Shown here one piece after another: positions 1-48,000 of a stretch of DNA of 48,000 nt (its first letter is position 1; each line of letters starts with the position of its first letter). Location of the stretch: positions 8,613-56,612 of the forward strand of contig JBCAWO010000033.1 in assembly GCA_038534515.1 (NCBI GenBank), in the 5' to 3' direction. Origin of the DNA: Cyanobacteria bacterium J06554_1. GTDB lineage: Bacteria > Cyanobacteriota > Cyanobacteriia > Phormidesmidales > Phormidesmidaceae. The notes below the pieces were generated by a model, which worked only from the letters and a program-made list of their open reading frames with translations, did not search any database and was not told the origin of the DNA. The translations under genes and the position numbers were made by a program.

Positions 1-351
1 CAAGACGATTAAGCCAGAGCAACTGAGGAGAAAAGGATTGAGCCATGACTCAGCACATCCGCTAACGCCCCCATGTTGGACCATTGCCATCCATCTATGA
101 CTATCTTATTAGCCTTAATTCTCAGTAATTTTACAGATACAGCAGAATTATCCCATATAAGCTTATTGACATCAATAGCTAATAAAATAATGGGCTACCT
201 GGGAGGAACTGAATAACGTCATAGCGTTAGCCCTTTATATATAAGGAGATCCGGCAAATATTAGCGGTGAATTCCTATTGAAGCTGCCAATGGTTTTGAC
301 TAATCCATAGGTGCCAAATAAAACAGTTGATAGTTTATTTCAATTAGCCCC

Positions 352-386
352 ATAGAAAATCCGATGGAATAGTCTTACTCCATCGG
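352..386 (-). terminator. putative intrinsic terminator after the histidine-phosphatase lipoprotein gene
   Basis: An 8-bp stem (ccgatgga at 361-368, tccatcgg at 379-386) with a 10-nt loop. On the minus strand it is followed by ATTTTCT. It lies about 35 nt downstream of the stop at 421. Confidence 0.4.
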
Positions 387-420
387 ATCGGGTGTGTGCG
401 TTACGGAAATCTATGGCAAG

Positions 421-1191
421 TTACAAACCTGCCCATTCTTCAGGCAGCATGTTGGCGACAAGTGCAAAATTACCGGCACCGTCAGGGGTGAGCACATAGG
501 CTAACCCCTGGGGAGCCGGATAGATGCCAGTTGCGGCCTCAAAAATATCGTCATGGCCAACAATGACGGTATTTTGGCCACTTTCAGGCACAGCCGTTAG
601 CAGCGGTGTCACATTGGCTTTCATTTCCTCCACCTGGGCATCGGTGTAGTCCTCAAAGGGAAGGAAATTTAGCTTGGAGTTCTTCTCATGGCGGCCAAAC
701 GCCAGGTCTGCCGTTTGCCAAGCGCGGCAATAGTCGCTGGTAATCACATTACCCACGGGAATGGCTTTGTCCGTAAAGGCTGCGCCAATATCCTTTGACT
801 GCTGTATTCCCACATCGTTGAGCTTACGCTGGGTTTCACAATCATTCAGATCCATATTGGGATCGGCTTGGTCAGCATAGTCACGTTCGGTTTGCGCATG
901 GCGGAAGTAGATAACGTGCCCCCCTTCCTGCAGCGCACCCAGTAAGTCGGCACCGCTGACTTGATCCTGAAAATCAGCATTGGCCTGCTCACCTTCACTG
1001 TATTCGGTGCCCTCGCCACCTTCGCCACCTTCGCCGCCTTCGCCGCCTTCACCTCCTTCAGAAACCACCGCCGGTGCCTCAGCCGCGGTGTCGGGGGTCG
1101 CTTCTTCAGTAACCGTGGCTCCGCCGCAGCCAACAACGGTCGTCGCCATACCCAGCGCCAGAAATAACTCAACAGTTTTTAGCGTTCTCAT
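421..1191 (-). CDS. histidine phosphatase (PGM-like) family lipoprotein with a (GGE)n linker
   Basis: The ORF opens at GTG 1194, with an ATG at 1191. It has a lipoprotein-type signal (LALGMATTVVGC) and an acidic EGGEGGEGG linker. FRHAQTERD matches the RHG phosphohistidine motif, and a second His motif (VGHDD) sits near the C-terminus. Confidence 0.7.
   Translation of the reverse strand: MRTLKTVELFLALGMATTVVGCGGATVTEEATPDTAAEAPAVVSEGGEGGEGGEGGEGGEGTEYSEGEQANADFQDQVSGADLLGALQEGGHVIYFRHAQTERDYADQADPNMDLNDCETQRKLNDVGIQQSKDIGAAFTDKAIPVGNVITSDYCRAWQTADLAFGRHEKNSKLNFLPFEDYTDAQVEEMKANVTPLLTAVPESGQNTVIVGHDDIFEAATGIYPAPQGLAYVLTPDGAGNFALVANMLPEEWAGL
1012..1056. repeat. five tandem 9-bp units (ttcgccRcc) encoding the GGE linker
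   Basis: Read directly from the sequence: ctcgccacc ttcgccacc ttcgccgcc ttcgccgcc ttcacctcc, all inside the 421..1191 CDS. Confidence 0.8.
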
Positions 1192-1392
1192 CACAAATTT
1201 TTATTCCGTAAAATTGGCTACGTATAATTTAATGACACTATTGACATTTAATGTCAACTAATTGGATCGTTAAACATCTACATTCGGTACAACCTCAAGC
1301 AGGGGAAGCGTTGGCAATTTGGAAAGAAAGCCTGTGCTGACAGATGCCAGCACAGGTACTAACGCGTTACGGACCCCTGGCGTGATGATCCT

Positions 1393-1968
1393 CTAGGCGA
1401 TCATCAATTCTTTTTGAAAGGTTTTGAGCGCTTGGTTACTGACAAAACGTTCTCGTCCAGACCAGCGCATTAACCCATCGGCTTCTAGCTGTTTAATAAA
1501 CCGGGTAATGGTCACCCGCGAAGTGCCAATGGTCTCGGCTATTTCCTGATGGGTCAGCCTGACGGTAATTAGTCGACCGTGACTGGTGGGCTGGCCAAAA
1601 TTCTCCGCTAACCAACAGCTAAACTGCAACAGTCGCTCCTGTACCTGTCGACAGTGCATAATTTGCAACAACCGATTGACCTGGGCTGTGTGTTTAAGCA
1701 ACATATCAACCGTGAGGGCATAGTCCAGCGGCAGTCGGTCTAGCTCAACCGTGCTCAGACATTGAAGCTCACAGGGTTCTACTTGACTAATGGGGACGCC
1801 AATAATGCTGCCAGGGCTCCATAACCCCAAAGGGACTACGTCTCCGTCTTGATTCCAAGTGATGGTGCGCACCAAACCAGAGCGTACCTGCCAAAGGGTA
1901 CAGGTATCGACAGAGATGCGATCGCGACGCTTAAAACGATAAAAGGGTTGTAACAACGGTGAAGACAT
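1393..1968 (-). CDS. Crp/Fnr-family transcriptional regulator
   Basis: The 191-aa product has an N-terminal beta-roll-like region. Its C-terminal HTH (LTHQEIAETIGTSRVTITRFIKQLEADGLM) is typical of Crp/Fnr regulators. Confidence 0.8.
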   Translation of the reverse strand: MSSPLLQPFYRFKRRDRISVDTCTLWQVRSGLVRTITWNQDGDVVPLGLWSPGSIIGVPISQVEPCELQCLSTVELDRLPLDYALTVDMLLKHTAQVNRLLQIMHCRQVQERLLQFSCWLAENFGQPTSHGRLITVRLTHQEIAETIGTSRVTITRFIKQLEADGLMRWSGRERFVSNQALKTFQKELMIA

Positions 1969-2013
1969 AATGTATGTAATGGGATGTTTACAACACTGGA
2001 GATAGTCAGGTAG

Positions 2014-2772
2014 CTAATGGTTGAGCACAGCGGAGAGATCTGCTGTTTTCTCTAACCGGTCTATCTGTTGCCAATAATTTAGGATGGCAGTTTCCACCAG
2101 ACGCGGCTGGTCAAAGTGAAAGAAATGATGGCCTTGGGGACAGGTCCAAATACGATCGCTGGGTTTGAGCAACGGTTGCCAGCGCTTGGCGCTATTTACA
2201 ACCGCATCATGGGCCCCCTGACACACCATCAACGGTGGTTGAATTTGGGCTGGCTCAACCTCTTGGCAGTTGACTAATGAATGCAGGGCCAGTCCTGAGT
2301 CCAAATCTTGGGCCAGCATCTGGACCAGTACGCGGGTAATATCGCAGCTGCGGGGGCCAAATAACATCCGCGCCATTTGTGCCAGGATAATCTCACGACT
2401 GCAAGGTAAAAGCTGGCGTAGCGCATAGTAATGGGCGTGCCAATTAACGGCCGGATTTGCCCCCACCGACAACAGCGTTAACGATCTCACATGCTCTGGA
2501 TAGCGCTGGGCATATAGCCAACCCACGATACCACTCAGACCATGGCCAATCAGATCTATCGATTTATTTGTCTCAGTAAGATTTTTGTATAAGTACTCAT
2601 GTAACAAATCAATCACTATCTGCAAACAACAGGGTTCGTCAACTGTTTGAATGTATTCCCAACGCGCAATGGAAACTCGTTTTGATAGACGACATAATAA
2701 TCGCTGATCAAATCTCTTTAAATTAGGACTAACGGTTAACCATAGGGCAGACGGAAGATAAGACATAGACAT
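2014..2772 (-). CDS. alpha/beta-fold hydrolase family protein with an atypical nucleophile elbow
   Basis: Length and layout fit the alpha/beta fold. The C-terminal GHHFFHFDQP resembles the catalytic-His region. The elbow reads IGHGLSG rather than GHSxG. Confidence 0.6.
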   Translation of the reverse strand: MSMSYLPSALWLTVSPNLKRFDQRLLCRLSKRVSIARWEYIQTVDEPCCLQIVIDLLHEYLYKNLTETNKSIDLIGHGLSGIVGWLYAQRYPEHVRSLTLLSVGANPAVNWHAHYYALRQLLPCSREIILAQMARMLFGPRSCDITRVLVQMLAQDLDSGLALHSLVNCQEVEPAQIQPPLMVCQGAHDAVVNSAKRWQPLLKPSDRIWTCPQGHHFFHFDQPRLVETAILNYWQQIDRLEKTADLSAVLNH

Positions 2773-3045
2773 GAATGATTAAAACGACAATCTGAGTAAT
2801 GGTTATCGATAGTTGCCTAAACAACCCAGGTGAAACGTTAAGCCGTTGCTGCTCCTCAAGATGACGTTATCTACAGGATGCTGGCATATGGCATTGCTAG
2901 CGGGTTGGCACATTCTTTAAATCAACAACGGCTGGTTACCGCTGCCCCCTTCAGATTATTTTCTTATTGACTATTAGTATCAATAAGCTTCGAAGCTAGT
3001 ATAGGCTACTTTTAGTCAAATAGAAATAACTCTCGATAAACAGAT

Positions 3046-3085
3046 AATAAAAAAGCTGAAGTATCGTTATCAAAACGGCTTCAGC
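3046..3085 (-). terminator. putative intrinsic terminator downstream of fur
   Basis: A 7-bp stem (gctgaag at 3055-3061, cttcagc at 3079-3085). On the minus strand it is followed by TTTTTTATT (plus-strand aataaaaaa at 3046-3054). It lies about 150 nt downstream of the fur stop. Confidence 0.4.
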
Positions 3086-3235
3086 CAATTAATTTGAACG
3101 TCGGTATTAAATTGTTAAGACTGATCCTCATCTGTGGCGTTGCACCCATAGGCCACGCAATAAATAAGCGCTGAAAGCTATAGATAGCAAAAGCTACGGG
3201 CGGCATAACCGACTGGAGGTCTTGAGGGTCACCGG

Positions 3236-3697
3236 CTATTTGTCCGATGAATTTCCCCGTGATCGGCAGCTGGGGCATACGCCATAGAGCATCAGCTGAC
3301 AGTCCAGGACATGATAGCCAGAGCTGTCAGCCTGACCCTGACCAATGCGATCGATATGATTTTCCTGAAACTCTATGGTTTGTCCGCACTGTACGCACAC
3401 CAGGTGGTGGTGGTGATCCCGTAGGGGCCGGTTGAGTTCGTAATGCTTGTGTCCTTCAGCCAATTCTAGTTCCCTCAGTAAACCCATATACACCAATAAA
3501 TGCAGCGTTCGATAAACCGTCGACAGACTGATGCGCTCTCCGTCGCCCTTGAGGAGGTCGTGGAGATCCTCTGCACTCAGGTGATTTCCCTGGGTCAGGG
3601 TCTGAAAAATGCTCAGGATCTTTTGACGCTGAGGTGTTGAGCGATAGCCTCGGGCATTTAGTTCGGTTTTCCAAGCGTCATCGGAATAGAAAGACAT
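3236..3697 (-). CDS. fur: ferric uptake regulator (Fur family, FurA-like)
   Basis: The 153-aa product carries TPQRQKILSIF, NHLSAEDL, ISLSTVYRTL, LAEGHKHYEL, the HHHHLVCVQCG motif and a CPSC pair. As far as I can recall, it is almost collinear with Anabaena FurA. Confidence 0.9.
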   Translation of the reverse strand: MSFYSDDAWKTELNARGYRSTPQRQKILSIFQTLTQGNHLSAEDLHDLLKGDGERISLSTVYRTLHLLVYMGLLRELELAEGHKHYELNRPLRDHHHHLVCVQCGQTIEFQENHIDRIGQGQADSSGYHVLDCQLMLYGVCPSCRSRGNSSDK

Positions 3698-4100
3698 GCG
3701 ATCGCTCCAACGCTGACGTATCAGTCCGCATAAATGGCACTGACACTCATTCTTATTTAGAAGCTTTAGTTAGGTCAAGCATTTATTCTGGTGAGTTAAT
3801 ATTTAATCGCTAAATTCCTCTGAATCAAGGGGTTTACTCTATTAACCAGTGTTTCTTAGGGAGTTGTCTATGCTGCAATAATGGCCAATTGAGGGCTAGC
3901 AGTTAGCTATAGTTACCAATAATCATAGCAAGGTCCTTACAAAACCACTGCTGGTACAAATAGTATAAATTTTCAATAGTATTGGTGAAAACCATAGGCT
4001 CTACAAACTACAGCGTTACGTCCATGGCTCATATCAACGGTAGTGAGTCTTAGAAACTGGGTATAGAAAGAACAGCATTTACTCTAAACAGGACACCCCT

Positions 4101-4442
4101 ATGTCTCAATTAGCGCCCATTACCCTAGACGACGGTACGACTATCTACATCGAAGCAGCCGAACGTAGCGATGTGCCCAGCCCTCAGCCCGAATCTGGGC
4201 GGGTTTCTAAGGGGGTGCTTTCCTCGGGGCTGCAAAGACAGCTGCCCACGGTGAAAAACACCATCACCCAGTACACGCGCTATGTCCTCAATGCATTTAA
4301 GGAGCTGGGCAGTGGCAATGTGGACAAAGTTAACCTGGTATTTGGTCTGAAAATAGCTGGTTCATCCGGTGTGCCCTACATTACGGAAGGCAGCGCTGAA
4401 GCCAACCTGCAAATCACGGTTGAGTGCTCATTCAAGGGGTAA
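4101..4442 (+). CDS. Trypco2-like (CU044_2847 family) small protein
   Basis: The 113-aa product opens with ITLDDGTTIYIEA. Its C-terminal LVFGLKIAGSSGVPYITEGSAEANLQITVECSF matches my recollection of the trypsin-co-occurring domain 2 pattern. Confidence 0.5.
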   Translation: MSQLAPITLDDGTTIYIEAAERSDVPSPQPESGRVSKGVLSSGLQRQLPTVKNTITQYTRYVLNAFKELGSGNVDKVNLVFGLKIAGSSGVPYITEGSAEANLQITVECSFKG

Positions 4443-5106
4443 CGGGAACCACTTTGGCTCGTTGGAGCAAGTTCTCTCCGTGGCGATAACCCACATGGCT
4501 GATGCGTACTGAATCGCCAGGGTTAGCCATCCCCCTGGCGAGCTGGTGGTGGTGCGGATCGTAAGCAAGCTGCTGACCAACTATGCCAATGGCCGTCACT
4601 CCCCAGCTCTCCACCAGTCGCTCCACTGGTTTTACCAAGGGCAATAATTTCTTGGCATCAAAGCCGTCACGGTCTGTGGCGGCTTTTGCTGCAGTTGGCC
4701 AGTAGGTAAGCCAAGACTCAAGGGTGCGCAGGGCCTCTAATTGAAACTGGTGTTGTAACTCCTGAGCCTGTTGTTCCAGCCGTTTCTGGAGACGTTTGTA
4801 TTCCTGACGCAGGAGATTTGCTTCATTGCTACTTGCAGGCAGCGCGTTAGCAGCTGAGGGTAACGGGTTGCTGGTAAATGCCTGTAATAGTTCCAGGAGT
4901 GAACAGTCGAGGGCAGCTGCTAACTGTTTGAGTACAGAGACTCGCATATTATCTAGATTACCCTGACGTAATTGCTGCACCTGCCAGCGGGAGACATTTG
5001 CTTTGGTGGCCAGTGCCCGCTGACTTGAAACCTGAGCCCGCTGCATCAGCACCTGAAGGGTTTGGGCGTTGGGGGAGAGCGTTTCTTTAGGAGGTGGTGT
5101 GGACAT
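4432..5106 (-). CDS. XRE-type HTH protein with a coiled coil and a GrpE-like C-terminal domain
   Basis: The N-terminus (SQRALATKANVSRWQVQQLRQGNLDNMRVSVLKQLAAALDCSLLELL) is a Cro/C1-type HTH. A central heptad-like region (LRQEYKRLQKRLEQQAQELQ) follows. The C-terminus (GVTAIGIVGQQLAYDPHHHQLARG...VRISHVGYRHGENLLQRAKV) resembles the GrpE beta-domain. Confidence 0.55.
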   Translation of the reverse strand: MSTPPPKETLSPNAQTLQVLMQRAQVSSQRALATKANVSRWQVQQLRQGNLDNMRVSVLKQLAAALDCSLLELLQAFTSNPLPSAANALPASSNEANLLRQEYKRLQKRLEQQAQELQHQFQLEALRTLESWLTYWPTAAKAATDRDGFDAKKLLPLVKPVERLVESWGVTAIGIVGQQLAYDPHHHQLARGMANPGDSVRISHVGYRHGENLLQRAKVVPVTP

Positions 5107-5560
5107 TTACAAGATGTACGGGAGAGTTAGAAAAGAACGGAAGAGATGGATCTTAGCCCCTTGATAGCTAGCGTTGCAACTTTAATTTTACGGTGTTGCT
5201 GATCCCCGGTATGAATTTATCTGGTATGCATCGGCATATTGCATATCTCACAGATCGGTTCATACCCTAAATCAGCAACGGCAATTTTACTGCTCGACAG
5301 GGTGAAAGGACGTTGTGCTAATTTCTAGCTTTAGCTGTGGGCGTCCAGCAAAGAGCTTTGAGTCGATGCACACGGGTATGGCTGTATAGGTCGTCTTAGT
5401 CAGGCAGGATATCTCATTGGAGGTGCTACTCCTCGAGATAATTTTTATCCGTGAGGTACGAGCACATAGCGTTTATTTCAGATCGATTCATCCTTTAATA
5501 AATTAGGAACGGCTTTCACGAGAGCTTTAAATTATCTTTTTAACGAATAACAATAATTCT

Positions 5561-6511
5561 ATGCTGCGGCTGATATCTAACATCACACTAATGCTGAGCA
5601 CATTGCTCCTGTTGCTCTATCATAGCCCCTACCCAAAATATCGTTGGGCTTTTGCTATGATGCTTGAACTGTTACCCTATCTCAGCAGCATAGCGCTGCT
5701 AGGATTTTTATTTGTTTTATTACTACCGGTTCTACAAAAACAACGTATACGAGTAGTACTTGCCACGTTGCTGCTGGTGCTATGCTGGGCACCCATCCTG
5801 AATTGGGTCGGGCTACCAAATCTGGGCACACCTCCAGCGGGCATCCGGGTCATGACCTACAATCTTTGGATCGATAACCCGAAGATTGATGCCATTGAGC
5901 AATCAATTCGACATGAGAATCCAGATATCCTGTTTCTGTCTGAAATTAGTCAGGCAACAATGGACGAGTTGACGCTGCGGCTTGATTATTCTCACAATTA
6001 CCGCACCACCGGCGGCAACAACGCTCTGTTTAGCCGATACCCTATTCTAGAAGCAACAACGGATGATTTTGGTGTTAAAACCACAGGCAGAACATTTAAT
6101 CTAGTCGCTAAGCTCCAGGTCGAGAACGAAATAGTGACATTGATTGGTGTTCATCCGCCGGTCCCGATTTTGCGGAAATTTTTCCATATCCGCAATCACC
6201 AGCTCGATACCTTGATCAATGCCAGTCGTGAGCTAGATGGCAAATTAATTGTTCTCGGAGACTTTAATGCTACTCCCTGGTCTCCCTATTTTCAGCGATT
6301 TGAGCGGCAGAGTCAGTTACAAAATGCCGGTCGTGGCCATTGGATTTGGGCTACCTGGTACTTTAATCAAACGCTCAAGACCCGGTACATTAAAATCCCC
6401 ATCGATCACATCATGACCCGAGGGTTTAAACCTTTAAAGACCTGGACCGGCATGACGGGAGGATCCGACCATAAACCGTTGATAACAGTTCTCGCTCCGC
6501 GGCCAGTGTGA
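5561..6511 (+). CDS. membrane-anchored endonuclease/exonuclease/phosphatase (EEP) family protein
   Basis: There are three N-terminal hydrophobic segments. The EEP motifs follow: MTYNLW, FLSEIS, GDFNATPWS, IDHIMTRG and SDHKPL. Confidence 0.8.
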   Translation: MLRLISNITLMLSTLLLLLYHSPYPKYRWAFAMMLELLPYLSSIALLGFLFVLLLPVLQKQRIRVVLATLLLVLCWAPILNWVGLPNLGTPPAGIRVMTYNLWIDNPKIDAIEQSIRHENPDILFLSEISQATMDELTLRLDYSHNYRTTGGNNALFSRYPILEATTDDFGVKTTGRTFNLVAKLQVENEIVTLIGVHPPVPILRKFFHIRNHQLDTLINASRELDGKLIVLGDFNATPWSPYFQRFERQSQLQNAGRGHWIWATWYFNQTLKTRYIKIPIDHIMTRGFKPLKTWTGMTGGSDHKPLITVLAPRPV

Positions 6512-6534
6512 CGTGAGACGCCATTGCCGTAAGC

Positions 6535-6933
6535 CTAACCAAGGTCGCCGTAGCTTCCCGCAACTACTACTACATAGCCGTCAGGGTCGTGCATCCAAAT
6601 TTCACGATGTTGTGCATTTTCATTGATCATTGGCCCCTCAAGAATCGTGGCCTTGCTGCTATGGATTCTTGCCAATGCACCATCGAAATCGTCTGTCTGA
6701 AACCAAATCGCCACCCCATTCCCAACAGAATTATGTGATGACTCACCCAAGTACGGGTGCTCCTGTTCGTCCCAGAGATGCAACTGCATAACCATTTTTT
6801 CAGCGCAGACAAGCTGCTCATACTCTGTGCCGCCATGGCCACTTTCAAGCCCTAATGTTGCTTGATACCATTGACTGCTTTTCTCAACATCGCGTACTGA
6901 AATTAAAGGCTGAGGATTCACTTTTTTCTCCAT
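6535..6933 (-). CDS. VOC (glyoxalase/bleomycin-resistance/dioxygenase) family protein
   Basis: The 132-aa product begins ISVRDVEKSSQWYQATLGLE, a typical first beta-alpha-beta-beta-beta module. The C-terminal half contains HREIWMHDPDGYVVVV. Confidence 0.7.
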   Translation of the reverse strand: MEKKVNPQPLISVRDVEKSSQWYQATLGLESGHGGTEYEQLVCAEKMVMQLHLWDEQEHPYLGESSHNSVGNGVAIWFQTDDFDGALARIHSSKATILEGPMINENAQHREIWMHDPDGYVVVVAGSYGDLG

Positions 6934-7078
6934 TCACTGACAGTGATTCTGACGTTCAACGGCATTTATCTCTTGATTGCTAGTCAGCAAACGCTGGCTC
7001 AATCCTGACCTATGGTGTCAGCACCGTTCAACTCATGGACGACATCAGTAGTACAGCGTTTACTTCCTCCTAGTCAAA

Positions 7079-8035
7079 TCACATATCCCAGAGGTTCGCC
7101 AGGGTATAGGGCCCACCCTCCACCTGCCAAAATGCACCCGTCACATAGCGACGATTTAAATTCAGCTCAGCAATCGCTTGCATATCCTCCTGGGTAAGTG
7201 CAACCTCCGCTGCAGCCAGGTTTTGCTTGATCCGGGCTGGGTTGACTGACTTGGGAATCACCGCAGTCTCTCGGTGAATGGCCCAGCTAATCAGGATTTG
7301 AGCCGGTGTTGCCCCGTGGCGTTCGGCAATTGCAGCGATGGTGGGTTCTTCAAGTAAAACCGGCTCGTCCTCTGTTTTTAAGCTGGCGGGACGATCAGAT
7401 GAACCCAAGGGAGAATAGGCCGTCAGGTGCACCTGGCTCTCCCGACAAAAATCCACCATGGCCGGTTGCTGCAGATAGGGGTGGAGTTCAATTTGGTTCA
7501 TTTCTGGCTTTAGGCGGGCCGTGTCCAACAGAGCCTGAAGTTTAGCCATACTAAAATTAGACACGCCAATGTGGCGGCATCGTCCTTCATCCACCAAGAT
7601 CTCCATTTCATACCAGGTGATTAGGATGGGCAGAGACTCAAGTGAGACTAACTTTTTGGGCGTTAGGGGAAAGGTTGCGCCCTTTTTTAGGGCCACTGGC
7701 CAGTGGATAAGATACAGATCGAGATAATCTAGCTGTAGATTTGACAGGGTTACATTCAAAGCGGGGCGAACATCGTCGGGGGCATGGGAATCATTCCATA
7801 GCTTTGACGTGATCCACATCTGTTCGCGAGTGACAATGCCCTCTTTAAAGGATTCAGATAGGGCCTGGCCGATCTCTGCCTCATTGCCATAGATATGGGC
7901 ACAGTCGATGTGGCGGTAGCCGACCTTGATAGCTTCCTTAACGGCTTTATAAACGTCTCCAGGCTGGGACTTCCATGTACCTAATCCTAAAATTGGCATC
8001 TGATCGCCATTCTTAAATTGAAGTGTTCTTACCAT
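7079..8035 (-). CDS. aldo/keto reductase (AKR1-like)
   Basis: Motifs present are LGLGTWKS, GYRHIDCAHIYGNE, LDYLDLYLIHWP and IPKS. The tracked ORF starts at TTG 8050. The ATG at 8035 (MVRTLQF...) gives a canonical AKR N-terminus. Confidence 0.9.
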   Translation of the reverse strand: MVRTLQFKNGDQMPILGLGTWKSQPGDVYKAVKEAIKVGYRHIDCAHIYGNEAEIGQALSESFKEGIVTREQMWITSKLWNDSHAPDDVRPALNVTLSNLQLDYLDLYLIHWPVALKKGATFPLTPKKLVSLESLPILITWYEMEILVDEGRCRHIGVSNFSMAKLQALLDTARLKPEMNQIELHPYLQQPAMVDFCRESQVHLTAYSPLGSSDRPASLKTEDEPVLLEEPTIAAIAERHGATPAQILISWAIHRETAVIPKSVNPARIKQNLAAAEVALTQEDMQAIAELNLNRRYVTGAFWQVEGGPYTLANLWDM

Positions 8036-8115
8036 GTCTGTTCGCTCCAAAGAATTAGGCTTGTCCTGTCTGTTTATCAGGGTAGCAAGTATAGCAATTG
8101 GCTTTTATTGACCCC

Positions 8116-8145
8116 CTAGACTCTCTAGTCGACTAGAGGGTTTAG
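8116..8145. promoter_or_regulatory. palindromic operator candidate upstream of the copper operon
   Basis: A perfect 16-bp palindrome (ctctagtcgactagag) spans 8123-8138. It extends to an imperfect 30-bp dyad, 8116-8145. It lies in the divergent region between the AKR gene and the HMA chaperone gene. Confidence 0.4.
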
Positions 8146-8185
8146 TCTGGGACTATGGCAGCAATAGTTTATTGAGGGTAAGCCA

Positions 8186-8383
8186 ATGACGCTCCAGCTA
8201 ACGGTTCCGAATATGGCCTGTGATGTCTGTGCCAAGAACATTACCAATGCGGTGAAAGCCTTAGATGCTAATGCGACGGTTACGGCTGACCCGAAGACAA
8301 AGCAGGTAGACATTGAAACGGAATCTGCCGAAACGGCGATACGAGAAGCATTGGAAGAGGCGGGTTATCCGCCAGCCGCCTAG
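8186..8383 (+). CDS. heavy-metal-associated (HMA) domain metallochaperone, CopZ-like
   Basis: The 65-aa product carries the MACDVCA metal-binding loop (MxCxxC) in a ferredoxin-like length. It sits directly upstream of a Cu-type P1B ATPase. Confidence 0.8.
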   Translation: MTLQLTVPNMACDVCAKNITNAVKALDANATVTADPKTKQVDIETESAETAIREALEEAGYPPAA

Positions 8384-8389
8384 GAGGCC

Positions 8390-10639
8390 ATGATGACGAC
8401 GGCTACTCTGACGCTAACGGGCATGAGCTGTGCGGCCTGTGCCAACACGGTTGAAACTGCGATTCGGCAGGTGCCGGGGGTAACTGAGGCCCAGGTTAAC
8501 TTTGCTACCGAGCAGGCCAGGGTTGACTATGATGCCGGCAGCATTAGCCTAGACGCTATCCAAGCCGCTGTGGTCAATGCGGGCTACGGGGCAGCGGTGG
8601 TTGAGGAGTTGGGGCCCAGGATAGAAGACGTCCGAGCTAAACGGCGCAGACAGCAACGGGCGCTGCTGTCTCGGGTGGTGGTGAGTGGTGTTGTCGGCAT
8701 TTTACTGGTGGTGGGAATGTTGCCGGCGATGCTGGGTATCCATATTCCTGGTTGGCCTATGGTGTTACACAATGCCTGGCTACAGCTATTGCTGGCAACG
8801 CCGGTGCTGGTGTGGTGCGGCCAGTCCTTTTTTGTGGGGGCCTGGAGTGCCTTTACCCACCGGTCTGCCAATATGAACACGCTGGTGGCGCTGGGTACGG
8901 GAGCCGCCTATACCTACTCGATTTTTGTCACGTTTTTTCCCCATGTTTTGATGGCCCAGGGGTTGTCCCCTGATGTGTATTACGAAGCGGCTGTGGTGAT
9001 TATTGCCCTGTTGCTGTTGGGGCGCTATTTGGAAAATCGGGCTAGGGGACAAACGTCGGATGCGATTCGTCAGCTAATGGGACTGCAGCCCAACACGGCC
9101 CGGGTGATCCGCCAGGGGAATGAGATTGATCTTGCCATTGAGGCGGTGGTGGTGGGCGACATTGTGGCGGTGCGCCCTGGAGAGAAAATCCCGGTGGATG
9201 GCGAAGTGGTGGCGGGAACGTCCACGGTGGATGAGTCCATGGTGACGGGGGAGTCGATGCCAGTTCAAAAACGGCATGGCGACGCTGTAATTGGGGCAAC
9301 CATTAATAAAACCGGCAGCTTTCGCTTCCGCGCCGGGCGGGTGGGTAAGGATACGGTGCTGGCTCAGATTGTGCAGCTGGTGCAGGCGGCCCAGGGGTCA
9401 AAAGCACCGATTCAAAAGCTGGCGGACCAGGTGACAGGCCTATTTGTGCCGGTAGTAATTGCGATCGCAATTACTACCTTCCTGCTATGGTTCAACCTGA
9501 CGGGCAATATCACCCTGGCCTTGCTGACCACCGTGGGGGTATTAATTATCGCCTGCCCCTGCGCCCTGGGCTTAGCCACCCCCACTTCTATTATGGTGGG
9601 CACAGGCAAAGGGGCCGAAAACGGTATTTTGATCAAAGATGCCGAGAGTTTAGAACTGGCCCACCGCCTACAGACCGTGGTGGTGGATAAAACCGGTACC
9701 CTGACCCAGGGCAACCCCACGGTGACAGACTATCTGACGGTAGAGGCGGGCGATGAGCACGGGTTGCTACAGCTGGCGGCTGCGGTGGAAAATAACTCAG
9801 AGCATCCTTTAGCTACGGCAGTGGTGGCCTATGCCAGGGCCCAGGGGGTAAGTGCTTTCCCTGAGGTGCAAAACTTTGAGGCCGTCGTGGGCAGCGGTGT
9901 GCGGGGGACTGTTAACGGTCGGTGGGTACACATAGGTACCGAGGGCTGGATGCGGACCCTGGGGGTTGACACGGCATGTCTACAGTCTCAGCAGCAGGCG
10001 TGGGAAGCGGCGGCTAAAACCACGGTTTGGATGGCGGTGGATGGTCAGGTGGCCGGTCTGTTGGGGATTGCCGATGCCCTCAAGCCATCATCGGCCAGGG
10101 CAGTTCAGTGTCTGCAACGGATGGGTCTGGAAGTGGTTATGCTAACGGGGGATAACCGACAAACAGCGGCAGCCATTGCTGAGGCGGTGGGGATTGGGCG
10201 ATTTATTGCGAATGTGCGCCCCGACGAGAAAGTGGCCCATGTGCAACGGCTACAGGCGGAGGGTAAACGGGTGGCGATGGTGGGGGATGGGATTAACGAT
10301 GCCCCAGCGCTGGCCCAGGCTGATGTGGGCATGGCGATTGGCACCGGGACGGATGTTGCGATCGCAGCCAGCGACATCACCCTAATTTCAGGGGACCTGG
10401 GGAGTATTGTTACGGCCATTCGGCTGAGTAGGGCGACCATGGCTAACATTCGTCAAAATCTGTTTTTTGCGTTTATTTATAACGTGGTGGGTATTCCCGT
10501 TGCGGCAGGCATTCTTTATCCCCTGTTTGGCTGGTTGTTAAATCCGATGATTGCTGGGGCGGCGATGGCGTTTAGTTCGGTGTCTGTGGTGACTAATGCC
10601 CTGCGGCTGAGAAACTTTAAATCTCAAGGTGTTTGGTAA
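8390..10639 (+). CDS. copper-translocating P1B-type ATPase
   Basis: It has an N-terminal HMA domain (GMSCAAC), the CPC motif ([13 protein letters not shown]), DKTGTLT, SEHPLA and [10 protein letters not shown]. An AGGAGG Shine-Dalgarno sequence lies upstream of the ATG. Confidence 0.95.
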
Positions 10640-10833
10640 TGAGACTACGAGCTTGTTTGTTGGGTGGTTTGTTTGGCTTGGGTTTGGTGGCAGCTATGGT
10701 ACCGATGGCGGTGGCTCAGGTGGATGGGGGTCAGGCTATTGACCAGCCGTTTGAGGTGAGACTGGGGGTGACGTTGGTGGGGTTGGGGTTGATTGGGTTG
10801 GAGCTTTGGTGGTTTCTTTGGAAGGGAAGATGA
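10639..10833 (+). CDS. small signal-peptide/transmembrane protein translationally coupled to the ATPase
   Basis: Its ATG overlaps the ATPase stop as TAATG. The 64-aa product has a hydrophobic leader (LLGGLFGLGLVAAMVPMAVA) and a C-terminal TM segment (LVGLGLIGLELWWFLW). I recognise no homology. Confidence 0.35.
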   Translation: MRLRACLLGGLFGLGLVAAMVPMAVAQVDGGQAIDQPFEVRLGVTLVGLGLIGLELWWFLWKGR

Positions 10834-10910
10834 GTGGGTTTTTATTGTTTTGATATTGAGTGTTATTGAATGGGAGGTGGCTTGAAGGGTTGGTGGGGTG
10901 TTTAAAAAGG

Positions 10911-11319
10911 GTTGCTTGGGATCCCTTCGAGTTCCCCAAACCCCCTGACTAGGGCCGGAATGCCGCCCTAGGACCCAACATACTAAGGTGTTTCCCTAGT
11001 TGCATTAAGCTGGGGTTGCGGCGGGGTCGATTATGTAGGTTTTGGGTGTTGTTTTGAGAGACTTTAGGGTATGGAGAATCTGTTCGACTAAGGGTTTGTT
11101 AAAACACTAAGCTCGTGGTTTAACTATGGCTGTTTTGTCTCAAAAGAAATGGGACAACCTCTCCTTTTATAATTTTGTCGCAGCGCGAAAAATTATAAAC
11201 CGCTTTGCCAACCCTCCAAATACGCTGTTAAGGATACCATTGATATTTTTCCGAGGTTCTAGGGCGGCGGTCCGCCCTAGCCATGGGGGTTTGGGGAACT
11301 CGGAGGGACCCCAAGCAAC
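10911..11319. repeat. pair of ~65-bp inverted repeats flanking ~280 bp (MITE-like)
   Basis: The left arm (10911-10976) matches the reverse complement of the right arm (11255-11319) at most positions by eye. Each arm carries its own ctagggc...gccctag hairpin. Confidence 0.5.
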
Positions 11320-11397
11320 GGTTTTCGCCAACAGCCAATCCCTAAAAGTATATCAATATATTAGTCACTCACGAATCCATAACAATAAAGCTGAAGC

Positions 11398-14181
11398 CTA
11401 AATGTCCGATGCATCAACCTGAGACTGGTCTACCATAATAAAGAAAATTGTCTCCAAGCCATTATCGAAGCGCAGGGTATTGACCAAATTATGCTCAATA
11501 GAAATGGCGGAGTCGACAATGATCATATCGGGCTGGAGAGCAAGAGCCTTTTCAATACCGTCTTTCCCTGTGGTGGATTGGGTAACCGTATAGCCTGTTG
11601 AAAGAAGAACGTCTGTTAACGTCTGGGTAGTGGCGGCGTCGATGTCCACGACGAGAACTTTGCGGTTGGAGGTTCCCTGGTCTAGCAAGGTTCTAATGTC
11701 ATGGAGTAACACATCGGTATCGATGGGCTTACTCAAGTAGCGATCAACGCCGAGGCGATATCCCCGCTCCTGGTCTTGGATGATGGAGAGCACAATGGTG
11801 GGAATGCCCATGGTGGCGGGGTTATTTTTTAGGACAGCTGCCAGGTCAAAGCCGTCGATGTTGGGCATCATCACATCGAGAATGATTAGATCGGGTAGGG
11901 CGGCTTTGATTTGGTTAAGGGCGTCCATGCCATCTGTGGCTACGTCCACTTGGTAGCCGACGGCTTCTAGCTCCTGGCGTAAAAGCTGACGAATGTGGGG
12001 CTCATCGTCGACGACTAAAATTGTTTTTTGGGTTTTATTTTCTGGGGTGACAGCTCGGCCAACATTTTCTTTAAGTCGTGTGACAAGTGTTTGCCAGTTG
12101 GTGGAAACGATCTCGGTAGCTTGGGCAACTTCTCCTGCCGGTAGAGTAAAGGAAAATGTGCTGCCCTGGTCTAGCTCGCTTTCGACCCATATGCGTCCCC
12201 TGTGGTGTTCGATAATTTGTTTACAGATAGGTAGCCCCAGACCGGTGCCCTGGGGTTTGTCGGTCATGACTTCGCCCACTTGGGTAAATTTATCAAATAC
12301 TTTGTCGAGATCGTTGGGTGAAAGACCAATGCCGGTATCGATGACGCTGATGACAATGTTAGTCCCCTGGTGCTGGGCACGGCAGGTGATAGAGCCGCTA
12401 GGGGTAAATTTGATGGCGTTGGAGATGAGGTTGATGACGACCTGGATCAGGCGGTTGCGATCGCACCTCACCTGGGGCAAATTGGGTTCAATTTCGCAGA
12501 TAATGGGCAATCTTCGGTTTTGTGCCAGCACAGAGGTAGCTGAGATTGCATGGTCAATAATCTCTGAAATAAACGTTGGCTGCATATTCCATTCGATTTT
12601 GCCCGCTTCAATTTTAGAAATATCTAGCACGTCATTGATTAACGATGTGAGTCGCTCCCCTTCAGACACAATGATGTCTAAGTTCTCACGCACCTGACGT
12701 ACTGCTCGACTTGTCTTTTTGTTGTTGGTGTCTACGCCGGGTAAAATAGTGTCTTCTAGCTTCTTTTGAATCAGTTTGGCAAATCCAAGCACTGAAGTTA
12801 GGGGGGTGCGCAGCTCATGGGATACCGTGGACAGAAAATCGGTCTTCATCTGGTCGATCTCTTTCTCAGTGGTGATGTCGCGGATCAGCACTACAGACCC
12901 CTTTGACTGAAGCGGTTCTAATTTAGACACTGTCCCTGTATCTGGGATGATTGCCGTTATTAGAGCCTGGCCTATACGCTTTTCCAGCAGCTCCACCTCA
13001 GTGCTGAGATTCACCTCGGGAGCGGTTTGGTTTTGGGTAATTAGCTCCGTAATGGACCGCTCAAAAATTGTTTGCATGGACTGTCCCTTTAGGGGAGACC
13101 CATTGAGCTGAAACATTTTTCTCAAGGCCGGGTTAGAGCGGATAACATACCCCTGACAGTCGATTACGAGGAGCCCATCGGCCAGATTGTCAATAATGGC
13201 ATTGAGTTCCTGGGCCTGGTTTTCTAAATCTTGTTGGGTCATGCTCAGGGCATGGGTATAGTTCCCCACCCACCTGATCAGCTGATTTAATGACTTAGCC
13301 AAACTACCGATTTCATCCTCGTTGATGATGGCGGCTTGTAGGTTAAAATTCTCCTCCTGGGTGACCTGTAGGGCGGTTTCTTCTAAAGCCCGCAGCGGTC
13401 GACTGATGGTAAGGCTGATAATATAGGCCAGCAGGCTAGCCAGCAGCAGCGATAAAATAACGCTGACGGTAACCACCTGGGTCTGTAGCTGCTGAGATGT
13501 CCTATTGATTTCCCTGGACTCGGCTATTTCATCTATCTCAATAAAGTTCGAAAGTTCAGCCAGCTTTGTTTCAAATTCTTCTAGTTTAAGGGAGGCGGGA
13601 CGACGATTTAACTCAATAAATTTCTGACGAGCTGCTAGTAGTTCCGTCACCGGGAGTTCTTCAATGTTTAACTCTTTTACAAATTGTTCAACATCCCGTA
13701 AGTTGTCTTCGATGACGGTGTCATAGTTGTCGACGAGTTCGTTAAACAGTGCAAGTTCTGTTTCTGTTTCTTCAACGCCCTCTTCAATATCCTCATCATA
13801 CTGTCTGATCAGTTCGGCCCAATCTTCTTGGAAATCTCGACCGCTAGCTCGATAGAGATCGTAGCTAATAAAAAACTGTTCTGGATCTTCAAACCAGTTG
13901 ATCAGCTGGCGTTCGTAGGCGATAAACCGATTGATGGATTTCTCTAGATTGCTAAGGCTAAGGATTTCTTCAACCGCATCTTCATTGCCTTCATAGGCCT
14001 CACGTTCATAGCGCTGGGCGATCGTAATCCCGGTGGCCACTCCTGCAACCACAACACCGACGACCAGGGCGTACCCAAGGCCAATTTTTTGAACCACGTT
14101 GAGGCGACTTAGCCAGCCGTTTGACCTGAATAACCTGTTTTCTTGAGATGCATTAGAAGGGGACAAGGGTGGGATGCTCAT
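11398..14181 (-). CDS. hybrid sensor histidine kinase (TM, helical sensor, HAMP, PAS, HisKA, HATPase, REC, degenerate REC)
   Basis: The H-box is SHELRTPLTSVLGF, and the N/G boxes are NLISNAIKF and GTGLGLPICKQII. The first receiver is LVVDDEPHIR...ILDVMMP. The second receiver-like domain reads VLVVDIDAAT. Confidence 0.9.
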   Translation of the reverse strand: MSIPPLSPSNASQENRLFRSNGWLSRLNVVQKIGLGYALVVGVVVAGVATGITIAQRYEREAYEGNEDAVEEILSLSNLEKSINRFIAYERQLINWFEDPEQFFISYDLYRASGRDFQEDWAELIRQYDEDIEEGVEETETELALFNELVDNYDTVIEDNLRDVEQFVKELNIEELPVTELLAARQKFIELNRRPASLKLEEFETKLAELSNFIEIDEIAESREINRTSQQLQTQVVTVSVILSLLLASLLAYIISLTISRPLRALEETALQVTQEENFNLQAAIINEDEIGSLAKSLNQLIRWVGNYTHALSMTQQDLENQAQELNAIIDNLADGLLVIDCQGYVIRSNPALRKMFQLNGSPLKGQSMQTIFERSITELITQNQTAPEVNLSTEVELLEKRIGQALITAIIPDTGTVSKLEPLQSKGSVVLIRDITTEKEIDQMKTDFLSTVSHELRTPLTSVLGFAKLIQKKLEDTILPGVDTNNKKTSRAVRQVRENLDIIVSEGERLTSLINDVLDISKIEAGKIEWNMQPTFISEIIDHAISATSVLAQNRRLPIICEIEPNLPQVRCDRNRLIQVVINLISNAIKFTPSGSITCRAQHQGTNIVISVIDTGIGLSPNDLDKVFDKFTQVGEVMTDKPQGTGLGLPICKQIIEHHRGRIWVESELDQGSTFSFTLPAGEVAQATEIVSTNWQTLVTRLKENVGRAVTPENKTQKTILVVDDEPHIRQLLRQELEAVGYQVDVATDGMDALNQIKAALPDLIILDVMMPNIDGFDLAAVLKNNPATMGIPTIVLSIIQDQERGYRLGVDRYLSKPIDTDVLLHDIRTLLDQGTSNRKVLVVDIDAATTQTLTDVLLSTGYTVTQSTTGKDGIEKALALQPDMIIVDSAISIEHNLVNTLRFDNGLETIFFIMVDQSQVDASDI

Positions 14182-14194
14182 GACGACAGTCGAC

Positions 14195-14578
14195 CTATGG
14201 GTGAAGTGCTAAGACGGTTGTCGCCTTTTCCAACACATCATCTGGATCAAAGGGTTTGGTCATATATAGGTTGGCTCCAACATCGTGTCCCTGCTGTTGA
14301 TCAAAGGCCTGCCCCTTAGCCGTTAGCATAATAATGTAAGTATCTTGAATAGCCACATCTGCTTTGACGGCCTGACAAACCTCAAAGCCATTCATTTTAG
14401 GCATCATTACATCGAGAAATACCAAATCGGGCTTTTTTGTTTGGATCAGGTCTAATGCTTCTAAACCATTAGATGCGGTTAGCAACTCTACCCCCTCGTC
14501 TTCGAGCTCTTCTAGGGTCTGTTCCATGAGAATGCGGATATGTACTTCGTCATCAACAATCAGAATAGTTTTTGGCAT
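14195..14578 (-). CDS. single-domain CheY-like response regulator
   Basis: The 127-aa product has ILIVDDEVHIR, FLDVMMPKMNGFE and LTAKG. Confidence 0.9.
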   Translation of the reverse strand: MPKTILIVDDEVHIRILMEQTLEELEDEGVELLTASNGLEALDLIQTKKPDLVFLDVMMPKMNGFEVCQAVKADVAIQDTYIIMLTAKGQAFDQQQGHDVGANLYMTKPFDPDDVLEKATTVLALHP

Positions 14579-14653
14579 GGGCTGGTGTCTGGACTACAAA
14601 GGGGGATAGAAAAAGCGCAATAGTGACGTTAACACTGTTGGAAATAGCCTCGA

Positions 14654-17600
14654 CTAGAGCGGAGCCTCTGAGGGCGGCTCCACCATAATGATAAAAATAT
14701 TGTCTAACCCGTTTTCAAAGCGCAGGGTGTTGACCAGATCGTGCTCCATGGAAATGGCTGAGTCGACAATAATCATATCGGGTTTGAGGGCCAGGGCTTT
14801 TTCAATACCGTCTTTTCCTGTGGTGGATTCGGTCACGGCGTATCCTTTTGACAGTAAAATCTCTGTTAATGTTTTAGTGGTGGTGTTATCAATGTCGACC
14901 ACCAACACGTTTCGTTTAGATGTACCCTCGTCTAGCAGGGTCTTAATGTCGTTGAGTAAAATCTCCGTGTTGATGGGCTTACTGAGGTAGCGATCAACGC
15001 CGAGGCGATACCCCCGCTCCTGGTCTTGAATGATGGAAAGCACAATGGTGGGGATACCCATGGTGGCGGGATTATTTTTTAACACGGCGGCCAGATCAAA
15101 GCCGTTAATGTTGGGCATCATCAAATCTAGAATGATCAGATCTGGCAAGGATAGCTTGATCTGGTTGAGGGCCTCCATGCCGTCTGCGGCCACCTGCACC
15201 CGGTAGCCAACGGCTTCTAATTCCTGGCGCAGCAGCTGGCGAATGTGGGGTTCATCGTCCACCACTAAAATTGTTTTCTGAGCGTTATCCGCCGGGGGGA
15301 CCGTTTGTTCTACGTTTTCCTTGAGCTGCTGCACCAGGGTTTGCAGGTCTTTGCTCACCTCGATCTCGGGTAAGGTTCTCAAAGGCAGGGTAAAGGTAAA
15401 GCAGCTACCCTGGCCGATGTTGCTTTCAGCCCAGATCCGTCCTCCGTGGTGTTCGATAATCTGTTTGCAAATGGGTAGCCCCAAACCGGTGCCCCTGGGT
15501 TTGTCGGTCATTACCTTACCCACCTGTTTAAATTTCTCAAACACTTTTTCTAAATCGTCTTTGGAAAGACCAATACCGGTGTCGATTATGCTGATGGCGA
15601 GGTCCTTACGTTGACGGCGGACACGGTAGGTCACAGAACCGCTTTCGGTAAATTTGATGGCGTTGGATACCAGATTGATGACCACTTGGATGATCCGGTT
15701 GCGATCGCACATTACTTCCGAGTCTAGTGGTTCAAGATCGCGAATGATCTCTAAACCGCTATTTTGAGCCAGGACAGACGTCGCTGAGATCGCCCGATCA
15801 ATAATCTCTGAAATGGCGACTGGCTGGATGTTCCATTCAACTTTACCGGCCTCAATTTTAGAAATATCTAACACATCATTAATGAGCGAGGTGAGTCGTT
15901 CCCCCTCCGACACAATGATGCCCAGATTTTCACGCACCTGCCGTACAGCTCGCTCTGTTTTTTTCGTTTCAATATTTACAGCGGGTAGGACGGCGTCTTC
16001 CAGCTTTTTCTGGATTAGCTTTGCAAACCCCAGCACCGAGGTCAGAGGCGTTCTCAACTCATGGGAGACCGTGGAGATAAAGTCAGTTTTCATCTGATCG
16101 ACTTCTTTCTCAGCGGAAATATCGCGAATTAAAACAATTGAGCCAAAGCTCTCACCCACGTCATCGTGGCTGCTGGCAACCGCCGTAATTAACGCTTGCC
16201 CAATGCCGTCATTGGGCAGCTCCACATCCCTAATCAACAGCTGGTTAGGATTGGCCTGATTTTGGGAAATTAACCGGGACAGGTCGGTATTAAAAACCTC
16301 ATGACAGGGTCGACCCACTAAGGTTTGACTGTGCAGGTTAAACATGTTGATTAAGATGGGGTTGCTGCGGATGATAATCCCAGCTGAATCGATCACCAAC
16401 AACCCATCCCCAAGGTTGTCAATGATGGCATTGAGCTGCTGGGTCCGTTCTTGAACCCGCTGTTCCAGGGTAATATGGCTATCTTCTAAGGCTTGGGTAT
16501 GTTCCCCTGTCCAGCTAATCAGCTGGTTTAGGGAACTGGCTAACAGTCCAATTTCATCCTGGTTTTTGACATGGGCCCTGAGGTCAAAGTTAGAGTACTG
16601 GGTCACCTGTTGCGCCACCTGGGTCAGGTGCTGAATCGGGCGAATGGCGCGGTTGGCAATGTAGGCGGCAATTGCACCAATGACGACAACGGCAATACCG
16701 GTCCCCAGGGCTAAAATGCGCAGCAGATTATACTGGGGGGCAAAGGCAATGGCGATATCGGTGGCAATCAATGCGGCCCCGACGGGCTGACCCGGCAGAT
16801 CAGAGCTGAGGCTAACGTTGGCGTAGGCGACCAGCTGTTTTTTGTTATCTGCTTGGATGTTTTCAAAGACGTTAGCTCTGATCTGTTCTCCTCGAGCTAG
16901 CTCCATCAGACCTGGATAGTAGCTATCAATGGACTGGGTCAAATAGTCTTTTCGTGCCCCGGCAAAAATAATGCCGTCTGGATTAATCAGATGCCACACA
17001 CTTTTGTGGGTCTCAAAGATTTCAAATAGATCATCCATGTAGCTGCCGGGTACGCGAGCTCTGATGATATAGACGACTCTTCCCGTGGCCGTATCTTTGA
17101 CAGGGACTGCAAATTCCACCCGTAGTTTGCCTGAACTTGGTGAAAGACCAGGACCGTTCATGGTGGATTGTCCCGTTTCTAGCGCTGTTTGAAAATAGCT
17201 GCGATCGCCATAGTTACCAATAAACGGCTTGCCCGTGGTTGACTGGGCAACGGGGTTACCCCCTGGGTCAAACAGAATCACACTATCAAAATACTTGAGG
17301 GTACTGGCAAACCCTGTCAGCAGCAGCTGCTGTTGAGATGGTGACAGATTATCACGCAGCGTTTGCTCGCTCAAAAGCGGATTAATCGCTAGGGACTCCA
17401 CCTCCCGCAGGCGAGTGACCAAAAAGTTATCTAACTTCTCGCCAATGATGTCCGTACGCTGAACCTGTTCTTGAACAATCTGTCGGCCAATGGAGCGACT
17501 GGCAAAAAAGTAGGCTGTGCTGCCAATTAACAGAACTGGTAGGGTGCCCAGGGCAATGGCTAATGCCGTGACTTTATGCTGTAGCCGCTGTTGTTTCTCG

Positions 17601-17665
17601 GGGGGCACAACAGACGTTTCAACTGGCGGCCCCAGCGACTGGAATGACTTTAAACCATTATCCAT
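14654..17665 (-). CDS. hybrid sensor histidine kinase with a periplasmic dCache-like sensor (paralogue of 11398..14181)
   Basis: Two TM segments bracket a ~260-aa Cache-like region (YFQTALETGQSTMNGPGLSPSSGKLRVEFAVPVKD). HAMP, PAS, HisKA (SHELRTPLTSVLGF), HATPase, REC and degenerate REC domains follow. Confidence 0.9.
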   Translation of the reverse strand: MDNGLKSFQSLGPPVETSVVPPEKQQRLQHKVTALAIALGTLPVLLIGSTAYFFASRSIGRQIVQEQVQRTDIIGEKLDNFLVTRLREVESLAINPLLSEQTLRDNLSPSQQQLLLTGFASTLKYFDSVILFDPGGNPVAQSTTGKPFIGNYGDRSYFQTALETGQSTMNGPGLSPSSGKLRVEFAVPVKDTATGRVVYIIRARVPGSYMDDLFEIFETHKSVWHLINPDGIIFAGARKDYLTQSIDSYYPGLMELARGEQIRANVFENIQADNKKQLVAYANVSLSSDLPGQPVGAALIATDIAIAFAPQYNLLRILALGTGIAVVVIGAIAAYIANRAIRPIQHLTQVAQQVTQYSNFDLRAHVKNQDEIGLLASSLNQLISWTGEHTQALEDSHITLEQRVQERTQQLNAIIDNLGDGLLVIDSAGIIIRSNPILINMFNLHSQTLVGRPCHEVFNTDLSRLISQNQANPNQLLIRDVELPNDGIGQALITAVASSHDDVGESFGSIVLIRDISAEKEVDQMKTDFISTVSHELRTPLTSVLGFAKLIQKKLEDAVLPAVNIETKKTERAVRQVRENLGIIVSEGERLTSLINDVLDISKIEAGKVEWNIQPVAISEIIDRAISATSVLAQNSGLEIIRDLEPLDSEVMCDRNRIIQVVINLVSNAIKFTESGSVTYRVRRQRKDLAISIIDTGIGLSKDDLEKVFEKFKQVGKVMTDKPRGTGLGLPICKQIIEHHGGRIWAESNIGQGSCFTFTLPLRTLPEIEVSKDLQTLVQQLKENVEQTVPPADNAQKTILVVDDEPHIRQLLRQELEAVGYRVQVAADGMEALNQIKLSLPDLIILDLMMPNINGFDLAAVLKNNPATMGIPTIVLSIIQDQERGYRLGVDRYLSKPINTEILLNDIKTLLDEGTSKRNVLVVDIDNTTTKTLTEILLSKGYAVTESTTGKDGIEKALALKPDMIIVDSAISMEHDLVNTLRFENGLDNIFIIMVEPPSEAPL

Positions 17666-17758
17666 AGCTATTATCTGAGATTATCTGAGAAAATGTTGCG
17701 GATGCCTAACGTTGATTGACCATTAGCTAAACGCCACCGTTCTTCTTTCAATGTTGAA

Positions 17759-19969
17759 CTACTGGGGTTGGGCATTTTCTTGACCTTGCTGAATCGGAAT
17801 TTCGATGACAAATGTGGCCCCATAACCTAGCTCGGACTGGCACTGTAATTTACCACCGTGGCGTTCGGTAATAATCTGATTACTGGTTGAGAGCCCAAGT
17901 CCTGTTCCTTTGCCCACGTCCTTGGTGGTAAAAAAGGGTTCAAATAATTTGGATTGAATGTTGGCCGATATGCCGGGGCCGTTATCCGCAATGCAAATTT
18001 GGATGCGGTTGGGGGCCGTGCGACGAGTATCAATTGTGATGGTGGGTGAGGGAATCAACGACGATGTTTCTAAGACATCAATAGCGTTGACTAACAGATT
18101 CATAAATACCTGATTAAGCTGCCCAGGATAACAATCAACCGCAGGCAGCTGGTCGTAGTTTTTAACAATTTCAATCCCGGGAAAATGATTGCGAGGTTTG
18201 AGACGATGGCGCAAAATTAGCAGGGTGCTGTCGATACCTTCGTGAATGTCGGCGGATTTAAATTCAGCTTGATCCAGGCGAGAAAAGTTTTTTAGCGACA
18301 GCACAATATCGTAAATTCGTTCGGTGCCGACCATCATGCTGTTGAGTGCCTTGGGTAGGTCTTCGAGTACAAAGGGCAGTTCGATGTCATCTACGGCCTT
18401 TTTCAAGGCGACTGACGGGGTGCTACAGTCTGCCTGGTAAAGCTCAATCAGGGTCATTAGGTCTTGGGCGTAGTCCTGCACATGCTGCAGATTTCCGTGG
18501 ATAAACGTGACCGGATTGTTGATTTCATGGGCCACACCCGCCACCATTTGGCCAATGCCAGACATTTTTTCACTCTGGATTAGCTGCAATTGAGTCTGCT
18601 GTAGGGTGTCTATGGTGGTCGCTAGCTGCTGGGCCTTATCTTCGGCTAGCTGGGCAGCCTGACGGCTCTGGTCGTACAGATCGGCCTGGTCGAGGGCAAT
18701 GGCCAGCTGATTGGTGACAGCCTGCAGCAGGGATACTTCGCTATCGCTCCAAGCCCTGGCATCTTTGCTGGTGCCGCAGCAAATGGCCCCCAGCTTCCCT
18801 GAGCGGGTCTGAATTGGGATCGCTAGCAGGGCCGCGAACCCATGGGTCTGGAGAAATCGGCGGGTAGCGCCATCCCTCAGGGTTTGAATATCGTTGAGCT
18901 GCACCAGGGACTGCTGGCTAAACCAGTGAACCAACCCCCCGATGGTTTTGGGTGCATAGGTGCCCACGAGGGCTGGCAAGTGGCTGTGCTTTGATTCGGT
19001 GACGATGTCTAAACTGCTCAGACCCTCTGGCGGTATCTCATCTGATCTAGCTTTAGCTTGAATCCAGAGAAAGCAGCACCTGTCTACCGTTAAGGCCCGA
19101 TAGATTTCGCTGACGGCGGTGGTGAGGATGGTTTCTAATTCCAGGGATTCTCGAATCTGGCTAGAGAGGCGAAAAATGAGGTCGTTTTGACGACTTTCTT
19201 TTAGCTGGCGCTCATGGAGCAGCGCATTGATCACACCAGCTGCCTGAAATGCCATTGTGGTCAGAAGCTTTAGATCTTCGGCATTGTAGGGGGTGTTGAG
19301 GGAACGGCTAAGTGCGATCGCACCGACAATAGATTCCTTACGTTTTAGTGGCACACAGATCACGGCGGCCCGCTGTCCTCCTTTATGACGCGGATCTGAG
19401 CAGATAGCATTGATGATTTCCCCGCGCCCACTTTGAACGATGGTGCCAACGATGTCCTCATCAAGGGCAATAGACGTTTGAAACGGTCCACCCTCACCGA
19501 AGCTGGCAATATGTTCCAACTTATTGGTGGTTTCATGCAACAGTAATAGGACACCATGGCTCGAATTTAGCAGCTGTCGCGCTTCAGCTAGGACCAGGGA
19601 CGCCACTTCCTGGATATTGGGACTATCAATAATTTTTTCTGACAGATTAAATAGAAGGGAAATTTCCTTGTACTTGCTGAGCAGTTCCTGGGCCAAATTA
19701 CGCTTCTCAAATTCTCGATAGGCCAGCTGAGAAATCAAGTTAGCAATGACCTCGGCTTTTTCATTTCCCCTAACCCATCCCAAAACGTCTTCATTCAGTG
19801 TGATCGCATAGCGATGGGGGTAACTATCTGACTGAGTGCCCCATATCAGGTGTCCCATAGCCGTTTCAATACAGGCCGTGGGAGCTGTAGCATTGACAAC
19901 ATCCTGAATCAGGGAATGTTCTTTTCTTAGGACTAATTTCTTTAAGTCAACATCCACCATCAGGGACAC
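17759..19969 (-). CDS. GAF-domain sensor histidine kinase
   Basis: Two GAF-like regions are followed by a coiled coil, an H-box (AHEINNPVTFIHGNL) and an HATPase domain (NLLVNAIDV, GTGLGLSTSNQII). The start is GTG 19969, with an alternative ATG at 19960. Confidence 0.9.
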   Translation of the reverse strand: MSLMVDVDLKKLVLRKEHSLIQDVVNATAPTACIETAMGHLIWGTQSDSYPHRYAITLNEDVLGWVRGNEKAEVIANLISQLAYREFEKRNLAQELLSKYKEISLLFNLSEKIIDSPNIQEVASLVLAEARQLLNSSHGVLLLLHETTNKLEHIASFGEGGPFQTSIALDEDIVGTIVQSGRGEIINAICSDPRHKGGQRAAVICVPLKRKESIVGAIALSRSLNTPYNAEDLKLLTTMAFQAAGVINALLHERQLKESRQNDLIFRLSSQIRESLELETILTTAVSEIYRALTVDRCCFLWIQAKARSDEIPPEGLSSLDIVTESKHSHLPALVGTYAPKTIGGLVHWFSQQSLVQLNDIQTLRDGATRRFLQTHGFAALLAIPIQTRSGKLGAICCGTSKDARAWSDSEVSLLQAVTNQLAIALDQADLYDQSRQAAQLAEDKAQQLATTIDTLQQTQLQLIQSEKMSGIGQMVAGVAHEINNPVTFIHGNLQHVQDYAQDLMTLIELYQADCSTPSVALKKAVDDIELPFVLEDLPKALNSMMVGTERIYDIVLSLKNFSRLDQAEFKSADIHEGIDSTLLILRHRLKPRNHFPGIEIVKNYDQLPAVDCYPGQLNQVFMNLLVNAIDVLETSSLIPSPTITIDTRRTAPNRIQICIADNGPGISANIQSKLFEPFFTTKDVGKGTGLGLSTSNQIITERHGGKLQCQSELGYGATFVIEIPIQQGQENAQPQ

Positions 19970-19978
19970 ATTTCTGAA

Positions 19979-20275
19979 TTACTGGCCATTTACATCCAGT
20001 TCTAGATTTCTAGAAGCTAGGTTTAGTTCCATGACTGAACTATTGCCATAGAATCTAAACCTTCTCATGGTTCCCGCCACATCTGCTGTCAGTAGCATGC
20101 GCTCAATATCTGCTAAGAACCACCGTTTTTTGTAAAAATTAATCACCTCCGGAGAGAAAAAGTTCAACGAACGTACAGCTATTTTCGGGGCGAACGGTGA
20201 ATAATCCGGATCTAGGTGGTGCTTGTAACTGAGAATACTGATGACTCCTATCGCAATCTCAGTATTGGGGTCCAT
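19979..20275 (-). CDS. hypothetical protein, first gene of the phosphorelay locus
   Basis: A 98-aa ATG-initiated ORF ends 10 nt before the GAF kinase start. I recognise no motif. Confidence 0.35.
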   Translation of the reverse strand: MDPNTEIAIGVISILSYKHHLDPDYSPFAPKIAVRSLNFFSPEVINFYKKRWFLADIERMLLTADVAGTMRRFRFYGNSSVMELNLASRNLELDVNGQ

Positions 20276-20277
20276 AG

Positions 20278-20369
20278 CAAATGTCCTAAGGCATCAGGAC
20301 ATTTGCGCGTCAGGTTAGCCGTTGAAACTAAAGGCTTCCAGGGACACCCGTTGTCTTGCCTAACCTGAC
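20278..20369 (-). other. two stem-loops separating the BGC side from the phosphorelay locus
   Basis: One hairpin has a 9-bp stem (caaatgtcc/ggacatttg, 20278-20305) and ends 2 nt before the ORF start. The other has a 10-bp stem (gtcaggttag/ctaacctgac) spanning 20309-20369. Neither has a clear U-tract. Confidence 0.3.
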
Positions 20370-20380
20370 AGATGCTATAT

Positions 20381-20773
20381 TTACTGAGGTTTTTCGTTCC
20401 AAATTTGACGATCAATTTTCCAATCTCCCTGTTCTTTTTTCATTAGCCATAGCCCTCGAAATTTTATCGTGACCGCTGGGCTGCCATCATGGGGATGGAC
20501 GGTGACCATAGCAATACCGACAACATAGCCAAAGTCTCCCGTGATTTGAATCTCTTCTGCTGTCAGGGTGGGGGCAAGGTCTTTGTCAGCGATCTGTTGG
20601 GCAAAGCCTGCTGCAATGTCGGCTTTGCCATAGCGATCTGGAACATTGGGAGGCATCTGTAGCGCCGCCTTGGTGAACATAGCGGCATACGCTTCGGGAT
20701 TTTTAGCTCGTGCTCTTTGGGGATAGGTCTCTTCAAATATTTTTTGGATGTGGCTGCGATCGTTATCTGGCAT
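20381..20773 (-). CDS. SnoaL-like / DUF4440 (NTF2-fold) protein
   Basis: The 130-aa product shows the pattern YAAMFTKAALQMPPN...ITGDFGYVVG...WLMKKEQGDWKIDRQIWN, typical of DUF4440/YybH-like NTF2-fold proteins. Confidence 0.6.
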   Translation of the reverse strand: MPDNDRSHIQKIFEETYPQRARAKNPEAYAAMFTKAALQMPPNVPDRYGKADIAAGFAQQIADKDLAPTLTAEEIQITGDFGYVVGIAMVTVHPHDGSPAVTIKFRGLWLMKKEQGDWKIDRQIWNEKPQ

Positions 20774-20836
20774 GGTCAGCCCTGGGTGGGTTTTTTGAGT
20801 AAATTTAGCCGTTGCTGAATTTACTGGATCAATGAT

Positions 20837-20863
20837 AGGTCATGGGCTCCAAACCCATGACCT
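20837..20863 (-). terminator. stem-loop between the sulfotransferase and SnoaL-like genes
   Basis: A 10-bp perfect stem (aggtcatggg/cccatgacct) with a 7-nt loop. The trailing U-tract is weak. Confidence 0.3.
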
Positions 20864-20885
20864 GTTTCAAACCCAGCACAGCGGC

Positions 20886-21890
20886 TCAAGCCCCATAGCC
20901 AAGCCGTACCAGCTGTTCTCCCGCAATCTCATCACACATGGCAATTTCAGCCTCAGACAGATGCTCTTTCCAATCACCCACTGAGCCTGACCTAACATAT
21001 TGCCCATCGCCTTTTTTCGCTACCCGTTTAATATCTGCTGCCGCTACAATTGCGCTCACCTGTGATTCATCCCAGCCCAGGTTGGCAAACTCAAACATCT
21101 GCTGCAAACTTCTCTCCGGATCGGCCTTAAGGGCTTCGTAGCGCACCGTATGAACTCGCGACTGTAGGCTAGGTCGCTCCCTAATGAGCTCGCCCCATTC
21201 CACACATTGCTTCCACTGACGAATTGCGCCCGCTGTGCCTATTTGGGCCCATCGTTCTCGCTTTGCCAGCGCATTGTAGGACACACATACATCTCGTCCA
21301 TCCCGGAGCACCTCAACAATGCGAGCTTCCGGAAACCGGCACAAAATTTGCTCAGCATAGCGAATGTGCATCGGTGTCTTTTCTAAAACTGTTTGACCAG
21401 GTTTACCGTACCGTTTAAAGAAACGATCAAACATCGCTGCAATCAATTCTTCTGCTTGGACCAATCCGCGGTTAGTTTCTAGAACCTCAGCCCGAATTGC
21501 GCTGATGAGTAAGCTGAGCTCCCGATAGCTGACTAATCCATGCAGACCATGGCTATCCGGTCGATTTAAGATCTGGTAGTCCCGTAAGATCCCTGGCCAA
21601 ATGTTTGCAGGTTTGAAGCCAAACAGTAGGGGTTTTAAGCCATAGCGTCGCAAAATTCCCTTCCATGCCCGCAGTCGTTGTTGCCAGTCCCACCTTGGCA
21701 ACTCCACAAATGGCTCATACACCAGTCGATATACATGGGTTTCCCTCGGTACCACCAAAACGTCTGGATGTTGGGCAAGCAAAGATGTTACCCACGAGGT
21801 CCCTGAGCGTGGGCAGCCGACAACAAATAACTTGGGGCAGGGGGACAGTTGACCCATATCAATATGATTACCGATCGCTTGTGTACGCAT
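20886..21890 (-). CDS. PAPS-dependent sulfotransferase family protein
   Basis: A 5'-PSB loop (GCPRSGTSW) and a 3'-PB-like motif (LRDGRDVCVSY) are present. Confidence 0.8.
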   Translation of the reverse strand: MRTQAIGNHIDMGQLSPCPKLFVVGCPRSGTSWVTSLLAQHPDVLVVPRETHVYRLVYEPFVELPRWDWQQRLRAWKGILRRYGLKPLLFGFKPANIWPGILRDYQILNRPDSHGLHGLVSYRELSLLISAIRAEVLETNRGLVQAEELIAAMFDRFFKRYGKPGQTVLEKTPMHIRYAEQILCRFPEARIVEVLRDGRDVCVSYNALAKRERWAQIGTAGAIRQWKQCVEWGELIRERPSLQSRVHTVRYEALKADPERSLQQMFEFANLGWDESQVSAIVAAADIKRVAKKGDGQYVRSGSVGDWKEHLSEAEIAMCDEIAGEQLVRLGYGA

Positions 21891-21974
21891 ATCACAATCA
21901 ATAACAATAAAGTTAGTAAACGGCCCCTTTAATCTTCAATTTTTCTCGGTGATGGAGAAAAATGCCTGTCTGCA

Positions 21975-23141
21975 TTATGGAGACGAGGCTGGAGGATGAG
22001 AGGTTCGTAATCGATGGCCGATACCGATTTCTGTATATACGTCAGTATTCACTGCCGGGGTAGACGTGACCGGATAGATCAACTGACTAAACCGAGCCGC
22101 ACATTGGGCCAGTGTGCGGCTCTGATAGTGGGTCTGGGCATTGTCCGCAATTGCCTGTAATGAGGAGGGTTGAGCAAATTGCTGTAGGGATGATGTCACC
22201 ACGTAGTGATGGTTTGCCACAATGCCATCCTGCGCCCTTAACCCATGGCCGTTACAAATTGGCAGCAGTCCGTGGGAGCAGTAGGCGGCATATACGGTAG
22301 ATTTGGCTAGATTCTGGGGAAACCGTCGATAGTCAAAGATCCCCGCCAGGGACTTAGCCATTAGCTGGCTGATTTCAGGTGCTGATAAAAAGCCTGTTTT
22401 TACCACCGTTACATCCAGTTCCTGGCTGTCCCACTCAACTGGACGCCCCACATCGTAGAGGGTGTCGATCTTGAGTAATTGACAAACCCGATTGATGGTC
22501 TGGAAGTTGTGGCGATAGACGCGGGTGCGATCGCTACTGCCAAATACAATCAACGAACGCTGCCGCTCAGACAGCGGCGGCACATTCCCCAATTCTCCGA
22601 TAGTTGAAAAATTCGGCACACAGTGGACGGGGGCCTCGGTCCACCCAGCTAAGGTTTGCTGAAATGCGGCATTATTCGTCACCACCACATCGGCCACCTG
22701 GGCTAATCCACGGGATACCCGCCGCTGTACAAAGTTAGGACAGCGAATTTGCCTGTAGCGCAGGGTGGGCAGCTCATGAAACATCACCACAATCCGTAAT
22801 CCCCTCTGTTTTAGGCTTTTTAGGGCATCAACCAGCCACATCGGCGTATCTAGTTTGCCCAGCAGATACGGGTAATTACTGTATTGGAGAAAAATAGTTG
22901 ATATATGTTCAGGTACCTGATCAATCAGCCCTTGCGCCGTATGGTGATTGAGCCGATGCACGGCAAACTGATCTAACGTTGGCTGCAGTCGAGGGTTGGG
23001 TCTAAATACCAAGAAGTCTGAAAGAATCTTACTGTGGTCATGCAGCTGGTGAGCCAGCTGTAGAGCATAGTCACCGACACCGTCCACGTCTGGAAAGAGT
23101 CGAGGCACTATTTGTAGAATTCGAGTGGGTTGAGCGGTCAT
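21975..23141 (-). CDS. probable GT-B fold glycosyltransferase (GT4/GT1-like, divergent)
   Basis: The N-terminus (RILQIVPRLFPDVDGVGDYALQLAHQL) resembles GT4 N-termini. VVVTNNA and VPNF segments sit in the expected order. The C-terminal half matches only loosely. Confidence 0.45.
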   Translation of the reverse strand: MTAQPTRILQIVPRLFPDVDGVGDYALQLAHQLHDHSKILSDFLVFRPNPRLQPTLDQFAVHRLNHHTAQGLIDQVPEHISTIFLQYSNYPYLLGKLDTPMWLVDALKSLKQRGLRIVVMFHELPTLRYRQIRCPNFVQRRVSRGLAQVADVVVTNNAAFQQTLAGWTEAPVHCVPNFSTIGELGNVPPLSERQRSLIVFGSSDRTRVYRHNFQTINRVCQLLKIDTLYDVGRPVEWDSQELDVTVVKTGFLSAPEISQLMAKSLAGIFDYRRFPQNLAKSTVYAAYCSHGLLPICNGHGLRAQDGIVANHHYVVTSSLQQFAQPSSLQAIADNAQTHYQSRTLAQCAARFSQLIYPVTSTPAVNTDVYTEIGIGHRLRTSHPPASSP

Positions 23142-23199
23142 GGCTTACAAGTGCTTGATATGTGTGTATGGATGCGTAAACTGAGAGACTAAGTAGCCA

Positions 23200-25701
23200 T
23201 CACCTCAACCCCGCAAGATATTTTTTAACGTGCTCCACCAGCAGCGGTGTTGAACGCTGGTTAAACAAGTTGCCAAAGAAGCCAGGAATTGTTGTTAGCT
23301 CCACGCCATCCTTGGCCACTACCTGCCACCCCAGCTCTCGGCCAAAGTACCAATCCAAAATTTGGATATTTGCACGGAACAGTTTTACTGGCCCTGCATA
23401 GGGCTGGGGGACATAGTGTTTTGCCGCTAACTCATTGGCTTTTTGTGCCCGAGCATAGCGATATTCGTAGGGAACGTTGGTCTGATCTGGTTGCGGTCGG
23501 TCGGTGGTGAGGTTGTCAGGATTGGGGACGTCCATCAAGTTCTGAGGAGAACCCCCATTAGGACTGGTTGGACCGGAGTTGTTATCCCGATTTAGGGGGC
23601 TGCTAGCAGGTACAACCTTTTGCCAAATTTTCTTAGGTAGCGCTGCTAAGTTCTCCCATCCCCCGTGGTAGTAGTAGTTTTTTCGTACCCAGAACACCCC
23701 CAGCTGTAAACGGCTCTGGAGCTTTACCAACAGTGTCTCAGGCAGCTCCCCCGGGCGATAAGAATCGATTAGAACAACACTTTCCACCTCTTCACCCTCG
23801 GTCTGGAGCTGTTGCGCAATCTCAAAGGCCACCGCTCCCCCTAAACAATGGCCTCCGACTAGATAGGGTCCTTTAGGCTGCACCATTCGCATTTCTTTAA
23901 TGCAGTCTGTTGCCAGTGCCTCCACGGTTGTGTGGGTGACCTCACTGCCGTCTAGATCGGGTCGCTGCAGTGCATAAAAAGGGCGCTCGGTGCCCAACAG
24001 CTGGGAGAATCTGGCCCAGGTGAGGGCATCTGCCGAACCGCCGTGGAAAAAGAACGGTAGCCGGGAACCGCTGGTCTGAATGGGCACCAGGCTCGACCAC
24101 TGGGATACGGGCTGCTCCTGACTGAGTAGGGCCGCAAACTGCCGTACATTGGGGGCCTGGAACAATGTTGCCAGGGGTAGGGCACAGTCTAGCTGTTGCT
24201 GCATTTGGTTAAACAACTGCACCGCCAGTAGCGAATTGCCCCCAACATCAAAAAAGTTGTCGTCTACGCTAAGGGGACTTACCCCCAAAACAGATTCCCA
24301 AATTTGAGTTAGCGTTAGCTCCAGTGGATTGCTTGGGGCAAAGAAATTTCCCTCCAGCTGGTCTCGGCTGAGTATGGGCTCAGGGGGGGCTGCCGCTGGT
24401 CGCCTTAGGGGCTGCGGTGGCAAAATCTGAGCAATAGAGCGGTCAGGATTGTCTGTGATGGCTTCTAATACTGTCTGAAATTGTTCTAATAGCGGTGCCA
24501 CAGCCTGAATATGGGAGCTGTCTGAGCGCAGCATGACCGTGAGCCGATGCCCTGGTTTGATAATGACCGTTAGGCCATAGGTGCTCACTAGCCCAGACTG
24601 CAGATTCTCTACCTGAAAACTACGCTCTGTCGCTGGCTGGATTGGGTAGTTTTCAATGACGAGCAGACTGTCAAACAAGCGACCTGACACCTGGCTCCAG
24701 CTCTGAATTTGGTCTGGTGAGGCATAGCCATAGCGACTGGCTTGGGTCTGCTGGGTTTGGAGACTCTGTAGCCACTCAAGTACCGTTTGCTCTGGGGCCA
24801 CCTGTACCCGGACGGGCAGTACGTTGATCAGCAGTCCGACGATGGTGTCTACCCCGGCCAAATCACCCTGGCGGCCTGAAACGGTTGCCCCAAATAGGAC
24901 ATCTGGGTTACCGCTGTAGCTGTGTAAAAGCAGGGCCCAGATGCCCTGCATGAGGGTATTGAGGGTGAGACGGTGCGATCGCAACATCCCCTGCATCCTG
25001 GCCGTCACCTCGGCAGAAAACGTAATGGCGGGAGCCGAAGTATCTGAAACTTTGCTAGTTGCTGGCCCAACGGGCAGCTTTGTTGGCTCCACAAACCCCT
25101 GCAAAGCCCCTTGCCAAAATTCAGCCGCTGCGGCATTGTCTTGCTGCTTTAGCCAGCGAATATAGCTTTGATAGGTGGGCCCGGACGCGACAGGTGCGGG
25201 TTTTCCCTGCCTTAACTGTCCATAGCAATCAAAGACCTGATTAAACACGAGCGCTCCAGACCAGCCATCCAGCATTAAATGGTGGCAGCTCCATATCAGC
25301 TCATAGGCAGTCTCACCCAGGCGAATCAGGGCTAGACGAGAGATGGGGGCTTGGGTCAGCTCAAAACCCAGCTCTCGATCCTGTACCAAAAAGTCTGTCA
25401 AGGCTGTTGTTTGATCGTCTCGACCGCGCCAATCTAGATGGGTCCAGGGAATAGCCGCCTTTCGGGCCACCACCTGCAAGGGCTGTTTTACCCCTTCCCA
25501 ATGCACCGAGGTGCGCAATACGGCCTGTTGACCCACAACAGCGTCCCAAGCCTGCTCCAGTAAAGTTGAGTCCACCTCACCCCGCAGCGTACAGCGCATG
25601 TGAATCAGACCCTCTTTGGCCGAGGTTTGCAAACTGTGCCAGAGAAATGCCTGCTGTAGTGGGGCCAGGGCATAGATGGTTTCGATGTTTTTCTTATCCA
25701 T
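23200..25701 (-). CDS. NRPS terminal module C-T-TE with no A domain
   Basis: The C domain carries HHLMLDGWS at aa 140-148. The carrier domain reads DDNFFDVGGNSLLA, with Ser490. The alpha/beta thioesterase shows PFFFHGG, GGHCLGG and VVLIDSY. A GGAGG Shine-Dalgarno sequence is present, and only 2 nt separate the ATG from the upstream stop. Confidence 0.9.
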   Translation of the reverse strand: MDKKNIETIYALAPLQQAFLWHSLQTSAKEGLIHMRCTLRGEVDSTLLEQAWDAVVGQQAVLRTSVHWEGVKQPLQVVARKAAIPWTHLDWRGRDDQTTALTDFLVQDRELGFELTQAPISRLALIRLGETAYELIWSCHHLMLDGWSGALVFNQVFDCYGQLRQGKPAPVASGPTYQSYIRWLKQQDNAAAAEFWQGALQGFVEPTKLPVGPATSKVSDTSAPAITFSAEVTARMQGMLRSHRLTLNTLMQGIWALLLHSYSGNPDVLFGATVSGRQGDLAGVDTIVGLLINVLPVRVQVAPEQTVLEWLQSLQTQQTQASRYGYASPDQIQSWSQVSGRLFDSLLVIENYPIQPATERSFQVENLQSGLVSTYGLTVIIKPGHRLTVMLRSDSSHIQAVAPLLEQFQTVLEAITDNPDRSIAQILPPQPLRRPAAAPPEPILSRDQLEGNFFAPSNPLELTLTQIWESVLGVSPLSVDDNFFDVGGNSLLAVQLFNQMQQQLDCALPLATLFQAPNVRQFAALLSQEQPVSQWSSLVPIQTSGSRLPFFFHGGSADALTWARFSQLLGTERPFYALQRPDLDGSEVTHTTVEALATDCIKEMRMVQPKGPYLVGGHCLGGAVAFEIAQQLQTEGEEVESVVLIDSYRPGELPETLLVKLQSRLQLGVFWVRKNYYYHGGWENLAALPKKIWQKVVPASSPLNRDNNSGPTSPNGGSPQNLMDVPNPDNLTTDRPQPDQTNVPYEYRYARAQKANELAAKHYVPQPYAGPVKLFRANIQILDWYFGRELGWQVVAKDGVELTTIPGFFGNLFNQRSTPLLVEHVKKYLAGLR

Positions 25702-25703
25702 GG

Positions 25704-27650
25704 TTAAGCCTCCGCTGTGGGTTGACCGGTGAGCTGCCCAATAAAATCATCTAGCTCGGTTTGGTTAAAATCAGCATCGGGAAAATCAGACGGGGTAAAG
25801 CCACCGCTGGTATCGGTACAGTGGGCGATGAGAGATTTTAACTGGCTGAGGTATTGGTGGGCCAAAGACTGTAGGGTGTCGCTGCGGTGAATCTGTGGGT
25901 CGTAGCGCCAGGTGACCTGTAGCTGTCCATGGGCAACCCAAGCGTTGATTTCCAACAGGTAGCTCCGCTGGTTGTGGGGATCTCTCAGCGTACCCACGTC
26001 AATGTTTTGGAGCACCTGCAGATTGGTGGGGACCTGCTGCCCCAAATAGTTAAACAACACCTCCGATGGTGGGGCCTGGGCCAGACGCTGTTGGGTGGTG
26101 CCATCGTCCAAATAGCGCAAAATGCCATGGCCAATGCCCCGATCGGGTACCTGACGCAGCTGCTCTTTGACTGACTTTAGGGTTTCTACGGTGTCACTAA
26201 CCTGACCGTGCAGGCTGACCGGATAGGTTGTAGTAAACCAACCCACCGTCCGCGACACATCTATGCCAGGGGCAATCGGCTCTCGACCATGGGCTTCTAT
26301 CTCTATGCGGACATTGCCCGTTTCTGCCCCTACCCAATGGAGCAATGTCTGGGTCAGGGCCGTGAGCAGGGCATCGTTAATTTGGGTGTTGTAACTGGCT
26401 GGAACCGTTTGCAATAGTGTTTGGGTGTCTGGTTGGCTCAGGGCAACGGTGACCGTCTGGGCGGTGCCTTCTGTGGGGGGTGGCCCATCTAAGAAATCAC
26501 GGGGTAACTGCACGACAGATTGTTCCACCTGGCCAAACCAAAAGGGGGCTTCGGATTGTCGGGCTGTGACCTGAGCTGTGAGGGTTTCAGCCCAAGCTTT
26601 AAAGGAGGTTGTTTTGGCAGGAGGCTGGGCCGCCCCACCCAACAGAACTGATAGGTCGTCGAGAAGAATTTGCCAGGAGACGGCGTCTACTGCCAAATGG
26701 TGCAGACTCAGCAACAGCCAGTCTTGAGCTGCCCCACGGGTGAAAAGGGCCGTTCGCATCAGTCCGCCGCTGACGAGATTTAGATCGTTGTGCAGGTGAG
26801 TGCCATGGTGGGCGACGGCTTTGAGCTGGTCAGATTCGCCTAGATGGGTGAGGTCTATGGACGTCAGCGCAGGTGGACTGTCGGTATTGGCTATGTGTTG
26901 ATGGTCGTCGAAGCGCAGCCTGAGGGCATCGTGATGGGTCCAGAGCGTTGCGATCGCACCCTCCACATCACCCTTGCTCACCCCCTGAGGCAGCTCCACC
27001 AGCATTGCCTGATGCCAGTGCTGCGGTGCCGCCAAATCTTGCTCAAAGAACCAGGTTTGGATTGGCGTCAGCGGCACCTTTCCCGTCACCAGCTCCTGGG
27101 TGGCTACCACCTCAGGGGCCACATTGACCACAGCGGCCAGTTCCGCCACCGTCGGCTGCTCAAATAGCTGGTTGGGCGCTAGCCGTAACCCCGCCTCCCG
27201 AGCCCGAGACACAATTTGAATACTGAGGATTGAATCTCCCCCCAGCTCAAAAAAGTTGTCATCAATGCCAACAGTCCCTAGCCCCAGCACATCTTTCCAG
27301 ATCTGGACTAACGTCTCTTCTGTCGGAGTCCGGGGGGTAGCCGCATTGGGCATAGCTGCCACCGGCTGCGGTTCAGGCAGGGCATTAGTATCAACCTTGC
27401 CATTGGCGGTTCGTGGCATCTGGGTCAGGGAGACAATCGCTGTGGGCACCATGTAGTTGGGTAGCTTAGCCTTTAGGGCATTCCGCAAGACAACCGCATC
27501 GATCTCTGCCGAACGCCCCACCACATAGGCCACCAGCCGTTGGGAAGACCGATCCGATACCTCCAGCTGCTCTAACTGCTGAGCGAGCGTTTTTCGCTGA
27601 CTGGGTGAGAGGGCCGCCACCCGTTGATGTAGTTCCTGATTTATGGTCAT
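25704..27650 (-). CDS. NRPS fragment A(sub, a9-a10)-T-E
   Basis: The N-terminus (RLVAYVV...LPNYMVPTAIVSL...TANGKVD) corresponds to A-domain motifs a9/a10. It is followed by a T domain (DDNFFELGGDSILS). The epimerase motifs PLTPIQTWFFE, HHLAVDAVSW and EAHGRE are all present. Confidence 0.9.
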   Translation of the reverse strand: MTINQELHQRVAALSPSQRKTLAQQLEQLEVSDRSSQRLVAYVVGRSAEIDAVVLRNALKAKLPNYMVPTAIVSLTQMPRTANGKVDTNALPEPQPVAAMPNAATPRTPTEETLVQIWKDVLGLGTVGIDDNFFELGGDSILSIQIVSRAREAGLRLAPNQLFEQPTVAELAAVVNVAPEVVATQELVTGKVPLTPIQTWFFEQDLAAPQHWHQAMLVELPQGVSKGDVEGAIATLWTHHDALRLRFDDHQHIANTDSPPALTSIDLTHLGESDQLKAVAHHGTHLHNDLNLVSGGLMRTALFTRGAAQDWLLLSLHHLAVDAVSWQILLDDLSVLLGGAAQPPAKTTSFKAWAETLTAQVTARQSEAPFWFGQVEQSVVQLPRDFLDGPPPTEGTAQTVTVALSQPDTQTLLQTVPASYNTQINDALLTALTQTLLHWVGAETGNVRIEIEAHGREPIAPGIDVSRTVGWFTTTYPVSLHGQVSDTVETLKSVKEQLRQVPDRGIGHGILRYLDDGTTQQRLAQAPPSEVLFNYLGQQVPTNLQVLQNIDVGTLRDPHNQRSYLLEINAWVAHGQLQVTWRYDPQIHRSDTLQSLAHQYLSQLKSLIAHCTDTSGGFTPSDFPDADFNQTELDDFIGQLTGQPTAEA

Positions 27651-27729
27651 GGCTCAGTGGTGTCTGCTGGTCTGAGGGGCTTGTCTATGGGGCTATCAAG
27701 AGAACGCAAAAGAAAATAATCCACAGCCA

Positions 27730-29085
27730 TCATGGTGGACCGACCTCCATCAAATGCCCTGGCTGTTCCCTTAATAAATCTTCCACCAGGTTAACCGCGC
27801 GATTCTTGTGGGTATACGTCACAAAACAGTGACGCATACGCTCCAGGTTTGTTCGATAGCTTCCATCCGTTAGCAATGTGCGAACATGTCCACACACCTG
27901 TGCCGCATCGGTTTGTTTTTGATCGTCTACAATCCCTAGCCCATGGTACGTTACCCGCGCCGCATTGCCATGTTGGTCGGCGCAGCCCAGGGAGTACACC
28001 ACCATCGGCACACCGCAGCTAATACACTCATTAATACTGTTAATGCCGCTGTTGATAATGGCACAGTCAGCCTGCTTAAGCACCTCTAGCTGAGGAGCCC
28101 AGCCAAAGGCATAAACATTTGTCGGGACATTGTCCAATTCAGCTGCCCCCAGACTGCCCCCTAGTCCCAGGACCCAATCCCACTCGGGAGAAGAGGATGC
28201 TGCTGCGATAATCTGTTGCAGAAACTGTTTGTCTGCTTTTGCCAGACTACTCAAACCACAGTAAATCAGAGGGCGTTTGCTACTGGGACGGCGCTCAAAA
28301 ATCTGTTTTAAAGATGGCTCTGTGATTGCAGATGTCTGGGGATGTTCAAACACCATCGGCCCCACATAGCGCATAGACGAGTGGGGCTGGTGGGGAAAGT
28401 CCAGCTCTAATGCGTTCATACAAAGAATCGGTAAAGTCTCACCCGGGTAGGGCACCAGCCACTGTCTAAACCCAAAGCGCAGCCGTAGGGGGAGGCCGAT
28501 CTGTCGGGCATAGCAGCCCAGTACAGAAATCCAATCGAGACCCACTCGCCGCCACCGTTCCTGTTGAAACTCTTTCCATTTTGTCAGGCCATAGCAGAGC
28601 CAGCTCCATTCAATCCCCAGGCGGGAACCTGGCCAGCCTTGCCCTGGAATCGTTTTGGTGTGAATCGGAGGTAGATTGGGGCGCTTCCAAACCGATAAAA
28701 ACGGACATAGCAACGCCACCGGCAGCTGTTCCACGACGGCTGCCATAATGTGTGGATGCATTTCAATATCTAGAAGCAACAGATCGGGAGCCAGCCCTTG
28801 CACGGTATCTATAAAGTGCTGTATCCCCAGGGCATCCACCGCCCGCTGTTGCCGCTGTTGTTGTAAACGCACCTTGGCCCATCGCCCCATGGGTGGTTCC
28901 CCCAGCTGCATCACCCAGCGCTCCAGCTGCACATAGGGAATTCCCTGGGCTGTTACCGGTTTACTCAGATCGGCCGGGCTAGCATAGGTAACCCGATGCC
29001 CAGCCCGGTGTAGCTGCTGTATTAGGGCCAAACTGGCGTTGAGAATCCCCGTTAGTCCTCCGGTGATGCAGACAATGTGGGCCAT
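27730..29085 (-). CDS. GT1-family (UDP-glycosyltransferase / MGT-like) glycosyltransferase
   Basis: The canonical GT1 N-terminus is HIVCITGGLTGILNASLALIQQLHRAGHRVTY. A UDPGT-signature-like stretch (GWAPQLEVLKQADCAIINSGINSINECISCGVPMVV...DQHGNA) is present. Its own GGGAGGGG Shine-Dalgarno sequence lies upstream, and its ATG is 1 nt after the upstream TAG. Confidence 0.85.
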   Translation of the reverse strand: MAHIVCITGGLTGILNASLALIQQLHRAGHRVTYASPADLSKPVTAQGIPYVQLERWVMQLGEPPMGRWAKVRLQQQRQQRAVDALGIQHFIDTVQGLAPDLLLLDIEMHPHIMAAVVEQLPVALLCPFLSVWKRPNLPPIHTKTIPGQGWPGSRLGIEWSWLCYGLTKWKEFQQERWRRVGLDWISVLGCYARQIGLPLRLRFGFRQWLVPYPGETLPILCMNALELDFPHQPHSSMRYVGPMVFEHPQTSAITEPSLKQIFERRPSSKRPLIYCGLSSLAKADKQFLQQIIAAASSSPEWDWVLGLGGSLGAAELDNVPTNVYAFGWAPQLEVLKQADCAIINSGINSINECISCGVPMVVYSLGCADQHGNAARVTYHGLGIVDDQKQTDAAQVCGHVRTLLTDGSYRTNLERMRHCFVTYTHKNRAVNLVEDLLREQPGHLMEVGPP

Positions 29086-29086
29086 G

Positions 29087-31864
29087 CTATTCCCCTCCCT
29101 CGGCAGCGGCCAGTAGGGTCTCTGCCTGCTCCGGTGTTAGGGTGGCCAGTCTCTCCACTATGGTTTCTAGGCTGTCTGTTGTGGACCGAGCGACAACGAC
29201 GGCTTCTTGGATGGTGGGTTGCGATCGCAACACATCCTCAATCTCCCCTAGCTCAATCCGATAGCCCCGAATCTTCACCTGCCGGTCACAGCGCCCCAAC
29301 CATTCCAGGGTGCCATTGGCCCGATATCGAGCCAGGTCACCGGTTTTATAGAGCGGAGTCGATGGTAGATAGCCATGCCCGTCGGTAATAAACGCCGCCG
29401 CCGTGCGTTCTGGCTGATTTAGATAGCCCTGGGTGACCCCGTCACCCCCGATGTAAAGCTCTCCGATCGCCCCGGTGGGAACGGGCTGTAGCTCGTCATT
29501 TAATAGATAAATCTGAGTATTGGGAATGGCGGTACCAATGGCAACCGGCCCGGAGGGAAGCTCTGCTGGAACCCGGTAGGCCGTACACCACACCGTGGCC
29601 TCGGTGGGGCCATACTCGTTATACAAATCCGTGGCGGGCAGCTTGCCATAGTGACGTTGCACCAGCGCCCGCGGACAGGCCTCACCCGCCACCACCACCG
29701 TCCGCAGCTTAGCTAGCTGTCGCGGATCGGCAGCGTCTAGCAGCAACGCATACAGCGTGGGTACACACAGGGTATGGGTGATTTGCTGCTGTGCCATCAG
29801 AGTGGCCAGCTGCTGTAAATCCTGTTCAATTCGCTCCGGCGGCAGCACCAGCGTCCCCCCCTGGCAGAGCGTCCAAAAGATGCCGGCCACCGAGCTATCA
29901 AACGCAATGGATGAGAGCAGTAGAAACCGCCCAACGGGCTCTGGGTAAACATGGGAGCGTGCCGTCGTAGAATGCACCAAATTACGATGGCTAACCATCA
30001 CCCCCTTTGGTCGTCCCGTAGAGCCAGAGGTATAGATAATGTAGGCTAAATCATCTCCGCTAGGCCCCTGGGGTGATCGATCGTAGGGGCTGCTGGTCTC
30101 ACTCTCTCCAAAATGAGATGCGTCAACGCTCACCCCGTCCAAGTAAACAACCGGGACCTCCGTATCCGGTAGCCCTATCCCTGGTTGCGTCAGCAACAAC
30201 CGTGGTTTCGTATCCTGCAAACAGTATTCAATCCGCTCTGCTGGATATGATGGGTCCAGGGGCACATAGGCTCCACCTGCCTTTAACACGGCTAGAATGC
30301 TAACAATTCTCGCTAAGGACGGATGTAGACACAGGGCAACCCGTTCACCAGGTCCCACCCCCTGGGTCCGTAGCCAGCTAGCCAGCTGATCGGCTCGCGA
30401 ATTTAGCTCACCATAGGTCAGGGTTTGGCCTTCAAAAACAACAGCTAATCCATCGGGTGTCCGCTTCACCTGAGCCTCAATCAGCTGATGAATGGTGAGA
30501 TTTTTGGGATAGTCAATGGTCTTGCTGACGGTCTGCTGCTCGGTCGCGGTGAGGCGCGGTATCTGGGCCAGGGTTGCCTGGGGCTGGTCAATAAACGCAG
30601 TCAGCAACAGCTCCAGGTGTTCGTGCAGACGGGCGATGGCCTCCGCCTCAAACCGGGCCGGGTCGAACAGCAACAACAGGTCTAACGATTTTCCGGGTAC
30701 CACTAGCAGGGCCAGGGGATAGTTGCTTTGCTCCAAATAGCGAATGTCTTGAATTTCAAACCCCAGGTCAAGACTGGCCGCCGTTGGATAATTTTCAAAG
30801 ACAACAATGCTGTCGAATAACGAACTGCCCACGGGCATAGGGCTCCAGCGCTGAATGTCGCTCAGCGGTGTGGTCTCGTACTGCCGCAGCTCCAGAAGCT
30901 GCTGCTGTCGTGCCTGTAGCCAGGAGAGTAACGATTGTTCTGGTTCAACGGGCACCCGCACCGGCAGCGTATTGATAAATAGACCCACCATGGTTTCCAC
31001 ACCACTGAGGTCCGTTGGTCGGCCTGAAACCACGGACCCGTAGGTGACGTCCGTTTGCTGGCTGTAGTGGCTAAGCAGCAACGCCCAGGCTCCCTGGATT
31101 AGGGTGTTTAGGGTGAGCCAATGCTGACGGGCAAAGGCTTGCAAAGATCCATATAGACCCGGTGCCAAGGCGCGACTCTGTTGGCGATAGGGCTGGGGGG
31201 AGAGATCGCTGGTGGTGCGGGCGGCGGGCAGCGGGGTGGGGTGTGTGAGCCCCTGGAGCTGGGAGCGCCAAAATGTTTCGGCTTTGGCAGTATCCTGATT
31301 TTTTAACCAGGCAATATAGTCTCGATAGGGCCGTAGGGGAGGGAGCGCTGGTGCTGTCTGACGACAGTTGGCCTGATAACAGGTCAAGACTTCCTGCCAG
31401 ATAATGGGAATGGACCAGCCGTCGGCCAGGACATGGTGAAAACTCCAGATAAATTGGTGGGTATTGTCCTGTAGCTGGATGAGCTTAAAGCGAGAGATGG
31501 GGGCCTGGAGTAGGTCGAAGCCCTGGATGCGATCGCAACTCAAAAACTCAGTCAGTTTTTTCTCTTGTTCAACTAGAGGATAGTCTCGCCAGTCCTCCCG
31601 ATCCCAGACCGCATCCACCTGCTGACGCACCACCTGAAGCGGTTCATCTAAGCCTTCCCAGAGAAACGCCGTTCTAAGCACAGGCTGTCGGTCAATGACC
31701 TGCTGCCAGGCTGCTTGAAATTCAGGAATCTGTAAATTACCCCGGAGCTTGCAGCTATATTGCTCAATGTACACCCCCGATCCAGGCGCGCTCAAAGCAT
31801 GGAACAGCATTCCCTGCTGCACCGGAGAAAGAGGGTAAATGTCGGCTACGTTGTCTAGCTGCAT
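29087..31864 (-). CDS. NRPS fragment: DCL-type C domain plus A domain through motif a8, with a9-a10 missing
   Basis: YPLSPVQQGMLFH and HHVLADGWS mark the C domain. A motifs present are LAYIIYTSGSTGRPKGV, FDSSV, NEYGPTE, GELYIGGDGVTQGY, YKTGDLARY and GRCDRQVKIRGYRIELGEIE. The protein ends 49 aa after a8. The ATG at 31864 has a GGGAGG Shine-Dalgarno sequence, whereas the tracked ORF starts at GTG 31876. Confidence 0.9.
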   Translation of the reverse strand: MQLDNVADIYPLSPVQQGMLFHALSAPGSGVYIEQYSCKLRGNLQIPEFQAAWQQVIDRQPVLRTAFLWEGLDEPLQVVRQQVDAVWDREDWRDYPLVEQEKKLTEFLSCDRIQGFDLLQAPISRFKLIQLQDNTHQFIWSFHHVLADGWSIPIIWQEVLTCYQANCRQTAPALPPLRPYRDYIAWLKNQDTAKAETFWRSQLQGLTHPTPLPAARTTSDLSPQPYRQQSRALAPGLYGSLQAFARQHWLTLNTLIQGAWALLLSHYSQQTDVTYGSVVSGRPTDLSGVETMVGLFINTLPVRVPVEPEQSLLSWLQARQQQLLELRQYETTPLSDIQRWSPMPVGSSLFDSIVVFENYPTAASLDLGFEIQDIRYLEQSNYPLALLVVPGKSLDLLLLFDPARFEAEAIARLHEHLELLLTAFIDQPQATLAQIPRLTATEQQTVSKTIDYPKNLTIHQLIEAQVKRTPDGLAVVFEGQTLTYGELNSRADQLASWLRTQGVGPGERVALCLHPSLARIVSILAVLKAGGAYVPLDPSYPAERIEYCLQDTKPRLLLTQPGIGLPDTEVPVVYLDGVSVDASHFGESETSSPYDRSPQGPSGDDLAYIIYTSGSTGRPKGVMVSHRNLVHSTTARSHVYPEPVGRFLLLSSIAFDSSVAGIFWTLCQGGTLVLPPERIEQDLQQLATLMAQQQITHTLCVPTLYALLLDAADPRQLAKLRTVVVAGEACPRALVQRHYGKLPATDLYNEYGPTEATVWCTAYRVPAELPSGPVAIGTAIPNTQIYLLNDELQPVPTGAIGELYIGGDGVTQGYLNQPERTAAAFITDGHGYLPSTPLYKTGDLARYRANGTLEWLGRCDRQVKIRGYRIELGEIEDVLRSQPTIQEAVVVARSTTDSLETIVERLATLTPEQAETLLAAAEGGE

Positions 31865-32700
31865 GGTGCCTCCCACTCTGACAGAATGCAGAAATCAAAC
31901 AGGCCGTTGACGGACTTTTGTTGGTCTAAAATTTTTAGACCCGCTGTTTCAACTTCTGCCTCGAGTTCTCCAGGCACAAAAAAGTGGTGAAAGATCCCCA
32001 CATAAAACCGATCGCCAAACCGGGGCCGCCAGTCACTGCCAGACAGTTTTGCCGCCGTTACCGAGAGCCAGTGCCGTGCCTTTTCCCACAGGCGATCTGG
32101 CTTTACCAGTTGCACATAGGACATCACAATCACTCCGCCTGGAGCGAGCATGGTGGCGCAATGCTCCAACAGCAAAATCCGGTCCGCCGGGTCTGGAAAC
32201 GTGTCGTACATCCAGGGCGACAGATAAACAACATCGTAGAGAGTTTCAGGGGTGTAGTCAAAAAAATTGGCCAGTTCAAAACGGGCTTTAAAGCCCGCGT
32301 CGCGGGCATGGGCAATGGCTCCGTCAATCATGGAGCGGTTGTCGTCAATACCAGTGACATCAAATCCTCGCTCTGCAAAAAACTTTGCCTCTCGCCCCTG
32401 ACCACAGAAGGCGCTCAGCAGTTTGCCGCTGCTGTGGTGCTGGCTCAAATAGGGTAGAATTTTCTCTTCGCAATCTAGCTGATAGTGGCTGGGATCATAG
32501 GTGGCAGAATGGGATTCGTAGACCTTACCCATGTAGTCATTGAGTGCCGTTTTGCCCAGGACACCCACCGCCAGCGCCTGCCCCACCTGCTGCCACCGGC
32601 CGGCCGTTTGACCCATGAGAACAGTCTGAGCCAGGCTAACCCGCCAGGAGGTTTTAGGTATTGGAGACATTGTTGGGTTAACTTGCTCATTGACGACCAT
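31855..32700 (-). CDS. class I SAM-dependent methyltransferase
   Basis: Motif I-like LLSAFCGQGREAKFFAERGFDVTGIDDN is present. Post-I/II regions follow (YDVVYLSPW, LAPGGVIVMSY). Its 3' end overlaps the next NRPS start. Confidence 0.75.
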   Translation of the reverse strand: MVVNEQVNPTMSPIPKTSWRVSLAQTVLMGQTAGRWQQVGQALAVGVLGKTALNDYMGKVYESHSATYDPSHYQLDCEEKILPYLSQHHSSGKLLSAFCGQGREAKFFAERGFDVTGIDDNRSMIDGAIAHARDAGFKARFELANFFDYTPETLYDVVYLSPWMYDTFPDPADRILLLEHCATMLAPGGVIVMSYVQLVKPDRLWEKARHWLSVTAAKLSGSDWRPRFGDRFYVGIFHHFFVPGELEAEVETAGLKILDQQKSVNGLFDFCILSEWEAPCS

Positions 32701-32760
32701 GGTAGAGAGTCCTTTTGTATAGTTTGGGGCTTCGGTGTTAAGGCTTAGTGCTCATAACCC

Positions 32761-35700
32761 TCATCCGCCGCTGTCTGATTGGCTGCCTGACCTATTTAAC
32801 AGGGCCGCGATTTTGCCAAGCTTTTGACGGTCAAGATTGGCCAGGGGAAAGTCTACTGGGGTTATGGTGGTGTCCTGTTTTGATTCGGGAGACAGGTAGT
32901 GGGTGATTTGCGATCGCACCCCCCGCATCATACCCTCGGCCCAACCCTGGATCGTTTCCCGCCGGTGCCGCTGGCCATAGGTCCACTCCACCTGGAGCTG
33001 CCCCCTGACAACGGCCGCATTCACCTCCAACAAATATCGCCGCTGTCCTTGAGGACTGCGCGATAGCTCTAGCCCACGGGCCAGCTGGAACATAGACCCC
33101 GGTGGCACTAGTCCGGCTAAATCCCCCAAATAGTTAAAGAGAATGTCTGGCTGAGGTTGAGCCTCTAACTGCGCTTTTACCTCAGGGTCACCCCCCAGGT
33201 AGCGTAACAATCCATAACCGATGCCATTTCTAGGAACCTGTCGCACCTGCTCCTTTACAGACCGTAGCTGTTCTCCTGCATCTGTTTGAGGCAGCGTTAG
33301 CAGCAATGGAAACACCGTTGTAAACCAGCCCACGGTCCGCACCAAATTTGCTCCAGGGACAATCGCTTCTTCTCGTCCATGGCCTTCCAAATCTAGCAGT
33401 AGCTGGTTGGTTTGATTGCAAAGCGACCGGGCCAGGGCCGTCAACAGAATTTCGTTGACTCGGGCCCGGGCGACCTTTGGCAGCTCCCTCAGGAGTCTAT
33501 GGGTTTGCTCAACAGTTAAGCAGGTGGTGAGTGTGTGTGCAGATGCAACCCGATTGTCAGCGCTGATCCGAGCATTGTCTTTTGGTAGAGGGGGAACTGC
33601 GCCCTTGGCAGTGCCTAGCCAGTAGGCTAGCTCCGACTGAAACGCCCCTGATGAAACGGTTTTGCCTAGCTCTGTTGACCAGGTTTGGAACGACATCGTC
33701 GGCAAGGCCCGAGCGACTTTTTCTCCCTGGGTCTGGCGGTAGGCGGTTTCCAAATCATTTAACAGCATCAGCCAGGAAACTCCATCCACCGCTAAATGGT
33801 GAATGATTAGCAGCAGCCGATTGGGGCGATTGTCTCCCAGGTTAAATAATGCCGCCTGTACCAGCTTTCCGGTGGTCAGGTCGAGACTGGTTTGCAGGTC
33901 TGCCTCGGTGGCCGCCATGGCCCGATCTTGGCTAACCACCGACCGATGGGAGAGATCGACATAGTTAAGCAAACGACCGGGTATCCCTTGGCGCTGCTGC
34001 CAGCCCGACTCTCCTAAGATAAACTGGCAGCTCAAAATATTATGGCGCTGCACCAAATGCTGTAGTGCCGTTTCTAGGGCTGATGGGTCTAAAGCCTGGG
34101 CTACATCCAGCAGCAGACTTTGATTCCAATGGTGAGGCTCGGTTAGGTTTTGTTCAAAAAAGCTTTGCTGAATCGGAGTGAGCGGTACCTGGTCAGTGGT
34201 GTGTACCTGGTCGGCCCCCAATAGTTGGGTTGATTTTATCTGGGCCAAGACCCCGGCCACCGTCAAGTGCTGTAGAATTTGCTGCGGCGATAGGGGAAGG
34301 CCTGCCTCCGTCGCCTGGGCTGCAATCTGGATCGCCGTAATCGAGTCGCCACCTAGATCAAAGAAGTTGTCGTAAATACCCACCGACTCTATGCGTAAAC
34401 ACTGGGCCCAGATAGCTGCCAGATGGGTCTCCCATTCATTCCCTGGAGCCACATAATCCCTATCTGTCCCTAGCCGCTGTCGCTGGGTATAGTCCGGTGA
34501 CGACAGTAGTGGGCGATCTACTTTGCCATTGGGGGTTAGGGGCAAATAATCTAGCAGTATAAAAGCTGTCGGTACCATGTAGTCCGGTAGCGTTTGCTGT
34601 AGGGCATCTCGGATTTCTCCATGGGTCAGGGAGGACTCTGACGTTACCACATAGGCCAAGAGAGACTGACGCCCCTGATTAGTTTTTTCAGCAATAACAA
34701 CGCCCTGTTGAATGGAAGGATGCTGATTTAAAGCGGCTTCCACCTCCCTTAGCTCAACCCGAAACCCTCGGATTTTGACCTGATGATCTAGCCGGCCCAG
34801 AAACTCCAGGTTGCCGTCTGGTAGATAGCGGGCCTGATCGCCGGTCTTATATAGCTTTCCAGCCCCAAAGGGATTCTCGATAAACCGTTCCGCCATCAGC
34901 TCAGGACGATTGAGATAGCCTCGACTTAGCCCTGCCCCCCCAATAACAATCTCTCCTTTAATACCCATGGGCACCTGCTGCCCCTGATCATTGACAACAT
35001 ACACCTCGTAACCGGGGACAGCCTTGCCAATGGGGACAATCCCTTGGGGATCGGTAACGGTGTTAAACGCATAGAACGTGGCACAGACGGTGGTTTCTGT
35101 GGGTCCATAGCCATTGACGATGCGTAACTGAGGTATGCGTTGGCGATAGCGCTGTAAAAGTTTCTGTTGAATGGGCTCCACGCCCACTAGAATGCGATTT
35201 AGAACAATCTTATGATCAGATCTTTCTAGCTCCTGAACGACCATGGATAGCAGTGCTGGTGGAATATAGGCGCTGGTAATGTCATGGGTGATCAGGTACT
35301 GAGCAAATTGGTTATGGCTAGCCACGGTCTCTGGCGGTACGAGGTATACCGTGCCACCAAAACATAAATTTGAGAAAATCTCCCAAACCGACACATCAAA
35401 CCCATAGGAGCACAGCGCTGTTCCCCGCAGCTGCTCTCCTGCTGGGGCGGTCTGTTCAAATCCATTCACCATGGCGAGAACATTACGGTGCTCCACCATC
35501 ACTCCTTTGGGTTGGCCCGTAGAACCCGAGGTAAAGAGAATATAGGCCAAGTCCTGAGCAGTTAGCTCCACCGCAGGAGCCCCTGTGGGTTCCTGGGCGA
35601 TGGCGTCCCCATGGGGCTCGAGACAGATTATTCGGTCTTTTAGTTGGCCGACGGGACATGTTGCCATCAACGCCTGCTGCGTTAACAGAATAGCTACATT

Positions 35701-37437
35701 GCTATCCTCCACCATAAAGCGGGTGCGCTCTACCGGATAGGCCGGATCAATGGGCAGATAGGCAGCCCCCGCTTTTAGAATAGCTAGAATGCTGACAATC
35801 ATGGAGACTGAACGCTCCATGAACAGACCCACGGTTACACCTTTCTGGATGCCCTGTTTACCTAGATAGTGGGCCAGCTGATTAGCTTGTGCATTTAGCT
35901 CAGCGTAGGTGAGGATTTGCTTGCCAAGCACCACCGCTATTTGGTCAGGTGCAAGATCTACCTGCTGCTGAAACCGTCCTACCAGGGTTTGAGTATATCT
36001 GAGGGTCTCTTTTCTTTGATCACTTGCCAACGCCTGGCCCGACCCAAACAGCAAGGCTCGCTCTTCTGCAGCCAGAATATCTACCGCTTCAATTTCCTGG
36101 TGCGCATCGTCTAGCCAAGCATCCAACAGGTTATAAAAGTGTTCAGTTGCCCACTGACGTTGCGTATCAGCAATTAAATCGCTATTAAAATCAAACTGCA
36201 GTGTGAAACTTCCGGTGGCATCAAAGTCCTGCACCTCTAGCCGCAGATGGTGCTGGCTGTCTCCATACCCTGAATGAATCCAGTCTGTTTTGACTGGCAT
36301 GCCATAAAACTCGGGAAAAGTAACGTTGATGTAGCTGAGAACAACATTGACATCGCGGCTAATGCCATGGTGACTGACACCGGACTGGGCATAGCGCAAA
36401 AATGCCATGGACTCCCTGGCCACCTTGCCTAAAAGCGAGGTAAAAGTTTCCCCTGGTTCAATGTCCACCTGGAGTGGAAACAGCTCCATAAAGACTCCCG
36501 GTGTCTCTTTTAGAACCGGTGTTGGTCGATTATGGGCTGGGGCGGCAATGGCTAGTTTATGGCTGCCACTGATTCGATACAGATAGGCAAACACCAGGGT
36601 TAAAAACAGATTGAACTGGGACTGATGAATGGATAATGTTCGAGCTTCTGGGGTTTTGGCTAAGGCTCGTAACGCCTCAGATCGCTCTGGCCCTAGTTCA
36701 AAATAGGTGCGTTCTGTGCGAGCGGTGGCTACCTCTGCTGTCTGGCCATTCTGACCATACAGGGGCACTGACGATGGTATGTGCTCTCGTTTCTGTTGCC
36801 AATGGGTGATGGCCTGCCACGCTGGCTGCTGTTCTGACTCAGCATAGTGAAGAAAGGCGGGCAGGTCAGCGGCTGTCGCCAATGTACCGGTTAGCGATTG
36901 GCCATAGTATTCCTGTAACCGTCGGTAGAGCAGTGAAACCGACCAGTTATCGGTAATTAAGTGATGCTGATTTAAATACCAAATAAACCGATCCGACGAT
37001 AGTTTTAGCAGTGCCGAATCAAATAAACAATCTTGCAGGTTTAGCAGACAGGTGGAACGCTGCTGCATCCATGTCTGTGATGCCTGGATAGGATCTATAT
37101 CTGTAGAAAAATCTATAACTGGAAGCAAATAGTTTGATGTGGCAGCGACCGTCTGCTGCGGAACACCGTCCGCCTCGGTGATGGTCAGACGGAGAATATC
37201 GCTATGGGCTACTAAGGCTTGAAATGCCCGTTGGAAGTGGGCAGGGTCAATCTCTCCTTGGATGGTGAAACTAAACACCATGTTGTACAGGGGAGCCTTT
37301 GGGTTGAGCTTTTGGCCCAACCATAGCAGCAGCTGCCCCGGCGTCAGGTTGGATTTTGCTGCCAGGGTATCAATCTGTTGGCCTAATCCTTTGGACTGAC
37401 CTTTGGACTGACCCTTGGACTGACTATCCGGCACCAT
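32761..37437 (-). CDS. NRPS module C(starter-type)-A-T-E
   Basis: The C domain reads LTPGQLLLWLGQKL...HHLITDNWS. A motifs are LAYILFTSGSTGQPKGV, FDVSVWE, NGYGPTE, YKTGDQARY, GRLDHQVKIRGFRVELREVE, LPDYMVPTAF and NGKVDR. The T domain is DNFFDLGGDSITA. E motifs are PLTPIQQSFFE, HHLAVDGVSW and EGHGRE. Confidence 0.95.
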   Translation of the reverse strand: MVPDSQSKGQSKGQSKGLGQQIDTLAAKSNLTPGQLLLWLGQKLNPKAPLYNMVFSFTIQGEIDPAHFQRAFQALVAHSDILRLTITEADGVPQQTVAATSNYLLPVIDFSTDIDPIQASQTWMQQRSTCLLNLQDCLFDSALLKLSSDRFIWYLNQHHLITDNWSVSLLYRRLQEYYGQSLTGTLATAADLPAFLHYAESEQQPAWQAITHWQQKREHIPSSVPLYGQNGQTAEVATARTERTYFELGPERSEALRALAKTPEARTLSIHQSQFNLFLTLVFAYLYRISGSHKLAIAAPAHNRPTPVLKETPGVFMELFPLQVDIEPGETFTSLLGKVARESMAFLRYAQSGVSHHGISRDVNVVLSYINVTFPEFYGMPVKTDWIHSGYGDSQHHLRLEVQDFDATGSFTLQFDFNSDLIADTQRQWATEHFYNLLDAWLDDAHQEIEAVDILAAEERALLFGSGQALASDQRKETLRYTQTLVGRFQQQVDLAPDQIAVVLGKQILTYAELNAQANQLAHYLGKQGIQKGVTVGLFMERSVSMIVSILAILKAGAAYLPIDPAYPVERTRFMVEDSNVAILLTQQALMATCPVGQLKDRIICLEPHGDAIAQEPTGAPAVELTAQDLAYILFTSGSTGQPKGVMVEHRNVLAMVNGFEQTAPAGEQLRGTALCSYGFDVSVWEIFSNLCFGGTVYLVPPETVASHNQFAQYLITHDITSAYIPPALLSMVVQELERSDHKIVLNRILVGVEPIQQKLLQRYRQRIPQLRIVNGYGPTETTVCATFYAFNTVTDPQGIVPIGKAVPGYEVYVVNDQGQQVPMGIKGEIVIGGAGLSRGYLNRPELMAERFIENPFGAGKLYKTGDQARYLPDGNLEFLGRLDHQVKIRGFRVELREVEAALNQHPSIQQGVVIAEKTNQGRQSLLAYVVTSESSLTHGEIRDALQQTLPDYMVPTAFILLDYLPLTPNGKVDRPLLSSPDYTQRQRLGTDRDYVAPGNEWETHLAAIWAQCLRIESVGIYDNFFDLGGDSITAIQIAAQATEAGLPLSPQQILQHLTVAGVLAQIKSTQLLGADQVHTTDQVPLTPIQQSFFEQNLTEPHHWNQSLLLDVAQALDPSALETALQHLVQRHNILSCQFILGESGWQQRQGIPGRLLNYVDLSHRSVVSQDRAMAATEADLQTSLDLTTGKLVQAALFNLGDNRPNRLLLIIHHLAVDGVSWLMLLNDLETAYRQTQGEKVARALPTMSFQTWSTELGKTVSSGAFQSELAYWLGTAKGAVPPLPKDNARISADNRVASAHTLTTCLTVEQTHRLLRELPKVARARVNEILLTALARSLCNQTNQLLLDLEGHGREEAIVPGANLVRTVGWFTTVFPLLLTLPQTDAGEQLRSVKEQVRQVPRNGIGYGLLRYLGGDPEVKAQLEAQPQPDILFNYLGDLAGLVPPGSMFQLARGLELSRSPQGQRRYLLEVNAAVVRGQLQVEWTYGQRHRRETIQGWAEGMMRGVRSQITHYLSPESKQDTTITPVDFPLANLDRQKLGKIAALLNRSGSQSDSGG
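37388..37423. repeat. three tandem 12-bp units encoding (QSKG)3 at the NRPS N-terminus
   Basis: The units read cctttggactga cctttggactga cccttggactga. They lie just inside the 5' end of the 32761..37437 CDS and abut the carrier-protein stop at 37424. Confidence 0.8.
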
Positions 37438-37711
37438 GGCTGATTCTCCCCATTAGATACTGATCAATGGCTTCAATGGTGCGAAAGTGTTGAATCGTAA
37501 TGTCTTCTAGGGGGACCTTAAGGGCAAAGGTCTCTTCGACAAAAGCAACTAGCCGCATCATCCCCAGGGAGTCGATGATCTCTCCCACCAGCAGATCGTC
37601 GTCAGCTTCGACCTGCATACGGCCATTGAGTAGAACATCACTGATGTAGGTTTGGAGCACTGACTGATGGTTGGCACTTTCTTGGGGCTGAACAGGTTGA
37701 GTGGTTGTCAT
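37424..37711 (-). CDS. free-standing acyl/peptidyl carrier protein
   Basis: The 95-aa product starts at the internal ATG at 37711, preceded by an AGGAGA Shine-Dalgarno sequence. The phosphopantetheine site is IIDSLGMMRLVAFVEE. The 153-aa tracked ORF extends upstream into the preceding gene and is unlikely to be real. Confidence 0.85.
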   Translation of the reverse strand: MTTTQPVQPQESANHQSVLQTYISDVLLNGRMQVEADDDLLVGEIIDSLGMMRLVAFVEETFALKVPLEDITIQHFRTIEAIDQYLMGRISHGAG

Positions 37712-37721
37712 GGTTTTTCTC

Positions 37722-37753
37722 CTGGGGCTAGATGGGCTAGATGGGCTAGATAG
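37722..37753. repeat. ~3.5 tandem 9-bp units (gatgggcta) at the A-domain/carrier-protein junction
   Basis: The sequence reads ctggggcta gatgggcta gatgggcta gatag. On the minus strand every unit contains TAG, and one of these is the stop of the 37746..39365 CDS. Confidence 0.75.
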
Positions 37754-39365
37754 TTGAGGGTTCACGGGATTCGGCGGCGGATTGCAGTCGGGCAATGGCC
37801 TGGGTTTGTAAGGTGCGCCGGTCGATTTTGCCGCTGGTGGTGCGGGGAAAGGAGGTTGCGATCGCAACCCTTTCCGGCACCGCATAGGCAGGCAATCGTT
37901 GCGCCGCCTGGCGTTTTAGCTCAGCCTCATCCAGCCCCCCATCCGGTTTCAAAATCACCGCCGCCTCAATCTGTTGGCTGCCCCCCGCCAGGGGCACCCC
38001 ATAGGCCGCCGCTTCTTCTACCTGGGGGTGCCCCACCAATGCCGCTTCCACCTCATCTAGCTCGATGCGATAGCCCCGCGTTTTAATCTGCCGGTCCTTG
38101 CGACCCACAAACTGATAGTTACCATCCGGCAGCTGCTGCACCAAATCCCCCGTGCGATAGAACACCGCCATTTGATGGGCCATCTCAGTCCGGTAGAAAA
38201 CTCGCTCATTTAGGTCGGGTCGCTGCCAGTAGCCGTTCATCATGGTGGGGGTGCGCACCAGCAGTTCACCCACCTCCCCAGACGCCACTAGCTGGTCCTG
38301 GTCGTCCACCACGCGCTCTTCCGCGTTGGCCCAAATTTGGCCAATGGGGGCAACTTCTTCTGGGATGGCCCGTCCATTTTTCAGCGGCGGCACGTGGTAA
38401 TAGCTGCACTGATTGATTTCTGCCGGGCCATACACATTACTAAAACGTGCCTGGGGTAGGCGCTCCATGAGGCCATACATGTACTTTGCCGGGTAGGGCT
38501 CACCGCCAAACAGCACCCATCGCAGCGAGCTCAGGTCTCTCTCATCTAACACGCCCCGTAACAACAGCTGGATCAGGGCAAACGGTACTGAATACCAGAC
38601 GGTTAATGCTTCATCCTGGGCCAGCTGAGAGAGACTGGCGGGCATCTTGGTATAGGCTTCAGGAATAATCACCGTGGTTGCCCCCACCAGCGGCCCTGAG
38701 AAGTAGTCGAGGGTGGACATATCAAAGTGCAGGGGCGAGTGGTTGCCCAGGCAATCTGTATGGGTCAAACCGTAGGTTTGGGCGGCCATGCGCGCATAGC
38801 TGAGACCGCTGCGATGGGTGTGCATAATTCCCTTGGGGGTGCCCGTAGACCCCGAGGTATACATAATGTAGGCCAGGTCTTGCTCCATCACGCGGACAGG
38901 GGGCGACGTGTCACTAGGGAGAATGTTTGGCCAGTCGCGACGCTGTACCGAGCGCGGCAAGGTAAAACTCTCTGGTAGCCCAATGATGCAGTTTAATTTG
39001 GGGGCGGCTGTCAGCAGATCCGACATCCGCATCCGCTTAGACTTTTGGGTAATCAGGTGGCGGATGCCGCAGTGGTCAAGGGTATAAGCCGTGCGGGCTA
39101 ACGGCGCACTGGGATCTAACGGTACATAGGCAGCCCCAGCTTTCCAGATGCCGTAAATGGCGACGGCACTCTCCAGACTCTTACTCAGGTAAATGCCTAC
39201 CCGGTCTCCCCGCTGTACCCCCAGGTCAATCAGGGTATGGGCCAGGCCATTTGCCTGTTGTAACAGTTCGCCATAGGTAAGACGTTTCCCCTCACAGCGA
39301 AACGCTTCGCGTTCAGAAAACTGTTCGGCGGAACGGTCTAAAATGTGAGACAACAAATACATCAT
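37746..39365 (-). CDS. stand-alone adenylation enzyme (amino-acid/DltA-like A domain)
   Basis: Motifs present are LTYGELLQQANGLA, LAYIMYTSGSTGTPKGI, HFDMS, NVYGPAE, YRTGDLV, GRKDRQIKTRGYRIELDEVE and TTSGKIDRR. There is no fused carrier domain. Confidence 0.85.
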   Translation of the reverse strand: MMYLLSHILDRSAEQFSEREAFRCEGKRLTYGELLQQANGLAHTLIDLGVQRGDRVGIYLSKSLESAVAIYGIWKAGAAYVPLDPSAPLARTAYTLDHCGIRHLITQKSKRMRMSDLLTAAPKLNCIIGLPESFTLPRSVQRRDWPNILPSDTSPPVRVMEQDLAYIMYTSGSTGTPKGIMHTHRSGLSYARMAAQTYGLTHTDCLGNHSPLHFDMSTLDYFSGPLVGATTVIIPEAYTKMPASLSQLAQDEALTVWYSVPFALIQLLLRGVLDERDLSSLRWVLFGGEPYPAKYMYGLMERLPQARFSNVYGPAEINQCSYYHVPPLKNGRAIPEEVAPIGQIWANAEERVVDDQDQLVASGEVGELLVRTPTMMNGYWQRPDLNERVFYRTEMAHQMAVFYRTGDLVQQLPDGNYQFVGRKDRQIKTRGYRIELDEVEAALVGHPQVEEAAAYGVPLAGGSQQIEAAVILKPDGGLDEAELKRQAAQRLPAYAVPERVAIATSFPRTTSGKIDRRTLQTQAIARLQSAAESREPSTI

Positions 39366-39367
39366 CG

Positions 39368-40516
39368 CTAAAGCCCCAACGAACGCGCAATAATGTTGCG
39401 CTGAATATCTGAGGTGCCTGCATAAATCACCCCGCCGATGGCATCTCGCAGGTCCCGCTCTACCTCATATTCAGTGAGATAACCATTGCCCCCGTGGATG
39501 CGCACTGCGTCTAGCCCCGACGCCACAAAACACTCGCTGAGATATAGCTTGAGTAGGGCCGCCTCTAGCATAGCGGGCTGTCCGTGTTCTTTGAGCCACG
39601 CCACCTTGTACAGCAGCAGCCTGGCGGTTTCCAGCCGCAGTTTCATATCAGCCACCCGGTTTGACACCGACTGAAACTTACCAATGGGCTGACCATACTG
39701 CTCCCGTGACTTGGCATAGTCGATGGTTTTCTCGAGCTGACGCTCCATTGTCCCCAGCTCGCTGGCCAGGTTAAAACAGCGGTCGTATTCTAATGAGTTG
39801 TGGGAGAAGCTAAACCCTGCCCCCTCTGGCCCCAGCCGATTTTCTGCGGGCACAAAACAGTTCTCAAAGAAAATCTCCCCAAAGGGCACTGTCCGTAGCC
39901 CCATTTTGTCCTTGACGGGACCGGTGGAAAATCCATCGGACGAACGCTCCACTAGAAAAGCGGTTACCCCCCATTTACCCAGGCTAGGGTCAACGGTGGC
40001 AAAGACTAAGGCCAAATCACAGATGGGGGCACAGGTAACAAACTTTTTGCTGCCGTTGAGCACATAGCCGCCGTCACACTTGTTGGCCTGGGTTTTTAGA
40101 CTGTAAACATCTGACCCAGCATTGGGCTCAGACAGGGCATGCACCCCAATCCACTCGCCGTTACACAGCCGTGGCAGATATTTCTGCTTTTGCTCGTCTG
40201 TCCCAAACTGTTGCAGTAAAATTTGGACCGTCCACATCTGGGCATTAAGACCCAGGGTGAGGCCATTGTCTTCACAGCCGTAGCCCAGGGCCTCCATGGC
40301 CAGCACCGCCGTCATAATATCCAGGGCTGGGGAACCGCTATATTCCTCTGGAATACACATGCCCTGGATACCAAACTCAGCACACTTTTTCCAGTTCTCC
40401 CAGGAAAATTTGCCGTGGTGGTCCCGTTCGACAATATCGCCATTCAGGTTTTCTTGCGCAAACTGAATCACGCGCTGCTTAAAAGCAAGTTGTTTATCTG
40501 ACCAGGAGAAATCCAT
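39368..40516 (-). CDS. acyl-CoA dehydrogenase-family flavoprotein (candidate aminoacyl-S-carrier-protein dehydrogenase)
   Basis: The ACAD-like N-terminus is MDFSWSDKQLAFKQ. Other matching stretches are ALSEPNAGSD, GSKKFVT and the C-terminal YAGTSDIQRNIIAR. The tracked ORF starts at TTG 40558, but the ATG at 40516 fits the family N-terminus better. Confidence 0.85.
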   Translation of the reverse strand: MDFSWSDKQLAFKQRVIQFAQENLNGDIVERDHHGKFSWENWKKCAEFGIQGMCIPEEYSGSPALDIMTAVLAMEALGYGCEDNGLTLGLNAQMWTVQILLQQFGTDEQKQKYLPRLCNGEWIGVHALSEPNAGSDVYSLKTQANKCDGGYVLNGSKKFVTCAPICDLALVFATVDPSLGKWGVTAFLVERSSDGFSTGPVKDKMGLRTVPFGEIFFENCFVPAENRLGPEGAGFSFSHNSLEYDRCFNLASELGTMERQLEKTIDYAKSREQYGQPIGKFQSVSNRVADMKLRLETARLLLYKVAWLKEHGQPAMLEAALLKLYLSECFVASGLDAVRIHGGNGYLTEYEVERDLRDAIGGVIYAGTSDIQRNIIARSLGL

Positions 40517-40564
40517 TTTCAGTGTTGGGGTGGGGCAGTTAGGAGTCAGGTGAGGCAAGAAAAA

Positions 40565-41665
40565 CTACAGAACAAAGCTGTAGGGATTTTGGGATTCGGC
40601 GGCGCTTTCTAACTCCACCAACGTGCCGATGTCTAATTCGGTGGCGTAGTCTAACAGCATGTTCATGGCCACCTGATCTTCGAGGGCAAATCCTGTGGAA
40701 TCAAAGACGGTCGGCTGTTGCTGATGGTGACGATACTGGTCTGGTTTTTTAACTACGTTAGATAGCTCGTCCCCAATTTTTGTTAGGTCCTTAAGCTGCT
40801 GACATTCTCCCTCACGAATGGCCTGATCTCGAAAGTCAGGGCACACAAAACTGCGCTCTAAAAGACTCAAGGGCACCTCAAACTTACCGGGAAAATCTGC
40901 TCCGACCGCGTTGACGTGGAGCCAGGGTTTGAGGTTTTGGTCGGGAAAAACAGGACCGTTGTTTACATTGACCGAGGTGGCGGTACAGAGAATATCGGCC
41001 GTGGCAACAATGTCAGCTATCTCTGCCTGGCGGATTGTCAGATGGTCTAAGCCCAAACAGGCAACGCGCTCAGAAAATGACTGACTGACCGCCCCATCGC
41101 TGTCAAAAATGAGCACCTGGGTGAGGTCAAAGCAGCGGGAGAGCGCGTGGAGCTGGGTTACCGCCTGGGCTCCTGCACCAATGAGACCGAGGGTTTGGCT
41201 GCTGGGGGAGGCCAAGTGTTGGGTTGCGATCGCAGACGCTGCCCCCGTTCGTAATGCCGTCAAGAACGTACCATCAATCACAGCTGCCAAATGGCCCGAT
41301 GCCGGATCATAGGCGGAAACCGTAGACAGCACCGTTGGTAGGCTATGTAAGCTCGGATTTTGAGGATGATAGCCCACCGCTTTAACTACAATCTGCCGAT
41401 ATTTCTCAAACAACGGCATCCACTCCACCAGCCCCATATGGGGACGGTCATAGCTAAACCCGGTTCTTACGGGCACCACAGTTTTAGTCGGATCAAACTG
41501 TTCAAAGGCATGGATGAGTCGAGCAATCATCTCATCCATGAGCCCATCTAACCCCACGTGCTCAACAATCAGCCGAATATCCTCAACCGAAAGCACCAGG
41601 GTTTTTAATCGCGGCGTAGACGCCACAACAGCATTAATCGCACTAGTTTGTGCCAAAGAAACCAT
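40565..41665 (-). CDS. ornithine cyclodeaminase / mu-crystallin family enzyme
   Basis: The 366-aa product has the NAD Rossmann motif LGLIGAGAQAVTQLHAL. The surrounding pattern (DGTFLTALRTGAASAIAT, NAVGAD) is typical of OCD and lysine cyclodeaminase. Confidence 0.8.
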   Translation of the reverse strand: MVSLAQTSAINAVVASTPRLKTLVLSVEDIRLIVEHVGLDGLMDEMIARLIHAFEQFDPTKTVVPVRTGFSYDRPHMGLVEWMPLFEKYRQIVVKAVGYHPQNPSLHSLPTVLSTVSAYDPASGHLAAVIDGTFLTALRTGAASAIATQHLASPSSQTLGLIGAGAQAVTQLHALSRCFDLTQVLIFDSDGAVSQSFSERVACLGLDHLTIRQAEIADIVATADILCTATSVNVNNGPVFPDQNLKPWLHVNAVGADFPGKFEVPLSLLERSFVCPDFRDQAIREGECQQLKDLTKIGDELSNVVKKPDQYRHHQQQPTVFDSTGFALEDQVAMNMLLDYATELDIGTLVELESAAESQNPYSFVL

Positions 41666-41726
41666 GAGAAAACTGTTCGATAAATAGCTGCTTACAACCG
41701 TGACGCGTCTGCCCCGTTAACAGGGT

Positions 41727-42950
41727 CTAAAACAGACCTTGCAGCACCGGTAAAACGCGAATATTGATACCAAATGCCCGCTCAATAAACCAGTAGAGCG
41801 ACATTGCTCCCAACAGCAAAGCACCTGTTTTCATGACAACGCTGGGATAAAATTTCTGCCTACGCAATAAATAGAGCACAGGAAAGACCACCGCAATAAT
41901 TGCCAGCTGCCCAATTTCCACCCCTAAATTAAACCCAAACAGAGACAGCAGCGGATACTGACTGGTAACTCCAAGTTTGGTCAGTACATCGGCAAAGCCA
42001 AAGCCATGGAATAGCCCAAAGAGAAAAATAATAAACCATGAACGACCCCGAAAAATAGGGTAGAAAATATCCACAGCCGCTAATCCAATCGACGCGGCAA
42101 CGACTGATTCCACTATTCTGGAAGGAACCTGTACCAGCTGCAGTGTGGCCAAGCCAAGCGTAATGCTATGGGCAACCGTAAAGGCAGTCGCAACCTTAAT
42201 AATATAGATAAGCGACGTTGAGAATTTACCCACCGGTTGCCACCTTGAGTCTTCCTGTCGTCGTAGCACTGATGGCAACAGCAGAGCTACCAAAAAAAGA
42301 ACGTGATCAATACCTTTTATAATGTGGAGAATCCCAAGGTTAACGATGGCTGAGAAACCTTGCCATAACCCCCCAGATGAAAGATCTAAGGTCTGGGTTT
42401 GCCCCGGCTGCCTAAAGATCATCAGTGGATTAGACTCATTCTGAAACGTACCCGTTTTCCAGTTCTCTTCCACCAGTAACATATTAGTGTGCTGCGGCAG
42501 CTGTTCTAGAATTACATCGTAGGTAACATCGATGGCGCTCGGCAATACTTGAAACCCTTCTAAGTCATACTCCAGCAGCAAAAACTGAGAAAATGTTGTA
42601 TTCAGAAACCGAAAGTCTTGAAAAACCAGATCGCAGGTTTCTGGAGCACAATCCAGAGTGACATTCTCATCTACATAGGTTTTAATCTGCTCCATGTGAG
42701 GAGCTATGGCCTCCTTACTAACTTTTTTGTCAGCCGGTAGATCTAGCTCAAGCACCTGGGTAAGCTCCTTAACAGGCATCTCCACCCTGGCTGATATAGC
42801 ATCTTCCCTAATCTGGAAATATATGTAGCTTTGACCCAAATTGTGTGCTGTTGTAGCAGGCACCAGAGACGGGCTAAAAATGCATAGTAAACACGCCAAG
42901 ATTGCAAGTACAGTCCTGGCCGCAGTCGAGCGCATCAGCTTATTAAGCAT
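41727..42950 (-). CDS. HupE/UreJ_2-like membrane protein with an N-terminal extracytoplasmic domain
   Basis: A signal/TM segment and a ~190-aa soluble domain are followed by a polytopic region containing GIDHVLFLVALLLP and HGFGFA. The tracked ORF starts at TTG 42995. I prefer the ATG at 42950. Confidence 0.5.
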   Translation of the reverse strand: MLNKLMRSTAARTVLAILACLLCIFSPSLVPATTAHNLGQSYIYFQIREDAISARVEMPVKELTQVLELDLPADKKVSKEAIAPHMEQIKTYVDENVTLDCAPETCDLVFQDFRFLNTTFSQFLLLEYDLEGFQVLPSAIDVTYDVILEQLPQHTNMLLVEENWKTGTFQNESNPLMIFRQPGQTQTLDLSSGGLWQGFSAIVNLGILHIIKGIDHVLFLVALLLPSVLRRQEDSRWQPVGKFSTSLIYIIKVATAFTVAHSITLGLATLQLVQVPSRIVESVVAASIGLAAVDIFYPIFRGRSWFIIFLFGLFHGFGFADVLTKLGVTSQYPLLSLFGFNLGVEIGQLAIIAVVFPVLYLLRRQKFYPSVVMKTGALLLGAMSLYWFIERAFGINIRVLPVLQGLF

Positions 42951-43895
42951 GATCGTTATCGGGCCCCTAAACGCCCCTCCCAAGTTACTAATCAAATGTC
43001 AGGAATAACTGATGTTGCCTTAAGGCTAATGCCCTTTAGGACCCAAGCCAGCCCAGAAAGCTAAAGTACCTGTGTTCAGGCATACACAATGTCGTAATAC
43101 TTCTTTTAAAAAGTATACATTAGCCTCCCCCCGGTTCAAAACACCATGGGTTTAACCTGTGACTGTTGCATTGCCATCACTTAAGCCTGCTCACTATCAT
43201 TTAGTACGACTTAATCTAAAAACTGGTTTTAAAGCTGAAATAAACCTTCCTTAAAGGAAACGTAAAGACTGTAGTCTAGCTATCAAAGTAATCACCACAA
43301 GCGAGCCCAGTGGTGTGCTCTCAAAGTATTGCAATGCATCAATCGCTTGACGGTTGTTGTAATAAGCCAAACAACCATTACACACATACGATGTCTCCGC
43401 TAATCTATTTTAGGTAACCCTACAGAAACAAATCATGGGGCTAAAGACCCAAATTATGGCCTAGGTCTTTGACCCTAAATGAAATAAAGTGTGGCAAGTT
43501 AAGGCATGCTTAAAGCATAATTAGAATTAGCTGAAAGCTTGATGTCGTTAAACTAATTCGAAGAGAATATTAATTAGCTGCAGACCAGTCGCTACTGGTT
43601 CCGTCTAACTGGGGCCTAATGATATGGGAGAGGATGAAGTCCGCTGATATAATTTGCCATCCTTCCAGTGATAGGCGGCTGATATGGATCAGCTAGGGCA
43701 CGACCTAACCCTATGCAAAAAGGTAAAATTCTCGACCAAAATCACCCCATCGCTTTAATCTCCCTGATACTCTTCTAAAAAAATATCTGCGTATTTTTTA
43801 ATCAGGTAATAACACATTTGAATCTCTACAGTTTCAGGGTCGTAAAAAGCATTTTCTTTACCACACGAGGAAATCAGCACGCCCGTGGATTAACG

Positions 43896-44408
43896 TCATG
43901 CTTGTTTAATAAGTGGTACCAGATGCATCATATAGTCCCGTTTCCCTATGGGCACACCAGTCATGCGAAGGATGTCATAGGCCGTAACCATGTGAAAGTA
44001 GAAGTTGGGAATCAGAAAATCATTTACATAGGCATCGCCAGACAGCTCAATGTAGAGATCCTGACCCAAGTCGATGCGTGCAACCTCAGCTAACCTTGTG
44101 TCTTCAACGTTTATGCCTGTTAGAAGCTCTTTGGTGTTGGAGATGTGTTCATATGCTTGTCTAAGAGATGAAACATCTGGATCTAGATTATTGGCCGGTT
44201 TGTTGTCACACCATAGAGAAAAGTTGCGTGGCTGATTGCAGGTGAACGCGATCTGCGTACCTAAGGGAAGCATATCTGCCACAATGCGCTGCTGAAGAAA
44301 AGAGTCGGTGTTACCAAAATGTGTCTGAGCCGATGTCAGGAGGTGCTCAAGAGTTGTTAAGCGGCTTTGGAAGAGGGTTTGGATAAAATCTATACTCTGT
44401 GTTTGCAT
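43896..44408 (-). CDS. DUF1993 family protein
   Basis: The helical-bundle pattern is LQQRIVADMLPLGTQIAFTCNQPRNF ... FYFHMVTAYDILRMTGVPIGKRDY. The tracked ORF starts at TTG 44423, with an ATG at 44408. Confidence 0.6.
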   Translation of the reverse strand: MQTQSIDFIQTLFQSRLTTLEHLLTSAQTHFGNTDSFLQQRIVADMLPLGTQIAFTCNQPRNFSLWCDNKPANNLDPDVSSLRQAYEHISNTKELLTGINVEDTRLAEVARIDLGQDLYIELSGDAYVNDFLIPNFYFHMVTAYDILRMTGVPIGKRDYMMHLVPLIKQA

Positions 44409-44571
44409 TGTGCGGACCGTCAAAGCTTATCCTATGAAGTGTAGCTTTTCTAGAATAGTCTGTAGCGTAGCGGCAAGATGCAGCAGCAGATAAGCTTGAA
44501 CTGAGCAGCAGCAGCTATCTTGGTCCGTTCGCTGCCATAACGTTTTGGACAGCCGACGCATACCCAAGAAC

Positions 44572-45060
44572 TTATTTTATAAATGGTAACAAGTCAAACT
44601 CTTGACGGATATCCAAAAGCGAACGATCAAGCAATGGCTCAAACTCAAGAAACGGTAGCAATTTTTGACGGTTACGAGTTTTAAACCAAATCGGGATTAA
44701 CTCTAAAATCACCCCAGGCAGCACTCTCAAAACTGCTCCATATAGCCAGAGAATTCCCTTCTCTTTGATCATATCCTCATACATCACATCAACAGCAGGG
44801 GAGTTTTTCATCTTCAGGTACGTCTGAAATGTGCATTCACTGGTCCACCAAAACAAAGGCAGAATTTTTAGTTCGTCGTACATTCCCGTGTCACAGGCAT
44901 AAATTACATGCCCCACATCGTGTGCTTGCAAGATTTTGGCAAAGTCTGAAGGCTGTGTTGCTGGCTCAGTAACGTGCGGATTGAGCTCATAGTACTCCAC
45001 CAGTCCATCTTTCACGGCTTGGGTACTGTGCTTGTCCATGTAACGCGGCTTTGGTCTCAT
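44572..45060 (-). CDS. Coq4-like (HDxxH-x11-E zinc-motif) protein
   Basis: HDVGHVIYACDTGMYDE matches the Coq4-family HDxxH(x)10-13E motif. The tracked ORF starts at GTG 45147, which would overlap the divergent TetR gene. The ATG at 45060 avoids that overlap. Confidence 0.4.
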   Translation of the reverse strand: MRPKPRYMDKHSTQAVKDGLVEYYELNPHVTEPATQPSDFAKILQAHDVGHVIYACDTGMYDELKILPLFWWTSECTFQTYLKMKNSPAVDVMYEDMIKEKGILWLYGAVLRVLPGVILELIPIWFKTRNRQKLLPFLEFEPLLDRSLLDIRQEFDLLPFIK

Positions 45061-45067
45061 GGTATTT

Positions 45068-45085
45068 CGATACGGTACGGTATCG
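45068..45085. promoter_or_regulatory. candidate TetR operator in the divergent promoter region
   Basis: The near-palindrome cgatacggtacggtatcg lies immediately upstream of a perfect TATAAT at 45091-45096. That hexamer sits only 7 nt (45097-45103) before the TetR ATG. Confidence 0.35.
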
Positions 45086-45103
45086 TAAACTATAATAGCA
45101 TTC

Positions 45104-45679
45104 ATGAACGATGTCCGAAAAAAATCACCAGGAAGACCTCGCAGCACAGCATCTCACCAGGCAATGCTAAGAGCTACGCTGGAGTTATTGTCAGAAGTCG
45201 GCTTTGAGACGATGAGTATTGAGGCGATCGCCTCGCGTGCTGGAGTAGGAAAGACCACTATCTATCGGCGCTACAGCAGTAAGGATGAACTGGTTGCTGA
45301 TGCCATTGAGAGCATTAGAGAAGAGGTGTTAATTCCTAACACAGGCGACCTTTGGGGTGATATAGATACACTTATTGAAAATGCTGCACAGATAACCTTC
45401 ACCCCACTTGGACGGCAGGCTGTTGCCATGATTATTAGTAGTGCATCAAGCAATTCTGGGTTTGCTCAAATTTACTGGGAAAAATATCTACAACCTCGAC
45501 GACAGGCCTTCGCCATGGTGCTCGAACGGGCAAAGGAAAGAAATGAAGTTTCAAAAGACTTAGATACAGGTTTGGTTTTCGATACGATGAGCGGCATCAT
45601 GCTCTATGCATTGATCTTTCCACCAACAGAATCTTGGACAGCCTATATCCGTCGTGCCCTGAGTTTCGTTCTCAAATGA
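45104..45679 (+). CDS. TetR/AcrR-family transcriptional regulator
   Basis: The N-terminal HTH is ILRATLELLSEVGFETMSIEAIASRAGVGKTTIYRRYSSK. Confidence 0.9.
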   Translation: MNDVRKKSPGRPRSTASHQAMLRATLELLSEVGFETMSIEAIASRAGVGKTTIYRRYSSKDELVADAIESIREEVLIPNTGDLWGDIDTLIENAAQITFTPLGRQAVAMIISSASSNSGFAQIYWEKYLQPRRQAFAMVLERAKERNEVSKDLDTGLVFDTMSGIMLYALIFPPTESWTAYIRRALSFVLK

Positions 45680-45804
45680 AAACGATGGCGGTGCATTGCA
45701 TCTTTACTCTCCCAAGACAACCGCTGGATTAACGGTCAGCGACCAGAAGTCCCCAGCGGCATGTTGCTTTAATGTTGCATCCGTCGATTGTTATGCCAAC
45801 ATAA

Positions 45805-46377
45805 TTATCGATGATAGACGGCTGTGATGCTTGCACTGTCAATCATGTTGGCACGGATCATATAGCCTACAAGTGCATTGCTGGAATTTTCAGGTAGTTC
45901 CAGGCGTTCTGTACCCAGTGCATAGACTGTGAAAATATAGCGATGGACTTCACCGGCAGGGGGACAAGCGCCGCCAAAACCAATGGTTCCGTAGTCATTT
46001 CGAATTTCAATTGCTTCTCCGAGCAGGGTGTTATTACCACTGGCGTTTTCAGACACAGAGTTTATGGAAACTGGGATGTTAACAACATTCCAGTGCCACC
46101 AGCCTGATCCGGTGGGTGCATCTGGATCGTATACGGTGATTGCAAAGCTTTTGGTCCCTGTTGGTGCTCCAGTCCATGACAACTGTGGTGACTGGTTTTC
46201 CCCTTCGCAGCCAAATCCTTCAAAAACGTGAGCGTTCGTCAACTTTTCGCCTTCGAAGACGGTTGTACTGGTTAATTCAAACTCCTGGGCGGACACAGGG
46301 GCTGTGATAGCGGTGGCGAGCAAGAAACCAAGGGCAATAAACTTACTAAGCATTGTCGTGGTCCTTTCCTTGAGCAT
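45805..46377 (-). CDS. secreted YbhB/YbcL-family PEBP (Raf kinase inhibitor-like) protein
   Basis: A signal peptide is present. Motifs are LSWTGAPTGTKSFAITVYDPDAPTGSGWWHW and HRYIFTVYAL. An alternative ATG at 46353 has an AAGGAAAGGA Shine-Dalgarno sequence. Confidence 0.85.
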   Translation of the reverse strand: MLKERTTTMLSKFIALGFLLATAITAPVSAQEFELTSTTVFEGEKLTNAHVFEGFGCEGENQSPQLSWTGAPTGTKSFAITVYDPDAPTGSGWWHWNVVNIPVSINSVSENASGNNTLLGEAIEIRNDYGTIGFGGACPPAGEVHRYIFTVYALGTERLELPENSSNALVGYMIRANMIDSASITAVYHR

Positions 46378-46451
46378 TGTTTATAGTCTGAATTTAACAA
46401 GGACCGCGTTGCTCTACTTTCACCAATCAAGCAAAATCTATCAAAAAACGC

Positions 46452-47297
46452 TCAATCTTCTACCTTGCGGATCTCACTTGGTTTGATGCCAAATCTCTTT
46501 CTAAAAGAATCTGAAAAGTGAGACGGCGTTTTAAATCCACAATTAAGGGCGATGTCTGAGATTGGGACATCTGTTGACTGTAAAAGGCTGAGCCCGTGCT
46601 CAAGTCTTGTATTCTGCAGTATTTTTGAAAAACCTTGCCCAGATTTAGCAAGCCAACGCCGCATGGTTGCCTCACTGATGGCAAAATGCTCAGCCACTTC
46701 ATTGGACCGCCAGGGATGGCTTAAATCTGTTTCAATGAGTCTTCTGACCTTGCTTAGCGGTTTTTCTTCTTCCTGGGATGAGAGATAAATGCCATTATAT
46801 TTTAGCCAGATTAAGGGTTCCAGCAGGCGATGCTGTCTGATCGGTGCTGGTAATTCTGGGTCGTTTAGTGTGGCCTCAATAGTGTTCAATATTTGGGGAG
46901 ACTGGTCTGCACAATCTTGAACGACCTGGATACCAACTGGTTCGATATTTGAGTTTTTATTGGAGAATACGGCTTCTATCATATGATGTGGGAAGCAAAT
47001 GCCAGTAGCCCGGTAATCAGCATCAAGTATGGGGCGGTTTTCCAGCGTTACCATAGAGCCAGGGGGAAATATCATCACATCTTTGGAATGCCCGATCAGT
47101 TCACCATTGATCGGACATAATACTCTCTTGCTGCCAACCTGAATAAAGAATAAAAAGGTATGTTGAAAATAAAGGTCTGTAAACGTAGCTGTCGCTGCCT
47201 GAGAAATTGACAGCAGGGACACATCCAGAGTGTCCCTGGCTTTTGACTGATCTTTTTTTTCATTGGTTGGCCTGAGTTGTCTAAGGTTATCTGTCAT
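46452..47297 (-). CDS. AraC-family transcriptional regulator
   Basis: The C-terminal double HTH is WRSNEVAEHFAISEATMRRWL ... DIALNCGFKTPSHFSDSFRKRFGIKPSEIR. An N-terminal cupin-like region is also present. Confidence 0.85.
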   Translation of the reverse strand: MTDNLRQLRPTNEKKDQSKARDTLDVSLLSISQAATATFTDLYFQHTFLFFIQVGSKRVLCPINGELIGHSKDVMIFPPGSMVTLENRPILDADYRATGICFPHHMIEAVFSNKNSNIEPVGIQVVQDCADQSPQILNTIEATLNDPELPAPIRQHRLLEPLIWLKYNGIYLSSQEEEKPLSKVRRLIETDLSHPWRSNEVAEHFAISEATMRRWLAKSGQGFSKILQNTRLEHGLSLLQSTDVPISDIALNCGFKTPSHFSDSFRKRFGIKPSEIRKVED

Positions 47298-47676
47298 AAG
47301 ATAATCAGCCCCAAAAAAGTCAACATCTTTGATGGTGTTGCATTGTTACGGCCACCTTCATCCCATGCAAACTTAACGGTTGGCAGTCCAGAATTTTCTA
47401 GGAACATGCCGATCCAATCACATACAGTATCGTTTCCAAAAGTGTCTTCTGCCCATGCTCCCATGTTGTTCTTCTCCCGTATCAGACGCTATGTGGAGCT
47501 TATGTGCATTTCCTTAGAGCCTGTATCAGAGACCCATGTGAGGTTTGAGAAGCGTATAAGGGAGCCTCAGGAGAGATTATAGAACATGTTCATCAGCTAT
47601 GGTTTTCAACCCTCATCAAGGTTGTGAGCTGTGTGTCAGAATACCTCAATATCTAATACTAGTTGGGAATACCGAC

Positions 47677-48000
47677 TTAACTACCTTTGGCAGCTTTTTG
47701 ATGAGACGCTGTAGCCTGTAGTTCTTCCACTACGTCCCATGCCGCGGCACAGGCCGGTGATGTTGCCCCCTGATCGGCACAAATCTTGCGAGCTTCCTGA
47801 CGGGCAACATCGATTTCATCCTCAATAAACAAGCGCTTTGGCTTCTCCACAAAATCGCTTTTAAGCAAAATATCTGAGATTGAAATCACCCCCAGCAGCC
47901 GACCTTGCACAACAGGAGCCCGGCGAATTTTTGTATTTGCAAACAGGCGGGCGACATATTCCACCCCTAAATCGGGAGATACGACAATACAAGGCTTGGT
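47677..48000 (-). CDS. CBS-domain / CP12-domain fusion protein (5' end beyond the window)
   Basis: The C-terminus CADQGATSPACAAAWDVVEEL matches the CP12 signature (Cys pair plus AWDxVEEL). It is preceded by CBS-like sequence (RRAPVVQGRLLGVISISDIL). The reading frame stays open to position 48000. Confidence 0.75.
   Translation of the reverse strand, partial: TKPCIVVSPDLGVEYVARLFANTKIRRAPVVQGRLLGVISISDILLKSDFVEKPKRLFIEDEIDVARQEARKICADQGATSPACAAAWDVVEELQATASHQKAAKGS

Follow-up and report, generated by a model that had tools for sequence, protein, structure and literature searches.

A cluster of NRPS genes within a 48,000-nt stretch of cyanobacterial DNA (hereafter referred to as the window) encodes one of its adenylation (A) domains in two pieces, which raises the question of whether such a cluster can work and what it would make. 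Here we report a computational analysis of this cluster and its relatives. An A domain predicted to select histidine is divided over two proteins, with the break after motif A8 and before A9, and a GT1-family glycosyltransferase gene occupies the gap. The cluster is probably functional and part of a widespread, uncharacterized cyanobacterial family, with the histidine module and its split A domain as the predicted invariant core. As read from its genes, the region is an intact cyanobacterial cluster for a small peptide that would carry sugar and sulfate decorations, a proline-derived cap, D-methionine and D-histidine. The open-access literature that we searched holds no product and no characterized counterpart of the cluster, and within that literature the preliminary description of this DNA as an orphan NRPS cluster stands.

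Overall organization of the cluster

All 13 ORFs of the cluster lie on the minus strand, from 42995 to 20886 (all coordinates below refer to this strand), with the coordinates and domain order first reported for them. The recomputed intergenic distances range from −14 to +84 nt, in agreement with the tight, co-directional spacing described earlier, and Pfam supports the domain assignments throughout, the GT-B protein being placed by AlphaFold and Foldseek. Pfam and motif searches revealed a modular (type I) NRPS, in which condensation (C), A, carrier (T), epimerization (E) and thioesterase (TE) domains bear their core motifs and are arranged as modules; the motifs located comprise HHxxxD(G/N), A4, A5, A8, A9, A10, GGxS, HHLAVDxVSW and E[GA]HGRE. 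The last two are present in the E domains as originally quoted, and each E domain is followed by a C domain with the quoted N-terminus (YPLSPVQQGMLFH and YALAPLQQAFLWH), which is DCL-type as judged from N-terminal motifs only. The absence of accessory functions was also correctly described: an MbtH-like protein motif was not found in six frames, and neither a PPTase nor an ABC transporter occurs among the Pfam-scanned ORFs, which comprise all cluster genes and part of the other ORFs of the window. The cluster contains no β-hydroxylase.

Proline cassette and methionine module

Four genes near the start of the cluster point to a proline-derived cap. An ornithine cyclodeaminase (OCD) family enzyme (40565..41665; Pfam OCD_Mu_crystall, 1.5e-59) has ornithine cyclodeaminase as its top NCBIfam match, below the family cut-off; its gene is found in the Dapis locus L005 and is absent in L009 and L011. 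An AnaB-like prolyl-carrier-protein dehydrogenase of the ACAD fold (39368..40558; three Pfam ACAD domains) has AnaB as its top PDB match (4IRN; E 1.2e-132, 446 bits, residues 14–396 aligned). With PigA-type enzymes scoring 304 bits and true acyl-CoA dehydrogenases, butyryl-CoA dehydrogenase among them, no more than about 290 bits, these match scores place it closer to the prolyl-carrier-protein dehydrogenases than to the acyl-CoA dehydrogenases. Its top NCBIfam matches are PigA and RedW, both under their equivalog cut-offs, and AnaB-type (two-electron) and PltE/PigA-type (four-electron) oxidation are indistinguishable by sequence. A stand-alone A enzyme of putative proline type (37746..39365; Pfam AMP-binding and AMP-binding_C) has the L-proline-[carrier protein] ligase PltF as its top single-domain PDB match (281 bits). 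Its code, D-MLYLGVQC-K, shares four of eight residues with the published consensus of stand-alone proline A enzymes, L(L/F)YLALVC, with three conservative differences, and that of the relatives, ILYLAIQC, shares five of eight. A free-standing carrier protein (37424..37711; Pfam PP-binding, 1.2e-4; serine in IDSLG at 37562–37576) follows the stand-alone A gene and is kept in all relatives. The earlier proposal of a capped N-terminus is upheld, with an AnaB/AnaC/AnaD-like proline cassette, indicated by the 4IRN and PltF matches, as the predicted source of the cap. In the proposed pathway, the cyclodeaminase would convert ornithine to proline, the stand-alone A enzyme, judged from its code and similarity to PltF, would charge the free carrier protein with proline, and the AnaB-like flavoenzyme would oxidize the prolyl group to pyrroline-5-carboxyl, or onward to pyrrole-2-carboxyl.

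Module 1 is a C-A-T-E protein of 1,558 residues (32761..37437), assigned by Pfam, its code and its E-domain motifs. Re-derivation gave the same code residues as before, D-V-W-Y-L-G-G-V-C-K. This code, previously not recognized, is identical at nine of ten positions to published methionine codes, DVWYLGGICK and DVFYLGGVCK each differing by a single residue. Both this assignment and the histidine assignment below draw on one comparative paper and motif-based code extraction, and such specificity codes are predictions. The first C domain shares 40% identity with the one downstream of ACAD, A and CP in a Saprospiraceae locus (Bacteroidota-type loci), and it probably pairs with the proline cassette. 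It would accept the oxidized prolyl group as the N-terminal cap and couple it to methionine, which would then be epimerized.

Terminal module and order of assembly

The terminal C-T-TE protein (23200..25701; Pfam) contains no A domain. Its TE is non-canonical, with a cysteine nucleophile and without the canonical histidine: the cysteine lies in GGHCLGG (23836–23856), an aspartate lies in LIDSY, and a phenylalanine takes the place of the catalytic histidine (PGFFGNLFNQ, 23257–23286). The Cys motif and the Phe motif (PG[FL]FGNLFNQ) are strictly conserved in an alignment of 8 orthologues and 16 database homologues. ObiF and SulM are likewise Cys-nucleophile thioesterases with cysteine for serine in GxSxG. 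The top PDB match of the TE, AB3403 of Acinetobacter baumannii (4ZXH), shares this substitution but retains the catalytic histidine (PGDH), where the cluster-family TE has phenylalanine. The A-less module would add one further unit, loaded in trans; no gene of the cluster is an evident loader, and the stand-alone proline enzyme is a guess. The chain would be released through a Cys-acyl intermediate.

The same features suggest a different order of assembly, which we consider unlikely but deserving of weight, in which the proline cassette feeds the C-terminal residue on C-T-TE, perhaps shuttled by the Cys-'TE' in the manner of the SyrC/CmaE aminoacyl transferases, while the C domain of module 1 is N-acylating or idle. 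Here, the last T domain lacks a cognate A domain, a Cys nucleophile without histidine looks more like a transfer enzyme than a hydrolase, and C-T-TE co-occurs with the ACAD-A-CP cassette, whereas L015 and L016, variants with Asub-T-TE, lack C-T-TE and show no cassette. However, this co-occurrence could be a mere lineage effect, and a C domain directly after the carrier protein is kept with the cassette in L012 and L049, loci lacking C-T-TE. Moreover, an oxidized prolyl group, whether an imine or a pyrrole, offers no amine that could be acylated and cannot be an acceptor, and no other release domain would be left. We thus favour the proline-derived unit as the N-terminal cap.

The split histidine A domain

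The histidine module begins with C-Acore (929 residues; 29087..31876; Pfam Condensation and AMP-binding), which contains A1–A8 and, with D-S-A-L-V-A-E-V-W, all but one of the ten code residues, and has no Pfam match to AMP-binding_C. It ends 27 residues past the A8 motif KIRGYRIELGEIE, in a conserved helical tail (29090–29176). At the junction, GAGGGAGGGGAA TAG C ATG (29083..29102; codons read directly), a single nucleotide separates the C-Acore stop codon from the GT1 start codon, and an SD-like GGAGG is found within the last codons of C-Acore. The GT1 gene (27730..29085; Pfam UDPGT and EryCIII-like_C; NCBIfam MGT subfamily) is followed by a 79-nt non-coding gap and then by Asub-T-E (648 residues; 25704..27650; Pfam AMP-binding_C, PP-binding and Condensation for the E domain), in which a conserved N-terminal helix (27558–27650) precedes A9 (LPNYMVP), A10 (NGKVD, with the catalytic lysine), T and E. 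The A domain is divided, as the preliminary description had claimed; A1–A8 lie on one ORF and A9–A10 at the start of another. The re-derived code, D-S-A-L-V-A-E-V-W-K, again agrees residue for residue, and it can be recognized after all: it is one residue off the published histidine code DSALIAEVWK, which the relatives bear; in the window, V stands in place of I.

Across isolates and independent assemblies, 27 loci combine a split A domain with GT1 in the gap; Leptolyngbya PCC 7375, Dapis, Crocosphaera, Phormidesmis and TARA contigs are among the carriers. All GT1 homologues of at least 44% identity with both flanks visible are nested in a split A domain likewise, and across the split-bearing lineages GT1 is merely 44–86% identical to that of the window. 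Gene calls place the next gene 1–2 nt from C-Acore in seven relatives (L001, L003, L005, L011, L013, L015 and L016), and in L014 the two overlap by a few bases. In some loci the gap holds up to three separate genes, and non-orthologous methyltransferases and sulfotransferases are nested there. The C-Acore tail is kept in 7 orthologues, and the Asub N-terminal sequence LxQRVxxLSPSQRxxLAQxL, A9 and A10 are conserved too. The split A domain with a glycosyltransferase gene inside is no local oddity but the conserved, defining trait of a cluster family found widely among cyanobacteria.

A glycosyltransferase gene could instead have disrupted an NRPS gene, leaving a decaying relic that makes nothing. 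A stop codon inside an A domain, a last module without an A domain and a TE without its catalytic histidine would fit such a relic, which is nevertheless highly improbable. All ORFs are intact, the split persists across lineages in which GT1 has diverged to the extent given above, the A9, A10 and tail-helix sequences are conserved, the TE Cys and Phe motifs are invariant, and Crz1/Crz2 provide a precedent for a working split (PMC11342130). Furthermore, dN/dS values of 0.05–0.20 for every cluster gene, including both A halves (in comparison with L018, C-Acore has 0.15 and Asub-T-E 0.19), rule out decay.

Still less probable is an artefact of assembly or of a frameshift, in which case C-A-GT-A-T-E would be one polypeptide with the A domain interrupted in cis by the glycosyltransferase. 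Auxiliary domains inserted in-frame classically reside at A8/A9, and relatives of the cluster have an AlbIV-like in-frame insertion at this very site in the A domain of module 1. Nevertheless, the window has a clean TAG, a 1-nt spacer, an ATG with an SD-like sequence and a non-coding stretch before Asub; the same separate ORFs recur in the isolate genome of PCC 7375 and in NCBI, ENA, TARA, Logan and JGI assemblies; and some loci have up to three separate genes in the gap.

Taken together, the clean codons, the 27 loci, the conserved A9, A10 and tails, the low dN/dS and the Crz1/Crz2 precedent all speak for a genuine and probably functional split. The purifying selection that acts on each half and the recurrence of the halves in 27 loci lend indirect support to reconstitution of adenylation in trans as their candidate function. 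In the favoured assembly order, the second C domain would join the capped chain to histidine, the A domain being reassembled in trans from C-Acore and Asub-T-E, with the latter supplying the catalytic A10 lysine, and the histidine would then be epimerized. More speculatively, the split may itself be a working device, in which the C-Acore tail, the Asub head and the gap-encoded tailoring enzymes form one complex, the enzymes modifying carrier-bound histidine on-line or gating reassembly of the A domain. We give this idea a small but appreciable chance; if true, it would account for the repeated recruitment of non-orthologous tailoring genes to one gap.

Tailoring genes

The two glycosyltransferases, the methyltransferase and the sulfotransferase of the preliminary description were all recovered, by Pfam or, for the 388-residue glycosyltransferase, by AlphaFold and Foldseek. 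The SAM-dependent methyltransferase (31855..32700; Pfam Methyltransf_23/31/25/11) has orthologues at the same position in L003, L017 and L018. The 388-residue protein (21975..23141) is a GT4-like enzyme of the GT-B fold: its own Pfam match is sub-threshold (E 0.0046), 9 of 10 orthologues weakly match Glyco_transf_4, and its AlphaFold model (pLDDT 87) matches the GT4 enzymes PimA, PimB' and MshA in Foldseek with probability 1.0. Nearly all relatives keep its gene downstream of the TE. The PAPS-type sulfotransferase (20886..21890; Pfam Sulfotransfer_3, 1.5e-30, and Sulfotransfer_1, 4.2e-19; PRSGTS loop) weakly matches the carbohydrate sulfotransferase NoeE in NCBIfam. Eight relatives have orthologues (L001, L003, L007, L017, L018, L025, L030 and L033), and in many others the gene is absent or swapped for unrelated families. 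These four enzymes would decorate the peptide, and the histidine residue and its sugar are the likeliest target, because tailoring genes group in and around the histidine module in every relative.

The sulfazecin route uses a D,D-dipeptide, a trans-acting sulfotransferase and a ring-closing Cys thioesterase. Alongside two E domains, the cluster has both a sulfotransferase and a Cys-TE, as well as an OCD/SbnB-superfamily gene, all of which would suit a monobactam logic in which the sulfotransferase acts in trans on a T-bound residue of a D,D-dipeptide and the Cys-TE closes a strained ring. The chance of this is very slight: there is no Dap-type A domain, the last module being A-less, and a partner of the SbnA type is missing; as a cyclodeaminase the OCD protein reaches 182 bits, against 69 bits as SbnB (cut-off 327); the TE lacks the histidine of the Cys-His-Asp triad; and the sulfotransferase is dispensed with or replaced in many relatives.

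Aeruginosins and aeruginosides, a family of glycosylated and sulfated protease inhibitors, are short peptides from cyanobacteria that likewise contain a D-residue, but a divergent member of this family is hardly credible here, as Pfam shows neither Choi genes of the aerD/E/F type nor an A-KR-ACP module for Hpla loading among the 13 genes, the module order differs, the predicted residues are methionine and histidine, and the starter is proline-derived; the placement of the cluster outside that family in the preliminary description is thus sustained.

A linked HupE/UreJ-type permease

The first cluster gene (41727..42995) encodes a HupE/UreJ_2-type membrane protein (Pfam PF13795 HupE_UreJ_2, 1.8e-42; PF04955 merely 2.7e-4, below the cut-off). 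It bears HxxxGxDH (HIIKGIDH) and FHGFGFA, the former being the His/Asp signature of the first conserved helix of HupE/UreJ permeases, which is an essential nickel-binding motif. Both motifs are kept in full-length orthologues, and the partial proteins of L009 and L011 show FHGFGFA only. The gene heads the cluster, or stands divergent to it, in L005, L009, L011 and L020, and the permease is a conserved cluster member. As a further speculation, the X-X-His peptide may be a Ni/Cu-binding metallophore, with the N-terminal ring nitrogen, two amides and the imidazole as ligands, that is handled by this permease.

Comparison with known systems

In composition, the predicted starter cassette resembles AnaB/AnaC/AnaD (anatoxin-a starter) and PltE/PltF/PltL, PigA and RedW (pyrrole starters): an ACAD-fold prolyl-carrier-protein dehydrogenase is joined by a small carrier protein and a stand-alone A enzyme, here putatively for proline. 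In the cluster, however, the oxidized prolyl unit would be received by an NRPS C domain instead of a PKS or halogenase, and a cyclodeaminase gene is linked.

In interrupted A domains, such as AlbIV of albicidin and MtaG/MelG, a tailoring function resides at the same A8/A9 site, inside the A domain of the modified residue. Their auxiliary domain is in-frame and acts in cis. In the cluster, by contrast, the inserted function has a gene to itself, complete with stop and start codons, which means that the two parts of the A domain have to come together non-covalently. An interrupted A domain in cis was rejected on the TAG stop, the separate ATG and the gap before Asub. The split histidine A domain would thus resemble an interrupted A domain in its working, though it is not one.

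The sole published natural split A domain found in the literature searched is that of corallorazine. In Corallococcus coralloides, Crz1 and Crz2 carry an A domain split at A8/A9 on two ORFs, with in vitro activity only when both proteins are mixed (RSC Chem Biol 2024, PMC11342130). In both systems, the small subdomain is N-terminal in the next protein and is followed by T. However, in the Crz system the genes are adjacent and an N-methyltransferase domain is fused to Acore, whereas in the cyanobacterial family the halves are separated by one, two or three tailoring genes (GT, MT or ST), each of them free-standing. Furthermore, the halves here bear conserved helical tails, the predicted substrate is histidine rather than glycine, and the arrangement recurs in about two dozen cyanobacterial loci. 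Tailoring genes between the halves of a split A domain are thus new relative to Crz1/Crz2, which has none.

Gene organization of the cluster

The cluster comprises 13 open reading frames (ORFs), called on the minus strand of the window from position 42995 to 20886. As the preliminary description had stated, the genes are co-directional and separated by short gaps, and the intergenic distances, recomputed after adjustment of two start codons, range from −14 to +84 nt. Every domain assignment made there is backed by Pfam, the 388-aa 'GT-B' protein at a sub-threshold level only. The products matched are a HupE_UreJ_2 protein, an ornithine cyclodeaminase family protein, a three-domain ACAD, a stand-alone A enzyme, a small carrier protein, a C-A-T-E protein (1558 aa; module 1), a SAM methyltransferase (MT), a protein consisting of a C domain and the large A subdomain only (929 aa; C-Acore), a GT1 glycosyltransferase (hereafter the GT), a small A subdomain-T-E protein (648 aa; Asub-T-E), a C-T-TE protein (833 aa; the terminal module) and a sulfotransferase. 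The 'GT-B' call is borne out by an AlphaFold model (pLDDT 87), whose fold matches are GT4 enzymes such as PimA, PimB′ and MshA (Foldseek probability 1.0); nine of ten orthologues of this protein match Glyco_transf_4 weakly. Its profile found no match among PDB sequences, and the fold search alone succeeded. The E-domain and C-domain motifs quoted earlier are found in the sequence, the MbtH motif is absent from all frames, and neither a PPTase nor an ABC transporter occurs among the Pfam-scanned ORFs, all cluster genes included. Promoter and terminator scans returned sites no more numerous than in shuffled sequence.

A gene-filled split within an A domain

C-Acore ends 27 residues past the A8 motif. 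The DNA at the junction reads GAGGGAGGGGAA TAG C ATG, with a single base between the C-Acore stop codon and the GT start codon, and a Shine–Dalgarno-like sequence inside the last codons of C-Acore. After the GT gene and a 79-nt spacer, Asub-T-E opens with a helix-like stretch, after which come A9 (LPNYMVP) and A10 (NGKVD). Therefore, the catalytic A10 lysine and the other nine pocket residues reside on different polypeptides.

The split is neither an assembly error nor a local accident. With the GT as the query, and with gene calls and tblastn mapping of the flanks, we found that, among the matches listed, all GT homologues with at least 44% identity and both flanks visible lie between Acore and Asub. 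These nested loci number at least 27, including the window and some that are probably from the same species, and eight further loci with one visible flank agree with the nesting. The nested arrangement occurs, among others, in Leptolyngbya sp. PCC 7375 (an isolate), Dapis sp. BLCC M126, a Crocosphaera metagenome-assembled genome (MAG), Phormidesmis MAGs and TARA Oceans contigs. GT homologues with 43% identity or less (in the related loci L012, L036 and L038–L052) are not nested; two loci with an un-nested GT contain the minimal set ACAD-A-CP-C-A-T-GT, with an MT gene next in L049. Both A-domain halves are under purifying selection: between the window and its relative L018 (about 90% protein identity), dN/dS is 0.15 for C-Acore, 0.19 for Asub-T-E and 0.20 for the GT, with values of 0.05–0.16 for the remaining genes. 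C-Acore has a conserved C-terminal tail and Asub a conserved N-terminal segment, LxQRVxxLSPSQRxxLAQxL; we infer from these sequences that both are candidate docking helices. A search with the 105-residue Asub head yielded, as its best 150 matches, giant multi-module NRPSs with summed scores, and thus no count of Asub starts.

The contents of the gap vary among the loci. The GT stands alone in the window, L003, L009, L011, L014–L019 and others, whereas it is preceded by an MT gene in L001, L007, L021, L025 and L033 and followed by one in L020. It is accompanied by a Stf0-type sulfotransferase in L005, L027 and L031, by a Sulfotransfer_1-type sulfotransferase in L022, and by both an MT and a sulfotransferase in L013, L023 and L024. 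The nested methyl- and sulfotransferases share from no identity to 23% identity with those of the window and are not orthologues, indicating independent recruitment of tailoring genes to the same gap.

The Nitrospirales locus L010 contains separate but mutually overlapping Acore, methyltransferase and Asub-T ORFs followed by a TubC-docking C-T-TE gene (L010:17805–21360). It may represent a further split A domain or result from frameshifts in a long-read assembly; we did not count it, given the overlap of its ORFs in a long-read MAG and the low identity (27%) of its C-T-TE protein to that of the window.

In many cyanobacterial lineages the A8/A9 break has remained stable in evolution, with between one and three entire genes accommodated in the gap. 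For NRPS engineering it provides a naturally occurring split site that is under selection, together with candidate docking helices, and it prompts the question of whether such an arrangement serves to bring tailoring enzymes physically to a module. Such a conserved, gene-filled split would be noteworthy for specialists in NRPS enzymology, while to others the locus would be a further orphan cluster. Marine benthic cyanobacteria are frequent carriers of the cluster family, which is also present in cultured strains, among them Leptolyngbya PCC 7375 and PCC 6406, Heron Island J, LEGE 11479, Dapis, Coleofasciculus and Lusitaniella.

Predicted substrate specificity and N-terminal cap

The ten specificity residues of each A domain were read by a motif rule, with position 278 placed by hand; the codes rest on this rule rather than on aligned PltF or GrsA residues. 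Applied to the module-1 A domains of relatives, the rule returned DLTKIGEVGK, matching the published Asn/albicidin code. The two hand-derived codes of the preliminary description were reproduced, but their unrecognized status does not stand, as both nearly match published codes. The split A domain has the code DSALVAEVWK (DSALIAEVWK or DSASIAEVWK in orthologues), and DSALIAEVWK is listed for His in a survey from 2025 that covered 2051 A domains (PMC12283262). The module-1 code is DVWYLGGVCK, and the same survey lists DVWYLGGICK and DVFYLGGVCK as Met codes (PMC12283262). Therefore, the predicted substrates are Met for module 1 and His for the split module. The C domains after the two E domains carry the N-terminal motifs usual for DCL domains, as typed at the motif level, and the E domains together with the codes predict D-Met and D-His residues.

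In many relatives, the module-1 A domain instead combines the Asn code with an in-frame insertion of about 340–400 aa between A8 and A9 (L001:1005–6479, L013:797–6385, L012:5173–9360 and L049:2794–6975; also L007 and L008), which weakly matches QueC/PP-loop ATPases. This insertion agrees with the description of AlbIV of albicidin biosynthesis, which is thought to convert Asn to β-cyanoalanine. By analogy, the AlbIV-like insertions suggest that nitrile-containing peptides may be made in cyanobacteria and Bacteroidota. Module 1 of the window, with its Met code, lacks such an insertion.

Several features of the ACAD-A-CP cassette support an N-terminal cap that would be derived from proline. The ACAD aligns over residues 14–396 with AnaB (4IRN; E 1.2e-132), the prolyl-ACP dehydrogenase of anatoxin-a biosynthesis, and scores 304 bits against PigA-type prolyl-PCP dehydrogenases but lower against genuine acyl-CoA dehydrogenases; its top-ranked NCBIfam families are PigA and RedW. 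For the stand-alone A enzyme, the highest PDB scores belong to LgrA, summed over its two A domains, and the best single-domain match is PltF, an L-proline-carrier-protein ligase. The variable code positions of the cluster's enzyme read MLYLGVQC, similar to the L(L/F)YLALVC consensus published for stand-alone Pro enzymes (PMC3874040). The free carrier protein has its serine, and the linked cyclodeaminase would convert ornithine to proline. The first C domain shares 40% identity with its counterpart behind the ACAD-A-CP trios of a Saprospiraceae genome and a seawater contig, which ties it to the cassette. The predicted cap may be a pyrroline-5-carboxyl group, as in AnaB chemistry, or a pyrrole-2-carboxyl group, as in PltE/PigA chemistry, and the sequence fits either. 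At the Crocosphaera locus L013 (L013:1–281), an IS605 OrfB-type transposase lies immediately upstream of the carrier-protein gene, in the place taken in other loci by the ACAD and stand-alone A genes.

Terminal module and thioesterase

The terminal module lacks an A domain, and its HHxxxDG motif and carrier serine are intact. Its TE domain, which aligns best with AB3403 (4ZXH), has Cys at the nucleophile position (Cys619 in GGHCLGG, 23836–23856) and Asp 27 residues on. At the place of the catalytic His it has Phe (PGFFGNLFNQ, 23257–23286), where AB3403 has PGDH. These features are invariant in eight orthologues and all close database homologues, in which the motif PG[FL]FGNLFNQ is strictly conserved. 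Distant homologues with a Ser nucleophile retain the His, so the Cys and Phe changes go together. Release by this Cys-only TE might, we speculate, proceed by substrate-assisted catalysis involving the peptide's own imidazole. In L015 and L016, Asub-T leads directly to the TE without E and C-T, and a cis A-T loading module replaces the proline cassette. From this co-occurrence of the A-less C-T with the stand-alone A enzyme, we would hazard the guess that this enzyme also loads T3, the T domain of the terminal module.

Tailoring and a possible metal link

The GT retains nucleotide-sugar binding motifs, and the sulfotransferase has a PAPS loop and a weak likeness to the carbohydrate sulfotransferase NoeE; no hydroxylase is encoded in the cluster. 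The theonellamides suggest that the sugar could possibly be attached to the imidazole as an N-glycoside. A DegT/DnrJ/EryC1-type sugar aminotransferase gene, absent from the window, follows the GT4-like gene in several relatives (L011:17503–18666, L014:12813–13958, L015:9811–10944 and L016:8833–9966); an amino sugar is accordingly predicted for the products of these relatives. The predicted product of the window, with a Pro-derived cap, D-Met, D-His, hexose(s), SO3 and CH3, is concrete enough to direct LC-MS searches; in Leptolyngbya sp. PCC 7375, Asn or cyano-Ala would be expected instead of Met.

The HupE/UreJ_2 protein contains HxxxGxDH and FHGFGFA motifs and is cluster-linked in at least five loci; a TonB-dependent receptor takes its place in the Saprospiraceae relative. 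Together with an X-X-His peptide, this linkage allows the reading that the product may be a metallophore. A Fur-family regulator (3236–3697) and a P1B-type heavy-metal ATPase with an HMA domain (8390–10639), 10–17 kb away, are of interest only under this idea. The permease link and the Cys thioesterase without His are further testable oddities.

Genomic surroundings

Directly downstream of the cluster (11398–19969, minus strand) lie genes for a GAF histidine kinase, two hybrid Cache/HAMP/PAS histidine kinases and a single-domain response regulator, which are not cluster-adjacent in relatives and so are probably unrelated. A DUF4440/SnoaL-like gene (20381–20773), 112 nt downstream of the sulfotransferase gene, and the subsequent 98-aa ORF without a family (19979–20275) are not conserved in relatives and were therefore left out of the cluster. 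The G+C content is about 0.52–0.565 over most of the cluster (22001–40000), as compared with 0.43–0.50 in the flanks (1–8000 and 42001–48000), compatible with either horizontal acquisition or NRPS codon composition; neither tRNAs nor flanking repeats mark an island around the cluster.

Comparison with known systems

In-frame interrupted A domains follow a similar logic to the cyanobacterial split, but the split A domain is not of this cis type, because its parts are separate polypeptides. A sulfazecin-like cluster does not fit, since both a Dap module and SbnA are missing and the TE lacks the His, and the aeruginosin family, already set aside in the preliminary description, is dismissed by the absence of Choi and Hpla genes. 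No paper on the cluster family or its product was found in the literature searched, against which we rate it a genuine orphan cluster with a new predicted product.

The only natural split A domain found in our literature search is Crz1/Crz2 of corallorazine biosynthesis, which a 2024 report called unique to a single myxobacterial system, with activity only when both proteins are mixed and a break between A8 and A9 (PMC11342130). The cyanobacterial family shares this A8/A9 break. However, whereas Crz1/Crz2 has an N-methyltransferase domain fused to Acore and its two halves are encoded without an intervening gene, here the halves are separated by one to three genes. The cyanobacterial split is a new variant of the Crz-type split.

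Follow-up and report, generated by a model that had tools for sequence, protein, structure and literature searches.

In interrupted adenylation (A) domains (A-M-A, A-KR-A, and A-Ox-A) of nonribosomal peptide synthetases (NRPSs), the loop between core motifs a8 and a9 hosts an auxiliary enzyme (Labby et al. 2015; Lundy et al. 2020, PMC8341866). The first-pass annotation of the DNA described here had named this loop as the site of in-frame auxiliary inserts, in agreement with PMC11355689. The 2020 survey (PMC8341866) does not use "glycosyl" anywhere in its main text. The closest described system is corallorazine Crz1/Crz2 of Corallococcus coralloides (RSC Chem Biol 2024, PMC11342130). Its A domain is divided over two adjacent genes, with the break between a8 and a9, and Crz1/Crz2 adenylates in vitro only when both proteins are mixed 1:1. 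The first-pass annotation had taken a split A domain to be undescribed; Crz1/Crz2 (PMC11342130) is a precedent, split at the same a8/a9 position. Beyond corallorazine, we found nothing in the literature searched on a glycosyltransferase (GT)-interrupted or GT-split A domain or on a product of the cluster family described below.

Results

An A domain is divided between two ORFs

The window is the whole stretch of DNA that we analyzed, 48,000 nt from Cyanobacteria bacterium J06554_1. It had been proposed to encode an A domain that is broken in the a8-a9 loop, so that two polypeptides share it and an entire GT1 gene separates their ORFs. The ORFs and the Pfam matches bear this out. The two NRPS proteins and their parts are as follows.

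29087..31864, minus strand: NRPS2a, with a C domain, the A-domain core a1-a8, the first A-subdomain strand, and a C-terminal tail
29237..29296, minus strand: core motif a8, GRCDRQVKIRGYRIELGEIE, within NRPS2a
29186-29206, minus strand: strand EAVVVAR, after a8 and followed by a 32-aa tail and TAG
25704..27650, minus strand: NRPS2b, with a leader, a9, a10, T, and E
27390..27539, minus strand: remainder of the A subdomain, with RLVAYVV, a9 LPNYMVP, and a10 NGKVD (Pfam AMP-binding_C)
27519-27539, minus strand: strand RLVAYVV, which resumes the A domain in NRPS2b
27444-27464, minus strand: a9 LPNYMVP, in NRPS2b
27396-27398, minus strand: a10 Lys, codon AAG, in NRPS2b
27129..27317, minus strand: T (PCP) domain of the split module (Pfam PP-binding, residues 112-174; FFELGGDSI core)
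25809..27083, minus strand: epimerization-type condensation-family domain (Pfam Condensation, residues 190-614; NCBIfam TIGR01720; HHLAVD)
25707..25808, minus strand: COM-like C-terminal tail of NRPS2b, after the E domain

Pfam identified Condensation (residues 11-448) and AMP-binding (residues 467-819) in NRPS2a, and the scan found neither AMP-binding_C nor PP-binding there. The NRPS2a protein has 100% identity to P0121, from the metagenome-assembled genome Cyanobacteria bacterium J06554_1. In NRPS2b we found AMP-binding_C, matched over model positions 25-76 of 76, and then PP-binding and Condensation. The AMP-binding_C match settles the doubt, raised with the original claim, over whether the N terminus of NRPS2b is a9-a10 at all. 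The three ORFs together gave the pattern that had been suggested as a check, with only Condensation and AMP-binding upstream, glycosyltransferase families in the middle, and AMP-binding_C downstream. The coordinates claimed for NRPS2a (C, A through a8, EAVVVAR, a 32-aa tail, and the stop) were exact. RLVAYVV, a9, a10, T, and E of NRPS2b also lie where they had been placed, but its leader is 37 aa long and not 35.

Full-length NRPS models from NCBIfam were divided by the same break. The SolG model was covered from 105 to 1005 by the upstream piece and from 1008 to 1153 by the downstream piece. The EntF model was covered to 888 upstream and from 891 downstream, and the DltA model to 437 and from 437. 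In the NCBIfam and Pfam models alike, the second piece takes up where the first stops, with neither loss nor duplication, so the two A pieces abut exactly. The break falls between EAVVVAR, past a8, and RLVAYVV, ahead of a9. All ten A core motifs are intact, including the a10 Lys, as are the T-domain Ser and both HHxxxD motifs. The A-domain code, DSA[C/T][V/I]AEVWK, could not be assigned to an amino acid with confidence.

We found three separate ORFs with the junctions TAG-c-ATG, where the frame changes, and TGA-79 nt-ATG, and no continuous A-X-A polypeptide. An enzyme is encoded between a8 and a9, which together with a2-a3 are the positions at which A domains are interrupted; the in-frame insertion in a single polypeptide that also characterizes interrupted A domains is absent. 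The layout is that of a split A domain of the Crz1/Crz2 type, with a1-a8 at the C terminus of one NRPS protein and a9-a10 at the N terminus of the next. Readthrough or frameshifting to one A-GT-A polypeptide was rejected: the ORFs are in different frames with stop codons between them, and additional genes occupy the gap in relatives. Inteins or trans-splicing at the break were also rejected, as Pfam found no Hint/intein domain in the three ORFs and the break is flanked by helical tails.

The gap holds a GT1 gene

27730..29085, minus strand: free-standing GT1 (GT-B, MGT/OleD-like) glycosyltransferase, 451 aa (Pfam, NCBIfam, and PDB match)
27651..27729, minus strand: spacer between the GT gene and NRPS2b, 79 nt

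The ATG of the GT gene lies 1 nt past the NRPS2a stop (TAGcATG), with GAGGGAGGGG just upstream, and the gene ends in TGA. It had been described as an intact 451-aa gene with its own Shine-Dalgarno sequence, 1 nt after the TAG and 79 nt before the next start, and every one of these details was right. There is no terminator-like site in either junction flanking the GT gene, which makes it most likely that NRPS2a, the GT gene, and NRPS2b are cotranscribed in one operon.

The GT matched the Pfam families UDPGT (43.1 bits; cutoff, 19.5), EryCIII-like_C (41.3 bits; cutoff, 31.7), and Glyco_tran_28_C. W329, P331, Q332, E353, and Q371 of its donor-binding C-terminal motif are invariant, and so are D106, E108, and H112. 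By the Pfam cutoffs and the donor motif, the protein is a member of the GT1/GT-B nucleotide-sugar glycosyltransferases. It falls outside the MGT family (TIGR01426), with a score of 126.5 bits against a cutoff of 260 and no catalytic His. We found about 400 homologs, and the best PDB match was OleD (E = 3e-22). Ile14 of the GT aligns with the His of the OleD motif GHVNP, where the GT reads GILNA, and Asn345 stands where the THAG motif of OleD has His. Because the canonical N-terminal catalytic His is missing (Ile14), the chemistry of the GT, and even its catalytic competence, is uncertain.

The split layout recurs in related genomes

The order of A core, GT, and A subdomain (Asub) was kept in all 10 of the 10 genome loci with the GT (GT identity, 52 to 85%). 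A metagenome scan divided the GT relatives by identity: at 44% or more, all those with sufficient flanking sequence were in the same break, and those at 43% or less were not. Those in the break span 44 to 97% identity. The isolate Leptolyngbya sp. PCC 7375 also has the layout, with intergene gaps of 1 to 2 nt and a 4-nt overlap. The synteny that the first-pass annotation proposed to look for, C-A(partial), GT1, and A(sub)-T, therefore recurs in genome loci, in metagenomes, and in an isolate. Among the best 120 homologs of NRPS2a, at least 74 were distinct proteins consisting of C, A core, and tail; their named sources are mostly cyanobacteria and include at least one member of the Chloroflexota. 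Split relatives retain the 10-residue specificity code at identities as low as about 47%. Roughly 25 loci were gathered in all.

In total, the same arrangement was present in dozens of independent assemblies, a recurrence far beyond chance. That dozens of related cyanobacteria keep the layout points to a functional design rather than a fault of assembly. Misassembly or a frameshift had been listed as grounds for discarding the claim, and the same junctions in independent assemblies and in an isolate genome exclude such an artifact. A decaying pseudogene, also listed, is excluded by dN/dS values of 0.19 to 0.29, by the intact motifs, and by the conserved layout. We also rejected a recent mobile insertion, as the arrangement is kept down to 44% GT identity.

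One ortholog of the split proteins, P0159, is intact. In a neighbor-joining tree whose deep branches are poorly supported, P0159 was nested inside the split clade, and bootstrap support for the clade was 100% with P0159 and 1% without it.

The genes in the gap vary

The gap in relatives contains one to three free-standing genes: the GT gene alone or the GT gene with a methyltransferase gene, a sulfotransferase gene, or both, in varying order. In split relatives that are more distant, a methyltransferase, either free-standing or fused, takes the place of the GT. In one of these, L055, the first protein consists of C, A core, tail, and a fused methyltransferase directly behind the tail, and the second consists of leader, Asub, and T. 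In L052, a relative in which the A domain is re-fused, the GT is only 30% identical and its gene is positioned after the NRPS gene. The gap is a variable slot for tailoring genes.

The tail and leader track the split

29090..29185, minus strand: NRPS2a C-terminal tail, 32 aa, STTDSLETIVERLATLTPEQAETLLAAAEGGE, a short linker and a conserved acidic helix-turn-helix
27540..27650, minus strand: NRPS2b N-terminal leader, 37 aa, MTINQELHQRVAALSPSQRKTLAQQLEQLEVSDRSSQ, a conserved helix-turn-helix and a linker

The tail element is kept in the at least 74 distinct homologs, behind a linker of variable length, and the leader element is kept in all paired loci, including the methyltransferase-type relatives. 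The linkers of the tail and leader reach about 50 to 60 aa. The dN/dS was 0.19 to 0.22 for the tail, 0.24 to 0.29 for the leader, and 0.19 to 0.22 for the catalytic Asub part; these values are well below 1 and indicate that all three are under purifying selection. AF2 predicted helices in both elements, with pLDDT values of up to about 87 in the tail and about 90 in the leader. Neither element matched a Pfam family at its cutoff or a PDB sequence at an E value of <1, and neither belongs to a known docking or COM family.

The tail and leader motifs are absent from ordinary A domains. When the first 100 aa of NRPS2b were used as the query in a representative search, ordinary A domains matched only from residue 32-38 onward. 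Giant multimodule NRPSs dominated the ranking in that search. In a homolog search with the first 123 aa of NRPS2b, 0 of the 29 scored candidates carried the leader. The helices are also absent from an in-frame-interrupted A domain of the same cluster family, with a PP-loop-type insert (NRPS1 of L006, L008, L009, and L053), and from P0159, where a 13-aa loop takes their place. In L053 and L054, the tail and leader motifs flank a free methyltransferase, and in L055 they flank the fused one. Across all these loci, the enzymes flanked by the tail and leader comprise GT1, two types of methyltransferase, and two types of sulfotransferase. The tail and leader track the split and not the gene in the gap. 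The GT had been proposed as the counterpart of an interrupting domain; this did not hold up, since the gap contents vary in relatives and the same tail and leader flank all of them. Because GT, methyltransferase, and sulfotransferase variants are flanked alike, the two elements most likely serve to link the A halves and not to hold the GT.

We modeled the fragments with AF2 as a covalent fusion, for which an unpaired alignment without homologs for the leader half gave a pLDDT of 80, the canonical strands and helices of an A subdomain, and three long helices made up of tail plus leader. The fusion modeled without an alignment was poor (pLDDT, 44). A Foldseek search with the AF2 fusion matched the A subdomains of Txo2, LgrA, PheA (1amu), and EntF; the best matches had TMq values of 0.53 to 0.57 and an rmsd of 2.1 to 2.8 Å. 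A comparison with PheA had been suggested, and the model superposes on the A subdomain of 1amu. The two fragments are shown to be structurally complementary in the model. We read the tail as a putative docking element and the leader as its partner, which together would rebuild the A subdomain, and we infer that the two bind each other.

The surrounding cluster encodes a predicted pyrrole-capped peptide pathway

20886..23141, minus strand: end-of-cluster tailoring genes, for a weak GT4-like protein and a sulfotransferase, both conserved in relatives
23200..25701, minus strand: NRPS3, a terminal C-T-TE without an A domain (Pfam)
31855..32700, minus strand: free-standing SAM-dependent methyltransferase, between NRPS1 and NRPS2a (Pfam; ortholog in L003)
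32761..37437, minus strand: NRPS1, C-A-T-E, with an uninterrupted A domain (Pfam)
37424..41665, minus strand: starter cassette, with an ornithine cyclodeaminase, a PigA/RedW-like prolyl-PCP dehydrogenase, a stand-alone A domain, and a PCP (profile matches)
37746..39365: the stand-alone A domain, within the starter cassette

From these profile matches, the starter unit expected from the cassette is pyrrole-2-carboxyl (or dehydroprolyl). The ordinary E-to-C junctions of the cluster carry different, COM-like tails. A terminal C-T-TE module without an A domain means that some loading in trans is needed, which leaves room for less simple pairings. An Rfam scan of the window gave no matches.

Discussion

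We propose that this is a naturally split NRPS A domain, reassembled noncovalently, in a cluster for a peptide predicted to be pyrrole capped, glycosylated, and sulfated, and we give this reading a probability of about 0.72. NRPS2a and NRPS2b would be made from one operon as separate proteins. NRPS2a would bring C, the A core, a8, and the first A-subdomain strand, and NRPS2b would bring the rest of the A subdomain (a9 and a10) and then T and E. The acidic helix-turn-helix tail of NRPS2a would pair noncovalently with the helix-turn-helix leader of NRPS2b, both on flexible linkers. This pairing would rebuild the canonical A subdomain, and the domain, which is probably catalytically active, would adenylate the amino acid and load the T domain. 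The intergenic gap made by the split would be a slot for free-standing tailoring genes, here one GT1 gene that appears translationally coupled to NRPS2a. As to the target and timing of glycosylation, we expect that the GT modifies the residue or the product of this module in trans.

The tail and leader could also do more than rejoin the A domain. Their bundle might recruit the GT, methyltransferase, or sulfotransferase as well, so that the locus would be a noncovalent interrupted A domain whose enzyme acts on the aminoacyl- or peptidyl-S-T intermediate, with glycosylation on-line. The a8-a9 break is exactly where in-frame auxiliary domains, whose substrates are T bound, are inserted (PMC11355689). 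Tailoring genes invariably lie within it and show tight translational coupling. GTs of the in-break clade (at least 44% identity) occur strictly with the split, and the re-fused L052 has only a 30%-identical GT, encoded after the NRPS gene. The methyltransferase of L055 is fused right behind the tail, and the longest linkers would be enough to span an enzyme. However, the same motifs flank unrelated enzymes, one to three of them and in varying order, which speaks against a GT-specific surface. Most known NRPS glycosylations take place after release, and this also counts against an on-line GT. We consider recruitment unlikely, and we are just as doubtful of its general form, in which the bundle is an exchangeable platform that rejoins the A subdomain and recruits whichever enzyme the gap encodes for carrier-bound modification.

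It is far less probable that the split A domain is catalytically dead, with the T domain of NRPS2b loaded in trans, for example by the stand-alone A domain at 37746..39365, and the fragments serving as scaffolds. Such an A domain is present in the cluster, and the terminal module already requires loading in trans. In contrast, a dead domain fits poorly with ten intact core motifs that include the a10 Lys, a 10-residue code kept down to about 47% identity, and purifying selection on the Asub part; the Crz split domain (PMC11342130) is active. Artifact or decay, whether by misassembly, a sequencing frameshift, a recent mobile GT insertion, or pseudogenization of the module, would draw on the fact that the window comes from a metagenome-assembled genome. 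We regard it as next to impossible given the same junctions in dozens of independent assemblies and an isolate genome, GT relatives that span 44 to 97% identity, dN/dS well below 1 in the tail, leader, and Asub, and a complete GT ORF with many invariant residues. Moreover, a single frameshift cannot restore one frame, as the GT starts 1 nt past a stop and a 79-nt spacer precedes NRPS2b. Because the arrangement is evolutionarily stable, a functional, noncovalently reassembled A domain, as the first-pass annotation had suggested, is the best reading.

With these findings, the split A domain, which had a single biochemical example (corallorazine, 2024), becomes a widespread, evolutionarily stable architecture with at least 74 distinct upstream-half proteins. 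A tool that treats "C-A(truncated)," "GT," and "T-E with no A" as unrelated pieces will mispredict both the module and its product. As a rule of thumb, the residue of a split module is the probable target of the tailoring enzymes encoded in its break. It is probably the tail and leader helices that allow the split to work, and they would represent a natural intradomain break point with portable connectors. Such connectors are now built artificially by NRPS engineers. Leptolyngbya sp. PCC 7375, a culture-collection strain, carries the architecture and offers a testable system. If the bundle does recruit the enzymes of the gap, the locus would be a modular noncovalent interrupted A domain and a case of on-line NRPS glycosylation.

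Interrupted A domains are one polypeptide with an in-frame insert, whereas this locus has three ORFs, stop codons, and a frame change. Crz1/Crz2 (PMC11342130) shares the a8/a9 split, the A9-A10 opening of the downstream NRPS, and the tailoring enzyme at the break. In Crz, an N-methyltransferase is fused in-frame to the upstream half, and here the GT is a third, free-standing polypeptide; the distant relative L055 has the Crz-like layout, with its methyltransferase fused to the upstream half. In the passages of PMC11342130 used for this comparison, which is by description and not by sequence, there is no mention of a docking tail or leader. The GT shares with OleD/MGT-type GT1 enzymes the fold family and the C-terminal nucleotide-sugar motif (WxPQ...NS..E...DQ..NA). 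It differs from them in falling under the MGT cutoff, in having Ile14 and Asn345 in place of two His residues, and in having its gene inside a split A domain. By analogy, the tail and leader resemble NRPS/PKS docking and COM domains, in which short conserved helical termini on flexible linkers pair consecutive proteins. Known docking elements link whole domains or modules, for example, E to C or ACP to KS. In contrast, the tail and leader would rejoin two halves of one subdomain.

Division of the A domain between two ORFs

The first-pass annotation had proposed that one A domain is split between a8 and a9 over two ORFs, here NRPS2a (upstream half) and NRPS2b (downstream half), with a complete GT1 glycosyltransferase gene (GT) between them. 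We found that Pfam, NCBIfam, and motif coordinates agree with this. The features are as follows.

29087..31864 (-), NRPS2a: ATG start; Pfam Condensation and AMP-binding only
29237-29296 (-), a8 motif in NRPS2a
27730..29085 (-), GT, 451 aa: Pfam UDPGT, EryCIII-like_C, and Glyco_tran_28_C
25704..27650 (-), NRPS2b: 37-aa leader, RLVAYVV, a9 (LPNYMVP), a10 (NGKVD, Lys at 27396-27398), T, epimerisation-type domain

Using Pfam, we found neither AMP-binding_C nor a carrier domain in NRPS2a, which runs from a8 through the strand EAVVVAR and a 32-aa tail to a TAG. In NRPS2b, the AMP-binding_C match is confined to model positions 25-76 (of 76). As the annotation had read it, this protein resumes the A domain with the a9-a10 part, and a leader does precede RLVAYVV, 37 rather than 35 aa long. 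On full-length NCBIfam models, the two pieces match positions 105-1005 and then 1008-1153 of SolG, to 888 and from 891 of EntF, and to 437 and from 437 of DltA. The pieces abut end to end, with no part missing or duplicated, and all core motifs of the split A domain are intact.

The ATG of GT lies 1 nt past the TAG of NRPS2a, with a GGAGG-type Shine-Dalgarno sequence immediately upstream, and a 79-nt spacer separates GT from NRPS2b. No terminator-like site was found in either junction. At the other end of NRPS2a, the stop codon of an upstream free-standing methyltransferase overlaps the ATG region by 10 nt (31855..31864, minus strand). This overlap and the 1-nt gap before GT suggest translational coupling along the operon.

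Conservation of the layout

The MAG "Cyanobacteria bacterium J06554_1" encodes a protein with 100% identity to NRPS2a. Homologs of GT number about 400, most of them from Leptolyngbya-like marine cyanobacteria. The synteny named in the annotation, a partial C-A followed by GT1 and Asub-T, recurs in both reference-genome and metagenome loci. Among reference genomes, 10 loci were found (GT identity, 52 to 85%), with the end of an A core upstream of GT in 10/10 and the start of an A subdomain downstream in 9/9 with enough downstream sequence. Searching metagenomes with a GT profile added 36 loci, in which every GT relative that shares at least 44% identity and has sufficient flanking sequence lies inside the same break. 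None of the relatives at or below 43% does; one, from a Saprospiraceae genome, adjoins an NRPS whose A domain is intact, and another is in a polysaccharide locus. In the isolate Leptolyngbya sp. PCC 7375, the gene order is C-A(core), methyltransferase, GT, Asub-T-E, with 1- to 2-nt gaps and one 4-nt overlap between genes.

The same kind of tail ends 74 distinct proteins among the best 120 NRPS2a homologs. When the window was compared with three close relatives, dN/dS was 0.19 to 0.22 for the tail, 0.24 to 0.29 for the leader, and 0.19 to 0.22 for the a9-a10 part, values that rest on few sites each and are consistent in all three comparisons. An artefact or pseudogene is excluded, since the layout recurs across loci and an isolate and dN/dS is low. 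In one metagenomic locus (L030:1062-3896), the NRPS2a ORF is cut short (...EAVVVPHSLMPGNASNEDADN) and lacks the conserved tail element; an assembly frameshift or a real loss may be the cause.

One intact ortholog above 52% identity was found, P0159 (L052:119-8622), a C-A-T-E protein 61% identical to NRPS2a. The 23 split proteins plus P0159 grouped in 100% of bootstrap replicates, and the 23 without it formed a clade in 1%. P0159 is thus nested within the split clade, so the intact form would be secondary, and L052 looks like a natural re-fusion event. The in-break GT is missing there, and a GT only 30% identical to that of the window is placed after the intact gene.

The break as a slot for tailoring genes

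We tabulated the contents of the break across relatives.

Genes found in the a8-a9 break
GT only: window and most loci
GT, Stf0-type sulfotransferase: L005/L026, L030
GT, methyltransferase: L019
GT, Sulfotransfer_3-type sulfotransferase: L021
GT, methyltransferase, sulfotransferase: L022, L023
methyltransferase, GT: L020, L024, L032, PCC 7375

In the more distant split relatives (about 50% identity), a PF27704-type methyltransferase takes the place of GT; it is free-standing in L053 and L054 and fused behind the tail in L055. Judged from these gene contents, the break serves as a variable site for tailoring genes. Across GT-type and methyltransferase-type split relatives, the specificity code DSA[C/T][V/I]AEVWK is kept; it gave no confident match to a particular amino acid.

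Tail and leader

In alignments, EAVVVA is followed by a low-complexity linker of about 4 to 50 aa and a conserved ~25-aa element (S-l-E-x-L-v-x-A-L-x-x-L-x-P-E-x-A-E-a-L-L-x-a-v-E). The downstream protein opens with a conserved element (L-x-Q-R-v-a-A-L-S-P-x-Q-R-x-x-L-x-x-x-L), which a linker of ~3 to 60 aa connects to QRLVAYVV. Short conserved helices tethered by flexible linkers of differing length are typical of docking elements, and tail and leader fit that description. In L053 and L054 they lie on either side of the free methyltransferase, and in L055 on either side of the fused one. They are absent from the in-frame-interrupted A domain of the same cluster family, from ordinary A domains, whose match to NRPS2b starts only at residue 32-38, and from P0159, where the loop is 13 aa. 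By sequence comparison, their presence follows the split and not the identity of the enzyme in the gap. No Pfam family or solved structure matching either by sequence was found.

We modelled a covalent fusion of the window fragments, from a8 through the tail and from the leader through a10. Without an alignment the model was poor (pLDDT, 44); when aligned tails and intact A subdomains were supplied, pLDDT reached 80. The hairpin, helices, and strands of a canonical A subdomain are present in the latter model, plus three long helices over tail and leader, in which some 10-residue blocks reach 87 to 90. Foldseek matched it to the A subdomains of Txo2, LgrA, PheA (1amu), EntF, and many more, with an rmsd of 2.1 to 2.8 Å in the best matches and TM-scores of 0.53 to 0.57, normalised to a query in which about 60 residues are the extra helices. 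This structural comparison, a check that the annotation had suggested, puts the break in the loop between two A-subdomain strands. The tail and leader helices presumably pack on each other.

Active site of the glycosyltransferase

OleD and OleI use the His of GHVNP as general base. In a HMMER alignment, this His of OleD aligns with Ile14 of GT (residues 9-18, GGLTGI(L/F)NAS in the GT clade versus AAHGHVNPS in OleD), and the THAG His aligns with Asn345 (residues 343-350, INSGINS versus THAGMGS). Both are the consensus of the in-break clade, and the remaining donor-binding motif is intact. With Ile at the GHVNP-His position, GT may use another base, e.g., the invariant D106, E108, or H112; alternatively, its acceptor may need no base, or GT may work differently.

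Surrounding cluster

The window holds a complete minus-strand cluster, and the same gene set recurs in relatives. Its other genes are as follows.

32761..37437 (-), NRPS1, C-A-T-E
23200..25701 (-), C-T-TE module without an A domain
between NRPS1 and NRPS2a (-), free-standing methyltransferase
elsewhere in the cluster (-), ornithine cyclodeaminase; PigA/RedW-like prolyl-PCP dehydrogenase, stand-alone A domain, and PCP; weak GT4-like gene and sulfotransferase

The dehydrogenase, stand-alone A domain, and PCP should supply a pyrrole-2-carboxyl-type starter. The PCP ORF (37424..37885, minus strand) overlaps the stand-alone A gene (37746..39365, minus strand) by ~140 nt. Its Pfam PP-binding match spans residues 81-140 only, and the PCP genes of L011 and L056 encode ~80 aa, so the true start is probably an internal codon. 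Lacking an A domain, the terminal module must have its carrier loaded in trans or used otherwise; many relatives carry this module as a fusion with NRPS2b (Asub-T-E-C-T-TE).

The NRPS1 A domain of L006:1012-6909, L008, L009, and L053:2147-5692 carries an in-frame a8-a9 insert of ~350 to 430 aa with CxxC...CxxC zinc-ribbon-like and SGGKDS PP-loop motifs and a weak Pfam QueC match, possibly a kind of interrupted A domain not yet described. The window and L003 have no such interruption in this domain; what follows it there instead is a gene for a free-standing methyltransferase. A HupE/UreJ_2-family membrane protein gene (41727..42995, minus strand) borders the cluster on its upstream side, as it does in the distant methyltransferase-type relative L053 (L053:810-2207). 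This family is usually linked to Ni/Co uptake, which hints that the product could be metal related.

Mechanism and comparison with known systems

We favor, at roughly 70%, a model in which NRPS2a and NRPS2b rejoin through the tail-leader pair, rebuilding a working A subdomain, and GT is a tailoring enzyme acting in trans, its gene nested in the break and co-translated with both halves. The tail-leader bundle might additionally recruit GT for glycosylation on the carrier. The strict link of the GT clade to the split favors such recruitment; that the same helices flank varied enzymes counts against it. We consider this main rival rather doubtful. It is also unlikely that the split A domain is dead and its carrier loaded in trans, as the A-domain motifs are intact and the specificity code is conserved.

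The rejoining of two halves has a direct precedent in the corallorazine pair Crz1/Crz2. There, an nMT follows A8 and then a stop codon, A9-A10 open the next gene, and glycine is activated only when both proteins are mixed 1:1 (PMC11342130). The annotation had seen no description of the arrangement in the window. A split A domain as such is known; no description of a glycosyltransferase at the a8-a9 site, of the tail and leader elements, or of a variable gene slot was found in literature coverage that left out most subscription journals. Interrupted A domains are broken at a like position, but they are defined by an in-frame insert, and the window enzyme is not in frame. By analogy, the window system would work like Crz1/Crz2, with the difference that the enzyme at its break is a free-standing glycosyltransferase, a third polypeptide.
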